Positions 1 to 64,000 of a stretch of DNA of 64,000 bases are shown here, one piece after another. Numbering within the stretch: the first letter of the stretch is position 1; the number at the start of each line of letters is the position of its first letter. Location of the stretch: positions 124,001 through 188,000 of the forward strand of contig NW_025766988.1 of NCBI RefSeq assembly GCF_003918875.1, written 5' to 3'. The notes beneath the pieces are model-generated. The model ran no database searches, was not told where the DNA came from, and saw only the letters and a list, made by a program, of their open reading frames with translations. The stretch comes from Haliotis rubra (lineage: Eukaryota). The position numbers and the translations under genes are program-made.

Positions 1-189
1 TTTATTGACCTGTTTACACAAGAGTAGCAATGTTGTTGTGCATATATGAAACGAAACACAAGATTACTGATAGTTCATTAATTTCCTTTCAGTACTTTCA
101 ATGTACACTTAAGGTTTTCCAGTACTCATATATTGAACAAGTTAGAGAGCACATTACTCTCTGATGTTGAAAAATTATCTGGAGCTCTG

Positions 190-447
190 TGTAATGACAA
201 CATACCTTGCATGACAACATACCTGGCAGGTGTAATGACAACATTTCCTGCAGGTATAATGACAACATACCTTGCAGGTGTAATGACAACATACCTTGCA
301 GGTATAATGACAACATATCCTGCAGGTGTAATGACAACATTTCCTGCAGATATAATGACAACATATCCAGCAGGTGTAATGACAACATACCTTGCAGGTA
401 TAACAGCAATATATCCTGCATGTGTAATGACAACATACCTTACAGGT
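190..447. repeat. 24-bp minisatellite containing copies of the METTL3 exon end and splice donor
   Basis: Unit ~ACATACCTTGCAGGTGTAATGACA, about 10 copies. Explains the overlapping ORFs at 98-615. Confidence 0.9.
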
Positions 448-494
448 ATCCATATGGAAGCAGGTGTTGAGGAAGGAACAGTCTCCCAGAGATT
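439..494 (-). CDS. METTL3: METTL3 exon encoding most of CCCH zinc finger 2; gene continues beyond the window start
   Basis: ESLGDCSFLNTCFHMDTCK, the highly conserved METTL3 motif. Acceptor ttgtag, donor AAG|GTATGT. Confidence 0.95.
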
Positions 495-1319
495 CTACAA
501 CACAGAAAACATCAATCATTTACACAGGGCTCCAGATAATTTTTCAACATCAGGAGTACATCACATATGCACCACAACATTGCTAGTCTTGTGTAAACAG
601 GTCAATAAACAATAAAACGATACTTTTTCAGATAAATACGTCTGTAAATGATTCTAAGACCATACACCATTGCTGTGGTGCATATCTGCTACGTTTTCTA
701 AATTATTTCCTACCGTAACGTGCATATGTTTTATCCGTACATACGCGTCGATACGACCTTTATCTGGAGCCCTGTTAGCACATCCTCCACACAGATTCTT
801 TTTTGTTACTACTTTAAAATATCACTCACAGTAGCCTGATATCTTGTGTGGCATTAGTTCACAGTGAAGTATTTCTCCTTGTTTTAGATCTACTGAATGT
901 CAAACACAGAAGAAAAGTACAAAGAGATATCTGTAGCTTTATTATTCAGTGTAATGTAATATACACATTGATTACTCAGTCTAAATGTGTAAGAAGAAGG
1001 GTGAGGTAAACTGGGGTTAAGCCTTACATTCCTGATTATTATATTACATAGGAACGTGTACACATGGGAGCATGTCGTTTCCTGACCATGCTAATCACAC
1101 TTTAACCACTAGGCTACCCCATTGTCCCTGTCGGTGAAGAAACAAGCATGGACATGGTGCTGACAAATGAAGGACTATAATCTGTGTGAATCTGGGATCT
1201 AAAGACAGCTGATTCTGGCATGACATAAGGGAGGTAACTCTGTACATACTTTGCAATATGAATTGAATGAGGTGACTCTCCATCTGTGGAGATGGCCCCT
1301 GTATTGCCAGGCTACTCAC

Positions 1320-1439
1320 CATCGGTGTGTTTGTGTATGATCTTGCGAAAGTGCAGCTTTTTGCAAGGTGTTGGGTTCTGGCCGACCTTTACACACTCCT
1401 CTCGCGTTCCGTACTGGCAGAACTCTTGTAACTGGACCC
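1320..1439 (-). CDS. METTL3: METTL3 exon encoding CCCH zinc finger 1
   Basis: VQLQEFCQYGTREECVKVGQNPTPCKKLHFRKIIQTHTD; donor G|GTGAGT. Confidence 0.93.
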
Positions 1440-1749
1440 CTGCAATGTTTCATATGAGTAGACCGTAACAACAACAACAACAACATGTTTCAACTAGGCA
1501 GCTCACGTCGCCCGCATCATCACGACCATACAATTCACATGTTGGCATGCTATCAATAATTCCTGTACAGATGAAGGAGCGTTGACCTAAGGATTTCAAC
1601 TTCTTTATTCTTTCAGTGTGCTTGCAACTTTATCATGCATGTAGGTTGTACCTTTAAAACTTGCTTGATGCAGGTACAAGCACCTATACTGAAATGTTAC
1701 ACTGACTGAATAAAGGACCTGTTGCCATTGATACTACAGACTCAAAACT

Positions 1750-3300
1750 GCTAATTAACACTATACTGACACTTAGCACTAAACTGACACTTAACACTAA
1801 ACTGATGATTAACATTACACTTAACACTGCCACTTAACACTATACTGCCACTTAACACTAAACTGACACTTAACACTAAACTGGCACTTAACACTATACT
1901 GACACTTAACACTAAACTGCCACTAACACCATACTTACACTTAACACTAAACTGACACTTAACACTCAACTGACACATAACACTAAACTGACACTTAACA
2001 CTAAACTGACACTAACACCATACTGACACTTAACACTAAACTGACACTTAACACTATACTGACACTTAACACTATACTGACACTTAACACTAAACTGACA
2101 CTCAACACTAAACTGATGATTAACACTATACTGCCACTTGACACAAATTGCCAATTAACACTAAATGAGCACTTAATACTAAACTGCCACTCACACTATA
2201 CTGACACTTAACACTACACTGCCACTTAAAACTAAGCTGGCACTTAATACTAAACTCACACTTAACACTAAACTGACACTTAACACTATACTGCCACTAA
2301 ACACTAAACTGACACTTAACACTACAGATACTCAACACTATACTGCCACTTAACACTACACTGCCATTTAACACTAAACTGCCACTTAACACTTTACTGA
2401 CACTTAACACTAAACTGACACTTAACACTATACTGACACATAACACTAAACTGACACTAACATTATACTGATTAACACTATACTGACACTTAACACTACT
2501 ACTGCCACTTAACACTACTGCCACTTAAAACTAAACTGATGACTTAACAATATATTGACACGTAACACTAAACTGACACTAACATTATACTGACACTTAA
2601 CACTAAACTGACACTTAACACTATACTGACACTTAACACTAAACTGCCACTTAAAACTAGACTGATGATTAACACTATACTGACACTTAACACTAAACTG
2701 ATGATTAACACTACACTGACACTTAACACTATACTGACACTTAACACTATACTGACACTTGACACTAACTGTCACTTAACACTAAACTGGCACTTAACAC
2801 TATACTGACACTTAGGTGAGGTGAGGTGAAATTGGGCTTAACGTCGTGCTTGAGAATATTTTGCTCATATGACAACGTGCATGTGTGTGTATGTGTATGT
2901 GCAGCTGCTTGTACTAGCCCAGACTGAAGCTGGTTTTATAGTGCTAGCTCACTGAGATACCATGGCGCAGTGAAGCATGAATACCCCACTCAGACACATT
3001 ATACTGACTCCGAGCCGACCAGTCCTTGTTGTACTCATCAATGCCAAGCGCCAGGCAGGGACCAACAAGTACCATATTTTAACGTCTTTTGGTATGACAC
3101 GGTCGGGGATCGAACCCGCGACCTTCTGCTCTCCGGGCGGATGCTCTAACCACTACACCATGGAGGCGGTCTACTGACACTTAACACTAAACTGGCACTT
3201 AATACTCAACTGACACTTAACACTATACTGACACTAAACTGGCACTTAACACTAAGCTGACACTTAACACCAAACTGACATTTAACAATCCACACTAAAC
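1750..3300. repeat. 18-bp minisatellite (TAACACTAAACTGACACT) interrupted by a SINE
   Basis: Direct tandem periodicity visible. Confidence 0.95.
2815..3171 (-). mobile_element. tRNA-headed SINE, family C (Meta/MESC-core-like), (CACCT)n tail
   Basis: A box GTGGTGTAGTGG, B box GGTTCGATCC, core GTCAGTATAATGTGTCTGAGTGGG, flanking repeat TACTGACACTTA. Second copy at 47006. Confidence 0.85.
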
Positions 3301-3659
3301 TTCCCCTTAAAACTTAACAGCTGCTTACAGATACTGGTACTCTTTTAGAGGAAGTGAGCTTTTATTTCTTGGTCTACAGATTATATTTTGCTTAATATCG
3401 CAAAAATGACGGTTTAGTTCCCTTACTGTTTCATTTGTTAAATGTAAGACCATAATACTGAAATAAAAATCAGCAAATACTGTGAACATGTTTGAACGGT
3501 CAATTTTTGCTATGGCATCCACATTACGATAGACAAAAACAAATTTAGGCAACATTCCTGTCACTAGTACCACTATCCAGCCTTCAACAGACATTCCAGT
3601 TCATCAGTCATGACCCACTGTTAAATTTAAAACCCAACTGTATCCATGAAAACCATTAC

Positions 3660-3696
3660 CTCCACGAGACCGGAACTTGTCCACCATGTATTGTTC
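3660..3696 (-). CDS. METTL3: METTL3 37-nt exon
   Basis: ttcattacag|GAACAATACATGGTGGACAAGTTCCGGTCTCGTGGAG|gtaatg = EQYMVDKFRSRG. Phase 0 to 1 correctly bridges the neighbouring exons. Confidence 0.9.
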
Positions 3697-5557
3697 CTGT
3701 AATGAAATAGAAGATTCTCAATGCATGGTTCATACATAACTTTAACGAGTGAGAGAGTTTTGTAAAATGCCACATTTACTATTATTTCAGTAGTATCTTG
3801 GTGTGTGAGCACAATGTGGGAAGAAAACCGGAAGTGCAGCAGGTCTAGGAGAATATGATAACCAAGAACAAATTATGTATTTTTATACTAAAGGATTTGA
3901 CCTAAAATCAATTTTGTTTGGAAACCAAAGCTGTTCCTCGATAGTAAACAAAGAACTTTTAATTTCAGTGCACTCGTTTATAAATTTAACAGGCTGATTA
4001 GATCCAAAATAATTTCTTCATATCACATATACTGTTTAACAATGATTGGCGTTATTTCTCGTTTTTGCATTTATATGTCAATAATTTCGTGCTTTCAAGT
4101 TTACACAGATTCCCGAACGTTGGTTGGTTGAGAGAGCGATCATGTGATCTAAATTTCAAGGTTCATTACTCTTGAACCCCTCTAATCGTTCATACTTGTG
4201 TAAACACAAATTATGTATTGCGTTTTCGCTTCGGTTTCAAGGACCCCCAATAATTGGTGATACCAATTTTTGCGAACGAACCTGTTTCAAGTCACCCCAA
4301 GTTTGGCAATGTCACTACCAAACGGATTGAAACATTGTTCCTTTTCACAGGAGTTTAATGTGGGAAGTTTTGCGGGTTCATCCGGAATATGTTTTTCTGC
4401 CCCGAGGTCTGTTTAACAACTGCTCAATAAATTTCACAATAAACAATCACAAATAACCAAGAATACAACAAGATCTGTTTCCTATTGTTATACGAAGTCG
4501 GTCAGTGTATTATTAATTACGAAGTCAAACAAGGTATTTACTAGTGAAAAGGTACAATGCCAGTTTGTTAAAATGGTATTGTTATTGCTTCTGATATTTG
4601 TTTCTGTTTGATAATGTTATTGATTATACTTATTAAAGCAGTTTCAAACCTCATAAGAATTTGTTGTTATATTTTAAAGATCGAATACTTTGAGAACTAT
4701 TTCTTCAAGGGTTGGGATACATGTGTAAAAGAAAAATCGGAAGTGTATACAAACATCGCTGCAATAACCATGAAACGTTCTTGAACCGAATGGCATTACA
4801 ACATTTTACAGGTATTAAAACACACTAAACAATGATCATACTAAAGGATTGGGTGGAAAACTTATGTGTATACTTCAAATTGCGAAATTAGTAAACAAAG
4901 AATGTCAGTTAATTTGTTTGCACTCGTTTATAAATTGAACGATGTCTGATTTGATTCAAAATAATTTCTTCATATCGTTCAATACTGTTTGAACACCGCT
5001 TTGACATCGTTCATTTTTCAGTGCAAACACACGTTTTGCATTTATATGTCATTCACATTGTACATTCATCATGACATGTTTACTCTTCCTTCCATTGTAA
5101 CCCGGAGCGGTATTCACATAAGCTTATGCTTGTTTACCAATCTGGTTCCTTTCTTTGGAAATAAATATGTTTAAATCAACCAAGAAACAAAAACAGAACA
5201 CACTGATACTATTTCACTCAGTTTAATTTTAAGGATTTACCTCATTTCCATTTCAAACATGTATTTTCACTCTCATCATGACCAATAACATGACCATTAT
5301 CTTTATGTTTATGAACAAACTTGTACCCCTCAAAGAACTATCCACTGTCATGACAACAGCATGTCATGTTTCAGGTTATGGTTGCTACCTATCCAACAAA
5401 CCAAGTGAATTCTGATGAGGTAGCTATTATCCACTACCGACATATGAAAGATCATATGTGCTCAAAACATGTTTCTAATACTCATAAATGTAAAACATTA
5501 TCTATCAGTGAAATTATTATAACTACAGCAACAGTAACTATTCCAGGATTCCTGTAC

Positions 5558-5647
5558 CTTGGCTGTGGGTTTGCTCAGCAGCTGTAGAATCTCCTCGTTC
5601 ACCTTCTTCTCTTCCCTCTCCTTAGCAGACTGCATAGACAACAGGCT
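5558..5647 (-). CDS. METTL3: METTL3 internal exon
   Basis: SLLSMQSAKEREEKKVNEEILQLLSKPTAK (cf. SLLNQQSTKEQQSKKVSQEILELLNTTTAK). AG/GT bounded, phase 0/0. Confidence 0.9.
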
Positions 5648-5672
5648 CTGCAACATAAACACCAACACTTAA

Positions 5673-5842
5673 CTGACTGACTGACTGAGTTTGGTTTTAT
5701 GCCGCTTTTAGCAATATTCCAGCAATATCATGGCGGGGGACACCAGAAATGGGCTTCACTCATTGTACCCATGTGGGGATTCGAACCCGGGTCTTCGGCG
5801 CGACGAGCCAACGCTTTAACCACTAGACTACCCCACGCCCCC
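5673..5842 (-). mobile_element. tRNA-derived SINE, family A (~165 bp)
   Basis: Head GGGGTAGYCTAGTGGTTAAAGCG...GGTTCGA, tail GCTGGAATATTGCTAAAAGCGGC plus a simple repeat. About 20 copies in the window. Confidence 0.9.
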
Positions 5843-6567
5843 AACACTTAACACACAGACATGGTTACAGCAGGTGAGAGAGTGAGCGTGGTTTAATGTT
5901 GGAATATATTCCACCAATATCATGGCAGTCTATGAATAATTATGTTTGTGACAGGTTAACCAGAGGTTGACAGCATAATCCCAGTGTCACACAATAGACA
6001 GCACACACACAACCAACAGCGGATACGAGAGATCGACTTCCCATTTCGACTGAGGAACAACTGTGTCGTCTTCACTGAAATAATATACAGACCCAAGTTA
6101 TAAGAGTCTCAGGAATATATACAGGGTAAGTTTGATGTTCCTCACAACATCTACAAGAGTGACATGCATGATACAATTTACACTTTTTGTCATAAATATA
6201 TTGCAGATTGTTCCATTTTATAACATATCAAAGCTATTGGCATATCAATAAATAATTCAAGATTTCATATGCTTGAAGCCACATGGGAGACATCGTTAAC
6301 TTCACTTATTCTGACAAATCTTTTTTTGTGCAAATACTATCATTTATTGTTAGCAACATTTTCATTTATCCTACCTCACAATCATAAATGTTGTTTCTAT
6401 GATTGGATGAACCAATCAATGTACCCGTGTTAGTAGTGTTTTGGAGCGTAGTAACATTTTCTCAAAAATGTTACCCGCTGGGAATGCCGAACTGTGGGAA
6501 TTCATTTGGTACATTGTGTTAGTAGACATAAACAAACATAAAAGGTACATCAACCTATATCCCCTCA

Positions 6568-6732
6568 TGAGTGAGTAGTTTAGTTTCACGCCCGCTTTTA
6601 GCAATATTCCAGCAATATCACGGCGGGGGACACCAGAAATGGGCCTAACACGTTGTACCCATTTGAGAAATCGCACCCGGGTTTTCGGCGTGACGAGCAA
6701 ACACTTTATCCACTTGGCTACCCCACCGCCCC
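6568..6732 (-). mobile_element. SINE family A
   Basis: Full-length match to the family consensus. Confidence 0.9.
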
Positions 6733-6785
6733 TGCCCCCCTTGTGACCAGTGAACAACTTATAATATGAACACAAAGAGTCCCAC

Positions 6786-6841
6786 CTGTCTCTCTTCCGT
6801 TTCTTCGTCTTTCCATCCTGACCCTCTGAAAATGCAGACAA
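6786..6841 (-). CDS. METTL3: probable METTL3 exon 4
   Basis: Acceptor ccttttcag, donor CAG|GTGGG. Reads LSAFSEGQDGKTKKRKRD. Assignment rests on position and splice sites. Confidence 0.55.
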
Positions 6842-7206
6842 CTGAAAAGGAAGTAGATTAGCATCAGTGTCTTCTCAGAATGTTCAACAAATTTTCATTC
6901 CATTGCCTTTCAGGTGAATATATGCAATCATAACCTAAACTCTTGATGTAAGCCCAAGGCTAGCACGGCGAGTGGACTGTCAAACCTACTACACCTTCAC
7001 GTGCAGTACTCATAATACTAGAAAGTTGGGTAGATATATTCTGACCCTGACATGGCATATGACAAGAAATTCTTGGCTGGATTTCTTTATCTAAACTAAA
7101 ACATTATTCATGATTCAACACAAGCGCAGTTACCTATCTTGGTTCCCTATCTACAAGGCATTCAGAGACAGAGAGATGGAACATGTAAGCCCCTGTTAGA
7201 CTATAG

Positions 7207-7362
7207 TGAGTGAGTGAGTGAGTGAGTTTGGTTTTTGGCTTTTAGCAATATTCCAGCAATACGGAGGGACACCAGAAATGAGCTTCACACAATGTACCCA
7301 TGTGGGGAGAACCCGGTCTTGATGGCGCGGACAGCTTTAACCACTAGGCTACCCCCATCGCC
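7207..7362 (-). mobile_element. SINE family A with target-site duplication
   Basis: Flanked by CCCTGTTAGACTATAG on both sides. Confidence 0.88.
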
Positions 7363-7638
7363 CTGTTAGACTATAGAGTAAGGTCATAAGGCTGCATATG
7401 CTTTGTGGATAGAGACCTTGATTATTTGTCACAAGTCATTCAACAACCTAAACTACACAACTCTGAAGTCAATGTTACCTCTTGTTCATCAGGACAAGCA
7501 AGCATGGAAAAGTGTTTTTACGTTGAGCCTGTTTGGACTAATGAACTTCATGTGTCATTGTTTTACACTGCATTGTAAAGAAAGACAGAGGATGAATACA
7601 CAGAGAGCATACACTATGATACAGAGACTGCTACCCAC

Positions 7639-7704
7639 CTTTGCCAGATCCAGCGAGTTGATCTTTAGTGGTTGACAACTAGATTTTGATCTTTAGTGGA
7701 AATT
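7639..7704 (-). CDS. METTL3: probable METTL3 exon 3 (disrupted as assembled)
   Basis: Acceptor tttttgtttcag, donor AAG|GTGGGT. Reads ISTKDQNLVV then, in another frame, KINSLDLAK; in-frame TAA at 7665-7667. Confidence 0.55.
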
Positions 7705-8016
7705 CTGAAACAAAAATATAGTTGATATGATAATTATGTGTAATTGCTTGTACATGATGAAACAAAATTGATTAAATGAATTGTTTTCCGATTTTTCAGT
7801 TCAATCTCATGGTCTGAAAACTTTTATCATGATCATGTTAGTTATAACGCTGATCAATAAACATGATGACTATGTTTTTGCCAACATATTCATATTGGAA
7901 CCAGCAATGATGTATACAACCATGGTAACCAGTGGTGCCTTAATGGTAGCCATACAAACTGACCACACACTACTTAACTACCAACACCATTATGATTATT
8001 AAAATTTACATGATTA

Positions 8017-8230
8017 GTGAGTGTGTTTAGTTTTCGCCGCACTCAGCAATATTCCAGCTATATGGCGGCTGTCTGTAAATAATTGAATCTGGACCAGACA
8101 ATCCAGTGATCAACAGCATGAGCATCTGTCAACCAAGTCAGTGCAAGCCTGACCACCCGATCCTGTTAGTCGCCTCTTACAACAAACATGGGTTACTGAA
8201 GATCAATTCTAACCCGGATCTTCATGGGTC
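8017..8230 (-). mobile_element. SINE-like family B (~235 bp; TTGTCGTAAGAGGCGACTAA motif; tail shared with family A)
   Basis: Matches about 15 other copies in the window. Confidence 0.85.
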
Positions 8231-8517
8231 TCAAGATTAGTAACATAATATATGAACATTGACGGATTGAGTGACAAAGACAACAATCAAATCAGTTTTG
8301 ACTCTGGCTATCAAAGGAAAGCATCTCTGTGGTTACTATCTAACAATTTTACATAAACTAGTCCAGAGTATCTTCTGATTCATTTTTTTCTGTCTTTACA
8401 TGATAAAATGTTTCCATGGTTTGCTATTGGACTTACTAGACCAAGAGAAGTTTTCCTGGAATCAGGCTTTAAACACTTGGCTTAAGTCGCAGACTGAAAC
8501 TAACATCTCCCACTCAC

Positions 8518-8823
8518 TTGATCATCTGTTGAGCAGCAAATTTCTGTAACAATTCCTCAATGCAAGACAGCTGTGTCTCTCTCTTCCCAACATCTTGGTT
8601 GTGAGATCTGTTATCATGCGTGAATCAGAGGGGATCTCGAGGTTGAAGTCACATAAGACCAGCAGCAGGTTCCGTTCCACATCAGGGTCAACAGAGTCTG
8701 GCTTCTTGGCAGCTGCTTCAGCTGCTGTTTGTGAGGGTGGAGACGGACTGACACTCCTGGTTGTTGATGGAGTTTGAGAGGTACTGGCAGTCGCACTCAC
8801 CTGGGACGAGCTTGATGAAGACT
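8518..8823 (-). CDS. METTL3: METTL3 coding exon 2 (apparent 2-nt frameshift)
   Basis: Acceptor tttcag. Reads DPDVERNLLLVLCDFNLEIPSD, then in a shifted frame CIEELLQKFAAQQMI (cf. LLQKFAAQELI). Donor AA|GTGAGT. Confidence 0.85.
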
Positions 8824-8957
8824 CTGAAACCATTCATTATGACAAGTTGTCATGGATCCTTTAGTTTGTAGTAGGGCTAGCTAAAAGATTGATAATCAAA
8901 AATATCGTCAATGGGAAGAATTATCAATGATTATCGACATGAAAATGGAGTCATCAA

Positions 8958-9213
8958 TAGGGCTGGGACGATTCACCGATACATCACCATACATTAAAGT
9001 TTGATACAGAGAAAAATACGCAAGTATGATAGAGTTAATTGTTTGCTTATCACAATAGTGTTATTGTTATACACAAATACCTTGAAACAAATAATTTGGC
9101 ATCTTTATACTGTGTCATTCTTTCGAGGTGTATGTATCGTAATACGTATCGTATCGCAGGTAAAATATTGCGATATGTATTGTATCGTGACATAGTGTAT
9201 CGTCCCAGTCCTA
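8958..9213. mobile_element. MITE with terminal inverted repeats (TIRs)
   Basis: TAGGGCTGGGACGAT ... ATCGTCCCAGTCCTA. Confidence 0.7.
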
Positions 9214-9987
9214 TTCATCAATATTATCATCATAAAAACTATTGTTATGAAACATAGTTTATATTTACACACACAATACACAAAGCTACGTCTTTATTTA
9301 TAAACTGCATCTAGATTATGTAATATATGTTCATGAAGTTGTTTTGTTTGTAATCCATGTATGAAAATGTCACCACTTGCCAGTGATGATTTCTTTCAAA
9401 CATTTTTCTTTTTTGCTCAATGTTACTTCTCCGAAAATTATCGATAATCGATCTAAATTTAGTAAATCATGGTTTAATAAATGGTTATCGATCTCTATTA
9501 TCTATATCAAGAAACATTCCTAGTTTGTAGGGTAACTTTTGGTTATTTTGTCCCTTGATATTTTGTTGTTATCATGGAGTCATTCAGGCTATGAATCTAG
9601 TATGATGAGCACTAAAATACAAGATGTACCCTGGAAGTAAACATATTTAAGTTAACTGTGCTAGTAAGATTGCAGTTTGCTATACCACGACAATTGGGGG
9701 TGTCCACAGAAAATGTGCATACATCAATAATCATGGTACTGAACATTATCGATGATGTCCATCGAATTCATAAACTTAACCATATTCAGTGACCATGCTG
9801 ATTTCAGTAATCATGGTAATATTATCTTGTTCCATCGGCATACTTCTGTCATACCAAGATCAGGACCTCAAGATTAGTAGAATAATTTTATAACTTGACA
9901 AAGTTACTCAGCCCATGTACCTGAGGATCACAGTGAGCCACTAATCAAACTTCCCATCATGATGTTATTTACACAGTGAGGCCATAC

Positions 9988-10150
9988 CTGCGGGTGTTGT
10001 TACGGTGCTAGCTGCTGAGGCACTTGTTGATGCAGGTGACTTCAATTCAGCAACCAAACCTTCTCGTTCTCTCTTCCTCTGCTGAAGCTTCGCTCGGAGA
10101 GAGTTATGTCGGCTTTTCACAGCCTGGATATCATCCCAAGTATCTGACAT
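9988..10150 (-). CDS. METTL3: METTL3 coding exon 1 (N-terminal leader helix and NLS)
   Basis: Translates MSDTWDDIQAVKSRHNSLRAKLQQRKRERE, matching the METTL3 N-terminus (MSDTWSSIQAHKKQLDSLRERLQRRRK as recalled). Donor CAG|GTATG, phase 1. Confidence 0.92.
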
Positions 10151-10219
10151 GATGATATATTCTAATGTCTGCTGATATAAACAAAGGTTTCCCACCGTAA
10201 TGTTAACATGTATGGACGT

Positions 10220-10330
10220 TCATGTTATTGTCTCCACAAAATCCGCCATTTCCAAATGAGTAGTTATTTTCTTACCAATTATTTCAGTCAGAAACACCCA
10301 CAGCACGAACAGTCTGCAATTATTTTCCTA
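10220..10330 (-). promoter_or_regulatory. probable METTL3 5' leader with a YY1-type AAATGGCGG motif, whose ATG opens a 9-codon uORF
   Basis: GGAAATGGCGGATTT about 100 bp upstream of the METTL3 ATG; uORF MADFVETIT* at 10249-10220. Confidence 0.4.
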
Positions 10331-10959
10331 AGGTGTTAACAAAACAAAATAACTAATAATCCCAGTTCTTTAAATAGATTAAACTATAGATAGGTGAACT
10401 ATGCATTAGAAAAAAATATTTTGAAAAATGATTACTCCATGCTTAGACTGGGTTCCGTATACTAATATCTTAAGACGCACAGTTATTTGCGCGCACAATT
10501 AATAGATCCAGTTATGTCTGTCAATGGGAGATAACTCTTGTTGACAAAAAGAGACCACCCGTCATAAATGAAGTGTCGTACAAATTCTCGGTATTCATTG
10601 CCGGATGACAAAAATATCAAACCTCCATCGGACTTGAGATAGTTCACATTTGTGCAGTCTCACTGCCCTTTGAGAAGCTAAAGTGCGTTTTACAGCATTA
10701 TACTAATCCACACGTTATAAAGTCATCAAAAGATTCAGGCTGTATTTTCTCTGAGAACTTATCAAAGGCAAAGATAGTTCATATGAATAAACTCGTATAG
10801 TGCAAAGTCGTCTAGTTATATGCTGGACTAAGGCAAAGACAGCATTCAACTAAAACCCGTTATTGATTTTATTTAATGCTTTAGCTGGAAAAGTACTGCC
10901 AAATATGCCTAGATTTCGGTAGTGAGGAGAAGAAGTAAAAAACAATGTTTTCCATTAAG

Positions 10960-11560
10960 ATTCATTTGTGATAAGAGAACCCGTCTTTTACAACTGTTAC
11001 AATTTTATGATATCACCATTGGTGAAGAAATTCTCTTATATTCTAAATGGTTTGATAGAGGTCTCACCTAAGTACGTGACTTTATAAATCCTGAAGGAAA
11101 CTACCTATCATTTGAGCAATTCCAATACACTTTTGCACTTGATGTCAACTTCCTTCATTATTAACGGTTAATCTAGGCTATAAAGAAATACCAAGTTAAG
11201 AGTGAAAATAAGTAAACCAACATCTTACAACATGCCCAACTGGATGATAATCTTGTTGTCAGGAAACTGCTGTCAATTAAGAAAAGTGCAAAGTGTTATT
11301 ATTTTATCTTGAATGCATGTGATACCTTAAATGTAAATATAAATGGGAGCAACGTGTTCTCTCTGAATTAGACTGGGACAAAATATTTTTAAAACCACTT
11401 AAGACTACTTCAGATACCAAGCTGAGATGTTTTCAGTTACGAATTATTCACAGTAACTCATTTTTATTTTAAAATAACTTAACTGACAGTAATTTATGTT
11501 CTTTTGTCAATGTTGGGTTGAAACAATAACTTCCAAACATTTTAGCATACTTTGTGAAAA
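10960..11560 (+). mobile_element. decayed LINE ORF2 3' fragment (L1/Tx1-like, zf-RVT region)
   Basis: Broken frames read YSKWFDRGLT*VRDFINPEGNYLSFEQFQYTFALDVNFLHY and TSDTKLRCFQLRIIHSNSFL...LTDSNLCSF. Confidence 0.75.
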
Positions 11561-12499
11561 CAAGTTCAATGCTTCTGGTTCTTAAACACTTTTCAGCATA
11601 CTGTTATGAAAAGTTTAGTGCATATCCCTAATTTGAAGTTAAATGTCAGTGTAAACGGTTTTTTAAACATCAGAGTCCATAACATCATAGCTTTAATATG
11701 AACCTCAGTATCAGAATTAATAGGTATAACAATTGCGTTTTCAACTCTGGTATAATCGTGCTTGTTTCTTTTCAAGATGACTATTTTCCTTATATGATTT
11801 GGGCAAACTCTGAAGATCCTTGGTACAGATATATTTTCTTCACACTGTCGGTTTCACACTGCACACACACGCGCGCGAACGCACGCACGCAAACACACAC
11901 ATATTTAATCAAGAACATCATGGCGAGAGGATGTACGCGTGTGCGTGTGCGTGTGCGTGTGCGGGACAGTTTGTACCAGTCCGGACTAATACCCATTTAC
12001 AATATATTTCTAACCCATGGAGTGTACATGCGGCACGCTGACACAGACAAAGTACAGGGAGCTTGTTTTATCCCCACAGTTGTGAGCACCAGGCAGGGTA
12101 ACAACATACACCATCTTTTAAATGGGCACTGATCCAAATCTATTCTTGTCCATCCTACATCCTACTGGCCTTCCGCTATTCAAGGTGGGGCACTAACCAT
12201 TAGACCAAACTGGTTGAACACCTGAATGGATTATTTAAATAATTGAATGTTATTACTAATCCTTTGCTCAAAACACTTACTACGATGCTCAATCTGGTTG
12301 AATCTCCAATATAAGAAAGGCGAAAGATTATTGTTTACTCTCCTGGGGCGGTGGGGTAGCCTAGTGGTTATATGCTCTTACTCCCCTTTTCCTCACAACG
12401 ATTTGGGCGGATTTCTGTCATGTTGAATCCACGGTCTCAGGAAAGTGAATTTGATTTATATTCATCGGTTGACGTGATGGCATGAATGTTAATAATATA

Positions 12500-12690
12500 T
12501 ACACGTGGATTGGTTGGTCAGTGACTGACACATGGATTGGTTTGTCAGTGGCTGACATGTGGATTGGTTGGTCAGTGGCTTACGTGTGGATTGGTTGGTC
12601 AGTGGCTGACGTGTGGATTGGTTTGTCAGTGTATTACAATGACATTGGGATAGGGTGACCACTGACACGGCCATTGGTTCGTCAGTGACT
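12500..12690. repeat. 27-bp minisatellite (GTGGATTGGTTGGTCAGTGGCTGACGT), about 5 copies, each with a CCAAT box
   Basis: Tandem periodicity; degenerate mirrored counterpart at ~33150-33290. Confidence 0.85.
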
Positions 12691-13531
12691 GACCCTGTTA
12701 TTGTACGTGCCTGTTATACCTAGATTTCCTGCTGCAATAGTTCCCATCAAAACTAGGATTTTAGTTGCTGTGGCTTCTATATATATATATATATTTAGAA
12801 AATTGAAGTCATGATAATAGCTCGACTTTAGTTCCAAATGCAAGGGGAACGAACATAGGGATGCGAAAATATCCCTTGAGTATCGAGCGACGGTGATGTT
12901 TGGAAAATGCCCAACTAATTATATCAGACGAGCTTGGCGGTCATTAGGAGCTTCCGTGGCTCACCGGCAACCTGATCCGCCATTGCGACTTCAAAAACCA
13001 ACATGATTAAGGAACGAGAACGCCCTGCTTTGATTTGTTTACTGCTGCATCAGCCAGTTTGAGTAACTTGCCACGCCAACGACGCCCAACCTGTGAAAAC
13101 CGCCACAGGATAACGGTAGTTTGTAAACGGGATTTTGACATTGAAATGTTTAACACAACAAGGTGTAATTGCACCATGTCTGGTAGACATCAATCCTTGT
13201 CGTCCAGGAATGTAGACTATCTTGTTCTGTTCCCACAATCGTGTATTATAACACGTTTGGGGTAATAACCTCACAGGATATACAGTGGAGGGGAGGGGAA
13301 ATTTACTTCCGTAATATATTTGATCTGTCGGCTCAATGCATGTATAATCCGACCATTTAGTGGACACAAAATTTCTGGTTTTATCTGAAATTCTTGTTTG
13401 CAAATTAAAATCTTCATAATTTGACAATTTCGTTTTCCACTGCTCCAATCTAGATCCCTGTAAACCAAGCAGACAAATATAACTGAAGGTTATATACTTG
13501 TGTATAAAACCCTATACCACTCCTATATCTC

Positions 13532-14715
13532 CTGTATATCCCGGGGACAGAGTGGCCAGCATCTGTATATCCCGGGGACAGAGCGGCCAGCATCTGTATA
13601 TCCCTGGGACAGAGTGGCCAGCATCTGTATATCCCGGGGACAGAGTGGCTAGCATCTGTATATCCCGGGGACATAGTGGCTAGCATCTGTATATCCCGGG
13701 GACAGAGAGGTTAGCATCTGTATATCCCGGGGACAGAGTGGCCAGCATCTGTATATCCCGGGGACAGAGCGGCCAGCATCTGTATATCCCGGGGACAGAG
13801 CGGCCAGCATCTGTATATCCTGGGACAGAGCGGCCAGCATCCTCAGTATATCCCGGGGACAGAGCGGCCAGCATCTGTATATCCTGGGACAGAGCGGCTA
13901 GCATCTGTATATCCTGGGACAGAGTGGCCAGCATCTGTATATCCTGGGGACAGAGTGGCCAGCATCTGTATATCCTGGGTTAGCATCTGTATATCCTGGG
14001 ACAGAGTGGCCAGCATCTGTATATCCAGGGGACAGAGTGGGGCCAGCATCTGTATATCCTGGGACAGAGCGGCCAGCATCTGTATATCCAGGGACAGAGC
14101 TGCTAGCATCTGTATATCCTGGGCAGAGTGGCTAGCATCTGTATATCCTGGGACAGAGCTGCTAGCATCTGTATATCCTGGGACAGAGCGGCTAGCATCT
14201 GTATATCCTGGGACAGAGTGGCCAGCATCTGTATATCCTGGGACAGAGCGGCCAGCATCTGTATATCCCGGGATCAGAGCGGCTAGCATCTGTATATCCC
14301 TGGGGACAGAGTGGCCAGCATCTGTATATCCGGGGACAGAGTGGCTAGCAACTGTATATCCGGGGACAGAGTGGCCAGCATCTGTATATCCCGGGGACAG
14401 AGAGGCCAGCATCTGTATATCCCGGGGACAGAGCGGCTAGCATCTGTATATCCGGGGACAGAGTGGCCAGCATCTGTATATCCCGGGGACAGAGTGGCCA
14501 GCATCTGTATATCCCGGGGACAGAGTGGCCAGCATCTGTATATCCCGGGGACAGAGTGGCCAGCATCTGTATATCTGGGACAGAGGGAGCATCAGATATC
14601 CCTGGGCAGAGTGGCATCTGTATATCCCGGGGACAGAGTGGCCAGCATCTGTATATCCCGGGGACAGAGGGGCTAGCATCTGTATATCCCGGGGACAGAG
14701 CGGCTAGCATCTGTA
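13532..14715. repeat. 31-bp satellite (CCGGGGACAGAGTGGCCAGCATCTGTATATC), left arm
   Basis: About 38 tandem units; source of many spurious ORFs. Confidence 0.97.
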
Positions 14716-15475
14716 AATTGCTGGTTCGCTTGATGCCCTTCTAAGGGGGTTGATCGGTGGTCATGCACTCAGACACTGGTTTGTAGTAGTCCAGACTCGA
14801 CTATATTTATAGGTCTCCCTGATTATACCACGGAACGGCGTCAAATAACATTCAATCAGCTAATTTTTTCGGATACTTTTCTTTGCCATGAAACTTTTAT
14901 CCATTGTTGTTAATGTGAGAAATAAAATGTTAGATTAGCAGTTTAGAAGTTTTTGAGTAACAAATCATGGCAAAAGATTACCCAAAATATAACTTGTGGA
15001 TAAAGTATTATTCAAAGAAAACTCAGTTGGATACTTTGGGGAGGCGGATTCAAATTTGACACTTCATTTGACATATTGTGGAGAAGCTCGATTGTTCTGG
15101 AAGATAATTCTCTACCTACACACGAAGCTATTATAGTATTGTTACTTGAAGATGTAAGAGGAAATGAGATACAGCGATGCTTTTTTTCGGAGAGATCACT
15201 GGCATAAATATAGAAATTGTTCAGGGGAGTGTAATTAAGTGGCAAACAAAACCATAGAGGTCGAGAAAAAAACACTCTGTAATTTAAGATTTGTGCATTT
15301 TCTTTATGGTAAATAAACAAGTGTAAGTAGAAAGGCCATCACTTATAAGAGAATATTATACAGCTTTTGGAGAAAAGTGGGTGTGTGTGGGGGTGGTGCA
15401 CACTATTGAGAAAAGGAGGGGTGCACACTTCATATTGACCCGAGTTTCAATGGTCATTTAACAAACTTCCAACAC

Positions 15476-15615
15476 NNNNNNNNNNNNNNNNNNNNNNNNN
15501 NNNNNNNNNNNNNNNNNNNNNNNNNNNNNNNNNNNNNNNNNNNNNNNNNNNNNNNNNNNNNNNNNNNNNNNNNNNNNNNNNNNNNNNNNNNNNNNNNNNN
15601 NNNNNNNNNNNNNNN
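15476..15615. other. assembly gap (140 N)
   Basis: N run followed by a short (GATC)n tract. Confidence 1.
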
Positions 15616-16249
15616 TCGATCGATCGATCGATCCGCCTATGAAAATGACGAAGTGCTACGATCGTTTTGTGGATATGGTTCCAAGCTGATAGACGATGCC
15701 TGTTAGGAGAAACCTTCTGGTTCTATAAATAGTTGAGTCTGGACGAAACAAACCAGGATGTTACGAACAAATCTCCGTGCATTGAAGGCACGCAATCAAC
15801 CATGTCGTGGAGGTTTACTATAACAGGTAGTCCAATTTTGTCACGATGTACGGCCAGCATGGGTCCCTGGGACCTATCACAGAGGAGTGATAATGGAACG
15901 TAGCAACTTATCTTGATTCTAAATATTATCGTTATATAACATTGATATGACAGGTAAAGATCCAGGTTAGAGTTGGTCTTTAGTCAGCCCGTGCATCTTA
16001 AAGGCGACTAACGAGATCACTGGATTGCCTGGTCCAGACTCGATTATTTACAGACCGCCGCCACATAGCTGGAATATTGCTGAGTGCGGCGTTAGACAAC
16101 AACAAATACCACATAGATAAGACCTGTTTTCATCATTAGTTTTAGCTGACGGACAAAAGAAAGTATACACCTATGTTTCGTGGAGGCTGAAAACAGAACA
16201 AACCAAGAAGTGGTTACTCGTGGCATGTATTTGATATGTTATGCATTAG

Positions 16250-16490
16250 AGTGAGTGTGAGTGAGTGACTTTAGTTGTACGCCGCACTCAGCAATATTCC
16301 AGCTATACGGCAGCGGTCTGTAAATAATCGATTCTGGACCAGACAATCCAGTGATCAACAGCATGAGCATCGATCTACGCAATTGGGAACCGATGACATG
16401 TGTCAACCAAGTCAGCGAGCCTGACCACCCGACCCCGTTAGTCGCCTCTTACGACAAGCATGGGTTACAGAAGGCACATTCTAACCCGGT
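16250..16490 (-). mobile_element. SINE family B
   Basis: Consensus match with (ACTC)n tail. Confidence 0.88.
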
Positions 16491-17918
16491 CGTTATGCTT
16501 GGGATAGGGGATAGATATCACAGGTGACATCACATGCTTTGGATTAATGAGTATCTCACAACATATACTAGTACTAACGTTTTGATAACGTTTTTAACTG
16601 TATGATCAAATTCAACTTTAAAGTGCTTTACTGTCTTTTGAGACACATATTTTTACATTACAATTCTAACAGGTTTTTAAGCGTTTTCCCGTAATTTATG
16701 TATGGACTTGTACTTTTAAAAATTTTAAGCCTCGCATGTGAATGACGCAAAAGTGAAAAACGTAACATTTTTATTAAAATCGTAGATTAGATTGTGTATT
16801 TTTCCCAGAAAGGTTGTACAGCGACAAGTAAATGTCATTGCAATCATTATAAGATATTTCTGAATATGGTTTTTGAAGACAGTGTCATTTGGTATATTCT
16901 TTTTTATATTACTGATACGATTCCAGATATTCAGATGCCATAAACCTACTCCAAGATCTTTACGACGTGATATAAATGTTAAAGTGTATGGACTTTACTT
17001 CCTAAACCTTTGCGGGGGAAATATAGGCTGAAAGTTAACCTTCACAACCTACTGCCCTGAACGAGTTAGTAAATTGTGTTTTTCTCAACATAAGAGTTGA
17101 GGTTAAGACAAGAAAACATTAGGGGAGGAAAAATTGACATGCTTCAACAAATACATGATATTCCGAAATGTGAGAGACTGTGGACAAATTCCTTACCAAA
17201 AACATGAACCATGGCAGCATGGTAAAACAGAGAAACGTCCAAGAAATTCCACAACATAGAAATATATACGTGTTTATTTCTATATCCACTGGCACCAGCC
17301 TGCGTTGTTGTAATCGGAGAGGCATCTATTTGATACATGTACAAATATAGGCGACCTCTGCACAGGCGATGACGAGAGCTGACAGGATTTTGACACTCGT
17401 TTGTGGATATTTTGGCAGGAGATTGGCGGTGGTTGCAATCAGTCCTGAAAAACCGGAACAGATTGGTGATTAACTCATACACGAGAATCTAGCCTCAACA
17501 AGGATCCTTCAACACTGCTCGAGTTTAGTTTCAAACACCGAAAAGGGTGTGTACGTTGCCGTCATTTGACCACTGATGAAAAGTCATTATTTGTAGTCTG
17601 AAAAAAACCAAAACATTCAATTATACATTAGAACCAGTACGCCATATACCTCATACACTTGGGATGTTCACTGTAGAAACATATCAAACCATATTTGCTG
17701 TTTTTTCATTTGATGTGTCATAGCTGAATGACCGACCTCGTACGTGTAATGCGCATGTGCATTTTCGCGATACACAATGGTGACTGGTCGATCAAAGCCA
17801 TATGACGTCACAGTGTTAATTGCTAAGAACAATACACTTTGACGTCCCGATGATTGCATGACGTCATCCGAACAATAGACTGCCTTCATTAAAGTTTCTC
17901 TGTATGGGGTTTTATCGG

Positions 17919-18481
17919 GTTACGTCGTCAGCTGAGATGACGTCATTCAAATCATATTGTGACGTAAAGTCCGAATGTCGTCACAAATGAGCTGTTCTAG
18001 ATGCTACCATGGGTGACAGCCGAAACGGCCGGCTGATGACATTTCACTGCTGTACCCGTACTCTATGTCAATGAGTGCAGACAGAAAAACGTGTGTGGAC
18101 CTTTTGGTTTACTTTTGTGTTTACAATGTCGATACACATCATGTGTTGGCCAATTTCCGGGTGTTATTGAGTATTTGAAGCACGGGAATATTTCATTTGA
18201 CGCCGTCGGTTCCAAATGAATTCCCGTGCTTCAAATACTCAATAACACCCGGAAATTCGCCAACACATGATGTTTATCTCCTAAAAGTAAACCGAAAGGT
18301 CCACACACGTTTTTTGTGTCTGCTCTCATTGACATCGAGTACGAATACAGCAGTGAAATGTCATCAGCCGGCCGTTTCGGCTGTCTCCCATGGTAGCATC
18401 TGGAACTGCTCATTTGTGACGTCATTCGGGACTTTACGTCACAATATGATTTTAATGACGTCATCACAGCTGACGACGTAA
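17919..18481. mobile_element. ~560-bp foldback element (near-perfect palindrome centred ~18205)
   Basis: TTACGTCGTCAGCTG...CAGCTGACGACGTAA, arms ~275 bp. No full copy seen in the right arm of the large palindrome. Confidence 0.85.
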
Positions 18482-19067
18482 CAATACAATGGTGTGAGCG
18501 ATGTTTGTATGTATTAATACGCAGAGAATTTCCGGGAATCAAATACCATTTGATCACGTTTTTCAACCAATCAGATTAAAGAACACAGTGACTTTTGGTT
18601 TACAATCCATATTGTCTTCATTTTCTCCCGTAAGTGGCAATGTGTAATAGAGTCAAACACCGGTGTCTGGAAGTTGAAGGGACATACTTAATATTTCGAG
18701 TTATCCTAACTTCGGGACAACTGCAAAATGATAATTAATTAGTTCTTTTTAAGGTGAGGTCAAATAGCCTCTTGATAGGTAAAATCTGCTGCAAGGCTAT
18801 GTTGTTTATCGGCCAGCATTTCACGGGGAGTTGAAAACCAGACATGGAATTCGTGTGAACAAACTTGTGGGCGAGGTCTACTCAAGGCGAGCTGGTTATC
18901 GAGGCTATCAAATGACGGGACTTAGCGACGTGACTGGTCGAGATTGTGCTCCTAATAGTCACGTTACACTTCATCTTCTAATCAAAACAAGAGAGGGATG
19001 TGTTGGATAGTTTTGATATCCAAGAAGTGGTTACTCGTGGCATGTATTTGATATGTTATGCATTAGA

Positions 19068-19497
19068 GTGAGTGTGAGTGAGTGAGTTTTGTACGCCGCA
19101 CTCAGCAATATTCCAGCTATATGGCGGTAGTCTGTAAATAATCGATTCTGGACCAGACAATCCAGTGATCAACAGCATCAGCATCGATCTGCGCAATTTG
19201 GGAACCGATGACATGAGTCAACCAAGTCAGCGAGCCTGACCACCCGATCCCCTTAGTCGCCTCTTACGACAAGCATGGGTTACTGAAGACCAATTCTAAC
19301 CCGGACCTTCAGGGGTATACACAGCATGGACTGTTCATAGTGACTACATATGTATAGTCATCGGTTCCCAATTGCGTAGTTCGATGCTCATGCTGTTGAT
19401 CACTGGATTGTCTGGTCCAGACTCGATTATTTACAGACTATCGCCATATAGCTGGAATATTGCTGAGTGCGGCGTAAAACTAAACTCACTCACTCAC
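19068..19497. mobile_element. two family B SINEs in inverted orientation
   Basis: 19068-19315 on minus; 5'-truncated 19358-19497 on plus. Confidence 0.85.
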
Positions 19498-20030
19498 GTA
19501 TATATTACCTCCTTAAACTATATCCCTTCTATGTGCTCTCAACCAAAGATTCATAAACTAAGGTTCATAATAACTGGGCCATACATACCCTCCACAAGGA
19601 CCTTATAAATACACTGTACATATACACTTGATACAGCTGAAGACCTCTGACTTTGTTGGAATACATGCAGACAAAGACGCATTGTGATATGAATAGAAGT
19701 GTGATAAGAATTTTTTTTATTAATGTTACATTCAATAAATATTCATCCTTATTGTCGTAGCCCCCAGAGCGCCTTTTAAAAAGGGGCCCAGGACAATATG
19801 CTAATGTTGGTGAAAGTGTCTTTGTAGAGTCAGCTTGCTGTCAGATTTGCGTTCCTAAGTCCCGCCTGGATGTACTGGGTGTGGGTTCCAACCCCCGAAT
19901 TTCTTTCCTGGTAGTCATTGGTCTGACAGCACCATTACGTGTTTGTAAATGGATTACCTGTGAATTGTTTTACGTCTGAAATCTGAATTCATCTTATGCT
20001 TCTTCTTATTCCAGAATAGGAAAGAATCAT

Positions 20031-20350
20031 TTGTCAACAGGTATTTATCAGACACGAGTGTCAGAGGGTGTTGCACTCCCTCCGCACCCCCGGAGTTTAA
20101 TTCACAACCATCATTCTCCGGCAGTCATCATGTTCTGAGGCCCGAAGGCCACAGGTAAGATGTTACAATACCTGATGACAATTACACTCAGCCATGCAAC
20201 GTTGTGTAATGGAAATGGAAAATTGAAATAATAAGGCCATAATCATTTGTATATACACATTCAATAAATGAGTTAAACTATTCTTACAACTGATTGGTCA
20301 CTAAAAGTGATGACGTCATATAGTTCCATTGTTGAGAACAATGTGGAACA
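20031..20350 (-). ncRNA. candidate structured ncRNA cassette, copy 1 (leader plus ~150-nt core)
   Basis: CRE 20311-20318, CCAAT 20293-20297, TATATA 20250-20255. Core 20031-20181 is closed by a 15-bp stem and contains a c(UUCG)g hairpin. Confidence 0.5.
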
Positions 20351-20819
20351 CTTTATCCAATGTTAACGACGTTTCAAATCAACATGCATTTTGTAATCAG
20401 AACAATATTTGGCGTTTGTGAAACCACCCTTTCATGCAGTTTATAAATTTTCGTTTTGCTAGTTTTTAACTAAAAAAATTAGTAATGCATTAAATGGCAT
20501 ACCTTCATTATACTAAACGGAATGACTCATTATCTGTCCCTCGGCAATCAATGCCATAGGTTACACTCTCAGAGTTTCGCGTGTAAAATCATTCGTTCTA
20601 CAGAATGGAATCTATTTTCTGATTTGCCTGATTGACATCAAGTAAAGTGTTTTTCACAGGAACTCTTGTAAGTAATGACGTCATGCTATTTCAGTGCAGA
20701 CGACCTTAGTAATATGACGTCACATTGTGCCCCTATCGTTAAAAAGTGACGACTAAATCAATTTATCCCAAACTGGCACAATGACATTATTTCTAGTCCG
20801 AAGGGAATTTACTATCAGC

Positions 20820-21180
20820 ACCTGAAACCATTTCCTAATTTTGATGTATATCTCCTCCTTCCAAAACGTATTTCCTAACTATTATTGAGATTTAGAACAT
20901 GTAACTATAGTTTACCTATTGAGACCGGCCGCTGGTATAATATTCCAAGGGACGAGAGAACGTGTCAACTATGCACTTCTAGAAGCATCGCAGATGAATA
21001 CCATTATAATTTTCATTGCAAAGCATTAGATACTTTGAGAAAACAATATTTACCCACCCATCTACTTTCTCTTCCCAATGAAACAAAGTTCACGAAAATA
21101 TTATCTTTAAAAACTTCTCGAGATATAGTAAATCTATCAAAATATATCCTACATCTATCATCTCTTGTCAGAAAAAATGT
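20820..21180 (+). mobile_element. LINE ORF2 C-terminal fragment (CR1/L2-group-like)
   Basis: RFRTCNYSLPIETGRWYNIPRDERTCQLC...ADEYHYNFHC, a typical LINE C-terminal CCHC region. Confidence 0.8.
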
Positions 21181-21604
21181 TGATATGTTGTTTTCTGCCA
21201 TCTTGAATTTAAATTTATATGTGTATATATGTTTACAATATATGCTCTTGTACCACCAAGGTGGTTATGAGAATAAAGAATTGGATTTCAGGGTGATGAT
21301 CCAGTGATGTAAGGAAATGCAAGTTGCTGTGTAGAAAGAGATATGTGTTCCAAGCTCCCGCCTGGATGTACTGGGTGGGTTCGAATCCCTGATTCGCTTT
21401 CCTGATGGTCATTTGTCTGACAACATCAATACAGTGTCTGTGGCATTCACCAAACAAAATCTACCAACTGTTGCACGTCCTAAATATTTTGCTGATTCTA
21501 ACCTTATCCTAATACCTCTCGTGACATAACTTATCAAACGTTTCAGAAAATCTGAATCCATGACATGTTTCTACTTCTCATATTCCAGAACAGGAAACAA
21601 TCAT

Positions 21605-21920
21605 TTGTCACCAGGTATTAATCAGACACGAGTGTCAGAGGGTGTTGCACTCCCTCCGCACCCCCGGAGTTTAAATCACAACCATCATTCTCCGGCGGTC
21701 ATCATGTTCTGAGGCCCGAAGGCCACAGGTAAGATATTACAATACCTGATGACAATTTTACTTAGCCATTTAACGTTGTGTAATGGAAATGGAAATTGAA
21801 ATAATAAGGCTATAATTATTTGCATATACACATTTAATGAACGAGTTTAACTAATTCCAAAGCTGATTGGTCACTAGAAGTGATGACGTCATATAGTTCC
21901 ATTGTTGAGGAACAATGTGG
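21605..21920 (-). ncRNA. candidate structured ncRNA cassette, copy 2
   Basis: Core 21605-21755 nearly identical to copy 1; CRE 21884-21891, CCAAT 21866-21870. Confidence 0.5.
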
Positions 21921-22162
21921 AAAAATATTTTCCATTGTCAAATCAATATGCGTTTGTAATCAGACCAATATTTGTCTTTTAATTGCTATAAGCAGATCCT
22001 GTTCTGTTGTTGAGAACAATGTGGTACATGTCAACTATTGTTCGTGATGTCTCAAATTGATAGTGTTATGTCTCCAGACCAATATTTGGCGTCTGTAAAG
22101 TGATTTTGTTGGGTTTAATGTTCTGGTCGGGGTTTTTTTCATCGTCAGGTTTATACTGGCAT

Positions 22163-22412
22163 GACCCGCGAAGATCCGGGCTGGAATCGGTCTTCAGTAA
22201 CCCATGTTTGTCGTAAGAGGCGTCTAACGGGATCGGGTGGTCAGGCTCACTGACTCGGTTGACACATGTCATCGTATCCTATTTGTGTAGATCGATGCTC
22301 ATGCTGTTGATCACTGGATTGTCTGGTCCAGACTCGATTATTTACAGACCGCCGCCATGTAGCTTGGGTATTGTTGAGTGCGGCGTAAAAATAAACTCAC
22401 TCACTCACTCAC
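22163..22412 (+). mobile_element. SINE family B
   Basis: Full-length consensus match. Confidence 0.88.
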
Positions 22413-24231
22413 ACTCATACTGGCATGTTGTGAGTACTTCGTATCTCTGGCTAAAACAGCAGGAACACGCCACCCATTCTTTATCTCTGCAGCCAGTTAA
22501 TTCTCTTTTCCTGTCGTACCTTGTCGATTGTTCATAAAATGCAAAATTAATTTTGGATATTCCTAAAGTTGATATCATTAAAAATATCTATATGAAGCTG
22601 GGTTGTTCGTATTTATGCAGACCATTAAAGTATACGGAAAGACTTGGTTTGTTTATAGTTTAAAACTACATCCAGCAATATTTCAGTTAAAAGGCAACTG
22701 TGAGTCAGACAATCCAGTTGTTGAACCCATGGAGGACAAAGTCCCAGTGTTCAGCTTTAAGCATTGTTTCAGTCATTTAACGACTGGTCTATTTTACATG
22801 GTAGGAAGACAGAAATATCATTCAGTGTCGACCGCTATCATGGACGGTGCTGAGGGTCATAATTAGAAAGACTTGATTCAACGGTCAGCGGATCATGATG
22901 CGCCAATAGGAAACAAACAAACAGAAACAATATGGACAATTATCCGTCAATAGAGCGTGTTTCAAGCCAACAAACCACATTGGATAATTTTCACATTACT
23001 TCAGACCACAATGTAAACCAGTCACTATGTAAGCGTAGGCTACACAGTGAAACAAATATTGGAGCAAACTCGAATTGAAAGTCTAAGTCTGTGACGTCTA
23101 CTTCTTATCAAAAAGTAATTTCACAGAAACTCCCCGCAATATGACTCACTAAATATCCTGTATGTATATTTCCTTATTGTAAATTCATGATTTCCTTGTG
23201 CAATCTTGTCTCAATATCTGTCGTTAACTGCACAGAAGAACGGAACCATGTACCAGGACGTGGTAGGCGATTGGTATCGCCACATACGTCACACATCAGC
23301 AAAACGTGATATTTGATATAGGAATGCGCGATTCAATGTCTAAACCGAAATTCATCATAAAGTGTTAAGGAAACTACATATGCCTTGCATACGGCTGGGT
23401 TTTGTGTTGTCCTTATACAGGGTAGGGATGCGCAATGTAACCAGTTTACCAGTATTTACTGGTTCAGACATGAAGACGATACGCTTTGCGATACGCTGAT
23501 AAAACGATATTTTGACATGCATTGGGTAAACTTTGTAATACTCGGAAATCACCGGATATTTCTTTGTTTCATTTGTACCAAATATTATTTTCATTTTTAT
23601 TTCGTCATGATTAAAAGTTTTTATTAACGCTTAATCAAGTTTAGTGATTGTGTTGTGTTTTTGCTTTTATAAATCAAGCATTAACTCGATTATAAGTAGT
23701 TTTTTTGTGTTAAAAAACGCTTCTTGCAAGGTATTGCAATACACATCGCAATATATGCTTTCGCATCGCATTATATCGCAATATGAAAATTATCTGCAAT
23801 ACCCACCCCTAGTACAGGGCATAGTAGGTGTTATACTGAATATCACTAGGGTTGCCCTAACGACTAGTTGTCAAAATCGAAGCTGCGGAACAGCAATTAA
23901 TATTCCCAAGATCACTTTTCAAATCGAACAGTACATGCACTTGACGTGCACACAGGGACATTCTTTCTAACTAAAGTTAGAGATGTGGTGACCTCATTAA
24001 CTCCGGTTCTCACTTTTCAACAGTCGAACGCACATCGTGTTAATGAAGATGTGCATGCGGTTATTGACATTTGAGTAACACTCATAAATAAAGGTTCTTG
24101 GGAACATTAATTTGTTGACAAAAATGTTTTCCGGTCGAGATATGATTCATGCGACTGAAAGATGACCTCCACCCAATAGAACTGCGTGGAGGAAGGAGGA
24201 TGGTCTACGGTAGTGTGTAGCAGATAAACAC

Positions 24232-24465
24232 CAGGGCCCTTATTCTCGAAACGTTCGTAGCCCTAAGAATTCTTAACTCTGATCGTAGCCAATGTGTTAA
24301 GAATGGGCTTAAGAAGTTCGTAGGGCTACGAACGTTTCGAGAATATCTAGCCAGGGCCTAGATTTTCGAAGCTCTCTTAGCGCTAAGATAGTCGTAAGTT
24401 AGTGTTAATGTATGACACTTACGATTCTCCTAGCGCTAAGAGAGCTTCGAAAATCTAGGCCCTGG
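24232..24465. mobile_element. two adjacent ~115-bp palindromic MITEs
   Basis: TTCTCGAAACGTTCGTAGCCCTA and its reverse complement; CCAGGGCCTAGATTTTCGAAGCTCTCTTAGCGCTA and its reverse complement. The second family recurs at 45672. Confidence 0.85.
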
Positions 24466-24737
24466 TGTACTTGTCAGAGAAATTACGCCTATGTCAGCAT
24501 TTCAGATATATCCTGGTGTGTGGGAGGATAGGGGTTTGGGATGGGAGGGAGACAGAGAGAGCTAGAAAGAGAATGAGAGTGACATAACATTATCAGTTTG
24601 AGTCATCGTGAACAAGAGTTGACGTGTACCACATTGTTCTCAACAATGGGACAGGATCTGCTCATCGCAAAGGTCAAATATTGGACTGATTTCAAACGTA
24701 CGGTGATTTGATACGTCGTTTACAATGGACCACGTGA

Positions 24738-25052
24738 CCACATTGTTCTCATAAATGGAACAGTATGACCAATCTGTTTTCGTGACCAGTCAGTTTTAGG
24801 AATTGTTAAACTTTTTCATTAAATGTGTATACTCAAATAATTATGGCCTTTTAACTTCAGTTTTCCATTTCCATTACACAACGTTGCATAGCTATGTATA
24901 ATTGTCATCAGGTATTGTAACATCTTACCTGTGGCCTTCGGGCCTCAGAACATGATGACTACCGGAGAATGATGGTTGTGAATTAAACTCCGGGGGTGCG
25001 GAGGGAGTGCAACACCCTCTGACACTCGTGTCTGAAAAATACCTGATGACAA
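24738..25052 (+). ncRNA. candidate structured ncRNA cassette, copy 3
   Basis: Core 24902-25052 with a perfect 15-bp closing stem TTGTCATCAGGTATT/AATACCTGATGACAA. Confidence 0.5.
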
Positions 25053-25098
25053 ACGATGGATTTATTTGTCTGAAATATCATGAAACAGGAATATTATT

Positions 25099-25188
25099 GC
25101 CCCGATTCACAAAGTGCTCTTAGCTACGGCTATATGTAGGTGTTACTGATGACTTCAGCGCTGTCATCGCTTTGTGAATCGGGGCCCT
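25099..25188. mobile_element. short palindromic MITE
   Basis: GCCCCGATTCACAAAG ... CTTTGTGAATCGGGGC; a relative sits at 61418-61515. Confidence 0.75.
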
Positions 25189-25340
25189 GAAGGGATGAAG
25201 GTTTGTGAGACGCTGTGAAGACAATTGGTGACATTAACAAACAGTGTGACTTCTTCTTGCTTTGTGTGACCAATCATTTTTGCAAATAATCAAACTAATT
25301 CTTTTAATGTACATATACAAACGATAATGTCACGAATGTA

Positions 25341-26127
25341 GGAAAGAAAGTCACAGGAAAAAAAGTCACGGACAAAATGTCATGGATAAAAAGTCATGAA
25401 TAAAAAGTCACGGATAAAAAGTCATGGATAAAAAGTCACAGGAAAAAAGTCACAATACAATAAGATATATACTAGTTATATAATATATACCAGTGGGTTG
25501 TAAATTGTCTCAATTGTTATAACAGCTTCTGTTTCTGACATGATAACACGATTAATGAGGTAATTGGGACGTGAAACCAAGAGTGATCAGTGAACGTGAG
25601 TGTTGTCTACTGTACGGTACTGTACTGTGTGCTGACGATTAGCTGCCTGACTCTGAGGGTGTGGGTTCGAATCCCGGGTGGGACTCAACCCAACAAAAGT
25701 ACTAGAATTTCTACTTTACTAATAAAGTGTAATCACAAATATAACATATGTTACAAGTGACTTGGTTTAAGTATTTACGTTTAGCCATGTCCTTTCCCAT
25801 TTGCATCATGGATTTTATTAAAAGCAACATTATTTGAAAATAGTGAGTATGATTTTATGCCGCTCTTAGCAATATTCCAGCAACATCACGGCGGGGGACA
25901 CCAAAAATGGGCTTCACACATTGTACCTATGTGGGGAATCGAACCCGGGCCTTCGGCGTGACGAGCGAACGCTTTAACCACTAGGCTATCCCACAGCCCC
26001 AAATAGTATTTGAAGGACACATGTACAGTAAGCACGCAAGTCTCTGATTGATCCTGAGATTTATTGTCATAATTAAACATAATAATAAACAGGTATTGTG
26101 ACTTTTTTTCCTGTGACTTTCTTTCTG
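25341..26127. mobile_element. TIR element with 15-bp subterminal repeats and a nested family A SINE (25843-26000)
   Basis: GAAAGAAAGTCACAGGAAAAAAAGTCAC and its exact reverse complement at ~26099-26126. Confidence 0.75.
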
Positions 26128-27210
26128 ATCACCAATATCACATTACTTCACAATCATTATGTTGAACAGTTGAAGACCTCTGACTTTCATGCAACATGTT
26201 GAAATGGCTTTGTTTAATATACTCATGTCAATAATGGTTGTCACCCCTCCCACCCCAACCCCCTCCCCAACCCCCAACCCCACCCCCACACACATCCCAC
26301 ACCCCCTCTCCAATAAAAAAATTGAAGGGGTGACAACCATTATTGGCATGAGTATACATGCAGACAAAGACTCATTGTGATATGAATAGAAACACAAAAT
26401 ATATAAATACATGTATTACGTTCAAATATAAGGAATATTCATCCTTATTGTCTTATAAGAGTTTAAGGCCAGCATGCTTTCCTGTCAATGTCGTATTGTG
26501 GTTAAAATAGTTAATGTCACAATATGGCAGCTTCCCACCGCCATATTTGTTGATGACATTTAAACTGAATTAATACCGTGATTGTACATAAGAGAGTAAG
26601 TCTTATTTAACCACATCAAACAGAACAGGGAGGTAGAGTCTCTAGAAATTTATTTAAAGTTTTACGACCAATTCCATAAGCCTGGACTCACAAATAACTG
26701 ATTGTAGTGTATCGAGTGATAGCTGGAAACATATAGCTCTGAAATGAGACATATTTGTTTATCAATACTATCCAACACATTCCGGTATTGTTTGGATAGT
26801 ATGTTAGAAGATGAAGTGTCACGTAACTACGAGGAGCACAATCTCGACCATGTAGTCACGTCCGTAATTCCCGTCATGTGATACCCTCCATAACCAACTC
26901 GCCTTCAGTGGACCTCGCCCACAAGTTTGTTCACACGAATTCCATGTCTGGTTTTCAACTCCCCGTGAAACGCTGGCTGATAAACAACATATGCCTTGCT
27001 GCAGAAATTAAAAAAAAATTGATGTTTAACTGAATGAATTCGCATCATTTATGTAGCTGTCAGGAGCGACAATGCGACAATGTCCCTTCTCGGATTACAT
27101 AGTTGATTCACGAGGGACACTTTGCACTTGTGTCGAAGGTCGGATGAATCGTAATATTTAGTGAAATTAAGACAACTTCTAGACACCGGTGTTTGATTGT
27201 ATTACAATCT

Positions 27211-27458
27211 GTTGTTGTTGTTGGTTTGTTGTTTAAGGCCGCAAGCAGCAATATTCCAGTTTTTTGGAGGCGGTCTATAAATAATCGAGTCTGGACCAGA
27301 CAATCCAGTGAACAACAGCATGAGCAACGATCTACGCATTTGGGAATCGATGACATGTGTCAACCGCGTCAGCAAGCCTGACCACCCGATCCCGTTAGTC
27401 GCATCTTATGACAAGCATGGGTTACTGAAGACCAATTCGAACCTGGACCTTCATGGGT
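27211..27458 (-). mobile_element. SINE family B
   Basis: Consensus match. Confidence 0.85.
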
Positions 27459-29096
27459 CTACTACATATTGGCATTTAGGGAGAAGAAGATATGTCATGC
27501 GTCATGTAATCATTTGATGACGTCATAGTGTATTGTTATTAGCAATTAAACACTGGGACGTCCTATTGCATTTATCGGCCAATCACCAGTGTGTATCGCG
27601 AAAATGCACATGCGCATTACACGTACGAGGTCGGTCATTCAGCTATGACACATCAAATGAAAACACGGCAAATATGGGTTGATATGTTTCTACAGTGAAC
27701 ATCCCAAGTGTTATATATGGCGTTCTGGTTCTAAAGTATAATTGAATGTTTTTGTCTCACAGAAAAATAATGATTTTTCATCGGGTTCATTGAGGCCAAC
27801 GTACAAACCCATTTCGGTGTTTGAAACCAAACTCCAGCAGTGTTGAAGGATCCTTGTTGAGGCGAGATTCTCGTGTATCTGGTTAATCACCAATCTGTTC
27901 CGGTTTTTCAGGACTGATTGCAACCAATTCCAATCTCCTGCCAAAATATCCACAAACAAGTGTCAAAATCCCGTCAGCTCTCGTCATCGCCCGTGCCGAG
28001 GTCGCCTATATTTGTACATGTATCAAAAAGATGCCTCTCCGATTACAACAACGCAGGCTGGTGCCAGTGGATATAGAAATAAACACGTATATATTTCTAT
28101 GTTGTGGAATTTCTTGGACGGTTCTCTGTTTTACAATGCTGCCATGGTTCATGTTTTGGTAAGAAATTTGTCCACAGTCTCTCACATTTCGGAATATCAT
28201 GTATTTGTTGAAGCATGTCAATTTTTCCTCCCCTAATGTTTTCTTGTTTTAACCTCAACTCTTATGTTGAAAAAACCCAACAATTTACTAACTCGTTCAG
28301 GGCAGTAGGTTGTGAAGGTTAACTTTCAGCCTATATTTCCCCCGCAAAGGTTTAGGAAGTAAAGTCCATACACTTTAACATTTATATTACGTCGTAAAGA
28401 TCTTGGAGTAGGTTTATGGCATCTGAATATCTGGAATCGTATCAGTAATATAAAAAAGAATATGCCAAATGACACCGTCTTCAAAAACCCCATTCAGAAA
28501 TATCTTATAATGATGGTTCAAGTGACATTTACTTGTAACTTGGCATTGTACGACCTTTCCGCGAAAAATAAAAAAGCATCTAATGATTTTTTTAGAAATG
28601 GTACGTATTTTGCTGTTGCGTCATTCATTTGCGAGGCTTAAAATATTACAAGAGTATCGTGAATGTTATATAACGAAAATATTTAGAATCAAGATAAATT
28701 GCTGTACATGTGTTCATTATCACTCCTTCTCTGTGATTCTTGGATAGGTCCCAGGGACCCATGCTGGCCGTACACCGTGACAAAATGGACTTCATGTTAT
28801 AGTAAAGCTCCGCGACATGGTTGATTGCGTGCCTTCAATGCACGGAGATTTGTTCGTAACATCCTGGTTTGTCTAGTCGGACTCGACTATTCATAAACCA
28901 CGGTGATATCGCTGGAATATTGACTGTTGTTTTGAATAACATTCGGTCTTTGCTATGCATTTCATCACATGTATACTGCTACACCACAGAGGTACAATTC
29001 CATCTCTGTTTGATGACTTTAAAGAATGAAATTAACAAGAAATGTTGACGGCAAGGTAATGTATTTGATATATGGATATCAAAGGCGAAATTACAT

Positions 29097-29315
29097 GAGT
29101 GAGTGAGTTTAGTTCTACGCCGCACTCAGCAATATTCCAGGTATATGGCTGCGGTCTGTAAATAATAGTCTGGACCAGACAATCCAGTGATCAACAGCAC
29201 GAGCATCGATCTGCGTAATTGGGAATCGATGACATGTGTCAACCAAGTCAGCGAGTCTTACGACATTGAAGCATGGGTTACTGAAGATCACTATTCTAAC
29301 CCGGACCGTCACGGG
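29097..29315 (-). mobile_element. SINE family B
   Basis: Consensus match with an internal deletion. Confidence 0.85.
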
Positions 29316-30159
29316 TGCTATATTAATACATGTATCATTTTTTTGTGCTGAAAATTTGTTAAATGACCACTGGAACTCTGGTGAAAATGAATAGTGTGTG
29401 CGCGCACGCACACACACACACGCACACACACACACACCTCAAAAAGCTGTATCCGCCCCTGAATTTTCAAAAGTGGTCTTAGTTTTGTTTTAAAGGGAAT
29501 TATGTTAACTTCATAAAACTTTACGAAAATGCGACATTTATAAGTGATGGCCTTTCTACTTATTCTTGTTTATTTACAATACAAAAATACACAAATTTTA
29601 AATTACAGAGTGTTTTTTCTCGACCTCTATGGTTTTGTTTGCCACTTAATTACACTCCCCTGAACAATTTCTATATTGATGCCAGTGATCTCTCCGAAAA
29701 AAGCATTGCTGTATCTCATTTCCTCTTACATCTTCAAGTAACAGTACTATAATAGCTTCGTGTGTAGGTAGAGACTTATCTTCCAGAACAATCGAGCTTC
29801 TCCACTATATGTCAAATAAAGTGTCAAATTTCAATCCGCCTCCCCAAAGTATCTAACTGAGTTTTCTTTGAATAATACTTCATCTACAAGTTTAATTTGG
29901 GGAAATTCTTACCTTTACTGTTACTCACAAACTTCTAAATTGCCAAACTAATACTTTATTTCTCACATTAACAATAATGGAAACGAAATTGAATGGAAAA
30001 ATAAGTATTCGAATATTTCCATTTGAGTGAATGTTGTTTGACGTCTAGCTCTGGTATAATCACGTGTAAATAATTGAGTCTTGACTCATGCAAACCAGTG
30101 TCTGAGTGCATGACCACCGATCAACCCCCTTAGAAGTGCATTGAGAAAAAACGCAATTT

Positions 30160-32256
30160 ACAGATGCTAGCCACTCTGTCCCCGGGATATACAGATGCTG
30201 GCCGCTCTGTCCCCGGGATATACAGATGCTGGCCGCTCTGTCCCCGGGATATACAGATGCTGGCCGCTCTGTCCCCGGGATATACAGATGCTAGCCACTC
30301 TGTCCCCGGGATATACAGATGCTAGCCACTCTGTCCCCGGGATATACAGATGCTGGCCGCTCTGTATTATGCTATAAGTGCTGAGTGACATCGCTTGTGG
30401 AGCGACGTGCAGAGACAGATGCTAGCCACTCTGTCCCCGGGATATACAGATGCTAGCCACTCTGTCCCCGGGATATACAGATGCTGGCCGCTCTGTCCCC
30501 GGGATATACAGATGCTGGCCGCTCTGTCCCCGGGATATACAGATGCTGGCCACTCTGTCCCCGGGATATACAGATGCTGGCCCCATTGTCCCCGGGATAT
30601 ACAGATGCTGGCCACTCTGTCCCCGGGATATACAGATGCTCTCCGCTCTGTCCCCGGGATATACAGATGCTGGCCGCTCTGTCCCCGGGATATACAGATG
30701 CTAACCACTCTGTCCCCGGGATATACAGATGCTGGCCGCTCTGTCCCCGGGATATACAGATGCTGGCCCCTCTGTCCCCGGGATATACAGATGCTAGCCA
30801 CTCTGTCCCCGGGATATACAGATGCTAATCTCTCTGTCCCCGGGATATACAGATGCTAGCCACTCTGTCCCCGGGATATACAGATGCTAGCCACTCTGTC
30901 CCCGATATACAGGATATACAGATGCTAGCCACTCTGTCCCCGGGATATACAGATGCTGGCCGCTCTGTCCCCGGGATATACAGATGCTGGCCGCTCTGTC
31001 CCCGGGATATACAGATGCTGGCCGCTCTGTCCCCGGGATATACAGATGCTGGCCGCTCTGTCCCCGGGATATACAGATGCTGGCCACTCTGTCCTCTGTC
31101 CCCGGGATATACAGATGCTGGCCACTCTGTCCCCAGATGCTAACCACTCTGGGATATACAGATGCTAGCCACTCTGTCCCCTGGATATACAGATGCTAGC
31201 CACTCTGTCCCGGATATACAGATGCTGGCCGCTCTGTCCCCAGGATATACAGATGCTAGCCGCTCTGTCCCAGGATATACAGATGCTATCCACTCTGTCC
31301 CCGGGATATACAGATACTAACCTCTCTGTCCCCGGGATATACAGATGCTAGCCGCTCTGTCCCCGGGATATACAGATGCTAACCTCTCTGTTCCCAGGAT
31401 ATACAGATGCTAACCACTCTGTCCCCGGGATATACAGATACTAGCCGCTCTGTCCCCGGGATATACAGATGCTGGCCGCTCTGTCCCCGGGATATACAGA
31501 TGCTAGCCACTCTGTCCCCGGGATATACAGATGCTAACCACTCTGTCCCCGGGATATACAGATGCTAGCCGCTCTGTCCCCGGGATATACAGATGCTAGC
31601 CGCTCTGTCCCCGGGATATACAGATGCTATCCACTCTGTCCCCGGGATATACAGATACTAGCCTCTCTGTCCCCGGGATATACAGATGCTAGCCGCTCTG
31701 TCCCCGGGATATACAGATGCTAACCTCTCTGTCCCCGGGATATACAGATGCTAACCACTCTGTCCCCGGGATATACAGATACTAGCCGCTCTGTCCCCGG
31801 GATATACAGATGCTAGCCACTCTGTCCCCGGGATATACAGATGCTGGCCTCTCTGTCCCCGAGATATACAGATGCTAGCCACTCTGTCCCCGGGATATAC
31901 AGATGCTAGCCACTCTGTCCCCGGGATATACAGATGCTGGCCACTCTGTCCCCGGGATATACAGATGCTAGCCGCTCTGTCCCCGGGATATACAGATGCT
32001 AGCCACTCTGTCCCCGGGATATACAGATGCCAGCCACTCTGTCCCCGGGATATACAGAAGCTAGGCGCTCTGTCCCCGGGATATACAGATGCTGGCCTCT
32101 CTGTCCCCAGGATATACAGATGCTAGCCACTCTGTCCCCGGGATATACAGATGCTAGCCGCAGATGCTAGCCTCTCTGTCCCCGGGATATACAGATGCTA
32201 GCCACTCTGTCCCCGGGATATACAGATGCTGGCCACTCTGTCCCCGGGATATACAG
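30160..32256. repeat. 31-bp satellite, right arm (reverse complement)
   Basis: About 65 units, with a short unique interruption near 30365-30415. Confidence 0.97.
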
Positions 32257-33308
32257 GAGATATAGGAGTGGTATAGGGCTTATACACAAGTATATAACCT
32301 TCAGTTATATTTGTCTGCTTGGTTTACAGGGATCTAGATTGAAGCAGTGGAAAAGGAAATTGTCAAATTATAAAGAGTTTAATTAGCAAACAAAATTTCA
32401 GATAAAACCTGAGGTTTTTGTGTCCGCTAAAAGGTAAGATTATACATGTATTGAGCCGAAAGATCAAATATGATTCTCACTCACTCACTCACTCACTCAA
32501 AACTCACTCACCTAATGGTGAGCAATTATCCGAGACGCTCCACTGTATATCCAGTGAGGTTATTACCCCAAACGTGTTATAATACACGATTGTGGGAACA
32601 GAACAAGATAGTTTACATTCCTGGACGACAAGGATTGATGTCTACTAGTCATGGTGCAATTACACCTTGTTGTGTTAAACATTTCTAATGTCAAGAATCC
32701 CGTTTACAAACTACCGTTATCGTGTGGCGGTTTTCACAGGTTGGGCGTCGTTGGCGAGGCAAATTACTCAAACTGGCTGATGCAGCAGTAAACAAAATCC
32801 AATCAAAGAAGGGCGTTCAACATCTATGTTCTCGTTCCTTAATCATGTTGGTTTTTGAAGTCGCAATGGCGGATCAGGTTGCCGGTGAGCCACTGAACCT
32901 CCTAATGACAATCACGGTCATCTGATATACTTCAGTTAGGCATTTTCCAAACATCACGTTCCATCGATACCAAAGTGATATTTTCGTATCCCTATGTTCG
33001 TTCCCCTTGCATTTGGAGCTAAAGCGGAGCTAACATCACGATTTCAATTTTCTTTAAATGTATGTAGAAACAGTAGCAACTAAAATTCTGTTTTTTTATG
33101 CGAACACTTGCTGTTTTAACTAACGGGCACACACATTAACCGAGTCAGTCATTGGCGGACCAATGCCAGCGTCAGTGGTCATCCTATCCCAATGTAAATC
33201 ACTGACCAATCAGTGTCCGTGTAATACACTGACCAACCAATCCACGCGTCAGCCAGTGACGGACCAATTGATCAGTCATTGACCAACGTACCTAACATAC
33301 ATCATTGG

Positions 33309-33517
33309 CCCACCCGTGAAGATCCGGGTTAGAAGAGGCGACTAACGGGATCGGGTGGTCAGGTAAGCTGACTTGGTTGACACATGTCATCGTGTCCCAG
33401 TTGCGTAGATCGATGATTATGCTGTTGATCACTGGATAGTCTGGTCCAGAATCGATTATTTACAGACCGCCGTCTTGTAGCTAGAATATGACTGAGTGCG
33501 GCGTTAAACAACAAACA
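33309..33517 (+). mobile_element. SINE family B at the outer edge of the right arm
   Basis: Consensus match. Confidence 0.85.
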
Positions 33518-34972
33518 ATTCCGATCTCATTAAGTGGGGGAGTGACGACCTAATCGTCTGAGGTACACGTGCTTCCATTAGATGAGCAGAGGTGTCATAT
33601 ACAGTCAACTCTCGTTAATCCGACACTCGTGGTTGCAGAGAAATATGTAGGATTAACGAAAAAATGTCGGATTAATGTATTTGTGTGAAAATATCAATGT
33701 TTACTAAATGTCATGATCGTCATACTGTTGCATGCATATTATCAGAAATGGTAGATCTAGTTATCTTCATATTCACAGAAATAAAAAATAATAACAATAC
33801 ATCCTTTATTAACATTCACAGATGACATAACATACAAATATAATCACATAAGCAATCAGTTTCATATCTATTTCATAACCACATCGGCACAAAACTCGCG
33901 TTTGTTTTTACCACATATCAGCAGCCATTATGACCCGGATGTTGTATATGTTACAGTTCCATACTAACATGTGGACGTCTAGTGAACAATCAGGCATTTA
34001 TCATAACATTTATAATTTATAACTTGAAAAAGTCTTTGATGGTCATTAACATCAACCATCAGCTGGATTTTGCTGAGTGCGGCATTAAACAACAACGGAC
34101 AAACAAGCAACATCGTTGGCCAACAAATCCCGTGTTCGTCATTAACCAAAATCCCCATAAGAATCGTCTCCAACCAGTTTTGGGTTCTTTTTTGTTCAAG
34201 AGAATATGATGGCATGACAAGCATTAGAAATAATATTATAGAACCTGCAGTAATTCAGTGTTAAAGTATACATAATCATGATGTATATAATACAGACAAA
34301 TTGACAGGTCTGAAATCTTTAAAAAATATATGCTAGAAGTCCTTCTACCTCTTTCAGAGTACCTCTGCAACAATATATTATTATGTTGCCAAGTTTAATC
34401 GGTTAGATAATTTAAAAAGCGAAAGTGAGTTGTGATTAGTACGCTCAACTTCCCAGCGTAGACACCTGATTGGATAAAAAGTCAACCAAGGGAGGTAATA
34501 AAATCATCGGCTCGAGCCGTAGATGCATCCAGGGTGTAGTGGAGATTTATCGGAACGTATACCCTAGAGATTATCGAGGATGTGTGCGAAATTGTTTCCA
34601 AATTTTGCTTGTCAGTCGAGCTATAGCTATGCCTGAAAGTTACTAGCCCACAAAATAATTCACTAGCCCGAAATTGAAATGTGGTCACGGGTTTCAGCAT
34701 TTAGCTGCTAATATGATGAACATTTTAACCAGGCCATAACCTTGCCTGATTTAAAAGTGTATGATAACGTAACAAATCGGAGAGAGTGATATATTTACAA
34801 AATGACCCCAAGAAAATTAATTCACCAGCCAGTCGGGCCAGTAACTGTGGAGATTTACTGGCCCGACTGGATTTTTACTAGCCACGGGCTAGCGGGCGAG
34901 TGGCTATTTCGCACACTGCCAACAACACAGCTTCATATTGATACTTTTTAATGATGGCCAATTCAACTTTAA

Positions 34973-35135
34973 GGGGCGCCGGGGTAGCCTTATGGTTAAA
35001 GCGTTCGCTCGTCACGCCGATTCCACACATGGCTACAATGTGTGAAGCTCATTTCTGGGGTTCCCCGCCGTGATATTGCTGGATCATTGCTAAAAGCGGC
35101 GTATAACTAAACTCCCTCACTCACTCATTCACTCA
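34973..35135 (+). mobile_element. SINE family A
   Basis: Consensus match; flanking repeat TCAACTTTAAG. Confidence 0.85.
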
Positions 35136-35172
35136 ACTTTAAGACAATCCTTCTGAAGGGATGATGTAGCCA

Positions 35173-35243
35173 CAGACGCGAGCAGCCTGGTTCCCTGGGT
35201 CTGTTAACGCAACAGACCCAGGGAACCAGGCTGCAGACGCGAG
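35173..35243. repeat. short perfect hairpin flanked by a direct repeat
   Basis: GCAGCCTGGTTCCCTGGGTCTGTT...AACAGACCCAGGGAACCAGGCTGC between CAGACGCGAG copies. Confidence 0.75.
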
Positions 35244-35541
35244 GTACTCAAAACATGCCATGATTAAACAACGTCACACATGATGTGATTTAAGTTTGAA
35301 ACAACCAACGTGAGGTTCTGCGACCCAAGAACATGGTATGACGTACTTTGACACTCATGTCTGTATGATGCCTCTTTGCTGATAAGAACGATAGTGTGTG
35401 ACCTATGGCAGATAATATGTCATTCTATCAGTTTCGAGTAGGCATGCCATTTTATGTATAAAACATTTTAATTCGAGAACAAACAAAACGAAAATGTAAA
35501 AAAACGCATGTTGAGACATCGTTTACAATAGACAACGTGAA

Positions 35542-35815
35542 CCACATTGTTTCCCCAATAGATCAAAATGACGTCATCGGTTTTAATGACCAATCAGCTT
35601 TGGGAATAGTTAAACTCGTTATTAAAAGTGTATATACAAATGATTATGGCCTCTTTACTTCAATTTTACATTTACATTTATTAACGTTGCATGGCTTGAA
35701 CTGGGTGACAGTAAATGACAGCTGAGACTCTAGTGGCTCAAAAGATGTTGGTGCAGATCGAAAGGTACATAACTTTGACACTAGCACTCGTGTCTAATTG
35801 ACTCCTTTCACAAGT
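35542..35815 (+). ncRNA. cassette copy 5: conserved leader with a different downstream segment
   Basis: CCACATTGTT..TGACGTCA..TGACCAATCAG..GTGTATATACAAATGATTATGGCCT..AACGTTGCATGGCT as in copy 1; ends with the shared CACTCGTGTCT. Confidence 0.4.
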
Positions 35816-36009
35816 AATTAGTTTTTTATTATTAGAATAAGAATGTTTTCTCAAACATGTCACTTAAGTTTTTATGTAAGCGGAGAATGTTGGACATGGA
35901 CTCGACTTTCCCACATGGGTACAATGTGTGAAACCCATTTCTGGTGTCCTCTGCTGTGATATTTCTGGTATATTGCCGAAAGCGGCGTAAAACTAAACTC
36001 ACTCACTCA

Positions 36010-36260
36010 CTTTAACGACCGATCAGGTTTTGTAAAGTTAAACTCGTTTATTGAATGTTTATAATTTGCAAATGAAAAAAAAGCCTAATTACTCCAATGT
36101 TGTATTTACACTACACTCAGCTGCGTGCTATCATATCTGTACTCAGATATTGTAACATCTTACCTGTGGCCTTTGGGCCTGGGGACAGCCGGAGACTGAT
36201 GGTTGACAACTAAACTCCGGGGCTCGGAGGGAGTGCAACCACAGACCCGCGTGTCTTTGC
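36010..36260 (+). ncRNA. cassette copy 4 (diverged core; a SINE abuts the leader)
   Basis: TATTGTAACATCTTACCTGTGGCCTTTGGGCC..GCCGGAG..CTCCGGGG..CGGAGGGAGTGCAAC retained. Confidence 0.45.
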
Positions 36261-36285
36261 GAGTATTAAATATTAATAGTATATA

Positions 36286-36939
36286 AGTAATCAGTTTCGG
36301 ACATCAAAGCATTCCTAAGGAGAACAATTGCATTCCTAAGGAGAACAATAGCATTCCAGGGGAGAACAATAGCATTCCAGGGGAGAACAATAGCATTTTT
36401 TAAGGAGTACTCCTACATACCAAAGGAGTTTTCAGGAGCACATTCCATAAATTCCAGCGAGAACAATAGCATTTTTCAAGGAGCGCTCCTACATACTCAA
36501 GGAGCTTTCAGGAGCACATTCCATAAATTCCAGGAGCTGTCTTTTGAACCTATTCCATGACATCATTATATAAAGGTGGCCAACATTCCACCGATTTCAA
36601 ATTTAATAGCAATGCTTTCAATATATTAAATTTGCTTGGTTCATATTCATAACATTTCAATACACATTCCCATCTCCGTGAGTCGTGATGTTAAATAAAG
36701 ACGCCACTTAACTCTTTACCGGCTGGTATAGAACCATAGTGTAGGCTATCATTGTATACAACAGGGTTAAGGGTTCAAAGGACAGCTCCTGGAATTTATG
36801 GAATGTGCTCCTGAAAACTCCTTTGGTATGTAGGAGTACTCCTTAAAAAATGCTATTGTTCTCCCCTGGAATGCTATTGTTCTCCTTAGGAATGCTATTG
36901 TTCTCCTTAGGAATGCTTTGATGTCCGAAACTGATTACT
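36286..36939. mobile_element. foldback/MITE with long TIRs and ~20-bp subterminal repeats
   Basis: AGTAATCAGTTTCGGACATCAAAGCATTCC... and its reverse complement at ~36773-36939. Confidence 0.85.
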
Positions 36940-37319
36940 ATATACTACTAATATTTTCAAAAAGTATATATAACTTTGAGATGACACCCCACACCCCAAC
37001 CCCCACTGTGAGACAGATTTGAGTTGTAGTTACTATGGTTTAACGCCGCTCTGAAAATATTGCAGTTATACCACATGCAGCTTGTCGTGATGCAGATCTT
37101 TTAATTGATCACCTTGATCAACTCAGCCAGCACGTGTATGGTGCTGACAAACCTTAAAATCAGTGCGAACTGAAATTCGAACCCTACGATGATTGGTTTC
37201 TATCTCTACGAACGGACGCACATCCGCCCCCTCCGCCCCCAATAAAAAACACACACAAAACCAACACAAAACACACACACACACACACACACACTGAATG
37301 AGATCGGATTTGTTTGTAC

Positions 37320-37530
37320 TCAATACTATTCTAGCTACATGCCGGCGGTCTAAACACACCGAGCCTGGACCGGACAATCCAGTGATCAACAGCAAGAGCA
37401 TCGATCTACGTAATTGGGATACGATGACATGAGACAACCAAGACAGCGAGCCTGACCATCGGGTCCCGATCGTCGTCTCTTACAACAAGCATGGTTTGTT
37501 TAAAACCATTTCTTACCCGGATCTTCACGA
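37320..37530 (-). mobile_element. SINE family B (diverged)
   Basis: Consensus match. Confidence 0.75.
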
Positions 37531-38809
37531 AAATAGAAATTCAAAGCTTGCGAAGCACATTTAATGGCACTTGCATATATTTCAAGACTACTTGAAGTTT
37601 GTTTTGCGAACCAAAACCTTCGCTGTCGGCGAAATATCATCTTTCACCTCATAAGAAAACTATGTCTGTTTTAAAGAGTTGCAAGCTGTCATTCTCGCCT
37701 GGTTTCATTTTATAGATGTATATATATTTATGATAGCACTGAATGAAACTAGGTGAGACTGACGACTTATATATATATACAGTCAATCAGTTCATGATTA
37801 CCCCAACCAGCCAGGGGCAATATCCCCGCTTCACGCAGAGTTCCAATTACCCCGTAGAGACCTAGATAGAAATGGGCTTCAGATAGTTGAACACACCCCA
37901 CGATATCGTGTTAACGACCATTTCATTGAGAGGTTCCATAACAACGGAAATATAACGGCAATTAGGAGCAATTCAAACAACTTGGTAAATACCCATCTCA
38001 TCTTTTACCCTTCAACAATGCACAGCCTTTGGGAAGTAATCTTCAGACGTAACGCTGCAGTGGGCCCAGCACGGCTCCAGCGGCCAGGTCGTTCTACATC
38101 CCACCAGACATTAGACAAATATCAGCAAACACAGAGTACCTGAGTTCGGCAACTCAAAGACAGACGGTTGGAGTTTTTGTTCCTTGATGTAGTACCGCCA
38201 TCTTGACTGTATAATGAAGTCACAACAAATGGTATCCATTAAGAGAAAGGCGCGAGGCATTCTACAACCATGTTGTGTTTCAATACACGCCGATGTTTTT
38301 TCGTCGTAACCGACTCGGGCTGACATACATTATGCCCCTTCGCGATCCCCACTTTTACGCATTTGTGAGCGGATTGCGGGGATAAATAAACAGGTTAAGA
38401 AAGGGATATGTTGCTTTGCTTTCTCCCCGTGTTGACCTTTCATAGGGCCAAGGGGTTTTGTTATCTATCATCTAATTTGCCCCCCCGGGACCACGGATGA
38501 CGTCTGAGCTTTAGAGAGTGTGCCGACGGTTGTGGGTAAAGAATACAAATAAACGAACTTCGTATGAGTTTTGTCAAGTTACAATTCGTACGAGCGTCTT
38601 TGTTCGTATGTAGGGAAAACATGAATATTATTGAGAAGAAGGTGACAGGGTCGACTGGTTGTTTGGGTTTGAATCCAAAAGCTATTCTTGGTACCACAGC
38701 ACAGTGCGAGCAGGGAGTTGTTATTTAACGTTGGCAAATGTCTTCCTTCATTTGTAACCTTGTTATGTTCACTCCCAAGTAAGGCGGCCTCCGTGGCTTA
38801 GTGGAGTAG

Positions 38810-40252
38810 TGAGTGAGTTTAGTTTTACGCCGCTTTTGGCAATATTCCAGCAAAATCAGAAGCGAGACCAGAAATGGGCTTCAGACATTGTACCCATGTG
38901 GGGAATCGAACCCGGGTTTTCGGCGTGACGAGCGAACGCTTTAACCACTAGGCTACCCCACCGCGCCGACAAAGTGTTGAAGACGTCCCAGGGTGTTATT
39001 CTCGATCCAAGGGCGTATTATTCTGAAAGGCGTAAAACCCATGAAGATTCGGGTTAGAATTGGTCCTCAGCAACCCATGCTTGTCGTAAGAGTAGATCGA
39101 TGCTCGTGATGTCAATCACTGTATTGTCTGGTCCAGACTCGAATATTTACAGGCCGCCGTCATATAGCTGGAAAATTGCTCAGTGCGGCGTTTGACAACA
39201 AACAGACAAATAAAAGGCATTTAGAAGATTGTACATGTTGTCACCCTGGCTTTTGATATTAATCTAGACATAAGGACTTGTTGTGTCGTAGTCAGTGTAC
39301 TTTGTGTGGTACGGTATCCATGTTAAACTGTTATATGGAATTTTAGTGGGCGACGGAAGTCCGGAATAATACAGGCACGCAAGCATGGTCACGATGCTGA
39401 ATCTAAATATATTTCCTGGTTTGTCAGCACTACATCCGGGCATGCGAATTTGTCACTTGCATCTAAGCTGACATGCCTTGGTATAGTTAAACTGTTCAGA
39501 GCGTCGTAACATGTCATATTTGGGATTAATCTTTCTCAGTAAATATGTTATATTTGACAACTTTCTAAATGGCGTTGTGCATTGCGAGCGCCGTTTACCC
39601 AAACTCAGGAAGGGATTTCAACTAACCAAAAGCACGGAATCTTCTCTCAAGTGATGTAGGGGCGGTGGGGTAGCCTAGTGGTTAAAGTGTTCGCTCGCCA
39701 CGCCGCAGGCCCGGGTTCTATTCCCCACATGGGTACAATGTGTGCAGCCCATTTCTGGTGTCCCTCGCCGTGATATTGCTTGAATATTGCTAAAACCATA
39801 CTCACTCACTCACTCGAGTGATGTAACTTCTATTCACAGGTAACGAGTACAGCGTACAGTGTTCTTCACCACTCAGAAGTGTTTTATCGATATGACAGCT
39901 ACTGACACCAAGCGTGCGAATGGTTTTACGTAGCTTTCAGCAACATCACAGCAATATCAGCAACAGCAATAACGGGCGACACAAGAAATAAATATTGTAC
40001 CCATTTGGGAAATCGAGTGAGCAAGTGACTTTGGTTTTACGCCGCTTTTAGCAATATTCCAGCAATATCACGGCGGGGGATACCAGAAATGGGCTTCACT
40101 CATTGTACCCATGTGGGGAATAGAACCCGGGCCTTCGGCGTGACGAGCGAACGCCTCAACCACTAGGCTACCCCACCGCCCCTTGGGGAATCGAACCCGG
40201 GTGTTTCGCGTGATGAGCGAACACTTTACCCAATAAGCTAACCCCAACAGCC
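38810..40252. mobile_element. SINE cluster: A 38810-38967 (-), B 39038-39210 (+), A 39658-39815 (+), nested A-in-A 39920-40252 (-)
   Basis: Consensus matches. Confidence 0.85.
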
Positions 40253-40853
40253 TAGTTGACGCTGAGAATGCATAGGGCTATTCTTAATCTGATTTACCTG
40301 CTTCAAATGTGAAATACTCAAGACAAACTTCTCTTCGGGTGTCCCTCCTCTATTAAACAGACGGTTCTGGATATATGTACCAATTACTGAAATAGTATTC
40401 AGCACCCTCCCTAAAACATCCCAACATCTGAGGTTCGATCCAGGTATCAGTATCCTCCCAGCCTCAATGTACCTGTCGTTTTCTTACTCTCGGCGACGCG
40501 TGTATCGACCTGAACAGCACGACACCAGCCGTTACGTTCTACACCCTCACCCTACGTGTGAATGGACTGATATACGATCGGAACAGCCCATGGTGAACAT
40601 GGGTTTCTCGGTTGTAAGTGGACTATGTCAGTATACTGTAATCTGGCCCGAGGGTGTTTGTATCAACGCAGGTGCATGTGCAGGAGCAGGTGCTTGTACA
40701 ACCAAACCATATCAGAATTTATAATCCAAACTCACAGCTATACTGTTAAATCAGAACTGATTTACTACAGGAATTCATTTTTGAAATTTGTATACTTAAC
40801 TTATTGTATAATTGTTACGCATTAACCTCCCTTACATTTTGAAAAAACAAAAC

Positions 40854-40885
<32 letters not shown>

Positions 40886-40997
40886 TCAATGAAAGTTAGT
40901 TTTTATACAGAAAGTGCCACTTTGAAAGTCCATGTTGTGTTCGCATGCAAGATGGTATGAGCTTATGTTTATGTTTATATAATGGTTTAATACATAA

Positions 40998-41226
40998 CCA
41001 GTGTATGAAATAAGGCCCGTCCGACCGCCCGAGACGGTCTAGATTTCTGACGGACTGTCTAAATTTACAGCTAACCAGCCCGATGGTCTGTTAAAAGATT
41101 TAGATGTTCCATACATCTCAGTAAATTCACCATATTTGGTCTGGTTCAATCCATTCTGGGCTGTTAACATTTTAAAGTTACCACCCCGGATGTCTGGCTG
41201 GATTTTTGGCCTATTTCGTACACTGG
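40998..41226. mobile_element. MITE with imperfect TIRs
   Basis: CCAGTGTATGAAATAAGGCC ... GGCCTATTTCGTACACTGG. Confidence 0.7.
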
Positions 41227-43161
41227 CAAAACACAACAATTATGGCATCAAGACAAAATTTCAACTAATGGGGCTTCATCTAGTCTACTCATTTCGGGAA
41301 CAATAGATTGAGTTTTTAATGTAGCATGTGACATTTATGGATAATAACTTCTTGTTTATTGCATGGAATGAAGTTTCGATGTAGATCCTTACATCGTTTT
41401 CACACTTCATTTTCACGAGAGTTTCAATGATCATTTAATAAACTTTCAGGACAAAATGGGGAGGTGGGGTTTGCGCACCCCCTCTGGATCCGCCTAAGCT
41501 TACGTACAATCACCTAATAAGCCCATTCTCTTGGCACAATTCGGGGACAGTCGCGGTACACCACTTCTATATCACTCAAAGGAATGGGGCTGTAGCATGG
41601 ACTACAATGTAAGTAAATCTTGACCAAACGCTTCATTCTTACTTCGTCTGTTGATTGGAAAATCTGAAAACATTGCGAATAAACTCACTTCTTCACAACG
41701 TACACCTTAAAAAATATCCTCCAGGTAATTGGGATATAACACCGACTGCCAAATAAACCTTCTCTCTCGACCGTGTAGCAGGGTAGTGTTAAGAGCTTGC
41801 GCTCGCGCGGTGTTCAGAGCAGGCCGTTAACTGTCCACACGCAGCAGACGACAGGTGTGCTCGAATCACGTCTACCGTAGCAGACGACACAGGTGGAGTG
41901 ACTCCATTCGAAGTACGCAGATGAGTGCAATTCACCGGAATATTACAACTGTTTGCTTCCGTACACGATACTACAGCCTGGGCAGAGAGCACCCGTATTC
42001 ACACACTAGAAGCAGACGACATGTCAAGCGGTCAAGCGAGGATGAACTTTTTGGTGCAGGATTGAGTGCGTTATAGTAATAATGGAGATGGGAGTTGGGA
42101 AATCCCCCAGGGCAAGTAACACGGACGGGATTGTTTGAGTAGAGGTGCGGATGAGAGGAGGAATACTGCTGGATTCGTCGGAGCCACACTGGTGTTCCGT
42201 GCACAGAGGTTAAGTTGGAACACTTAGTGGTGTTGGTTATATCGCCTGGTTTGTGCTTTTATCGTCTCTGTCCACATGGCATTTAAATTTCGTTTGTATT
42301 TTTGAACTCTCTTCATTGAAGACCAGGACTTGTTGATTCAAGAGAAGGATTTTATACAGTTTTGTGAGGAAACACGGTGTTTACCTTTCGAACAGGAACA
42401 AGTTTTAACGCGAGTTTTGTTGAAAGTGAATGTATTTCTTTACGACGGGTGGATACCGTGGGAAGACGAAAGGATTTGGAAGAAGGATAATTCATACGTT
42501 GAAATAGTGCTTTGATATCTCATCTGTTGTTATGGTTTCGGAATTTTCTAAATCAGCTTTTACCTGTGTGTAGGGATGGGGTCCTGCGACAGAGGCACAA
42601 CGAGTATACATGGCGATTTGTTACATGTTTGTGTTCCACAGCCCAAATAACATTGTACTATTGTCGGTGAAAAGACCGCTATTTGTCAAAGGCTAATCGG
42701 ACTTTATCTCTTGAGAAATTATACTCGGATACATGTGATATGATTGCATCTGTGGTTACAAAGGAAAATGTGTAATTACCATGTAGTGATTACAAAGTAT
42801 TCTGTGTCTATATATTAAAGAAGGCCCAGGATTTCCTGTTGCTCAGCTCGTCTTAATGCTGTATCATTGGAGAAGAGTACGTCAGTACGAGAAAGACAGA
42901 ACAGGCGACCAATCAGTATCCTTAGAATACCAGCTCATTTGCAGCCTCGTTGGAAATGTGCGGTTTTAAAATGATGAGGTATATCTAAAACTTTTGAAAC
43001 TTTGGGAACCGAGTCATAACTCACAAGCAGTTGGCTCGGCCAATCAGTGTTCATCTCTGGCAGATGTTATCCGATATATGACGACATATGAGGGAGACAG
43101 TTTCAAAGGAAACCTGAAGGATCTCCAAAAAGTGTTACCGTAGCAGACGACACTTGTGACA

Positions 43162-43497
43162 ATGTCGGACAGATTCGGTTGGCACGACTACTTGGTGCTG
43201 ACTTTGATGTTGGTGGTGTCGGCGTCGATAGGGCTGTATCATGGCTGCCGAGGAGGGGGACAAAAGACAACGGACGAGTACCTGTTGGGGGGACGGGACA
43301 TGAAGTTCCTTCCGGTCGCCTTCTCTGTCCTGGCCAGTTTCCTGTCCGCCATCACGGTGCTGGCAGTTCCTGTGGAAATTTATTTGTTTGGTGCTGCTTT
43401 CTGGGTGAACGCTCTGTCGTACTTCATATCTGTCCCCATCACAGCGCATGTGTTCATCCCACTCTTCCACAGACTCAAGCTCAGGAGCGTTTACGAG
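43162..43497 (+). CDS. SLC5 sodium:solute symporter (SLC5A5/6/8/12-like), first coding exon
   Basis: MSDRFGWHDYLVLTLMLVVSASIGLYHGCRGGGQKTTDEYLLGGRDMKFLPVAFSVLASFLSAITVLAVPVEIYLFG...RSVYE, the typical N-terminus of this subfamily. Donor GAG|GTAAAT, phase 0. Confidence 0.93.
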
Positions 43498-43880
43498 GTA
43501 AATGTCCAAATTTATAAGCCATCTTTCCGTAAGTGCTTTTTAAAAATCAAATTGCTGCGATGAAAACTTAATAATATAATTTTATTATATTTATTAAATT
43601 TTAGATATGATTTTATTATTGCGAGACTGTATTTGAATGTAAGAGAGGCGCAGTGGTCTTAAGTCTCAGACATCACATCGCTTACCAGAGTTACGTCCCT
43701 TGGTCCTGCCATGATCCGTTGAACGTTAGTTCGAATCTGCGACTCACGTAACTTATTATCCAACGCGTCAGTTCTATATCCGTGCTCGTGGTTTTCATCA
43801 AAGTGGTACAAAGTCCACAATCCAGGACTCCGATCACACATTATGATGGCGCGCCTTGAACACAAAGTACTTTTCAAATC

Positions 43881-44312
43881 AGGGGCGGTGGGGTAGCCTT
43901 GTGGTTAAAGCGTTTGCTCGTTAAGCTGAAGACCCGGGTTCGATAACCCATGGGTACAATGTGTGAAGCCCTTTTCTGGTGTCCCCCGCCGCGATAGTGC
44001 TGGAATATTGCTAAAAGCTCGCTCGCTCACTCACTCACTCACTTTTCAAAGCGGCGTTACCTGCTCACCCACTCACATATCGGCACGAGTGTTTAATGTT
44101 TCTAATATGCTGAGGTTGGTGTCGTGTCGGTGCTATAATGATTGCGATAGCGATGTAATTCTCAACTGGCGGTGGGGTAGCTTAGTGGTTAAAGCGTTTG
44201 TTTTTCCGGAGTTCGATTCCCCACATGGATACAAAGTGTGAATCCCGTTTCTGGTGTCCCCTACCGTAATATTATTGAAATATCGCTTGAAGCGGAGTAA
44301 AACTAAACACAC
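43881..44312 (+). mobile_element. two family A SINEs
   Basis: 43881-44042 and 44167-44312. Confidence 0.85.
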
Positions 44313-45267
44313 TAAAGTAGCAATGGTATGTAATTCGCAAGGTCCGTGCTGTTGTAACTTATCCAGGTGAGCTTCAGTGATGCATGCTAAATTTCATAAT
44401 TAAGACAGGATTTATACATAGATGGTATTATGTGACGGTAATATTAAACATAAGCAAAGAAAAGACCAATTACAAAAAAGAAACATCCATCATGATATCA
44501 ATGATATCAAGAGCTTAGAAGCCGTCACTCTCCGTAGCATCGTTAAACGTTCTATCGCAGTAAGGTCTCTCAAAAAGCACGTGGGAAACGAGCGGAGGTC
44601 ACCAAGAGGCCCTTCACGTGGGTTAGTAAAAAGCGCTGTCACATTAAGCGCGGGACTTTGTCAACATCGGCTCTTCATAGACTATAAAGTCCTCCTAAGT
44701 CGTAGAGTTCTATACGCTTTTAATAATGTAAATATACATTAAACGACTTCAATAAAACCAATTGTATTTGAATGTATACCGTTGGCAAATATTGCGTTCC
44801 CTCCGCACTGACGGGAACATGTATAGATAATGGATTCGACGTAATGATTCTCGGAAAAGGGCAGAGGTCAAGGCCAACGTGCACCCACAATGTGAAATGA
44901 CATTAGGGGTAGCCTGGTTTTCTATAGCTCACGGTAATAGGTAATGTTTAGGGAGCTGCATCACGATCACATTCAGAGTATGACAGAATCGCGTCAGATC
45001 TATTTAAGGAAGTAATAGACTTTAGAAATATATTTCATGCGGGGATTTGTGATGACATTGAATTGTTGATCCGGCACCTATTGAATGCTACGTAATGAAC
45101 GAAAGGGTGGGTGTACATGTACCCATATGACACGGTTTCATGGTGGGATCTGTGTCAGTCGCGTGGGTGTCTATATAATGTCTGACCGTGTGGCTATTAC
45201 CGACGATCAGTTGATCGTGGACGTTTGTCGCAGCGATATTGTCCTGTTGTGACTGTTATCTAATCAC

Positions 45268-45433
45268 GAGTGAGTGAGTGAGTTTAGTTTTACGCCGCCT
45301 TTTGCAATATTCCAGCACTATTACGGTGGGGACAAAAGAACAGGCTTGACACATTGTACCCATGCGGGGAATCGAACCCGGGTTTTCGGCGTGACGAGCG
45401 AACGCTTTAACCACTAGGCTACCCCACCGCCCT
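45268..45433 (-). mobile_element. SINE family A with target-site duplication TTATCTAATCACGAG
   Basis: Full length with a direct flanking repeat. Confidence 0.9.
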
Positions 45434-45671
45434 TATCTAATCACGAGGAAGACAGACAGGCTTTTGTGGGGGGTTTTAATCTCAAACACCAAACATATCA
45501 CAAGTGTCGTTTAAATAAAAGTGTAGAGACTATTTTGTTTTCCTTGAACAAATCTGTTGATGTTTTAATGTAAAAAGATATTCTGGCATGCTGGTTGACC
45601 AGATGTCATTCAGAAAAATTGGCGACCCCATTTGGGGTGCCTTCGGTTTATTCCAATACCTGCTTAACACC

Positions 45672-45784
45672 TGGGCCCAGATTTTCGAAGCTCTCTTAGC
45701 GCTAAGATTGTCGTAAGTGCCATACATTAACATTAACTTACGACTATCTTAGCGCTAAGAGAGCTTCGAAAATCTGGGCCCTGG
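45672..45784. mobile_element. palindromic MITE (same family as 24351-24465)
   Basis: GGGCCCAGATTTTCGAAGCTCTCTTAGCGCTAAGAT and its reverse complement. Confidence 0.88.
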
Positions 45785-46293
45785 GTCAGCGAAGGAGTAG
45801 TGATACTGCATAATTTCACTGTAAACAACACTCGTATCACTCCGCGCATCTCTCCGCGTATAGTCCGTACGAATTCGACAAAATGTTTAAACGAAATAGA
45901 TATCTGTTGCAAAATGTTAATACCGACGAAAACAAATCAAGAATCAAGGCTGCTATCAGATTGAGTTGTGAAATGTGATAGTCACCTGAACTAGTGAAAT
46001 AAGTTCAAACATGGAATTAATGCTGGCTGCTATGATCATTTTGGTTTGAGGCGAGACTAGTGTCGGCGACCAGAGTCGCCCCAAATATCTCATATATATC
46101 ACTGCAACTCGTACATAATTCTCAGGACCCTTCAAATACAGCTCGGCGTGTCTTTCGTTTCGTTAGCTTTCCTTTCAAATCAGTCACGCTGTGATATAGA
46201 CCTGTTCAAAACAACTTTAGACCAGATCAGACTCTCTTATTTTATTTCGACCACAGGTTTATAACAGGCAATCTGAAAACAATGTATGAAGAA

Positions 46294-48240
46294 GGTTGGT
46301 TGGTTGGTTGGTTTGTTGTTTAACGCTGCACTTAGCAATATTACGGCGGTCTGTAAATAATCGAGTCTGGGCGAGATAATCCAGTGATCACCATCATGAA
46401 CATCGATATACGCATTTGGGATACGATGACATGTGTCAACAAAGTCAGCGAGCCTGACCACCCGATACCGTTAGTCGCCTCTTAACACAAGCATGGGTTA
46501 CTGAAGAACAATTCTAACCCGGATCTCCACGGGTCGTATGAAGAACGACTCTCAGATGCCCTGTCATGGTGCACGTGCAGATCGAGCACGATGACGGAGC
46601 ATACTTTAATACACAAGAATCAGAGTCTGTGATTTCTTCGTATAACGAAAACAACATTCGACGTTAAAGGAAAAATGATTTACTGAAACTTTGAATACTG
46701 CAGACTTCCATGGCCCTTGCATCGCCAGAAAAAGATCCAATCCTACTTGGACTTTGTTGTATTTGTTGGTCCAGACTTGGTTATTTACAGGCCTCCCCCA
46801 TATAGCTGGGATATTGCTGAGTGCGGGGTTAAACAACAAACCAACCAACCAGTGAAGATCCGGGACTTCAGCAACCCTGTTGGATCGGGTGGTCAGGCTC
46901 GCTGACTTGGTTGATGCCTGTCATAGTAGCCCATTTACGTCAATTAAAATAAATGTTTATGATATCAATCTTCGGAATTTCTGGCCCAGACGCCATTAGT
47001 TACAGGTGAGGTGAGGTGAAATTGGGTTTTACGTCGTGCTTGAGAATATTTCGCTCATATGACGACGTGCATGCGTGTGTATGTGAATGTGCGGCTGCTT
47101 GTACTAGCCCAGACTTAAGCTGGTTTTATAGTGCTAGCCCACTGAGATACCATGCCGCAGTGAAGCAGGAATACCCCGTTCAGACACATTATACTGACTC
47201 CGAGCCGACCAGTCCTTGTTGTACCCATTAATGCCGAGCGCCAGACAGGGACCATCAAGAACCATATTTTAACGTTCTTTTGGTATGACGCGGTCGGGGA
47301 TCGAACCCGCGACCTTCCGCTCTCCGGGCGGACGCTCTAACCACTACACCACGGAGGCGGTCCCATTAGTTACAGACCGCCGTCATATAGCTGGTATATT
47401 GCTGGGCGCAGCGTTGAATAACAAACAAACAAACATCAGTTTTGAATGTACCTATGAAATAAAAAAGAACACTGGATGGATATTGTAATACTGTTATCGC
47501 CATACGTTTCTGAAGTAACTAGGCAGGAATTAGAGCGTTGTTTCCGCCGTGTGACATAGCCCAGGGGAAATATTACTATCGATCTGTTCCGTTCGGTATA
47601 GTGATTTATTATTCTATGTGTATTCGATTATTAATTGATTATTAATTGTAAGACCTTAGTCAATATAAGGTTACATTTCTGGCAAACGGTGTTGTCTGGA
47701 TTCACTCTGATTATCCTCTGTTAATCACGAATAGTTTAGGACTGACTGACTGACTGAGTTTGGTTTTACGCCGCTTTATCAATATTCCAGCAACATCACG
47801 GCGGGGGACACCAGAAATGGGCTTCACACATTGTACCCATGTGGGGATTCGAACCCGGGTCTTCGGCGTGACGAGCCAACGCTTTAACCATTAGGCTACC
47901 CCACCGCCCCGAATAATTTAGGACAGTATACAAAATAAAACGCATACGTGCATTGATGGACATAAAACAAGATGTCTGCCGGAAGAAGAAGCACAGTCAT
48001 GCGCACTGCTGTATCACGTAACTATGTGACGTTAACGTGTGTTTAGAAAGTATGGTTGGTTGGTTGTTTTACGCTGCACTCAGCAATATTCGAGCTATAT
48101 GGCGGCGGTCTGTAAACAATTGAATAGGACCAGCCAATCCAGTGATCAACAGTATGAGAATCGATCTACGCAATTGGGATACGATGACGTGTGTCAACCA
48201 AGCCAGCGAGTCACCTGACCACCTGATTCCGTTCACGGGT
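46294..48240. mobile_element. SINE cluster: B 46294-46535 (-); B fragments 46768-47435 (+) interrupted by family C 47006-47362 (-); A 47741-47910 (-); B 48054-48240 (-)
   Basis: The family C copy is flanked by the duplication CCATTAGTTACAG. Confidence 0.87.
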
Positions 48241-49577
48241 CTGAAAGTATGGGCTACTTTGGTTTAGCGTAAGTATAACGGAAATGAGAACATGTTAGAA
48301 CAATAGTTATCCCGTGCTCAACAGGTGTTCGCCTCGGACGTCCGGTGTTTTGAAATTGAATACAAACACTGATTAAATAGAAGTTACAACTGCGAGAATA
48401 TAACGTGGGGTTGAGGTGTTGATGAAGAGTTAGTACCCCTTCCCCACCCGCCCGGTGTTCATTTCCGGTGTAATCTCAAGGTTATTGGTTTGTGTCAAAC
48501 TGAGACATTGTCTCTGAGTAAATATAACAAGTATTTGTGAATTAAAGAGTTGAATGAAACTTTCTAGTAAGGACATTTTGCCTGAGTATAGTCCCTGTCT
48601 TCTAAACATGTCTAAATCCTGAGCATGTGTACATTAATGAGATGCTCAATTCAGATGGTGTTGATGCTGTTCGATGTGTTTGGATAGAATACATTAAATA
48701 TGTATTCCGTTTAGGATTTAAACAATCTTGAACCTGTTTAGATCTAAATATGTCTTGCAGGTGTTTATAGTTTTTGGGTGTAACTACCTGGTTTAAAATT
48801 TTACTCCAGATGACCACATAACCATTGTTTGAAATGTTATAAATTTGCGCCGAAAATGTACAGCAAATGTATTAATTTTCAAAAGTAAGATGTCTGTGAT
48901 ACCACCGGAAGTTGTGTATTATGCGATGTAAATGGTTTTGTAAGTTGTTTTGTTCTTTTTTAAAAACCCCACCTTTTGTTGTTTGAGTGCCGATTAAACG
49001 CCGGTAAGGTTCTTATTTTGGACATAAAGTTTTCCGATATTTTCTGTTATACATGTGAACAATTATGAAAGGTGTAGTTCATTTACAGCTCAGTATACTT
49101 GAACTGGTGTTCAGGGTCTGGTTTTAGGGGCTTGCCTAGACACGTTGCATTTGTCAGGTACAATGTATCGCAAACTTAAGACGCTTCGCATCACTGATTT
49201 TACTCTCGGGGAGTGTCGTTTCAACCCCATCGCAATTGCGGGACGTTGCAAATAGGTCTTCAGTGTGAGGTCACCCTGCATTTAACGTTATACAGCTGTG
49301 GCGATGTTCTTTTCATTTGGGTTTAAGGAAACACACCTGTCTCTTGTAAGGTGTGCACTGTTTGATCTGACTGTTCAGCTGACAGATCATTCAACCGAGA
49401 TTGTCTTAGGCCAACAACCCGCGTTGTTTACCATGTTGATTCAAACTGTAAGGTGCGATAACTATACTCTCGGGGAAAAGAAAGTATACACTTGGGTCTT
49501 GGCCCCAAAATTACAAACGTTATGCAAACGTTACTAGGCTGAAAACAGACGCTGAAATACTGCAATTTAAGATCCAG

Positions 49578-52170
49578 TGCGTACTTGCACAAAGCGATCG
49601 TAGCGCTAACACCGTTAGTCTATGTTAGATTATGGGAGTATGGCACTAAGAGCGCTAAAACCGTCTTAAGTCTATGTTAGAGTATGGGAGTATGGCACTA
49701 AGATCACTAAGACCGTCTTTAGTCTATGTTAGAATATGGGAGTATAGCACTAAGATATAGCCAAGGCCGTGTTAAGTCTATGTTAGAGTATGGGAGTATG
49801 GCACTAAGATCGCTGAGACCGTCTTAAGTCTATGTAAGATTATGGGAGTATAGCACTAAGATCGCTAAGACCGTCTTAAGTCTATGTTAGAGTATGGGAG
49901 TATGGCACTAAGGTAGCTAAGACCGTCTTAAGTCTATGTTAGATTATGGGAGTATGGCACTAAGATCCTCAAGATCGTCTTACGTTATGTTAGATTATGG
50001 GCTTATGGCACTAATATCGCTGAGACCGTCTTTAGTCTATGTTAGAGTATGGGAGTATGGCACTTATATCGCTGAGACCGTCTTTAGTCTATGTTAGAGT
50101 ATGGGATTATGGCACTAAGATCGTCAAGATCGTCTTACGTCTATGTAAGATAATGGGAGTATGACACTAAGATCGTCAAGACCGTCTTAAGTCTATGTTA
50201 GAGTATGGGATTATGGCACTAAGATCGTCAAGATCGTCTTACGTCTATGTTAGATTATGGGAGTATGGCACTAAGATAGCTAAGACCGTCTTAAGTCTAT
50301 GTTAGATTATGGGAGTATGGCACTAAGATTGTCAAGATCGTCTTAAGTCTATGTTAGATAATGGGAGTATGGCACTAAGATAGCTAAGACCGTCTTAAGT
50401 CTATGTTAGATTATGGGAGTATGGCACTAAGATCGTCAAGATCGTCTTAAGTCTATGTTAGAGTATGGGAGTATGGCACTAAGATCGTCAAGATCGTCTT
50501 AAGCCTATGTTAGATTATGGGAGTATGGCACTAAGATCGTCAAGATCATCTTAAGTGTATGTTAGATTATGGAAATATGGCACTAAGATCGCTGAGACCA
50601 TCTTAAGTCTATGTTAGATTTTGGGAGTAAGGCACTAAGATCCTCAAGATCGTCTTAAGTCTATGTTAGAGTATGGGAGTATGGCACTAAGATCGCTAAG
50701 ATCGTCTTAAGTCTATGTTAGATTTTGGGCGTATGGCACTAAGATCGTCAAGACCGTCTTAAGTCTATGTTAGATTATGGGAGTATGGCACTAAGATCGT
50801 CAAGATCATCTTCAGTCTATGTTAGATTATGGGAGTATGGCACTAAGATCGTCAAGATCATCTTAAGTGTATGTTAGATTATGGAAATATGGCACTAAGG
50901 TCACTGAGACCCTTCTTAAGTCTATGTTAGATTTTGGGCGTATGGCACTAAGATCGTCAAGATCGTCTTAAGTCTATGTTAGATTATGGGAGTATGGCAC
51001 TGAGATCGCTAAGACCGTCTTAAGTCTATGTTAGATTATGGGAATATGGCACTAAGATCGTCAAAATCGTCTTACGTCTATGTTAGATTATGGGAGTATG
51101 GCACTAAGATCGTCAAGATCGTCTTAAGTCTATGTTAGATTACGGGAGTATGGCACTAAGATCGCTGAGACTGTCTTAAGTCTATGTTAGATTATGGGCG
51201 TATGGCACTAAGATCGTCAAGACCGTCTTTAGTCTATGTTAGAGTATGGAAGTATGGCACTAATATCGCTGAGACCGTCTTTAGTCTATGTTAGAGTATG
51301 GGAGTATGGCACTAAGATCGCTGAGACCATCTTAAGTCTATGTTATATTATGGGAGTATGGCACTAAGATCGTCAAGACCGTCTTTAGTCTATGTTAGAG
51401 TATGGGAGTATAGCACTAAGATCGCTAAGACCGTCTTAAGTCTATGTTATATTATGGGAGTATGGCACTAAGATCGCTGAGACCGTCTTAAGTCTATGTT
51501 AGATTATGGGAGTATAGCACTAAGACCTTCAAGACCGCCTTAAGTCTATGTTAGAGTATGGAAGTATAGCACTAAGATCGCTAAGACCGTCTTAAGTCTA
51601 TGTTAGATTACGGGAGCATGGCACTGAGATCGCTAAGACCGTCTTAAGTCTATGTTAGAGTATGGGAGTATAGCACTAAGATCGTCAAGACCGTCTTTAG
51701 TCTATGTTAGAGTATGGAAGTATAGCACTAAGATCGCTAAGACCGTCTTAAGTCTATGTTAGATTACGGGAGTATAGCACTAAGATGTTCAAGACCGTCT
51801 TTAGTCTATGTTAGAGTATGGGAGTATAGCACTAAGATCGCTAAGACCGTCTTAAGTCTATGTTAGAGTATGGGAGTATGACACTAAGATAGCTAAGACC
51901 GTCGTAAGTCTATGTTAGATTACGGGAACATGGCACTGAGATCGCTAAGACCGTCTTAAGTCTATGTTAGATTACGGGAGTATGGCACTAAGATCGCTGA
52001 GACCGTCTTTAGTCTATGTTAGATTACGGGAGCATGGCACTGAGATCGCTAAGACCGTCTTAAGTCTATGTTAGAGTATGGGAGTATGGCACTAAGATCG
52101 CTGAGACCGTCTTTAGTCTATGTTAGATTATGGGAGTACAGCGCTAAGCTCGCTTTGTACAAGTGCACCC
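49578..52170. repeat. 52-bp satellite (about 48 units) enclosed by MITE-type inverted termini
   Basis: Unit GTCTATGTTAGAKTATGGGAGTATGGCACTAAGATCGCTAAGACCGTCTTAA. Ends TACTTGCACAAAGCGA / TCGCTTTGTACAAGTG. Confidence 0.95.
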
Positions 52171-52561
52171 AGGACCGAATATCACCAGACCATGAGTTCC
52201 AAGCATCTAAGAGTCAAGACATTTCTAAGATTCCTCCACAATACGACTTGGTAAATATCCTGTACGTAAGTGTGTGTTATGCGTTCAGGATTTCCATGTG
52301 GATTCCTGATTCCGTATCTACTGTAAACCTTCCTCATCCTGAATTCGATAGAAACATTGTAACTTGGAATGTGTTCATTAAATGGTTATGGCAACATGTC
52401 AAAACGTGCATCACGCACTCTCTGCAAATTGCAATGCAATTTATACAAGGGACCTGTAACTGCAATAGTCATACAGAAATGCCACCTATTACTCGCCCAA
52501 AGACAACATGTCATCCATCCTTCCATCCATATATTTCCGCTCAGATCGACCTGTAATTTTT

Positions 52562-55225
52562 GGGGCGGTGGGGTAACCTAGTGGTCAAAGCGTTCGCCGG
52601 TCGCCGAAGAACCGGGTTCGATTCCCCACATGGGTACAATGCGTGAAGCCCATTTCTGGTGTCCTCCGCCGTGATATTGCAGAAATATTGCTAAGCGGCG
52701 TAAAACTCAACTCACTCATTCACTTTAAAGTGAAAGAGATGCTATCAGTGTTTGTATTTCCCGATCTACAGTCTGGATTGTATGCCCGTGATAAACTTCA
52801 AGCAGGCAGGATGCATAGATTTCCACTATTCCATGTTTGTCGTAAGAACCGAATTGAACGTGGCAATGAGTGGCCACAATTTGTACCCATGTAGAGTATC
52901 GAACCCGGGTCTTATGGTGAGTGGGTGAGTGAGTGAGTTTAGTTTTACGCCGCACTCAGCAATATTCCAGCTATTTGGCGACGGTCTATAATCACTGCGG
53001 TTCCTCACCCTGATTCAGTAAAGTGAAAGACGCCCTAACGTGCGATATTGCTGCCTGCGGCGATAAACAACTCAGACATGATCTTTTATGCCAGTGCAGC
53101 TCTTTAAGGGAAGTTTTGGTAAATGTTATAGCTTTCAGAATTACGATCACTTCTTTTTCAGCATTCAATTTAGTTTAATAATACCGAAACACTAAGCGTT
53201 TATACTTAAGTGGGGCGGTGGGGTAGCCTAATGGTTAAAGCGTTGGCTCGTCACGCCGAAGACCCGGGTTCGAATCCCCACATGGGTACAATGTGTGAAG
53301 CCCATTTCTGGTGTCCCCCACCGTGATGTTGCTGGAATATTGCTAAAAGCGGCGTAAAACCAAACTCAGTCAGTTATACTTAAGTGAGTGAGTGAGTTTG
53401 GTTTTACGCCACTTTAAGCAATATTCCAGCAATATCACGGCGGGGACACCAGAAATGGGCTTCATACATTGTACCCAATTGGGGAATCGAACCCTGGTTT
53501 TCGGCGTGACGAGCGAACGCTTTAACCTTTAGGCTACCACACCGCCCCTTTTATACTTAAGATTTCCCACTCAGCTATATTGCCCTCGTTCAGCGTTTAG
53601 CCTAGGCCCTACTGGCTAGCCCTTACAGAACCTCTATTGACTGTAAACTGCAGCACACAAACATGAGGGATCGTGGTTATTTTTCTTGAGAGGGGAGTGT
53701 ATTTTGGGTGCAAATAATTGCTTAAATTTAACTACAAAAATATTCCCCAAATACGACCACTAACCGTTTTAGTTATATACTAGTATGTATATAAGTGACA
53801 TGTTAAATCATACCGCTTCACAATCGCTTGACTGCACTCACCTGTTGCAGAGAACTGCTTCATAATTACAACTTAGGTAAATACACTTACAGTGGAGTGT
53901 ACACACACAAAGGCAGACACATACACTGTTTCAAGTGTAAGGTTACTGAAATAACAGATTGTTTTGAAAGCTGACTTGCTAACACTTGAACTTGAACTGT
54001 TGAAGTTGGGGTTACATAATAAAATCTTCGGGTTCCATTATTTTTCTTTCTCAAAGTATAGGGTCATTGCAACAGGTAAGATCTCAAGGAGGAGCTAAAA
54101 TACACACGTTCAGTTGAACCTAATTACCAACGTCCGTAGGATTAATTTATGTCTTAGGGGCGGTGGGGTAGTGGTTAAAGTGTTCGCTCGTCACGCCGAA
54201 GACCCGGGTTTGATTCCCCACATGGGTACAATGTGTGAAGCCCATTTCTGGTGTCCCGCGCCGTGATATTGCTGGAATATTGCTAAAAGCGGTCTCACAA
54301 CCTAAATGAATTTCTTTGACGACCACACTGATTCTTGATTTCCCTTTCTCCAAATATTACGGACTGCATCATAGTTCAGCTGATAGATCAAGGAACTGGA
54401 CACACGTTGATTGCACGGATGGTATACCGGCGGGGAGCAACCGAACTCAGCTCCGGGACTCAAACGGCGGCGCTAATTTACTTTTTAAATTTTCTTACAA
54501 CACTTCATCATACAAACAACTATGTGCTTGGATTGCCATATTCAAGAAACTCAATAAAAATCTGGAGCGTCCATGCTGTTATGGTAGCGCACACAATAAG
54601 TGAACACAACAGGATAATGTTCTTGACGTGTATGCAAAAACTATCAACATTACTCATGTTTGGTCATATAACAAAAGTCAAGCGCATCCGAATTTCCAAC
54701 CTGTTACAGCTTGATCTGTTAAACGAGCGAAAACATTTATATATTTCCTCCTAAATACGTGTGTATCTGGGGTAATATATATAATGCCTCGCATTCGTTA
54801 GGTCAGATAACAGAAAGTCCATTTGTTTCCATTTAGTTTCCTAAGAATGGTATCAAACGAGTCCCTCTAGACATTACATGATATACAAATTATGTCATGG
54901 GACAGATCACGTTTGCCATCAGGTTTCGCCATGTCATACCTATGTCATGGTAAAAGAAGCCAGTCAACAGTTTGAGAACTGACACCCGTGGGTTACAATT
55001 GATCTCAGTAACCCATCCTTGTCGTGAGAGGCGATCGCGACTAACGGGATCAGGTGGTCAGGCTTACTGACTTGGTTGACACATGTCATCGGTTCCCAGC
55101 TGCGTGGATCGATGCTCTTGCTGTTGATCACTTGATTGTCTGGTTCAGACTCGATTATTTACAGACCGCCGCCATATAGCTGGAATATTGCTGAGTGCGG
55201 TGTAAAACTAAATTCACTCACTCAC
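52562..55225. mobile_element. SINE cluster: A 52562-52723 (+), A 53212-53373 (+), A 53385-53548 (-), A 54157-54292 (+), B 54984-55225 (+)
   Basis: Consensus matches. Confidence 0.87.
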
Positions 55226-55879
55226 TTTGAGAATTGAACCTACGTCGTCGACGAGACGAGCAACAGCGACAACACCAGTAAGGTCATGTGCCCTGAGTAC
55301 TTCAGAGTACAAGTCAACATGTTTTTGTTCAACTGTAATTGTTACATACCCCCTGACCTGTCCCAGCGTCTGGGGGACCTACAGGTGTCAGGTAAACAAA
55401 CACATACAATCCCCGGTTAAACTGGGGTTTCAAAAGGCAAACCTTTGTTAAAAACATCACCAGCTTAAAATGAGAGAAAGAAAAACTATCGACTGTAGTC
55501 AAGAACCTGTTTGCTGCCCACGGCACGTAGGTAGAATAGAGAATGATCTTGATAAATACCCGACAACTGGCAGTACCTACCCGCACGGATGAGCTTTGTC
55601 AACTAGGCGCGTATTTCGAGCGATGGGATCTGAGCTATAATTGTACACTGACGATCAATCAGAGGTCTCAAATTACAATAACATGGTCTTGATAAAACAG
55701 CCGATTTGCCGCCGTCTAATTAGATACAGGTAGCTATTACATCTCTTCCGTCACATTCCATCCTTGATTAAGTGCATAGCATATGTATTGAAACAGACCG
55801 CATCGCCTTGACATGTGTATGATAATGTATCAGCGTTGCGGAACATGCTGACGTGTGTGGCTGTGTTGTAGATATACGT

Positions 55880-56478
55880 GTGTGACACTGTTACAAATAA
55901 GCACCTTAACCCATACATGTGTAACAGTGTTGCACATTCGTAGACAACGTGTGTGCCACTGTTATAAATAAGCACCTTAACCCATGCATGTGTAACAGTG
56001 TCGCACATTCGTTGACATAAACGTGTGACAGTGTTACAGAACCGTATACGTAAAAGTATGACAGTGTTGCACATTTGCAAACGTAAACGATGACAGTGTA
56101 GCAGATTCGTATGCGTAAACGTATGACAGTGTTGCACATTCGTCGATATAAACGTATGACAGTGTTGCAGATTTGTATACATAAACGTATGACAGTGTTG
56201 AAGATTTGTATACATAAGCGTATTACAGTGTTGCAAGTTTGTATACATGAACGTATGACTACTGCAGATTTGTATACATAAACGTATGACAGTGTTGCAG
56301 ATTTGTATACATAAACGTATGACAGTGTTGCAGATTTGTATACATAAGCGTATGACAGTGTTGTAGATTTGTATACATAAACGTATGACAGTGTTGAAGA
56401 TTTGTATACATAAGCGTATGACAGTGTTGTAGATTTGTATACATGACCGTATGACAGTGTTGCAGATTTGTATATATA
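55880..56478. repeat. 33-bp minisatellite (TATGACAGTGTTGCAGATTTGTATACATAAACG), degenerating leftwards
   Basis: Tandem periodicity; the unit is a multiple of 3, giving long spurious ORFs. Confidence 0.92.
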
Positions 56479-59419
56479 CACCTTTGTCTGTGCTGCAGAC
56501 ACACATATAGATATGTGATAAGTTTTCAGACTCAGACACAAACGCTGGCTATGGGTACGTGTCGTGTTCCTCATTTATAAGCATAAACAACTGAAAACAT
56601 TGACATCAACTATGTCAGCAATTCCGGTGCCTATATTGCGTAAAATGCTGTAGACATATACGTAAGTGTTGAAGACTGTGTTACAGATACATACGTCTAT
56701 GTGTAATTTAGTTACTAGTACAGAGACACGTGTGTCACTGTTCTTGGCAGTCGACATTACAGGAGATCAGAATCACACATACACACATGGCTTCGGGAAG
56801 GCAACGTTGCGCTACAGTTACAACATACAGACATGCATCGACTATAGTGACAACGTAACATGTTCTATTTGGGATTACAGTTTCTCAGTAAAATACAGAT
56901 TCTAGTACTTTTGTTAGGCTGATCCCCATCCGGGATTCGAACCCGGACTCTCGGACAGAATATAATCAGAATGTGTCAGTGAATCAATATGAAAGAGTGC
57001 TGATACCAGATGCTCACGAGAAGCCAGCGAATATCACTAACATGGCTACTAACGATTCTACTTTTGGTTGCGAGAGCAGTTAACTTCGGTTATAACGAAC
57101 TCATATGGACTTTAGTATTCGTTATACGCGCTTTGATTAAAATATACAGCAAGTGGCAGGGTGAAAAACCCGTTCATTTTATAGAAAAATAAATACACTG
57201 AAAGTTATGTTTCTGGAGAGAGAAGTATGTTACGTTAAGATTATTACATTTTTTTTGTGGCTCCACACACCAGAATCTTCCATTGAAGGTAAATATTATT
57301 CTCCCACACAACACGACCGGGATGTTATTAACAACGCATTTACATAGATTAACATATTACTATTGGTGGGGCTGACAACAGACAATGCTGTCACTGTCGC
57401 AGGGGATCAAAAAAGCACTTACAAGTAGACAACGCTACATTCCCGTGGGTAATTCATGGGGTGACAACATTTGATGAATTTCGGTAGGTGGGGGATATTT
57501 CGGAGGAATATAAGCTTAATATTCATAATTTTTATCTAGAGTGTAGAAGTTTCTTTTGAAATAAGTTTCCTTTGGGGTGGGCTACGTATTATATAAAGGT
57601 GAAAGATAATCCATTTGTGGGTTAAACGTAAACATATTACACATTTTTCTTATAAAACGATGTGGGTTTTCTTTCTATACAGTGAATTTATGACACCAAG
57701 TGTGAGATTAATGTATAACAGGCGTCATAATTTCATCAGGAACTACTTCAGCAAATAGGACTCGTATAAGTTATAAAAACTTACAAACGACGCATAACTG
57801 AGGGTTTCTCGTGGGTTTTTTAGGTAAACGGTTGACCTGGCTTTGCATATGTTTGTGATGGGTGGTGACGACGGTGCAGGATACGCTTACCTTTTTCAAA
57901 TATGTTGTATCAGGGCCATTTAATAGCATCTAATAAACACCTGCTCCTGATACAGCCCGAATCGATCAAGCGAGTCTGTTAGCATAGATTTTTTAATGTA
58001 TATCTTAATGGTTTTGTCCCTTTTGTTTATAAAATCTATTCATTGAAACCTTGTACATACTCCGTGCTAAACAGTTAATAGTTGAAATATGTTTCACTCA
58101 GAAACAAATAATATTATCCACATGAAATATATTTTCTCATTGAAGTGACCGATCAAGATTAGGGCGACACACATTCCAAAGTATTACGAATAAATGTATC
58201 CATACGCCTGTAAAGTTGAAGTAAAACTGCAGTTTACTTACTGATAAATTGGCGCAATAACATGCAGTAGTTTTGCGGACGGATCTATTTGCGGAATTCC
58301 GCAGAAATATGTCACTCCCTCGGATAGGTAAAGAGTAATTCTATGAATTTTACCACCTGCAGCAAGATGAATAGTGTTTGTTGAAATAATCATTTGGATC
58401 AGTTTCACAGCACAGCACAACAGCGGTTGTGTTTCGCTAATTTGCGAAAGGAGTGTTTCGTTACTTTTCAGCAGGAGTGTTTCGTTAACAGGAGCCTGAT
58501 ACTTGAGCTCTGTGTAAAGTGCAGTTGAGTTATATAAATGCTATGGGCAGTTAATGACCGTAGATAAGAGTATTATTCATTATGTCGATTATTCAATTCA
58601 TCATCCGAAACAAACAGAGATTTGCAGGTGTGTCGCCGAATTGTTTACCGATACTGTTTGCCTACGGCTATTTGACAGTAAATCATTCGACGCCATCTGC
58701 AACCGTTCTGTCACAGAATGGATTAAAATGGCGGTTTCCGTGTTCTGACTTGTTACAAATTGTACACGAATTATTTTATTGCACCGTTGGGAGAACAATG
58801 GTTTCATTACGGATTGTTACCGGTTGGGTACACCGGCCCCAGATGTTTCAATGTTGATTTACACACCCGTGGTCCCCAGGGGCAATTCAATGCTGTTCTC
58901 TGTACGACTGCTAATGCTTTTATCGGTGACGTTTGAGTCATTCTGATACAAATCAATATTACAGTGTAGATTATTTAGTATCTCTCTGTCAGATGGTACT
59001 TGGGAAAATTATTAATTAATTATGATTTGTAAATGGGGTATTTAAGGTCTTTTATTGAGTTGCGATGATGTAATAGGAATGTGATGATATTTTAGACGTT
59101 AAGTACATGTGTGATTACGTGTTTTCTCCGTGTTTAGAACCGTTCCGTCTCATGCCGAATGGGCTTCACAAATTTTAGCACTCGTGGAATCGAACATGGC
59201 TTTTCGGCTTGACGGGCAAACACTCAAGCCACAAGGCTACTCTATTTTAAAACCAAGCAGAGGCTGTTCTTTATAAAGACGCCTACCAGAACGATGTGGG
59301 GTTGAAAGTATGTGGGTGAGTTTATGAGGGTAGGAGTGATGGTGTCAGTACGGGGTGGGGGTAGATGTGTTAATATTGCGGTGTACTAGTCGGAGTGATG
59401 TTGCACGCGTGAGGTTTAC

Positions 59420-60720
59420 GGTAGATGTGTGGGTTTGAGGGTAGAAGTGTGGGTTTGAGGGTAGAAGTGTTTAGATTACACATGGTGTACGAGAGGGAGT
59501 GATGGTGTAAGTGTGGGGTTGGAAGTAGAAGTGTGGGATTGAGGGTAGAAGTGTGGGTTTGAAAGTAGAAGTATGGGGTTTAGGCCACTTGAGAGTAGAA
59601 GTGTGGGGTTGAAGGTAGAAGTGTGTGGTTGAGGGTAGAAGTGTGAGGTTGAGGGTAGAAGTCTGAGGTTGAAGGTAGAAGTGTGGGGTTGAGGGTAGAA
59701 GTGTGAGATTGAGGTTAGAAGTGTGGGGTTGAGGGTAGAAGTGTGGGGTTGAAGGTAGAAGTGGGGTTGAGGGTAGAAGTGTGGGGTTGAGGGTAGAAGT
59801 GTGGGGTTGAAGGTAGAAGTGTGGGGTTTAGGGTAGAAGTGTGAGGTTGAGGGTACAAGTGAAGGTAGAAGTGGGGGGTTGAAGGTAGAAGTATGAGGTT
59901 GAAGGTAGAAGTGTGGGGTTGAAGGTAGAAGTGTGAGGTTGAAGGTAAAAGTGTGGGTTTGAAGGTAGAAGTGTGATGTTGAAGGTAGAAGTGTGGGGTT
60001 GACGGTAGAAGTGTGGGGTTGAAGGTAGAAGTGTGAGGTTGAAGGTAGAAGTGTGGGGTTGAAGGAAGAAGTGTGGGGTTGAAGGTAGAAGTGTGGGTTT
60101 GAAGGTAGAAGTGTGAGGTTGAGGGTAGAAGTGTGAGGTTGAAGGTAGAAGTTTGGGGTTGAGGGTAGAAGTGTGGGGTTGAAGGTAGAAGTGTGAGGTT
60201 GAGGGTAGAAGTGAGGTTGAAGGTAGAAGTTGTGGGGTTGAGGGTAGAAATGTTGGGTTGAAGGTAGAAGTGTGAGGTTGAAGGTAGAATTGTGTGGGGT
60301 TGAAGGTAGAAGTGTGGGGTTGAAGGTAGAAGTGTGGGGTTGAAGTGTGGGGGAGGTAGAAGTGTGGGGTTGAAGGTAGAAGTGTGGGGTTGAAGGTAGA
60401 AGTGTGAGGTTGAAGGTAGAAGTGTGGGGTTGAGGGTAGAAGGTGGGGTGTGGGGGTGAGGGTAGAAGTGTGGGGTTGAAGGTAGAAGTGTGGGGTTGAA
60501 GGTAGAAGTGTGGGGTTGAAGGTAGAAGTGTGAGGTTGAAGGTAGAATTGTGGGGTTGAGGGTAGAAGTGTGGGGTTGAAGGTAGAAGTGTGGGGTTGAG
60601 GGTAGAAGTGTGGGGCTGAAGGTAGAAGTGTGAACTTTAAGGTAAAAGAGTGAGGTTGAGGGTAGAAGTGTGGGGTTGAGGTTAGGGGTGTTGGTTTAAG
60701 GGTATAAGTGTCGGGGTGAG
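59420..60720. repeat. 20-bp G-rich minisatellite (GAAGGTAGAAGTGTGGGGTT)
   Basis: About 60 units with strong strand asymmetry. Confidence 0.95.
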
Positions 60721-61417
60721 AGTCAAATTCTAGGGGTAGGGTCGTGAGAGTGATTGTGTCGAACTGAGGGTAGACATATGGGGGCGGGATTTCAAATGTC
60801 GGGGCGAAGGGTGTAAATGTGGGGATGAGAATACAATTAAGGGGTAGGGGTTTAAGTTCGGAATGGAATGATGGTGGTGGCGGCAGTTCCAGGGAAATTC
60901 GACTCTAACAAGTAAGAAAGGGTTGCACAAGCACATAACGAAACGGAATAGAACAGCAATTTAGGGAAGAGGAAGTAGAATGCAGACAAAGCAACCTATC
61001 TATTCTGGGCGTGTGTAAATATACAGCAGCGACTGAAATCATCGAGGCGTGAATTTGTTTCTATAACAGTCCCGTCAGTATGGCGAGAAAGCCGAAGCAG
61101 CAGATCCGTGCTACTGCATGGCGTTGGATCTCTCGAGTTGACGGGAGTTGACGGGAGTTAAAGGGAGTACGACCAAAACAACTCTCTCACTCTCATCTTT
61201 CGCAATATTCCAGCCACAGCAGGGCAGGAATGTGCCTGAAACTGGCTTCACACATTGAACCCATGTGAGGATCGAACCCGGTCAAGGGTGTGACAATGTA
61301 ACACTTTAACCACATGGCTACCTTAAGGTTAGAAATAATCATTTTAGTATTAAATGATTAAGAACAGTATCAGGAAGACTTGTCTCCCAAACTGTCAACA
61401 GATAGCCATGTAGCATA

Positions 61418-61515
61418 CAGACCTGGGGCCCGATCCACAAAGCGTCTTAATTTCGATCGTGAACAGTTACGAATAGTGTCGCTACGAACGCTTTGTGGAT
61501 CGGGCCCCAGGTCTG
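61418..61515. mobile_element. short palindromic MITE
   Basis: CAGACCTGGGGCCCGATCCACAAAGCGT ... ACGCTTTGTGGATCGGGCCCCAGGTCTG. Confidence 0.8.
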
Positions 61516-62576
61516 TTTGATTGGCATTTTAGAAAATGGTGAAGACCTATACTGTTTTCAAACAAGCATGAAGTACCACAGAACATAAAAGACTTATCTA
61601 TTTCCTGTATCCCTACCTTGATATTCCTGGAATACATACGCCTTTACTCAGTCATTTCCAAAACGATATACCTAGGAATTTTAACTACACAATTACAAGA
61701 CGAAATTAATTAAATAAATGTACAATGAAATGACTTTCAAGTACCTCAGATTATTGTCTGGCCTCCAATGTGGTGAAAATGTTGAAATTCGACACACCAA
61801 GCGGCTGGACAAACAGCCAACGTGGCGAATAACAGTGGCGCCAAACTCTTAGAGAACACCCATGTTGAAGGTCAAGGACGTCGTATGTTTTGGCTAGGCG
61901 ACGTAAGACTCACGCCACTGAGACGCCTTCCTGCAACATGCTTGGCGCTTTTCGTTTCTTGTTTCACAATTTCCAAAAATATAAATATTAGATGTAAAAA
62001 CAGGTTGTCAATCAATGGATAAGCGCGAAGAGTACGTAACCCATTGTGCTGTGTTCTTTTAGAGTTCGGTGAGCTTAGTCCAACGATGCGCCACAATTCG
62101 CTGTGTAGAGTTGCCTCCCTTGCATGTGTAGGGGATTCCAAGGCCGGATATACCCAATGTCTGTTGCCATAGCCTAAAGTGGGGATTACAATGTTGGACA
62201 ACCTACCCTGGCGGCGTGGATTCTTGTATTCCCTTAGTACTCCATTATATATGTAGTATAGCCGATTGACCAGAATTTCGGTTACCTCACTACGTGAAAT
62301 GCCAATATGGAAAGGGCGTGATGGACTTCAAATGCCCAATGAAATTAGTGAGTTCGGTTACACTATACCACCCCCCACCCCTAACCCCGGTTCCACCAAT
62401 GCAAAACCTTAACTTGAATGTTGTCCAAGGGTAACTCTGCTTGACGAATGTGGAAATGACAAGCCATGCCGAATGACAAGTGAGGCCGCTGTTGAGATAT
62501 GTTTTTCGTGCATTGCATACCGATGTGTATGACTGTCGACTCATGATTGGTGATGTTTTTCATTCTTCTGTTTCAG

Positions 62577-62642
62577 TACTTAGAACTCAGGTTCAACTAC
62601 AGTGTTAGGGTCTTAGGATGCTTGGTGTTCACATTGCAGATG
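62577..62642 (+). CDS. SLC5 symporter, second coding exon (after a ~19-kb intron)
   Basis: tttcag|YLELRFNYSVRVLGCLVFTLQM|gtaagt completes the YEYLELRF motif. Confidence 0.92.
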
Positions 62643-62646
62643 GTAA

Positions 62647-63253
62647 GTCATACTCAGTCACACGCTGTCACATGCTGTCACACTCAGTCACATGCTGTCA
62701 CACTCAGTCACACGCTGTCATACTCAGTCACACGCTGTCACACTCAGTCACATGCTGTCACACTCAGTCACATGCTGTCACACTCAGTCACATGCTGTCA
62801 CACGCTGTCATACGCAGTCACACGCTGTCACACACAGTCACACGCTGTCATACGCAGTCACACGCTGTCATACTCAGTCACACGCTGTCATACTCAGTCA
62901 CACGCTGTCACACGCTGTCATTCTCAGTCACATGCTGTGCACGCTGTCATACTCAGTCACACGCTGTCATACTCAGTCACACGCTGTCACACACAGTCAC
63001 ACGCTGTCACACACAGTCACACGCTGTCATACTGAGTCACACGTAGTCACACGCTGTCATACTCAGTCACACGCTGTCATACTCTGTCACACGCTGTCAT
63101 TCTCAGTCACATGCTGTGCACGCTGTCATACTCAGTCACACGCTGCCACATGCTGTCACACACGCTGTCATACTCAGTCACACTCTGTCATACTCAGTCA
63201 CACGCTGTCACATGCTGTCACACGCTGTCACATATTGTCACACGCTGTCACGC
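62647..63253. repeat. 20-bp (2x10) minisatellite starting at the SLC5 exon 2 donor
   Basis: (GTCACACGCTGTCATACTCA)n. Confidence 0.93.
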
Positions 63254-64000
63254 TTAGTTCGTCCATCCGAAGACATCTTTCTCCAACCAAAAACTTGAAA
63301 ACTACTGGTTGGATTTCTTCTTTGAGGGGCGTGTTGTATAGATGAAAGAAAACCAAGTTCTATGGATAGTCAACTTCTTTATTGCAATGAGTGCGACGTT
63401 TTTGTTGTATGATAACGGTGTTAGTACCTACACCGAAACGTGGCACTCATTGCAGTAAAGAAGTTGACTATCCATAGAACCTTGTTTTCCTTTATTGATT
63501 GGATTGTTTTCAAATTTGGAGACAACCTTCATTGTCTGAGGGAGAGGGGCAGAGCAAATGTTGACTGTGATAAGTTTTTTAATTTTATTGAGAATTCTTG
63601 CAATTAAATAATTTGAACTTTGAAAAGTTTGTTTGACGAATAACTTGAAAAGTATTGGACAATATGTTTTTAGATTTGGAAAATATTCTTCTTTGTTTAA
63701 AGTAGAGGCGCAGTGCAAAGTTCGTTTCCGATTTTCTAATTTTTGATTGAAGTGCGTAAGTTTTCATATTTTGAAGTTAAACCAATAAATCGAACACATT
63801 TGGATGGATTGTTTGGATATCACCCTCCATATCTATTGGAGAGGTGCAGGGCAGAGTTGGATATCATCAATTTATCGAGAAATATCACAAATTATATCTA
63901 CTAAAGTCGAAAAAAAAGTACCAGAGGTGTTACTCAAGAGATCAGGAGGTACCAAACCAAGGGCACCGAAACCAATTGAGATCCTGATGAATGACAGTGT

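What the first reader, a model, noticed from the sequence alone, without database searches (positions are those of the whole stretch)
12480..33290. ~21-kb imperfect palindrome with divergently oriented RNA cassettes at its centre
Seen, mirror-order blocks: 12500-12690/33150-33290; 12800-13535/32250-33060; the two 31-bp satellites; 14715-15350/29530-30160; 15760-15945/28670-28870; 16730-17830/27540-28640; 18790-19010/26770-27000; 19630-19760/26160-26450; 21605-22072/24581-25052. The spacer is ~2.5 kb. The arms carry different transposon insertions and different satellite lengths, which argues against a simple assembly fold-back. No protein gene is recognisable inside, yet the arms remain alignable. 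Inference: an ampliconic non-coding locus; read-through of both arms would give long dsRNA, a possible siRNA/piRNA source.
Basis: partly seen in the sequence, partly recalled or inferred. Interest (0 to 1): 0.7.

Follow-up and report, generated by a model that had tools for sequence, protein, structure and literature searches.

The report
Old inverted duplication of U8 snoRNA genes
The 21-kb mirror repeat is real, but it is an old, decaying back-to-front duplication of a small gene cluster for U8, an RNA that helps cut ribosomal RNA, in an abalone-like genome, and nothing found here suggests that it makes silencing RNAs.

Summary
The palindrome is real. The arms are 12513-22072 and 24581-33287, around a 2.5-kb spacer. 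The ninth (19630-19760/26160-26450) is a direct match, not a mirror one.

The central "RNA cassettes" are three intact U8 snoRNA genes (Rfam RF00096, 56-58 bits against a cut-off of 41): two on the minus strand, one on the plus strand, head to head.

The arm blocks and the 31-bp minisatellite occur nowhere else in the 1.38-Gb genome. The arms differ by K2P 0.08-0.21 and carry different SINE insertions. Contigs of two related organisms (3-5% diverged) lie separately on the paralogous central units. So the duplication of those units is older than these species, which rules out a haplotype fold-back.

The U8 coding parts are 98% alike or more, while the flanks are 75-90% alike. Arm divergence is mosaic, with near-identical patches beside stretches 20-28% diverged. 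This points to patchy arm-to-arm gene conversion, or to unknown non-coding elements.

Transcription outward from the central genes gives same-sense RNAs from the two arms, not dsRNA. No RNA run was available to test expression.

This scan has noted other old inverted duplications in the same genome. Recent reviews call U8 vertebrate-specific, so a well-supported mollusc U8 family is the more interesting by-product.

The parts
12513..13531 (.). Left arm, outer unique block. Mirror partner 32257-33287. Begins inside a 27-bp tandem repeat (12501-12631).
   Evidence: 88% ungapped identity, K2P 0.13; two copies in the genome; boundary alignment; tandem repeat
13532..14715 (.). Left 31-bp minisatellite, 39 copies.
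   Evidence: locus-specific, all genome matches lie in the two arms
14719..15348 (.). Left arm block. Partner 29538-30156. Its inner half (15069-15348) is nearly identical to the partner.
15358..15615 (.). High-copy repeat (15358-15475) followed by the assembly gap (15476-15615, N). Non-coding. Flanking anchors are collinear with the right arm.
15718..15943 (.). Left arm block b3. Partner 28662-28900.
   Evidence: K2P 0.09
15944..16718 (.). Insertion found only in the left arm, including a SINE copy at 16249-16489. The right arm is contiguous at this point (28662 to 28647).
16719..17863 (.). Left arm block b4. Partner 27500-28647. Contains a patch of about 600 bp at about 98% identity (16869-17500) and a promoter-like motif cluster at its centre-proximal end.
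   Evidence: no shared ORF; no excess RNA folding
18643..19018 (.). Left arm block b5. Partner 26760-27206.
   Evidence: K2P 0.21
20047..20178 (-). U8 snoRNA gene L1 (outer left copy). Conserved upstream region reaches about 20421-20555.
   Evidence: Rfam RF00096, 58 bits against cut-off 41; alignments; nhmmer
20585..21372 (.). High-copy transposon-like insertion between L1 and L2.
   Evidence: contig word depth about 100 times that of the flanks in four runs
21621..21752 (-). U8 snoRNA gene L2 (inner left copy). Upstream homology with the right copy reaches 22072.
   Evidence: RF00096, 57.4 bits
22073..24580 (.). Spacer. Contains a SINE (22163-22410), unique DNA, an insertion (23090-23983) that is absent from a second sample of the same organism, and a hairpin-type repeat (24131-24524).
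   Evidence: (record 13 of X2 joins 23089 to 23984)
24905..25036 (+). U8 snoRNA gene R (right copy). Upstream region starts at 24581.
   Evidence: RF00096, 56.3 bits; folding z-score -3.87
25240..25329 (+). Relic of a U8 promoter (profile positions 306-393) at the mirror position of L1. This is what remains of a second right-arm unit.
   Evidence: nhmmer E 9e-8; inverted match 20238-20307 with 25329-25260
26760..30156 (.). Right arm blocks b5 (26760-27206), b4 (27500-28647), b3 (28662-28900) and 29538-30156. SINE copies at 27218-27459 and 29096-29316.
30159..32256 (.). Right 31-bp minisatellite, about 68 copies, with a higher-order 93-bp period.
32257..33287 (.). Right arm, outer unique block.
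35502..36256 (+). Two decayed U8 units (35502-35696 and 36007-36256) outside the palindrome, in the same orientation as R.

Best explanation
This is a U8 small-nucleolar-RNA gene locus that has repeatedly copied itself.

Proposed history (inferred): a short tandem pair of U8 units, each with a promoter of about 250-490 bp and a 132-nt gene, lay beside about 8 kb of non-coding DNA that already held a 31-bp minisatellite. Long ago this whole segment was duplicated in inverted orientation. That left the U8 genes head to head across a spacer that is now 2.5 kb.

Since then (shown):
- The arms have decayed to K2P 0.08-0.21.
- They have acquired different SINE and transposon insertions.
- Their minisatellites have expanded to different lengths.
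- One of the four U8 units has been lost except for a promoter fragment.

The three remaining U8 genes stay almost identical because the RNA is needed (inferred). By homology with vertebrate U8, its role would be processing of the 5.8S/28S part of pre-rRNA.

Several patches of the arms also remain nearly identical. The most likely cause is occasional arm-to-arm gene conversion (inferred).

The palindrome as such probably has no function beyond carrying extra U8 genes and allowing such conversion. It is not a dsRNA source.
For: Palindrome and copy number.

U8 identity:
- Three matches to RF00096 at 56-58 bits against a gathering score of 41, covering the full model. Boxes C and D and the U8-typical motifs UCAUCAG, CUUACCUGU and GCAACACCCU are present.
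- There are only five matches in the 1.38-Gb genome.
- The folding z-score is -3.87.
- Five base pairs are kept through double changes between this type and the second U8 type on contig C2589.

Selection on the RNA: the coding part is 95-100% identical per 44-column window, against 75-90% in the promoter and about 30% from 45 nt downstream. The two type-B genes also have identical coding parts within flanks about 90% alike.

Age:
- Arm K2P is 0.08-0.21.
- Contigs of organism B (3.2% different) lie separately on the L1 promoter, the L2 distal promoter, the spacer and the R promoter, at a 92% likeness threshold that excludes the 82-87% paralogues. Contigs of organism C (5.1% different) lie on the L1 promoter, the L2 downstream flank and the spacer; R is not shown in C.
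- A second sample of the same organism holds all three units.

The tandem pair is older than the inversion: a promoter relic lies at 25240-25329, mirroring L1.

Mosaic divergence: the dispersion index of mismatches per 50 bp is 4.4, against a maximum of 1.5 in 2000 permutations. Perfect runs reach 109 bp.

The patches are not coding and not structured.

Other old inverted duplications were noted in this genome.
Against: - No RNA data: no run on record as RNA holds the locus. Expression of the U8 genes, and of anything else in the arms, is not shown.
- The inverted orientation rests on the assembly alone. Short-read contigs tile the centre but break inside two high-copy repeats (22219-22384 and 24236-24443), so no independent molecule links the spacer to both arms.
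- The pairing of the U8 5' end with the 5' end of this organism's 28S rRNA is no better than for shuffled sequences (p 0.29).
- Pairwise distances among the three units (L1-R 0.14, L1-L2 0.16, L2-R 0.18) do not fit the simple order 'tandem first, inversion second' unless conversion has blurred them.
- With only two arm sequences and no outgroup, gene conversion and selective constraint on the near-identical patches cannot be told apart.
Confidence: 0.7

Rival explanations
1. Hairpin-RNA, siRNA or piRNA source. A transcript runs through both arms, folds back into long imperfect dsRNA and is diced, or the locus acts as a dual-strand piRNA cluster.
For: Two inverted arms of about 9 kb exist, with perfect-match runs of up to 109 bp and patches of about 98% identity over 300-600 bp. 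These could form dsRNA if they were co-transcribed. Transposon and SINE fragments lie in the arms and the spacer.
Against: - The only recognisable promoters, those of the U8 genes, point outward from the centre. Read-through from them would give same-sense RNAs from the two arms.
- No promoter or transcript crossing the centre is known.
- Overall arm identity is only 81-92%, with many indels.
- About half of each arm is unalignable arm-specific insertion.
- No RNA run holds the locus.
- Follow-ups on two other old inverted duplications in this genome also found no support for silencing (those notes are unchecked).
Confidence: 0.05
2. Assembly error. The two arms are real paralogous segments but were joined, or one was flipped, wrongly at a repeat in the spacer. 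On this reading the palindromic arrangement does not exist in the animal.
For: - The unique part of the spacer is bounded by a very high-copy SINE (22163-22410) and a hairpin-type repeat (24131-24524).
- No short-read contig bridges either repeat.
- The left arm contains a scaffold gap (15476-15615).
Against: - Contigs cross both arm/spacer homology boundaries: 21892-22218 and 21945-22129 across 22072, and 24444-24890 across 24581. They also join the unique spacer parts to each other.
- Word depth is similar over the arms and the spacer, about 4-9 in X2 and about 130-300 in X1 (depth from contigs is a weak measure).
- Arm divergence of 8-21% excludes a haplotype or read fold-back chimera.
- Similar old inverted duplications are reported elsewhere in this genome.
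Confidence: 0.08
3. The arms carry a further unrecognised non-coding gene, such as a lncRNA or a new small-RNA host, present in both copies. The near-identical patches would be its exons or regulatory elements kept by selection, not conversion tracts.
For: - Block b4, read outward from the centre, starts with two TGACGTCA sites, a CCAAT box (intact in the right arm only) and a GCGCATGCGC-like motif. About 170 bp around these is about 97% conserved. The layout resembles the CRE-plus-CCAAT part of the U8 promoter.
- Three patches (12963-13263, 15069-15348, 16869-17500) are about 98% alike amid stretches 20-28% diverged.
Against: - No ORF is shared between the arms, and in the one frame open in both arms most changes alter the amino acid.
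- Pfam is blank.
- No Rfam family matches there, even at E up to 1.
- Folding energy equals that of shuffles, z -0.3 and +1.1.
- The similarity of b4 to the U8 promoter profile is not significant (E 9).
- There are no other copies in the genome.
Confidence: 0.15

Closest known systems
Vertebrate U8 snoRNA genes (human SNORD118; the Xenopus U8 gene family of several distinct functional genes, Peculis et al. 2001, as cited in the reference list of PMC2943600)
   Same: The full-length match to the U8 covariance model is above Rfam's cut-off. Boxes C and D are present, the 5' single-stranded region and the 3' stem-loops are in the same order, and there are several gene copies with sequence variants.
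   Different: - The host is an abalone-like mollusc according to other notes of this scan (not verified here), whereas U8 is described as unique to vertebrates (PMC8993069; bioRxiv 10.1101/2025.10.10.681432) and as not found in invertebrates (PMC2943600).
- The upstream region shows CRE/CCAAT-type motifs, not a recognisable snRNA proximal element.
- Pairing with 28S rRNA, cap type and function are untested.
Large sex-chromosome palindromes with arm-to-arm gene conversion (human Y-chromosome amplicons; recalled from my own knowledge, not checked here)
   Same: Two long inverted arms lie around a unique spacer of a few kb. Genes sit in both arms, and there are signs that the arms exchange sequence (mosaic identity).
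   Different: - Those arms are more than 99.9% alike and carry protein-coding testis genes.
- Here the arms are 81-92% alike overall, and only patches are near-identical.
- The only recognised genes here are 132-nt RNA genes.
- Sex linkage is unknown.
Hairpin-RNA (endo-siRNA) loci and dual-strand piRNA clusters of animals (recalled from my own knowledge)
   Same: A long inverted repeat that also contains transposon fragments.
   Different: - No transcript through both arms is known.
- The identified promoters diverge from the centre and would give same-sense RNAs.
- Arm complementarity is low.
- No small-RNA data exist.
Other old inverted duplications in the same genome noted by this scan (s1-352091, s1-353968, s1-347389)
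   Same: These are kb-scale, diverged, apparently non-coding inverted duplications. One follow-up also inferred exchange between the arms.
   Different: This one has functional-looking RNA genes (U8) at its centre and a locus-specific minisatellite in both arms. I did not examine the others.
Tandem snRNA-type gene arrays of this genome (U3: 12 copies about 1.27 kb apart on C2308; U1: arrays with a period of about 627 bp)
   Same: Multicopy genes for small nuclear or nucleolar RNAs that are kept alike.
   Different: Those arrays are head to tail with near-identical units. The U8 type-A locus is head to head, has only three live copies, and has strongly diverged flanks.

Membership tests
U8 snoRNA (Rfam RF00096) | Score above the family's gathering threshold over the whole covariance model | tested here: met
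   58, 57.4 and 56.3 bits against 41, model positions 1-135. No competing family matched.
U8 snoRNA (Rfam RF00096) | Box C (UGAUGA) after the 5' domain and box D (CUGA) at the 3' end | tested here: met
   AACAUGAUGA and GUCUGA are present in all three copies and in both type-B copies.
U8 snoRNA (Rfam RF00096) | Conserved secondary structure supported by compensatory changes | tested here: met
   Five pairs are kept through changes on both sides between type A and type B. The folding z-score is -3.87. Only four distinct sequences were compared, so power is limited.
U8 snoRNA (Rfam RF00096) | The 5' end is complementary to the 5' end of 28S rRNA | tested here: inconclusive
   The organism's own 28S start was located at L006:1954. 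The duplex energy is -12.2 kcal/mol, against -10.9 +/- 2.8 for shuffles, p 0.29. Short complementary blocks (AGGU/ACCU, AUC/GAU, GUC/GAC) can be seen by eye.
U8 snoRNA (Rfam RF00096) | LSm-binding octamer in the stem-loop after box C | not tested
   The paper that defines the octamer could not be read, so I had no reference sequence to compare with.
U8 snoRNA (Rfam RF00096) | Expressed as a capped RNA of about 130 nt that is needed for 5.8S/28S processing | not testable with these tools
   No run on record as RNA holds the locus.
Independently transcribed snRNA-type gene | Own conserved promoter with a proximal sequence element shared with other snRNA genes | tested here: inconclusive
   An upstream region of 250-490 bp is conserved among the copies and is retained in the relics. 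There is no motif shared with the U3 or U1 upstream regions. The PSE proposed in note s1-335207 is absent upstream of U8.
Palindrome with arm-to-arm gene conversion (ampliconic type) | Two inverted arms around a unique spacer | tested here: met
Palindrome with arm-to-arm gene conversion (ampliconic type) | Arms kept near-identical along their whole length | tested here: not met
   K2P is 0.08-0.21, and only 53% of the left arm is alignable.
Palindrome with arm-to-arm gene conversion (ampliconic type) | Evidence of sequence exchange between the arms | tested here: inconclusive
   Mosaic identity is strongly non-random (dispersion 4.4 against at most 1.5 in permutations). Without an outgroup this cannot be separated from constraint. 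There is no GC difference between patches and diverged stretches.
Hairpin-RNA / piRNA-cluster small-RNA source | Transcription that yields complementary RNAs from the two arms | tested here: not met
   The promoters that can be identified diverge from the centre (U8 on the minus strand at left, on the plus strand at right). This gives same-sense RNAs. A transcript through both arms cannot be excluded without RNA data.
Hairpin-RNA / piRNA-cluster small-RNA source | Small RNAs of defined size mapping to both arms | not testable with these tools
   No RNA run was available.

The most novel reading that the evidence does not exclude
The three central genes, with two more on another contig, are true functional U8 orthologues in a mollusc. 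If so, the U8-dependent step of 5.8S/28S rRNA maturation is much older than vertebrates. That would contradict reviews up to 2025 that call U8 vertebrate-specific. Head-to-head duplication with patchy arm-to-arm conversion would then be one way an invertebrate keeps several U8 copies alike. From memory, a 2011 survey of unusual animal snoRNAs may already list invertebrate U8 candidates. I could not check this, so the claim may not be new to specialists.
Probability: 0.55. Interest if true: 0.55.

Novelty: new member of a known kind. Interest (0 to 1): 0.35.

Why it matters
As a palindrome it matters little. It is one more old inverted segmental duplication in a genome where this scan has noted several, and it gives no support to a silencing-locus reading.

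It does give a clean, datable example of how a small-RNA gene locus grows: tandem copy, inverted copy, loss of units, and patchy homogenisation.

The more useful point is the identity of the cassettes. This is a well-supported U8 snoRNA family in a protostome, with two diverged types that covary in structure. It makes the repeated statement that U8 is vertebrate-specific directly testable. It also offers an invertebrate system for studying a snoRNA whose mutation causes a human brain disease (LCC; PMC8993069).

Tried and rejected
- Coding genes in the arms. Ten ORFs were scanned against Pfam. Only an EGR-type C-terminal domain outside the palindrome matched. Six-frame comparison of the three best-conserved patches in both arms found no shared open frame. 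Mismatches show no third-position bias.
- Another structured RNA in the 600-bp conserved patch. Rfam finds nothing there at E up to 1. Folding is no better than for shuffles on either strand.
- A further decayed U8 unit in block b4. The match to the nhmmer profile of the U8 unit is not significant (E 9).
- A shared snRNA promoter element. Upstream regions of U8-A, U8-B, U3 and U1 show no common motif by eye.
- The bacterial-type promoter and terminator scan is irrelevant for a eukaryote and was ignored.
- tRNA scan: none found.
- U8-28S pairing: not better than chance.
- GC-biased conversion signal: none, GC 0.41 against 0.38, p 0.25.
- Literature on invertebrate U8. Only the C. elegans CeR-2 candidate turned up. 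One paper could not be fetched.
- RNA evidence: no RNA run holds the locus.

Full report
**Observation**

A blastn comparison of the window with its own reverse strand shows one anti-diagonal chain of blocks:
- 12513-14718 with 33287-31007
- 14719-15348 with 30156-29538
- 15424-15475 with 29398-29345
- 15718-15943 with 28900-28662
- 16719-17863 with 28647-27500
- 18643-19018 with 27206-26760
- the innermost units, 20026-20421 and 21580-22072, which both match 24581-25078

The arms are 9560 and 8707 bp and the spacer is 2508 bp. About 53% of the left arm aligns. The 31-bp arrays have 39 copies on the left and about 68 on the right.

This is far beyond chance. Three arm blocks searched against the whole 1.38-Gb genome have exactly two copies, the two arms. 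All 74 genome matches to the 31-mer lie in the arms, 19 forward on the left and 55 reverse on the right. So the minisatellite is specific to this locus and was most probably present before the duplication.

**The assembly gap**

The gap at 15476-15615 follows a repeat with at least 1750 candidate copies (15358-15475). The anchors on either side keep their order and orientation relative to the right arm. The change in offset (204 bp) is about the size of a SINE copy in the right arm (29096-29316). Nothing coding is nearby, so frame does not matter.

**What the cassettes are**

Rfam places three full-length U8 snoRNA genes (RF00096) at 20047-20178 (-), 21621-21752 (-) and 24905-25036 (+). They score 58, 57.4 and 56.3 bits against a gathering score of 41. 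The whole genome has only two more, 4.3 kb apart on contig C2589.

The RNAs carry box C and box D, and the U8-typical stretches UCAUCAG, CUUACCUGU and GCAACACCCU. The C2589 type shares the first 45 nt but differs in the 3' stem-loops, with five pairs kept through double changes. The RNA folds much better than shuffles, z -3.87.

Among the three copies here, identity is 95-100% in the coding part. It is 75-90% in the 250-490 bp upstream and falls to about 30% beyond roughly 45 nt downstream. The two type-B genes likewise have identical coding parts inside flanks about 90% alike. That pattern is what purifying selection on a working RNA gene with its own promoter looks like.

The upstream region holds a TGACGTCA site, a CCAAT box and an octamer-like element. 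I found no element shared with the U3 or U1 genes of this genome. The snRNA PSE proposed in an earlier first-reader note is absent.

I located the organism's own rDNA: 5.8S at L006:1501-1654 and the 28S start at 1954. The predicted pairing of the U8 5' end with the 28S 5' end is not better than for shuffled sequences, p 0.29. That defining feature therefore stays open.

**History of the locus**

A profile of the U8 unit finds a promoter fragment at 25240-25329 (+), E 9e-8. It lies 200 bp downstream of the right gene, at the mirror position of the outer left gene. The profile also finds two decayed units at 35502-35696 and 36007-36256, outside the palindrome, as an earlier follow-up noted.

The simplest history is a tandem pair of U8 units, then an inverted duplication of the pair together with about 8 kb of flank, then loss of one unit on the right. 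The distal promoter (-330 to -490) is shared only by L2 and R, which fits L2 and R being mirror partners. The pairwise distances (0.14-0.18) do not resolve the order.

After the duplication the arms took up different insertions:
- SINE copies at 16249-16489, 19066-19316 and 19357-19500 on the left only
- SINE copies at 25841-26003 and 27218-27459 on the right only, and one at 29096-29316 whose mirror position falls at the left-arm N gap
- a high-copy element between L1 and L2 (20585-21372)
- an element in the spacer (23090-23983) that is absent from a second sample of the same organism

**Real or artefact**

Arm divergence is K2P 0.08-0.21. That is far above any haplotype difference and incompatible with a chimeric fold-back read.

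I laid the contigs of four public runs on 19600-25500 at a 92% threshold, which shuts out the 82-87% paralogues (differences summed).
- A second sample of the same organism (1.6% different) holds L1, L2, the spacer and R separately.
- Organism B (3.2% different) has its own contigs on the L1 promoter, the L2 distal promoter, the spacer and the R promoter.
- Organism C (5.1% different) has its own contigs on the L1 promoter, the L2 downstream flank and the spacer.

The duplications of the central units are therefore older than the splits from B and C. By the ratio of distances they are roughly three to four times older than the split from B.

Contigs cross both homology boundaries (22072 and 24581). 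Word depth is similar over the arms and the spacer, though depth from contigs is a weak measure.

What is not independently shown is the orientation. The contigs break inside the SINE (22219-22384) and inside the repeat at 24236-24443, so only the assembly links the spacer to both arms.

**Mosaic arms**

Mismatches are not spread evenly. Per 50 bp the counts run from 0-3 in three patches (12963-13263, 15069-15348, 16869-17500) to 8-23 elsewhere. The dispersion index is 4.4, against at most 1.5 in 2000 permutations. Perfect runs reach 109 bp.

The patches hold no ORF shared by both arms and no Pfam match. They have no Rfam match and no excess folding. They do not differ in GC from the diverged stretches.

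Patchy arm-to-arm gene conversion is the most economical reading. An unrecognised non-coding gene is the alternative. It is hinted at by a conserved cluster of CRE, CCAAT and GCGCATGCGC-like motifs at the centre-proximal end of block b4. I could not separate the two without an outgroup.

**The silencing idea**

The left genes are on the minus strand and the right gene is on the plus strand, so both are read away from the centre. The right arm is the reverse complement of the left. The minus-strand RNA of the left arm and the plus-strand RNA of the right arm are therefore homologous in the same sense. Read-through from the cassettes cannot give dsRNA.

Only a single transcript crossing all 21 kb would fold back, and nothing suggests one exists. 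No run on record as RNA holds the locus, so this remains untested rather than disproved.

**Context and novelty**

Other notes of this scan call the genome abalone-like, and they report further old inverted duplications in it. I did not verify the species, and the run names were coded.

Recent literature calls U8 unique to vertebrates (PMC8993069; abstract of bioRxiv 10.1101/2025.10.10.681432). A 2010 paper states that no invertebrate homologue was known apart from a C. elegans candidate (PMC2943600). From memory, a 2011 survey of unusual animal snoRNAs may already list invertebrate U8 candidates. I could not find it in the library.

The palindrome itself is an ordinary kind of structure. The mollusc U8 family is the part worth a specialist's look.

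**Limits**

- There were no RNA data and no long reads.
- Only the central 5.9 kb was checked in other runs.
- Only two arm sequences were available for the conversion question.

Noticed in passing
window 133-615 (+): An ORF of 160 aa matches Pfam DUF3432 (E 4e-10). From memory, this domain occurs at the C-terminus of EGR-type zinc-finger proteins. It is probably the last exon of an EGR-like gene, 12 kb left of the palindrome.
   Followed up: no
G000:C2589:764441-764575 and 768747-768881 (L004, L005): A second U8 type: two tandem genes 4306 bp apart, 52.8 bits. Their coding parts are identical, but only 533 bp of shared flank is about 90% alike. Their upstream regions are unrelated to those of the window's U8 genes. 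The coding part is 78% identical to the window type.
   Followed up: partly
window 23090-23983: Insertion polymorphism. One contig of a second sample of the same organism joins 23089 directly to 23984. The element in the spacer is therefore present in the assembled individual and absent in the other.
   Followed up: partly
window 27500-27650 and mirror 17863-17710: A conserved promoter-like cluster: two TGACGTCA sites, a CCAAT box (intact in the right arm, CCAGT in the left) and a GCGCATGCGC-like motif. It is followed by the 600-bp patch at about 98% identity. No gene could be assigned to it.
   Followed up: partly
G000:C2308:612250-626439; G000:C727, C1200, C2497: U3 snoRNA genes form a 12-copy head-to-tail array with a period of about 1.27 kb. 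U1 snRNA genes form long arrays with a period of about 627 bp and near-identical units. This contrasts with the head-to-head, diverged U8 locus.
   Followed up: no
window 22163-22410, with copies at 8016-8230, 16249-16489, 19066-19316, 27218-27459, 29096-29316, 33333-33516 and others: A very abundant SINE-like element with an (ACTC)n tail. Its summed word depth in public runs is about 100,000 times that of unique DNA. A second 165-bp family has at least 17 copies in the window.
   Followed up: no
window 12501-12631: A 27-bp tandem repeat (4.9 copies) sits exactly at the outer boundary of the left arm. The right arm has fewer copies at 33180-33287. The end of the duplication falls inside this repeat.
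   Followed up: partly
window 11867-11960: A hairpin that matches the mir-3149 model weakly on both strands (32.5 and 28.7 bits against a cut-off of 100). It is probably a small palindromic repeat, not a microRNA.
   Followed up: no
window 24131-24524: Two adjacent hairpin-type (MITE-like) repeats with long inverted termini lie at the right edge of the spacer. They are high-copy in all four runs.
   Followed up: no

Follow-up and report, generated by a model that had tools for sequence, protein, structure and literature searches.

[quoted passage not shown] U8 is required for making the large ribosomal subunit. All copies in the window are confined to one 16-kb cluster, which is located within a large inverted duplication, and the following features were assigned:

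20047-20178, minus strand: U8 snoRNA gene copy 1 (cmscan match to RF00096 at 58.0 bits, model positions 1-135; boxes C and D intact)
21621-21752, minus strand: U8 snoRNA gene copy 2 (cmscan, RF00096, 57.4 bits)
24905-25036, plus strand: U8 snoRNA gene copy 3 (cmscan, RF00096, 56.3 bits)
20028-20046, minus strand: predicted pre-U8 3' extension of copy 1 (sequence, RNAfold and a conserved block at +136..+152)
21602-21620, minus strand: predicted pre-U8 3' extension of copy 2 (AAUACCUGGUGACAA, with U-G at the variable pair; RNAfold)
25037-25056, plus strand: predicted pre-U8 3' extension of copy 3 (AAUACCUGAUGACAA, a perfect 15 bp; RNAfold)
20184-20438, minus strand: promoter region of copy 1 (alignments and per-column conservation profile)
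21758-22099, minus strand: promoter region of copy 2 (distal palindrome unit present a second time, at 22001-22099)
24597-24899, plus strand: promoter region of copy 3 (distal palindrome unit present a second time, at 24597-24652)
36007-36256, plus strand: U8 pseudogene, copy 4 (alignments; without an Rfam match at E<=1)
35511-35843, plus strand: decayed U8-derived cassette (blastn and local alignment; without an Rfam match)
35247-35377, plus strand: possible highly decayed U8 relic, 3' half (weak: local alignment score 37 and an 18-nt blastn match)

Copies 1-3 each match the Rfam U8 family over the full length of its model (1-135 of 135), with E values of ~1e-7 (7e-8 for copy 1), and exceed the curated gathering score of 41 bits by 15-17 bits. 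Box C (AUGAUGA, positions 48-54) and box D (CUGA, positions 128-131) are intact in all three, and the 5' domain, UCAUCAG...CUUACCUGU, is the same as the Rfam consensus and is followed by stem-loop 1. Agreement with this vertebrate-based consensus sits in the functional single-stranded blocks, namely UCAUCAG, CUUACCUGU, AACAUGAUGA, UGCAACACCCU and UCUGA. Neither U3 nor U13 gave an Rfam match here, even at E<=1, and a ribozyme identity was rejected. The cluster had first been described from its letters as a family of independently promoted, structured non-coding RNA genes in several copies that could be placed in no known RNA class. The independent promoters, the structured RNA and the chosen orientation appear to hold, and the four copies were found approximately where they had been placed (the 21-nt core word CTTACCTGTGGCCTTCGGGCC occurs four times, against zero expected). 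The Rfam search that this original prediction proposed returned a known family, RF00096, above its gathering score in copies 1-3, and the claim of an unassignable class is wrong.

Three stem-loops are present in copies 1-3. Stem-loop 1 has GGCC-UUCG-GGCC in place of the vertebrate stem with full pairing kept, which bears out the predicted GCC-UUCG-GGC hairpin, and stem-loop 3 has the form GGAGGG-AGUGCAACA-CCCUCU, within which the conserved UGCAACACCC loop is retained. Relative to the consensus, both sides of these stems have changed while pairing is kept (ccucc/ggagg to GGCC/GGCC in stem-loop 1; auca/ugau to CGGA/UCUG in stem-loop 3). Differences within the abalone family are one-sided only. 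Stem-loop 2, which contains the CCGGAG/CUCCGG stem correctly recognised earlier, aligns poorly to RF00096, and several non-canonical pairs are flagged by the covariance model. Its candidate LSm octamer (GUGAAUUAAAC or GUGAUUUAAAC, compared with the consensus UGAUUAAc) can be matched only with a 1-nt insertion, again with non-canonical pairs flagged. Some details of the by-eye fold did not survive. The AAUGA/AA loop read as kink-turn-like sits in stem-loop 2, where a kink-turn was rejected, and the true box C/D pair had been overlooked; the proposed UUGUA/UGCAA inner stem takes up the conserved loop of stem-loop 3 and is absent from both the Rfam structure and the minimum free energy (MFE) fold. 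A G.G mismatch stands between the CCGGAG stem and the U-G to C-G change said to adjoin it, and the differences in copy 4, the G-U to G-C change among them, are unusable as evidence of covariation because copy 4 is a decayed copy.

The 15-bp closing stem of the original prediction was recovered as complementarity in copies 1-3, with a sole variable position that is U-A, U-G or U-U. It pairs the 5' end of U8 with the sequence immediately beyond box D; in copy 1, AAUACCUGUUGACAA (20031-20045) can pair with UUGUCAUCAGGUAUU at the 5' end, apart from a single U.U mismatch. When the RNA is folded from -3 to +20 with RNAfold, this stem closes the MFE structure in copies 1-3. The pre-RNA folds have energies of -63 to -68 kcal/mol, and that of copy 3 reaches -67.8 kcal/mol (z -6.5), compared with -55.9 for the opposite strand. 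[quoted passage not shown] The human RNA is made as a 161-nt precursor and matures to 136 nt; base pairing with the precursor's 3' extension masks the 5' end, and a compensatory double mutant supports this. In zebrafish the 5'/3' duplex has been reported as not extensive. [quoted passage not shown]

Conservation among copies 1-3 rises abruptly at -5, holds at 96-98.5% to +132 and across the 3' complementary segment, and then falls. The near-invariant core with diverging flanks noted earlier is confirmed, with 130-133 of 135 core positions identical, compared with 83-86% identity at -100..-4, ~70% at -250..-101, and ~50%, equivalent to unrelated sequence, beyond -250 or +60. Copies 1 and 2 have three core differences, and copy-specific variants occur at positions 17 (C/U), 56 (U/C), 57 (G/A) and 78 (A/U). 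Gene conversion could be a partial contributor to the identity among the three copies. The RNA of copy 1 likely starts at ~20181-20183, which is 3-5 nt upstream of the Rfam match.

Upstream of the RNA, ~250 bp are conserved blockwise and include an ATTGTT/AACAAT palindrome, a CRE, a CCAAT box and an invariant segment at -47..-19. In copy 1 the blocks are AAATATTG..CTGATT at ~-238, the CCACATTGTTCTCAACAATGGAAC palindrome at ~-174..-150, TGACGTCA at ~-145, GTGACCAATC at ~-128, AATGTGTATA at -88..-79 and the invariant TTTCCATTTCCATTACACAACGTT at -47..-19. The predicted ATTGTT-n3-AACAAT, TGACGTCA and CCAAT elements were all located upstream; in copy 3 the exact CRE is lost and a degenerate form, TGAC-CAAT, is present. 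The element previously called a TATA-like box lies ~77-88 nt ahead of the RNA start (~-88 to -77) rather than at -25 to -35, and a -30 TATA box was rejected. No T-run terminator (T4) occurs within +60 of the genes. Given the lack of both a -30 TATA box and a T-run after the gene, RNA polymerase II is, by analogy, the likely polymerase for the intact genes. No recognisable PSE motif was found upstream of the U8 genes, which leaves a snRNA-type (SNAPc/Integrator) promoter as no more than a possibility.

Copies without box C or box D show decay elsewhere too. Copy 4 has lost box C to an 8-nt deletion and has no box D; its 5' end is altered, a further 3 nt are deleted in the stem-loop 3 loop, and it is without the distal promoter. 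Judged by its sequence, copy 4 is a pseudogene. The cassette at 35511-35843 has a promoter 80% identical to that of copy 1 and a body that aligns weakly to U8 from a box C remnant onwards, with the 5' domain and stem-loop 1 missing and box D changed from CUGA to CUAA. Its local alignment score is 41, compared with 21.5 +/- 3.5 (maximum 35) for shuffled sequences. Neither copy 4 nor this cassette gave an Rfam match at E<=1. In the possible relic at 35247-35377, GACACTCATGTCTG resembles the 3' end of U8.

The view that this is a new, unclassified family of structured RNAs whose likeness to U8 arose by chance draws on the form of stem-loop 2 and the promoter, which are unlike the vertebrate pattern, and on the failure of the original prediction to place the family. 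It is very unlikely, as the covariance model match is full-length in three copies and well above a curated threshold, all of the U8 hallmark blocks are there in the correct order, and the precursor duplex has a parallel in human U8. Accepting a U8 origin, all of the copies could still be silent, as pseudogenes or retro-copies derived from a U8 gene elsewhere, their identity reflecting recent duplication or gene conversion rather than function; three decayed relics lie nearby, and the surrounding inverted duplication could drive conversion. We consider this highly improbable, since identity is 96-98.5% in the RNA body, where every functional box is intact, and 50-86% in the flanks, each copy has a blockwise conserved promoter that retro-copies would be without, and the truly dead copies look clearly different.

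A mobile element or SINE family bearing a U8-like module might also be envisaged, because the window is rich in tRNA-derived SINEs and other repeats, some of which adjoin the copies. The units have no target-site duplications or terminal repeats, end within ~-250/+60, and do not spread beyond the single cluster in the window. Among sequencing runs, the region was found in no RNA run and in just two contig sets, of unknown kind and both from one related sample. There, word depth was 33-136 across the U8 units, compared with 1e3 to 2.6e7 over the neighbouring interspersed repeats, including the true repeats between copies; the high-copy transposon that had been raised as an alternative does not fit this depth, and a mobile origin is extremely unlikely. 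The tRNA scan of the window found none, and Pfam scans of its larger open reading frames matched nothing, so no host gene was identified. A metagenome scan for other non-human U8-like loci with the pattern TCATCAGG..CTTACCTG..CATGATGA, chosen not to match the human TCGTCAGG form, returned four loci; none was U8 by Rfam, and they were rejected as chance matches.

With U8 genes as the preferred reading, a pathway can be proposed on the model of vertebrate U8, from which expression, cap and RNA ends are all inferred. Each intact gene would be transcribed on its own, behind ~250 bp of conserved upstream elements, and the transcript would start at about -5 to -3 from Rfam position 1 and reach at least 20-25 nt beyond box D. 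The 3' extension would form the 15-bp duplex with the 5' end and mask it until 3' trimming of pre-U8 frees it. Boxes C and D would fold into a kink-turn binding SNU13/15.5K, NOP56, NOP58 and fibrillarin, with stem-loop 2 bearing an LSm-site-like UGA(A/U)UUAA. At ~136 nt, the mature RNA would help pre-rRNA to fold as a chaperone; through its 5' end and the stem-loop 3 loop it would pair with pre-28S rRNA and thereby allow the cleavages that yield 5.8S and 28S rRNA. A zebrafish assay found the loop of stem-loop 3, which is conserved, to be essential. No rDNA lies within the window.

The abalone genes share with vertebrate U8 (SNORD118; RF00096) a length of ~135 nt, the 5' UCAUCAG..CUUACCUGU, stem-loop 1 followed by an internal box C, box D close to the 3' end, a stem-loop 2 with a candidate UGAUUAA-like loop and a stem-loop 3 with the UGCAACACCC loop. 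They likewise appear to be stand-alone rather than intronic and are multicopy, as in Xenopus and zebrafish, and, like human U8, are predicted to give a precursor whose 3' extension can pair with the 5' end. In contrast, the host is a mollusc, the stem sequences are wholly changed with pairing kept, and stem-loop 2 (CCGGAG/CUCCGG) exceeds the vertebrate one in length and has a 1-nt insertion in its LSm-like motif. The 15-bp duplex is also longer than its human counterpart and more regular, and upstream, where no octamer/PSE arrangement is recognisable, there are a SOX-like palindrome, a CRE and a CCAAT box. Another invertebrate box C/D-like RNA with an LSm-like motif, CeR-2 of Caenorhabditis elegans, has been proposed as a U8 ortholog; it is TMG-capped, has 5' complementarity to 26S rRNA and is implicated in ITS2 processing (PMC2943600). 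The link between CeR-2 and U8 was drawn from function and a loose likeness in structure, whereas the abalone genes are matched by the U8 covariance model itself. The U3 and U13 snoRNAs, which are independently transcribed and capped, are similar in having stand-alone genes, box C/D proteins and roles in pre-rRNA processing or as chaperones rather than in methylation, but boxes A, A', B and C' of U3 are absent from the abalone genes.

In print, U8 is called 'vertebrate-specific' in some papers and 'metazoan-specific' in others, two reviews among them, and the former label is still used in the 2020-2025 literature on U8 and LCC. A clear mollusc U8 is mildly surprising because U8 is so often called vertebrate-specific, and the abalone genes bear on the choice between these labels. 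A literature search found no link between U8 and molluscs; outside its coverage was Marz et al. 2011, reportedly a survey of unusual snoRNAs. That U8 has a true protostome ortholog in the abalone genes and that this point is not yet established in print is possible, but we hold the two together to be doubtful. The genes are a new U8 member within a known RNA class, of modest value for U8 biology. If they are a true protostome ortholog, the vertebrate-specific label is contradicted, and both U8 and the precursor duplex masking its 5' end would be at least as old as the bilaterian ancestor and no vertebrate inventions. They would also supply a very distant sequence for covariation tests of the 28S partners of the U8 5' end and stem-loop 3 loop and, together with rDNA from the same animal, could help to settle which end of 28S rRNA, 5' or 3', is the partner of the U8 5' end. 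A 15-bp duplex in a mollusc argues that masking the precursor's 5' end is an ancient and selected trait.

The repeated structured RNA of this region can be assigned to a known family. When Rfam 15 was searched with cmscan, model RF00096 (U8 small nucleolar RNA; gathering score 41) matched three of its copies over the whole model (positions 1-135), with scores of 58.0, 57.4 and 56.3 bits and E ~1e-7. On this comparison the three copies are assigned as U8 small nucleolar RNA genes. The original prediction of four structured RNA cassettes holds as to their presence and approximate positions, but it had reported no match to a known RNA class, which the hits above gathering score in the Rfam search it had proposed contradict. 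The families it compared included U3 and many others but not U8, and boxes C and D were overlooked. The abalone U8 genes score well above the Rfam gathering score, and automated annotation would therefore label them. The units are as follows.

20047-20178, minus strand: copy 1, intact U8 gene
21621-21752, minus strand: copy 2, intact U8 gene
24905-25036, plus strand: copy 3, intact U8 gene
36007-36256, plus strand: copy 4, decayed
35511-35843, plus strand: variant cassette
35247-35377: third U8 relic, possible only

Identities to the vertebrate-derived U8 consensus sit in known functional blocks, namely 5' UCAUCAG, CUUACCUGU and three more.

Further blocks of copies 1-3 with identities to the U8 consensus
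Box C region: AACAUGAUGA
Stem-loop 3 loop: UGCAACACCCU
Box D region: UCUGA

Although their sequences depart from the consensus on both strands, stem-loops 1 and 3 remain paired, as would be expected for a distant true homologue. The GCC-UUCG-GGC hairpin and CCGGAG/CUCCGG stem drawn by eye in the original prediction correspond to U8 stem-loops 1 and 2; its UUGUA/UGCAA helix would occupy the conserved loop of stem-loop 3 and is supported by neither the family structure nor the MFE fold.

The window holds a 21-nt core word four times, where chance predicts none, and blastn with the whole copy-1 unit found no further full copy in the 64 kb. Copies 1-3 are 96-98.5% identical over the RNA-sized core (130-133 of 135 positions), 83-86% over the proximal 100 bp upstream and ~70% from -250 to -101 (offsets relative to model position 1), with no relatedness outside about -250 and +60. 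Near-invariance has a sharp onset at -5, and spans the RNA and a ~17-nt block directly downstream.

A large inverted segmental duplication flanks the intact genes, which occupy the ~9.7 kb separating its two arms.

Arms of the inverted duplication
~13525-17817 and ~27549-32150: 93-98% identity (complementary)

Both arms contain a 31-bp tandem array, which is short at 13532-13824 on the left side but has grown beyond 54 units at 30036-32150 on the right side. The window's one N run, at 15476-15615, falls within the left arm and touches no U8 unit. Interspersed repeats separate the U8 genes (20608-21315, 22024-22554, 23440-23970 and 24148-24501). A high-copy transposon had been considered as an alternative source of the copies, but in contigs of a related sample word depth is 33-136 over the U8 units versus 1e3 to 2.6e7 over these repeats (peak at 22201-22377). 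The U8 family is thus not present in high copy number. None of six tested ORFs of at least 130 aa has a Pfam match, no tRNA genes were found in the window, and one metagenome scan for other U8-like loci gave chance matches only.

The window has 11 CRE sites (0.88 expected), five of them within 17803-18463, in and around a ~540-bp palindrome (17930-18470; arms 17971-18089 and 18311-18429, 92%) dotted with TGACGTCA sites. tRNA-derived SINE-like repeats (TGGGGAATCGAACCCGGG...) lie at 25932-25992, 38899-38959 and 40114-40244; ARAGORN called no tRNA gene at them, and the last contains a sub-threshold Rfam tRNA match (40183-40241). Weak SCARNA7 matches at 29359-29542 and 40832-40979, both on the minus strand (23.8 and 19.4 bits; gathering score 65), are probably chance or repeat-derived.

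Five units bear a promoter, the variant cassette along with copies 1-4, and their upstream elements were compared.

Promoter elements
CCAAT block: GTGACCAATC, ~-128, all five units
Block: AGTTAAACTC..ATTRAATGTGTATA, ending ~-79, all five units
Invariant block: TTTCCATTTCCATTACACAACGTT, -47 to -19, all five units
CRE: TGACGTCA, ~-145, intact copies and variant cassette, degenerate in copy 3
Palindrome: CCACATTGTT-CTC-AACAATGG, ~-174 to -150, intact copies and variant cassette

Copies 2 and 3 have a second distal palindrome-type unit upstream. The TATA-like box of the original prediction lies at -88 to -77, too far upstream of the predicted start to serve as a TATA box at -30. The U8 units lack any TATA box at that distance, and stretches of at least four T are missing up to +60; both absences fit Pol II, the polymerase inferred from vertebrate U8. 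A putative snRNA PSE motif, an unchecked proposal for this genome, is absent upstream of the U8 genes, and a SNAPc/Integrator-type promoter therefore cannot be assigned to them.

Copies 1-3 are intact, but the fourth member of the predicted family is dead: an 8-nt deletion removes box C, box D is lost, the 5' end is changed, the stem-loop 3 loop has a 3-nt deletion and the distal promoter is missing. It has no Rfam match even at E<=1. The variant cassette has a promoter 80% identical to that of copy 1, and its body aligns weakly to U8 from a box C remnant onward (score 41; shuffles 21.5 +/- 3.5, maximum 35). Promoter and 3' hairpin are kept, the 5' domain is lost and CUAA replaces box D; by its sequence it looks like a further decayed U8 derivative rather than a unit with another cargo. 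A T6 run follows at ~35823. Birth-and-death turnover is thus evident at the locus, where two or three relics accompany the three intact genes.

At -3 to +12, UUGUCAUCAGGUAUU is complementary to AAUACCUGNUGACAA, which begins 4-5 nt past box D. This 15-bp closing stem, recognised in the original prediction, is perfect in copy 3; one position forms U-G in copy 2 and is mismatched (U.U) in copy 1. Folds of -3..+20 reach -63 to -68 kcal/mol with the stem closing the molecule; for copy 3, shuffled controls give z = -6.5 and the opposite strand folds 12 kcal/mol less stably. These in silico folds suggest an abalone U8 precursor reaching as far as AAUACCUGNUGACAA. The published counterpart is human pre-U8, a 161-nt precursor of the 136-nt RNA, in which the 5' end is paired with, and masked by, the 3' extension; disease mutations cluster in this duplex, and a compensatory double mutant restores normal processing. 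The same authors report that comparable pairing is not extensive in zebrafish pre-U8. This makes the clean 15-bp duplex predicted in a mollusc the most informative feature of the locus. MFE folds of the mature-length RNA, for copies 1 and 3 only, join the GUCAUCA of the 5' end to the UGAUGAC of box C (copy 1 minus strand, 20178-20172 with 20131-20125, and equivalents). After loss of the 3' extension, the 5' end could switch to masking box C.

By analogy with the established vertebrate system, abalone U8 would be a capped Pol II transcript whose 5' end is masked by the 3' extension. Box C/D proteins (SNU13, NOP56, NOP58 and fibrillarin) and LSm2-8 would assemble on it, and the 3' end would then be trimmed. 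Pairing of the 5' end and stem-loop 3 loop with pre-28S rRNA would follow in the nucleolus, allowing ITS2 and 3'-ETS processing, and a DDX51-type helicase would release the RNA.

By its reported scope, Marz et al. 2011 is the paper likeliest to have settled the distribution of U8. Several recent papers term U8 "vertebrate-specific" or "unique to vertebrates", and a 2010 paper (PMC2943600) reports that an invertebrate homologue was not known, putting forward C. elegans CeR-2 as a candidate. Two reviews describe U8 as "metazoan-specific" or "only in metazoans". We rate the abalone genes as further members of an already known U8 family, in which the conserved precursor duplex is of small but real interest.

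What the first reader, a model, noticed from the sequence alone, without database searches (positions are those of the whole stretch)
35542..35815. Same leader and 3' motif, different cargo: a variant cassette
Seen: ~155 bp align to the copy 1 leader, with CRE, CCAAT, GTGTATATAC and AACGTTGCATGGCT intact. The sequence then switches to ~110 nt I cannot align to the core, containing a possible GAUC-GAAA-GGU GNRA hairpin. It ends in GACAC-n8-GTGTC including the shared CACTCGTGTCT, and could be closed by GCUUG/CAAGU. It lies directly upstream of copy 4, in tandem. Inference: a constant expression frame with a variable internal RNA, like a guide or cargo architecture, or a strongly diverged paralog under structural constraint.
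Basis: partly seen in the sequence, partly recalled or inferred. Interest (0 to 1): 0.7.

Follow-up and report, generated by a model that had tools for sequence, protein, structure and literature searches.

The report
Decayed U8 snoRNA gene copy
The "variant cassette" is a dead copy of a U8 small nucleolar RNA gene that keeps the family's promoter and a short piece of its 3' end but has lost every RNA element that makes U8 work, so it is an ordinary gene relic and not a modular guide or cargo system.

Summary
About 196 bp (35502-35697) match the sequence upstream of copies 1-3 (nhmmer E 4e-42). The next 80 nt cannot be aligned to them. The shared CACTCGTGTCT returns at 35785-35795.

The "leader" is therefore their non-transcribed promoter, and the "3' motif" is the U8 3' end next to the D box.

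The finding (c5) has no C box. Its D box reads CTAA instead of CTGA. It lacks the U8 5' domain and the middle hairpin. It folds no better than shuffled sequence (z +0.7, against -3.2 for real U8) and scores 3.6 bits on a model built from this genome's own U8 genes.

The leader occurs four times in the 1.38-Gb genome, all in this cluster, and only c5 carries a non-U8 body. That body is unique in the genome. C5 lies between two other decayed U8 copies (c6, c4) amid transposon insertions.

One point stays unexplained. The promoter has diverged no more than that of an intact copy, so the body changed much faster, either by rearrangement or by faster mutation of a still-transcribed dead gene. Expression could not be tested because no RNA run was listed.

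Verdict: U8 pseudogene, low interest.

The parts
35502..35697 (+). It carries CRE-like ATGACGTCAT 35568-35577, CCAAT 35590-35594, GTGTATATAC 35628-35637 and the proximal motif AACGTTGCATGGCT 35683-35696.
   Evidence: nhmmer with a profile of units c1-c3: E 3.8e-42, model positions 72-274. Identity to c1-c3 is 80-82%. Genome-wide BLAST finds this leader only at c1, c2, c3 and c5.
35698..35777 (+). Body that cannot be aligned (80 nt) and takes the place of about 125 nt of U8. It has no UGAUGA. Its only CTGA is at 35722-35725. It contains the direct repeat TGACAG-TAAA-TGACAG at 35706-35721.
   Evidence: Alignment scores lie within the range of shuffles. The covariance model R1 gives 3.6 bits. The sequence is unique in the genome. 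The fold is no better than shuffles.
35778..35797 (+). Remnant of the U8 3' end. CACTCGTGTCT (35785-35795) is kept, with a 6-nt insertion before it. The D-box position reads CTAA (35794-35797) instead of CTGA.
   Evidence: Alignments A1 and A2. The body profile matches 35779-35807. Pattern search.
35798..35822 (+). Remnant of the 3' flank or 3'-box region. CCTTTCACAAGTAAT compares with CCTGTTGACAAATGAT of c1.
   Evidence: Alignments. The motif ATACCTGNTGAC is shared by U8 types A and B downstream of the D box.
36007..36259 (+). Copy 4: a U8 pseudogene. Its promoter is truncated at a SINE insertion, its C box is deleted and its D box is lost.
   Evidence: nhmmer E 8e-43. Covariance model R1: 51.4 bits at 36141-36259. 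No Rfam U8 match even at E up to 10.
35262..35395 (+). Copy 6: a further decayed U8 fragment. It has the proximal promoter motif, a 5' domain, a C-box region reading ACATGGTATGAC, an internal deletion, and a 3' end reading CACTCATGTCTGT.
   Evidence: Local alignment to the U8 core was reached by 1 of 2000 shuffles. nhmmer matches 35346-35395 with E 0.22.
35890..36012 (+). SINE copy with a (CTCA)n tail, inserted in the promoter of copy 4. A second copy at 34975-35140 sits in front of copy 6.
   Evidence: 15 copies in the window, and the two copies here are 83% identical.
20047..20178 (-). Copy 1: intact U8 snoRNA gene (reference for the family).
   Evidence: Rfam RF00096: 58 bits against a gathering score of 41. 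Fold z -3.18.
21621..21752 (-). Copy 2: intact U8 snoRNA gene.
   Evidence: Rfam RF00096: 57.4 bits.
24905..25036 (+). Copy 3: intact U8 snoRNA body. Its promoter has the CRE and CCAAT motifs mutated.
   Evidence: Rfam RF00096: 56.3 bits. Promoter alignment.

Best explanation
C5 is a pseudogene of a U8 small nucleolar RNA gene, lying in a small decaying tandem sub-array (c6, c5, c4) beside three intact U8 genes.

Shown: the unit arose by duplication of a whole U8 transcription unit. It keeps the upstream promoter, the last 11 nt before the D box and part of the 3' flank. The RNA-coding body has lost the 5' domain, the C box, the middle hairpin and the D box. Inferred: the 5' domain is the part that pairs with 28S rRNA in U8, and the middle hairpin is its LSm-binding hairpin.

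Inferred from established knowledge of box C/D RNPs: an RNA made from c5 could not assemble a box C/D snoRNP and would not accumulate.

How the body became unrecognisable is also inferred. The two options are rearrangement (deletion, small duplication, filler DNA) or faster mutation of a dead gene that is still transcribed from its intact promoter. It is not a module that carries interchangeable cargo.
For: - Copies 1-3 are U8 (RF00096, 56-58 bits).
- The c5 upstream region matches the U8 unit profile at E 3.8e-42, and the match ends at the leader.
- The 3' end CACTCGTGTCT and the flank are homologous. The full-length local alignment was reached by 3 of 1000 shuffles.
- There is no UGAUGA anywhere in the body, and the D-box position reads CTAA.
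- The covariance model of this genome's U8 gives 3.6 bits, against 51 bits for pseudogene c4.
- The fold z-score is +0.74 or -0.08, against -3.2 or -3.7 for U8.
- The leader occurs only four times in 1.38 Gb, all in this cluster, and the body is unique.
- The neighbours c4 and c6 are demonstrably decayed U8 copies. The stretch is riddled with SINE, palindrome and MITE insertions.
- A partial promoter copy at 25240-25329 is followed by a minisatellite, which shows that unit debris occurs in the cluster.
- In human, transcribed snRNA genes carry significantly more variants than untranscribed pseudogenes, which the authors suggest might result from their high transcription rate (PMC13640761). SnoRNA and snRNA genes are also enriched for variants in R-loop regions in rare disease cohorts (PMC12165836 abstract).
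Against: - The promoter is as well kept as that of intact copy c3: 13 against 12 lineage-specific changes in 157 columns. All four motifs are intact. Uniform neutral decay cannot explain a body that has become unalignable over the same time.
- Homology of the 80-nt body to U8 is not demonstrable. Several registers of weak similarity exist and none is significant. Descent of the body from U8 is therefore inferred from position, not shown.
- Expression was not tested because no RNA run was listed. A stable transcript is not excluded.
Confidence: 0.72

Rival explanations
1. C5 is an expressed U8-derived gene with a new function. The retained snRNA-type promoter and 3' box would produce a capped RNA of about 95 nt with a new sequence and a role unrelated to box C/D function.
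For: The promoter has diverged no more than that of an intact copy, and all its motifs are intact. The 3'-box region is about 80% kept. The body has diverged far more than its flanks, as expected if constraint on the old function was lost while transcription was kept.
Against: The RNA has no C/D boxes and no evident Sm site. It has no excess secondary structure. It is a single copy with nothing to compare it to. With a c5-specific divergence of 8%, the chance that 20 to 37 motif positions stay untouched is about 0.05 to 0.19, so no selection is needed to explain the intact motifs (my calculation). The 3' flank carries 19 lineage-specific changes against 8 in c3. The neighbours are clearly dead copies.
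Confidence: 0.12
2. The U8 body was replaced in one event by unrelated DNA, for example filler or templated insertion at a repaired break, or part of a mobile element. The cassette would then be a chimera and not a decayed U8.
For: Homology breaks sharply at 35697 and resumes at about 35778. The body shows no significant similarity to U8. The short direct repeat TGACAG-TAAA-TGACAG (35706-35721) is compatible with a templated repair scar.
Against: No donor exists anywhere in the genome, even at 3 mismatches per 30-40 nt, nor in metagenomes. Weak collinear traces of U8 or c4 are present: CTGGG(T)GACAG resembles the c4 junction, and GGTGC and GTACATAAC resemble the 3' hairpin. The 3' remnant and flank are themselves heavily mutated, which a single recent event does not explain. 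This reading concerns how the pseudogene arose and does not conflict with it being a pseudogene.
Confidence: 0.12
3. This is a modular expression frame, with a constant promoter and 3' motif carrying interchangeable guide or cargo RNAs.
For: Only the bare pattern at this one locus: a shared promoter and 3' end with a different middle.
Against: The genome-wide leader search finds four copies, three of them ordinary U8. The second U8 cluster has no such variants within 20 kb on either side. There are no further copies in the flanks of the window that were fetched, 20 kb upstream and 10 kb downstream. The variable part has no long antisense match. It has no structure.
Confidence: 0.03

Closest known systems
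U8 small nucleolar RNA genes (Rfam RF00096), independently transcribed box C/D snoRNA genes with snRNA-type promoters
   Same: C5 shares about 196 bp of upstream promoter, the last 11 nt before the D box and part of the 3' flank with the three U8 genes of the cluster. It has the same orientation and spacing of these elements.
   Different: The body lacks the U8 5' domain, the first hairpin, the C box, the middle hairpin, the 3' hairpin and the D box. It gets no covariance-model score. It is about 40 nt shorter.
Variant copies and pseudogenes in snRNA and snoRNA multigene families. Examples: human RNU variant and pseudogene copies (PMC13640761); the Xenopus U8 gene family of Peculis et al. 2001, which I know only from the reference list of PMC2943600 and did not read.
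   Same: It is a clustered paralog of an snRNA-type gene, with an inactivated RNA and neighbouring decayed copies. Literature on human snRNA genes reports more variants in transcribed copies.
   Different: Typical pseudogenes decay evenly or lose the promoter first, as c4 has here. In c5 the promoter is the best preserved part and the body the worst.
Copy 4 of the same array (36007-36259)
   Same: It is an adjacent dead U8 unit. Its promoter part is the closest to that of c5 (77%). The two may share a junction, CTGGGGACAG in c4 and CTGGGTGACAG in c5.
   Different: C4 keeps a body 79% identical to U8 (51 bits on R1) but has a promoter broken by a SINE. C5 shows the opposite pattern.

Membership tests
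U8 snoRNA (RF00096), for c5 | Match to the family covariance model at or above the gathering score (41 bits) | tested here: not met
   Rfam gives no U8 match in 34900-36400 even at E up to 10. A model built from this genome's own U8 genes gives 3.6 bits, E about 1.
U8 snoRNA (RF00096), for c5 | Box C (RUGAUGA) and box D (CUGA) placed to form the C/D kink-turn | tested here: not met
   There is no TGATGA in 35698-35800. The D-box position reads CTAA (35794-35797). The only CTGA is internal, at 35722-35725 (alignments).
U8 snoRNA (RF00096), for c5 | Conserved 5' single-stranded domain (ATTGTCATCAGG... in both U8 types of this genome), which pairs with the 5' end of 28S rRNA in vertebrate U8 | tested here: not met
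   The sequence is absent from c5. A duplex-energy test against this genome's 28S 5' end was uninformative, because genuine U8 did not stand out either.
U8 snoRNA (RF00096), for c5 | Middle hairpin with the conserved loop (LSm-binding octamer region), and 3' hairpin with a GCAAC loop | tested here: not met
   Neither hairpin can be aligned or folded. U8 types A and B keep both, with compensatory changes.
U8 snoRNA gene unit (DNA level), for c5 | The family-specific upstream promoter and 3' flank of this genome's type A U8 genes | tested here: met
   nhmmer E 3.8e-42 over 35502-35697. Identity is 80-82%. The 3' end and flank are homologous.
U8 snoRNA (RF00096), for copies 1-3 | Match above the gathering score, with C box, D box and all hairpins | tested here: met
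   Scores are 58, 57.4 and 56.3 bits, full length 1-135. The fold z-score is -3.18.
Expressed small RNA gene, for c5 | A discrete transcript | not testable with these tools
   No RNA run was listed for this stretch, so read laying could not be used.

The most novel reading that the evidence does not exclude
C5 is a still-transcribed U8-derived gene whose promoter and 3'-end signals are kept by selection while its RNA body has been remodelled into a new, fast-evolving, non-box-C/D small RNA. That would be birth of a new small RNA from an snRNA-type snoRNA gene.
Probability: 0.1. Interest if true: 0.55.

Novelty: new member of a known kind. Interest (0 to 1): 0.2.

Why it matters
This report resolves an "unassignable" RNA family. 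The cassettes in this window are U8 snoRNA genes, and the odd one is a dead copy. That removes a candidate for a new guide or cargo RNA architecture.

Two smaller points have value:
- The cluster gives clear U8 genes in an invertebrate genome, in two paralog types with compensatory changes in the 3' hairpin. A 2010 paper still stated that U8 was known only from vertebrates (PMC2943600).
- C5 pairs an intact promoter with a scrambled body. It could serve as a natural test of whether transcribed but unselected snRNA-type genes mutate faster than their flanks.

Tried and rejected
- Rfam in E-value mode over 34900-36400 gave only chance-level matches: a Bacteroides sRNA model on the minus strand and miRNA models on the palindrome at 35182-35234.
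- I aligned the c5 body to U8, c4 and c6 with several scoring schemes, locally and globally. Three different registers of weak similarity appeared and none beat shuffles. I therefore do not claim any one of them.
- A profile that included c4 and c6 as possible intermediates still matched only the 3' end of c5.
- The duplex-energy test of c5 and U8 against the 5.8S-ITS2-28S junction of this genome was uninformative, because the positive control (the U8 5' end) scored no better than shuffles. The first attempt timed out.
- I looked for a donor or an antisense target of the body in the genome with a 134-nt BLAST search and with 30- and 40-nt patterns at 3 mismatches on both strands. Only c5 itself was found.
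- Two metagenome scans, one with a promoter 24-mer and one with a body 24-mer, found nothing.
- No sequencing run was listed, so there is no expression test.
- The 20 kb on either side of the second U8 cluster held no decayed or variant units. Nor did the flanks of the window that were fetched, 20 kb upstream and 10 kb downstream.
- The region after copy 4 and the MITE held no further unit.
- A literature search for U8 in molluscs found nothing on the point.
- I did not verify the organism.

Full report
**What the family is.** A scan of the whole window against Rfam gives three matches above threshold. All are to U8 small nucleolar RNA (RF00096): 20047-20178 (-), 21621-21752 (-) and 24905-25036 (+), with 56-58 bits against a gathering score of 41 and full model length. 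They have the U8 C box (ACATGATGA), the D box (GTCTGAT), three hairpins and the conserved GCAAC loop. Copy 1 folds far better than shuffles (z -3.18).

The window is part of a 1.38-Gb eukaryotic genome (contig C2098). The same genome has a second U8 type on contig C2589, with two copies (52.8 bits). That type has 78% body identity, an unrelated promoter, and five pairs with compensatory changes in its hairpins relative to type A. U8 is therefore a real, selected gene family here.

**The observation.** A five-way alignment and a profile of the three complete units show that 35502-35697 is homologous to the region upstream of U8 (E 3.8e-42). The match ends exactly at AACGTTGCATGGCT plus one base.

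In the intact genes this motif ends 8 nt before ATTGTCATCAGG. That sequence is shared by U8 types A and B although their promoters are unrelated, so it marks the RNA 5' end. The "leader" is thus the non-transcribed promoter. By homology the start site in c5 would be near 35705.

Downstream, CACTCGTGTCT (35785-35795) is the U8 sequence that runs into the D box. The next 25 nt resemble the U8 3' flank. Between these lie 80 nt (35698-35777) that I could not align to U8 by any method:
- local and global alignment against shuffles;
- a profile that included the decayed copies;
- a covariance model built from this genome's four distinct U8 sequences (3.6 bits, E about 1).

**What c5 lacks.** There is no UGAUGA anywhere in the putative RNA. 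The D-box position reads CTAA. The U8 5' domain, the first hairpin, the middle hairpin and the 3' hairpin are all missing or unrecognisable.

The proposed GNRA hairpin, the GACAC/GUGUC hairpin and the closing helix do not amount to a structured RNA. The MFE is -22.5 kcal/mol against -25 +/- 3.4 for dinucleotide shuffles (z +0.74). For the predicted transcript 35705-35800 the z-score is -0.08. One arm of the closing helix lies upstream of the predicted start.

By established knowledge of box C/D RNPs, an RNA without a C/D kink-turn does not assemble with the core snoRNP proteins and is not stabilised. I saw no Sm-type site either.

**Is there a frame with variable cargo?** I searched the whole genome with the c5 leader and with the copy 1 leader. 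Each search finds only members of this cluster, and together they find four copies: c1, c2, c3 and c5.

The c5 body is unique in the genome on both strands. This holds for a 134-nt BLAST query and for 30- and 40-nt patterns with up to 3 mismatches. There is therefore no dispersed repeat, no donor and no long antisense target.

Neither the fetched flanks of the window (20 kb upstream, 10 kb downstream) nor 20 kb on either side of the second U8 cluster hold further units. One partial promoter copy (25240-25329, E 3e-08) is followed by a minisatellite. One variant among four leaders, plus one piece of promoter debris, is not a cargo system.

**Surroundings.** C5 sits in a short head-to-tail run of three damaged units.
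- Copy 4 (36007-36259) keeps a recognisable U8 body (51.4 bits on my model; 79% identity). It has lost the C box by an 8-nt deletion, has lost the D box, and has a SINE in place of its distal promoter.
It aligns to the U8 5' domain and C-box region (reached by 1 of 2000 shuffles) and to the 3' end. It has an internal deletion, a SINE and a 53-nt palindromic insertion in its promoter.
- A MITE-like element follows copy 4.

This is a decaying corner of the cluster.

**The unexplained part.** The c5 promoter is 80-82% identical to those of c1-c3. The promoter of intact copy c3 is 83% identical to those of c1 and c2. Lineage-specific changes over 157 promoter columns number 13 for c5 and 12 for c3. 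Seven of ten two-two splits group c5 with c3. C5 is therefore no older than c3, and its promoter has changed no faster.

Plain neutral decay over that time would leave the body roughly 90% identical to U8. Instead it is unalignable, and the 3' flank has 19 lineage-specific changes against 8 in c3.

Retention of the motifs does not by itself require selection. With 8% lineage-specific change, the chance that 20 to 37 motif positions all escape is about 0.05 to 0.19 (my calculation). Two mechanisms could account for the body.

(a) One or more rearrangements. Possible traces are CTGGGTGACAG at 35701-35711, which resembles the C-box-deletion junction CTGGGGACAG of copy 4, and the direct repeat TGACAG-TAAA-TGACAG at 35706-35721. 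In that register c5 would have lost the U8 5' domain by a deletion of about 50 nt. This register is not statistically supported, and two other registers score similarly.

(b) Faster mutation of a dead gene that is still transcribed from an intact promoter. In human, transcribed snRNA genes carry significantly more variants than untranscribed pseudogenes, which the authors suggest might result from their high transcription rate (PMC13640761). Variants in R-loop regions are also enriched in snoRNA and snRNA genes in rare disease cohorts (PMC12165836 abstract).

I cannot decide between (a) and (b). Both leave c5 a pseudogene.

**Rivals.** A new, functional, non-C/D RNA driven by the retained promoter is not excluded, because expression could not be tested: no RNA run was listed for this stretch. 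It has no positive support beyond the well-kept promoter. I give it about 0.1. The modular-cargo reading is close to refuted.

**Comparison with what is known.** At the DNA level c5 is a member of this genome's type A U8 gene-unit family (promoter and 3' end met). At the RNA level it fails every defining feature of U8 (model score, C box, D box, 5' domain, hairpins). It is best filed as a U8 pseudogene.

Clusters of snRNA-type genes with variant and dead copies are well known. The less usual aspect is that the promoter is the best preserved part. Separately, a 2010 paper stated that U8 had been found only in vertebrates (PMC2943600). From memory, later comparative work extended it to other animals, but I could not check this in the library.

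**Verdict.** The finding is an ordinary gene relic with one modest oddity, and its interest is low.

The assignment to U8 answers it.

Noticed in passing
window 20047-20178 (-), 21621-21752 (-), 24905-25036 (+); G000:C2589:764441-764575 and 768747-768881: The genome has two types of U8 snoRNA gene. Type A has three intact copies in this window. Type B has two near-identical copies on another contig, with 78% body identity, an unrelated promoter and five compensatory pair changes relative to type A. Both types share ATTGTCATCAGG at the 5' end and ATACCTGNTGAC after the D box.
   Followed up: partly
window 24760-24800 (promoter of copy 3): Copy 3 has an intact U8 body, but its CRE-like motif, CCAAT box, TATA-like motif and proximal motif each carry changes. 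The dead copy c5 keeps all four intact.
   Followed up: partly
window 25240-25329 and 25330-25450: A partial U8 promoter copy (nhmmer E 3e-08, CCAAT kept, CRE lost) lies just downstream of copy 3. It is followed by a minisatellite of about 13-nt AAAAAGTCAYGGA-like units and not by an RNA body. A duplicate of the distal promoter element also lies at 22002-22099.
   Followed up: partly
window 34975-35140, 35890-36012 and 13 other places: An abundant SINE-like repeat ends in a (CTCA)n or (CAGT)n tail. The two copies near the finding both sit next to TTTAA in the promoters of decayed copies c6 and c4. They may be one insertion that was later duplicated, or two insertions at a preferred site.
   Followed up: partly
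window 35173-35243: A perfect 24-nt-arm palindrome (35182-35234, 5-nt loop) is flanked by the 10-nt direct repeat CAGACGCGAG. It looks like a tiny hairpin element with a target-site duplication. Only chance-level miRNA model hits were found.
   Followed up: no
window 36268-36956: A MITE-like element lies just downstream of copy 4. Its inverted ends reach up to about 128 nt at 98% complementarity, and the ends themselves are built of 21-bp tandem repeats.
   Followed up: no
window 15476-15615: A run of 140 N (gap or masked).
   Followed up: no
window 30001-32000 and 58001-62000: There is a GC-rich block (54%, against about 40% elsewhere) and a stretch with strong GC skew (0.41-0.44).
   Followed up: no
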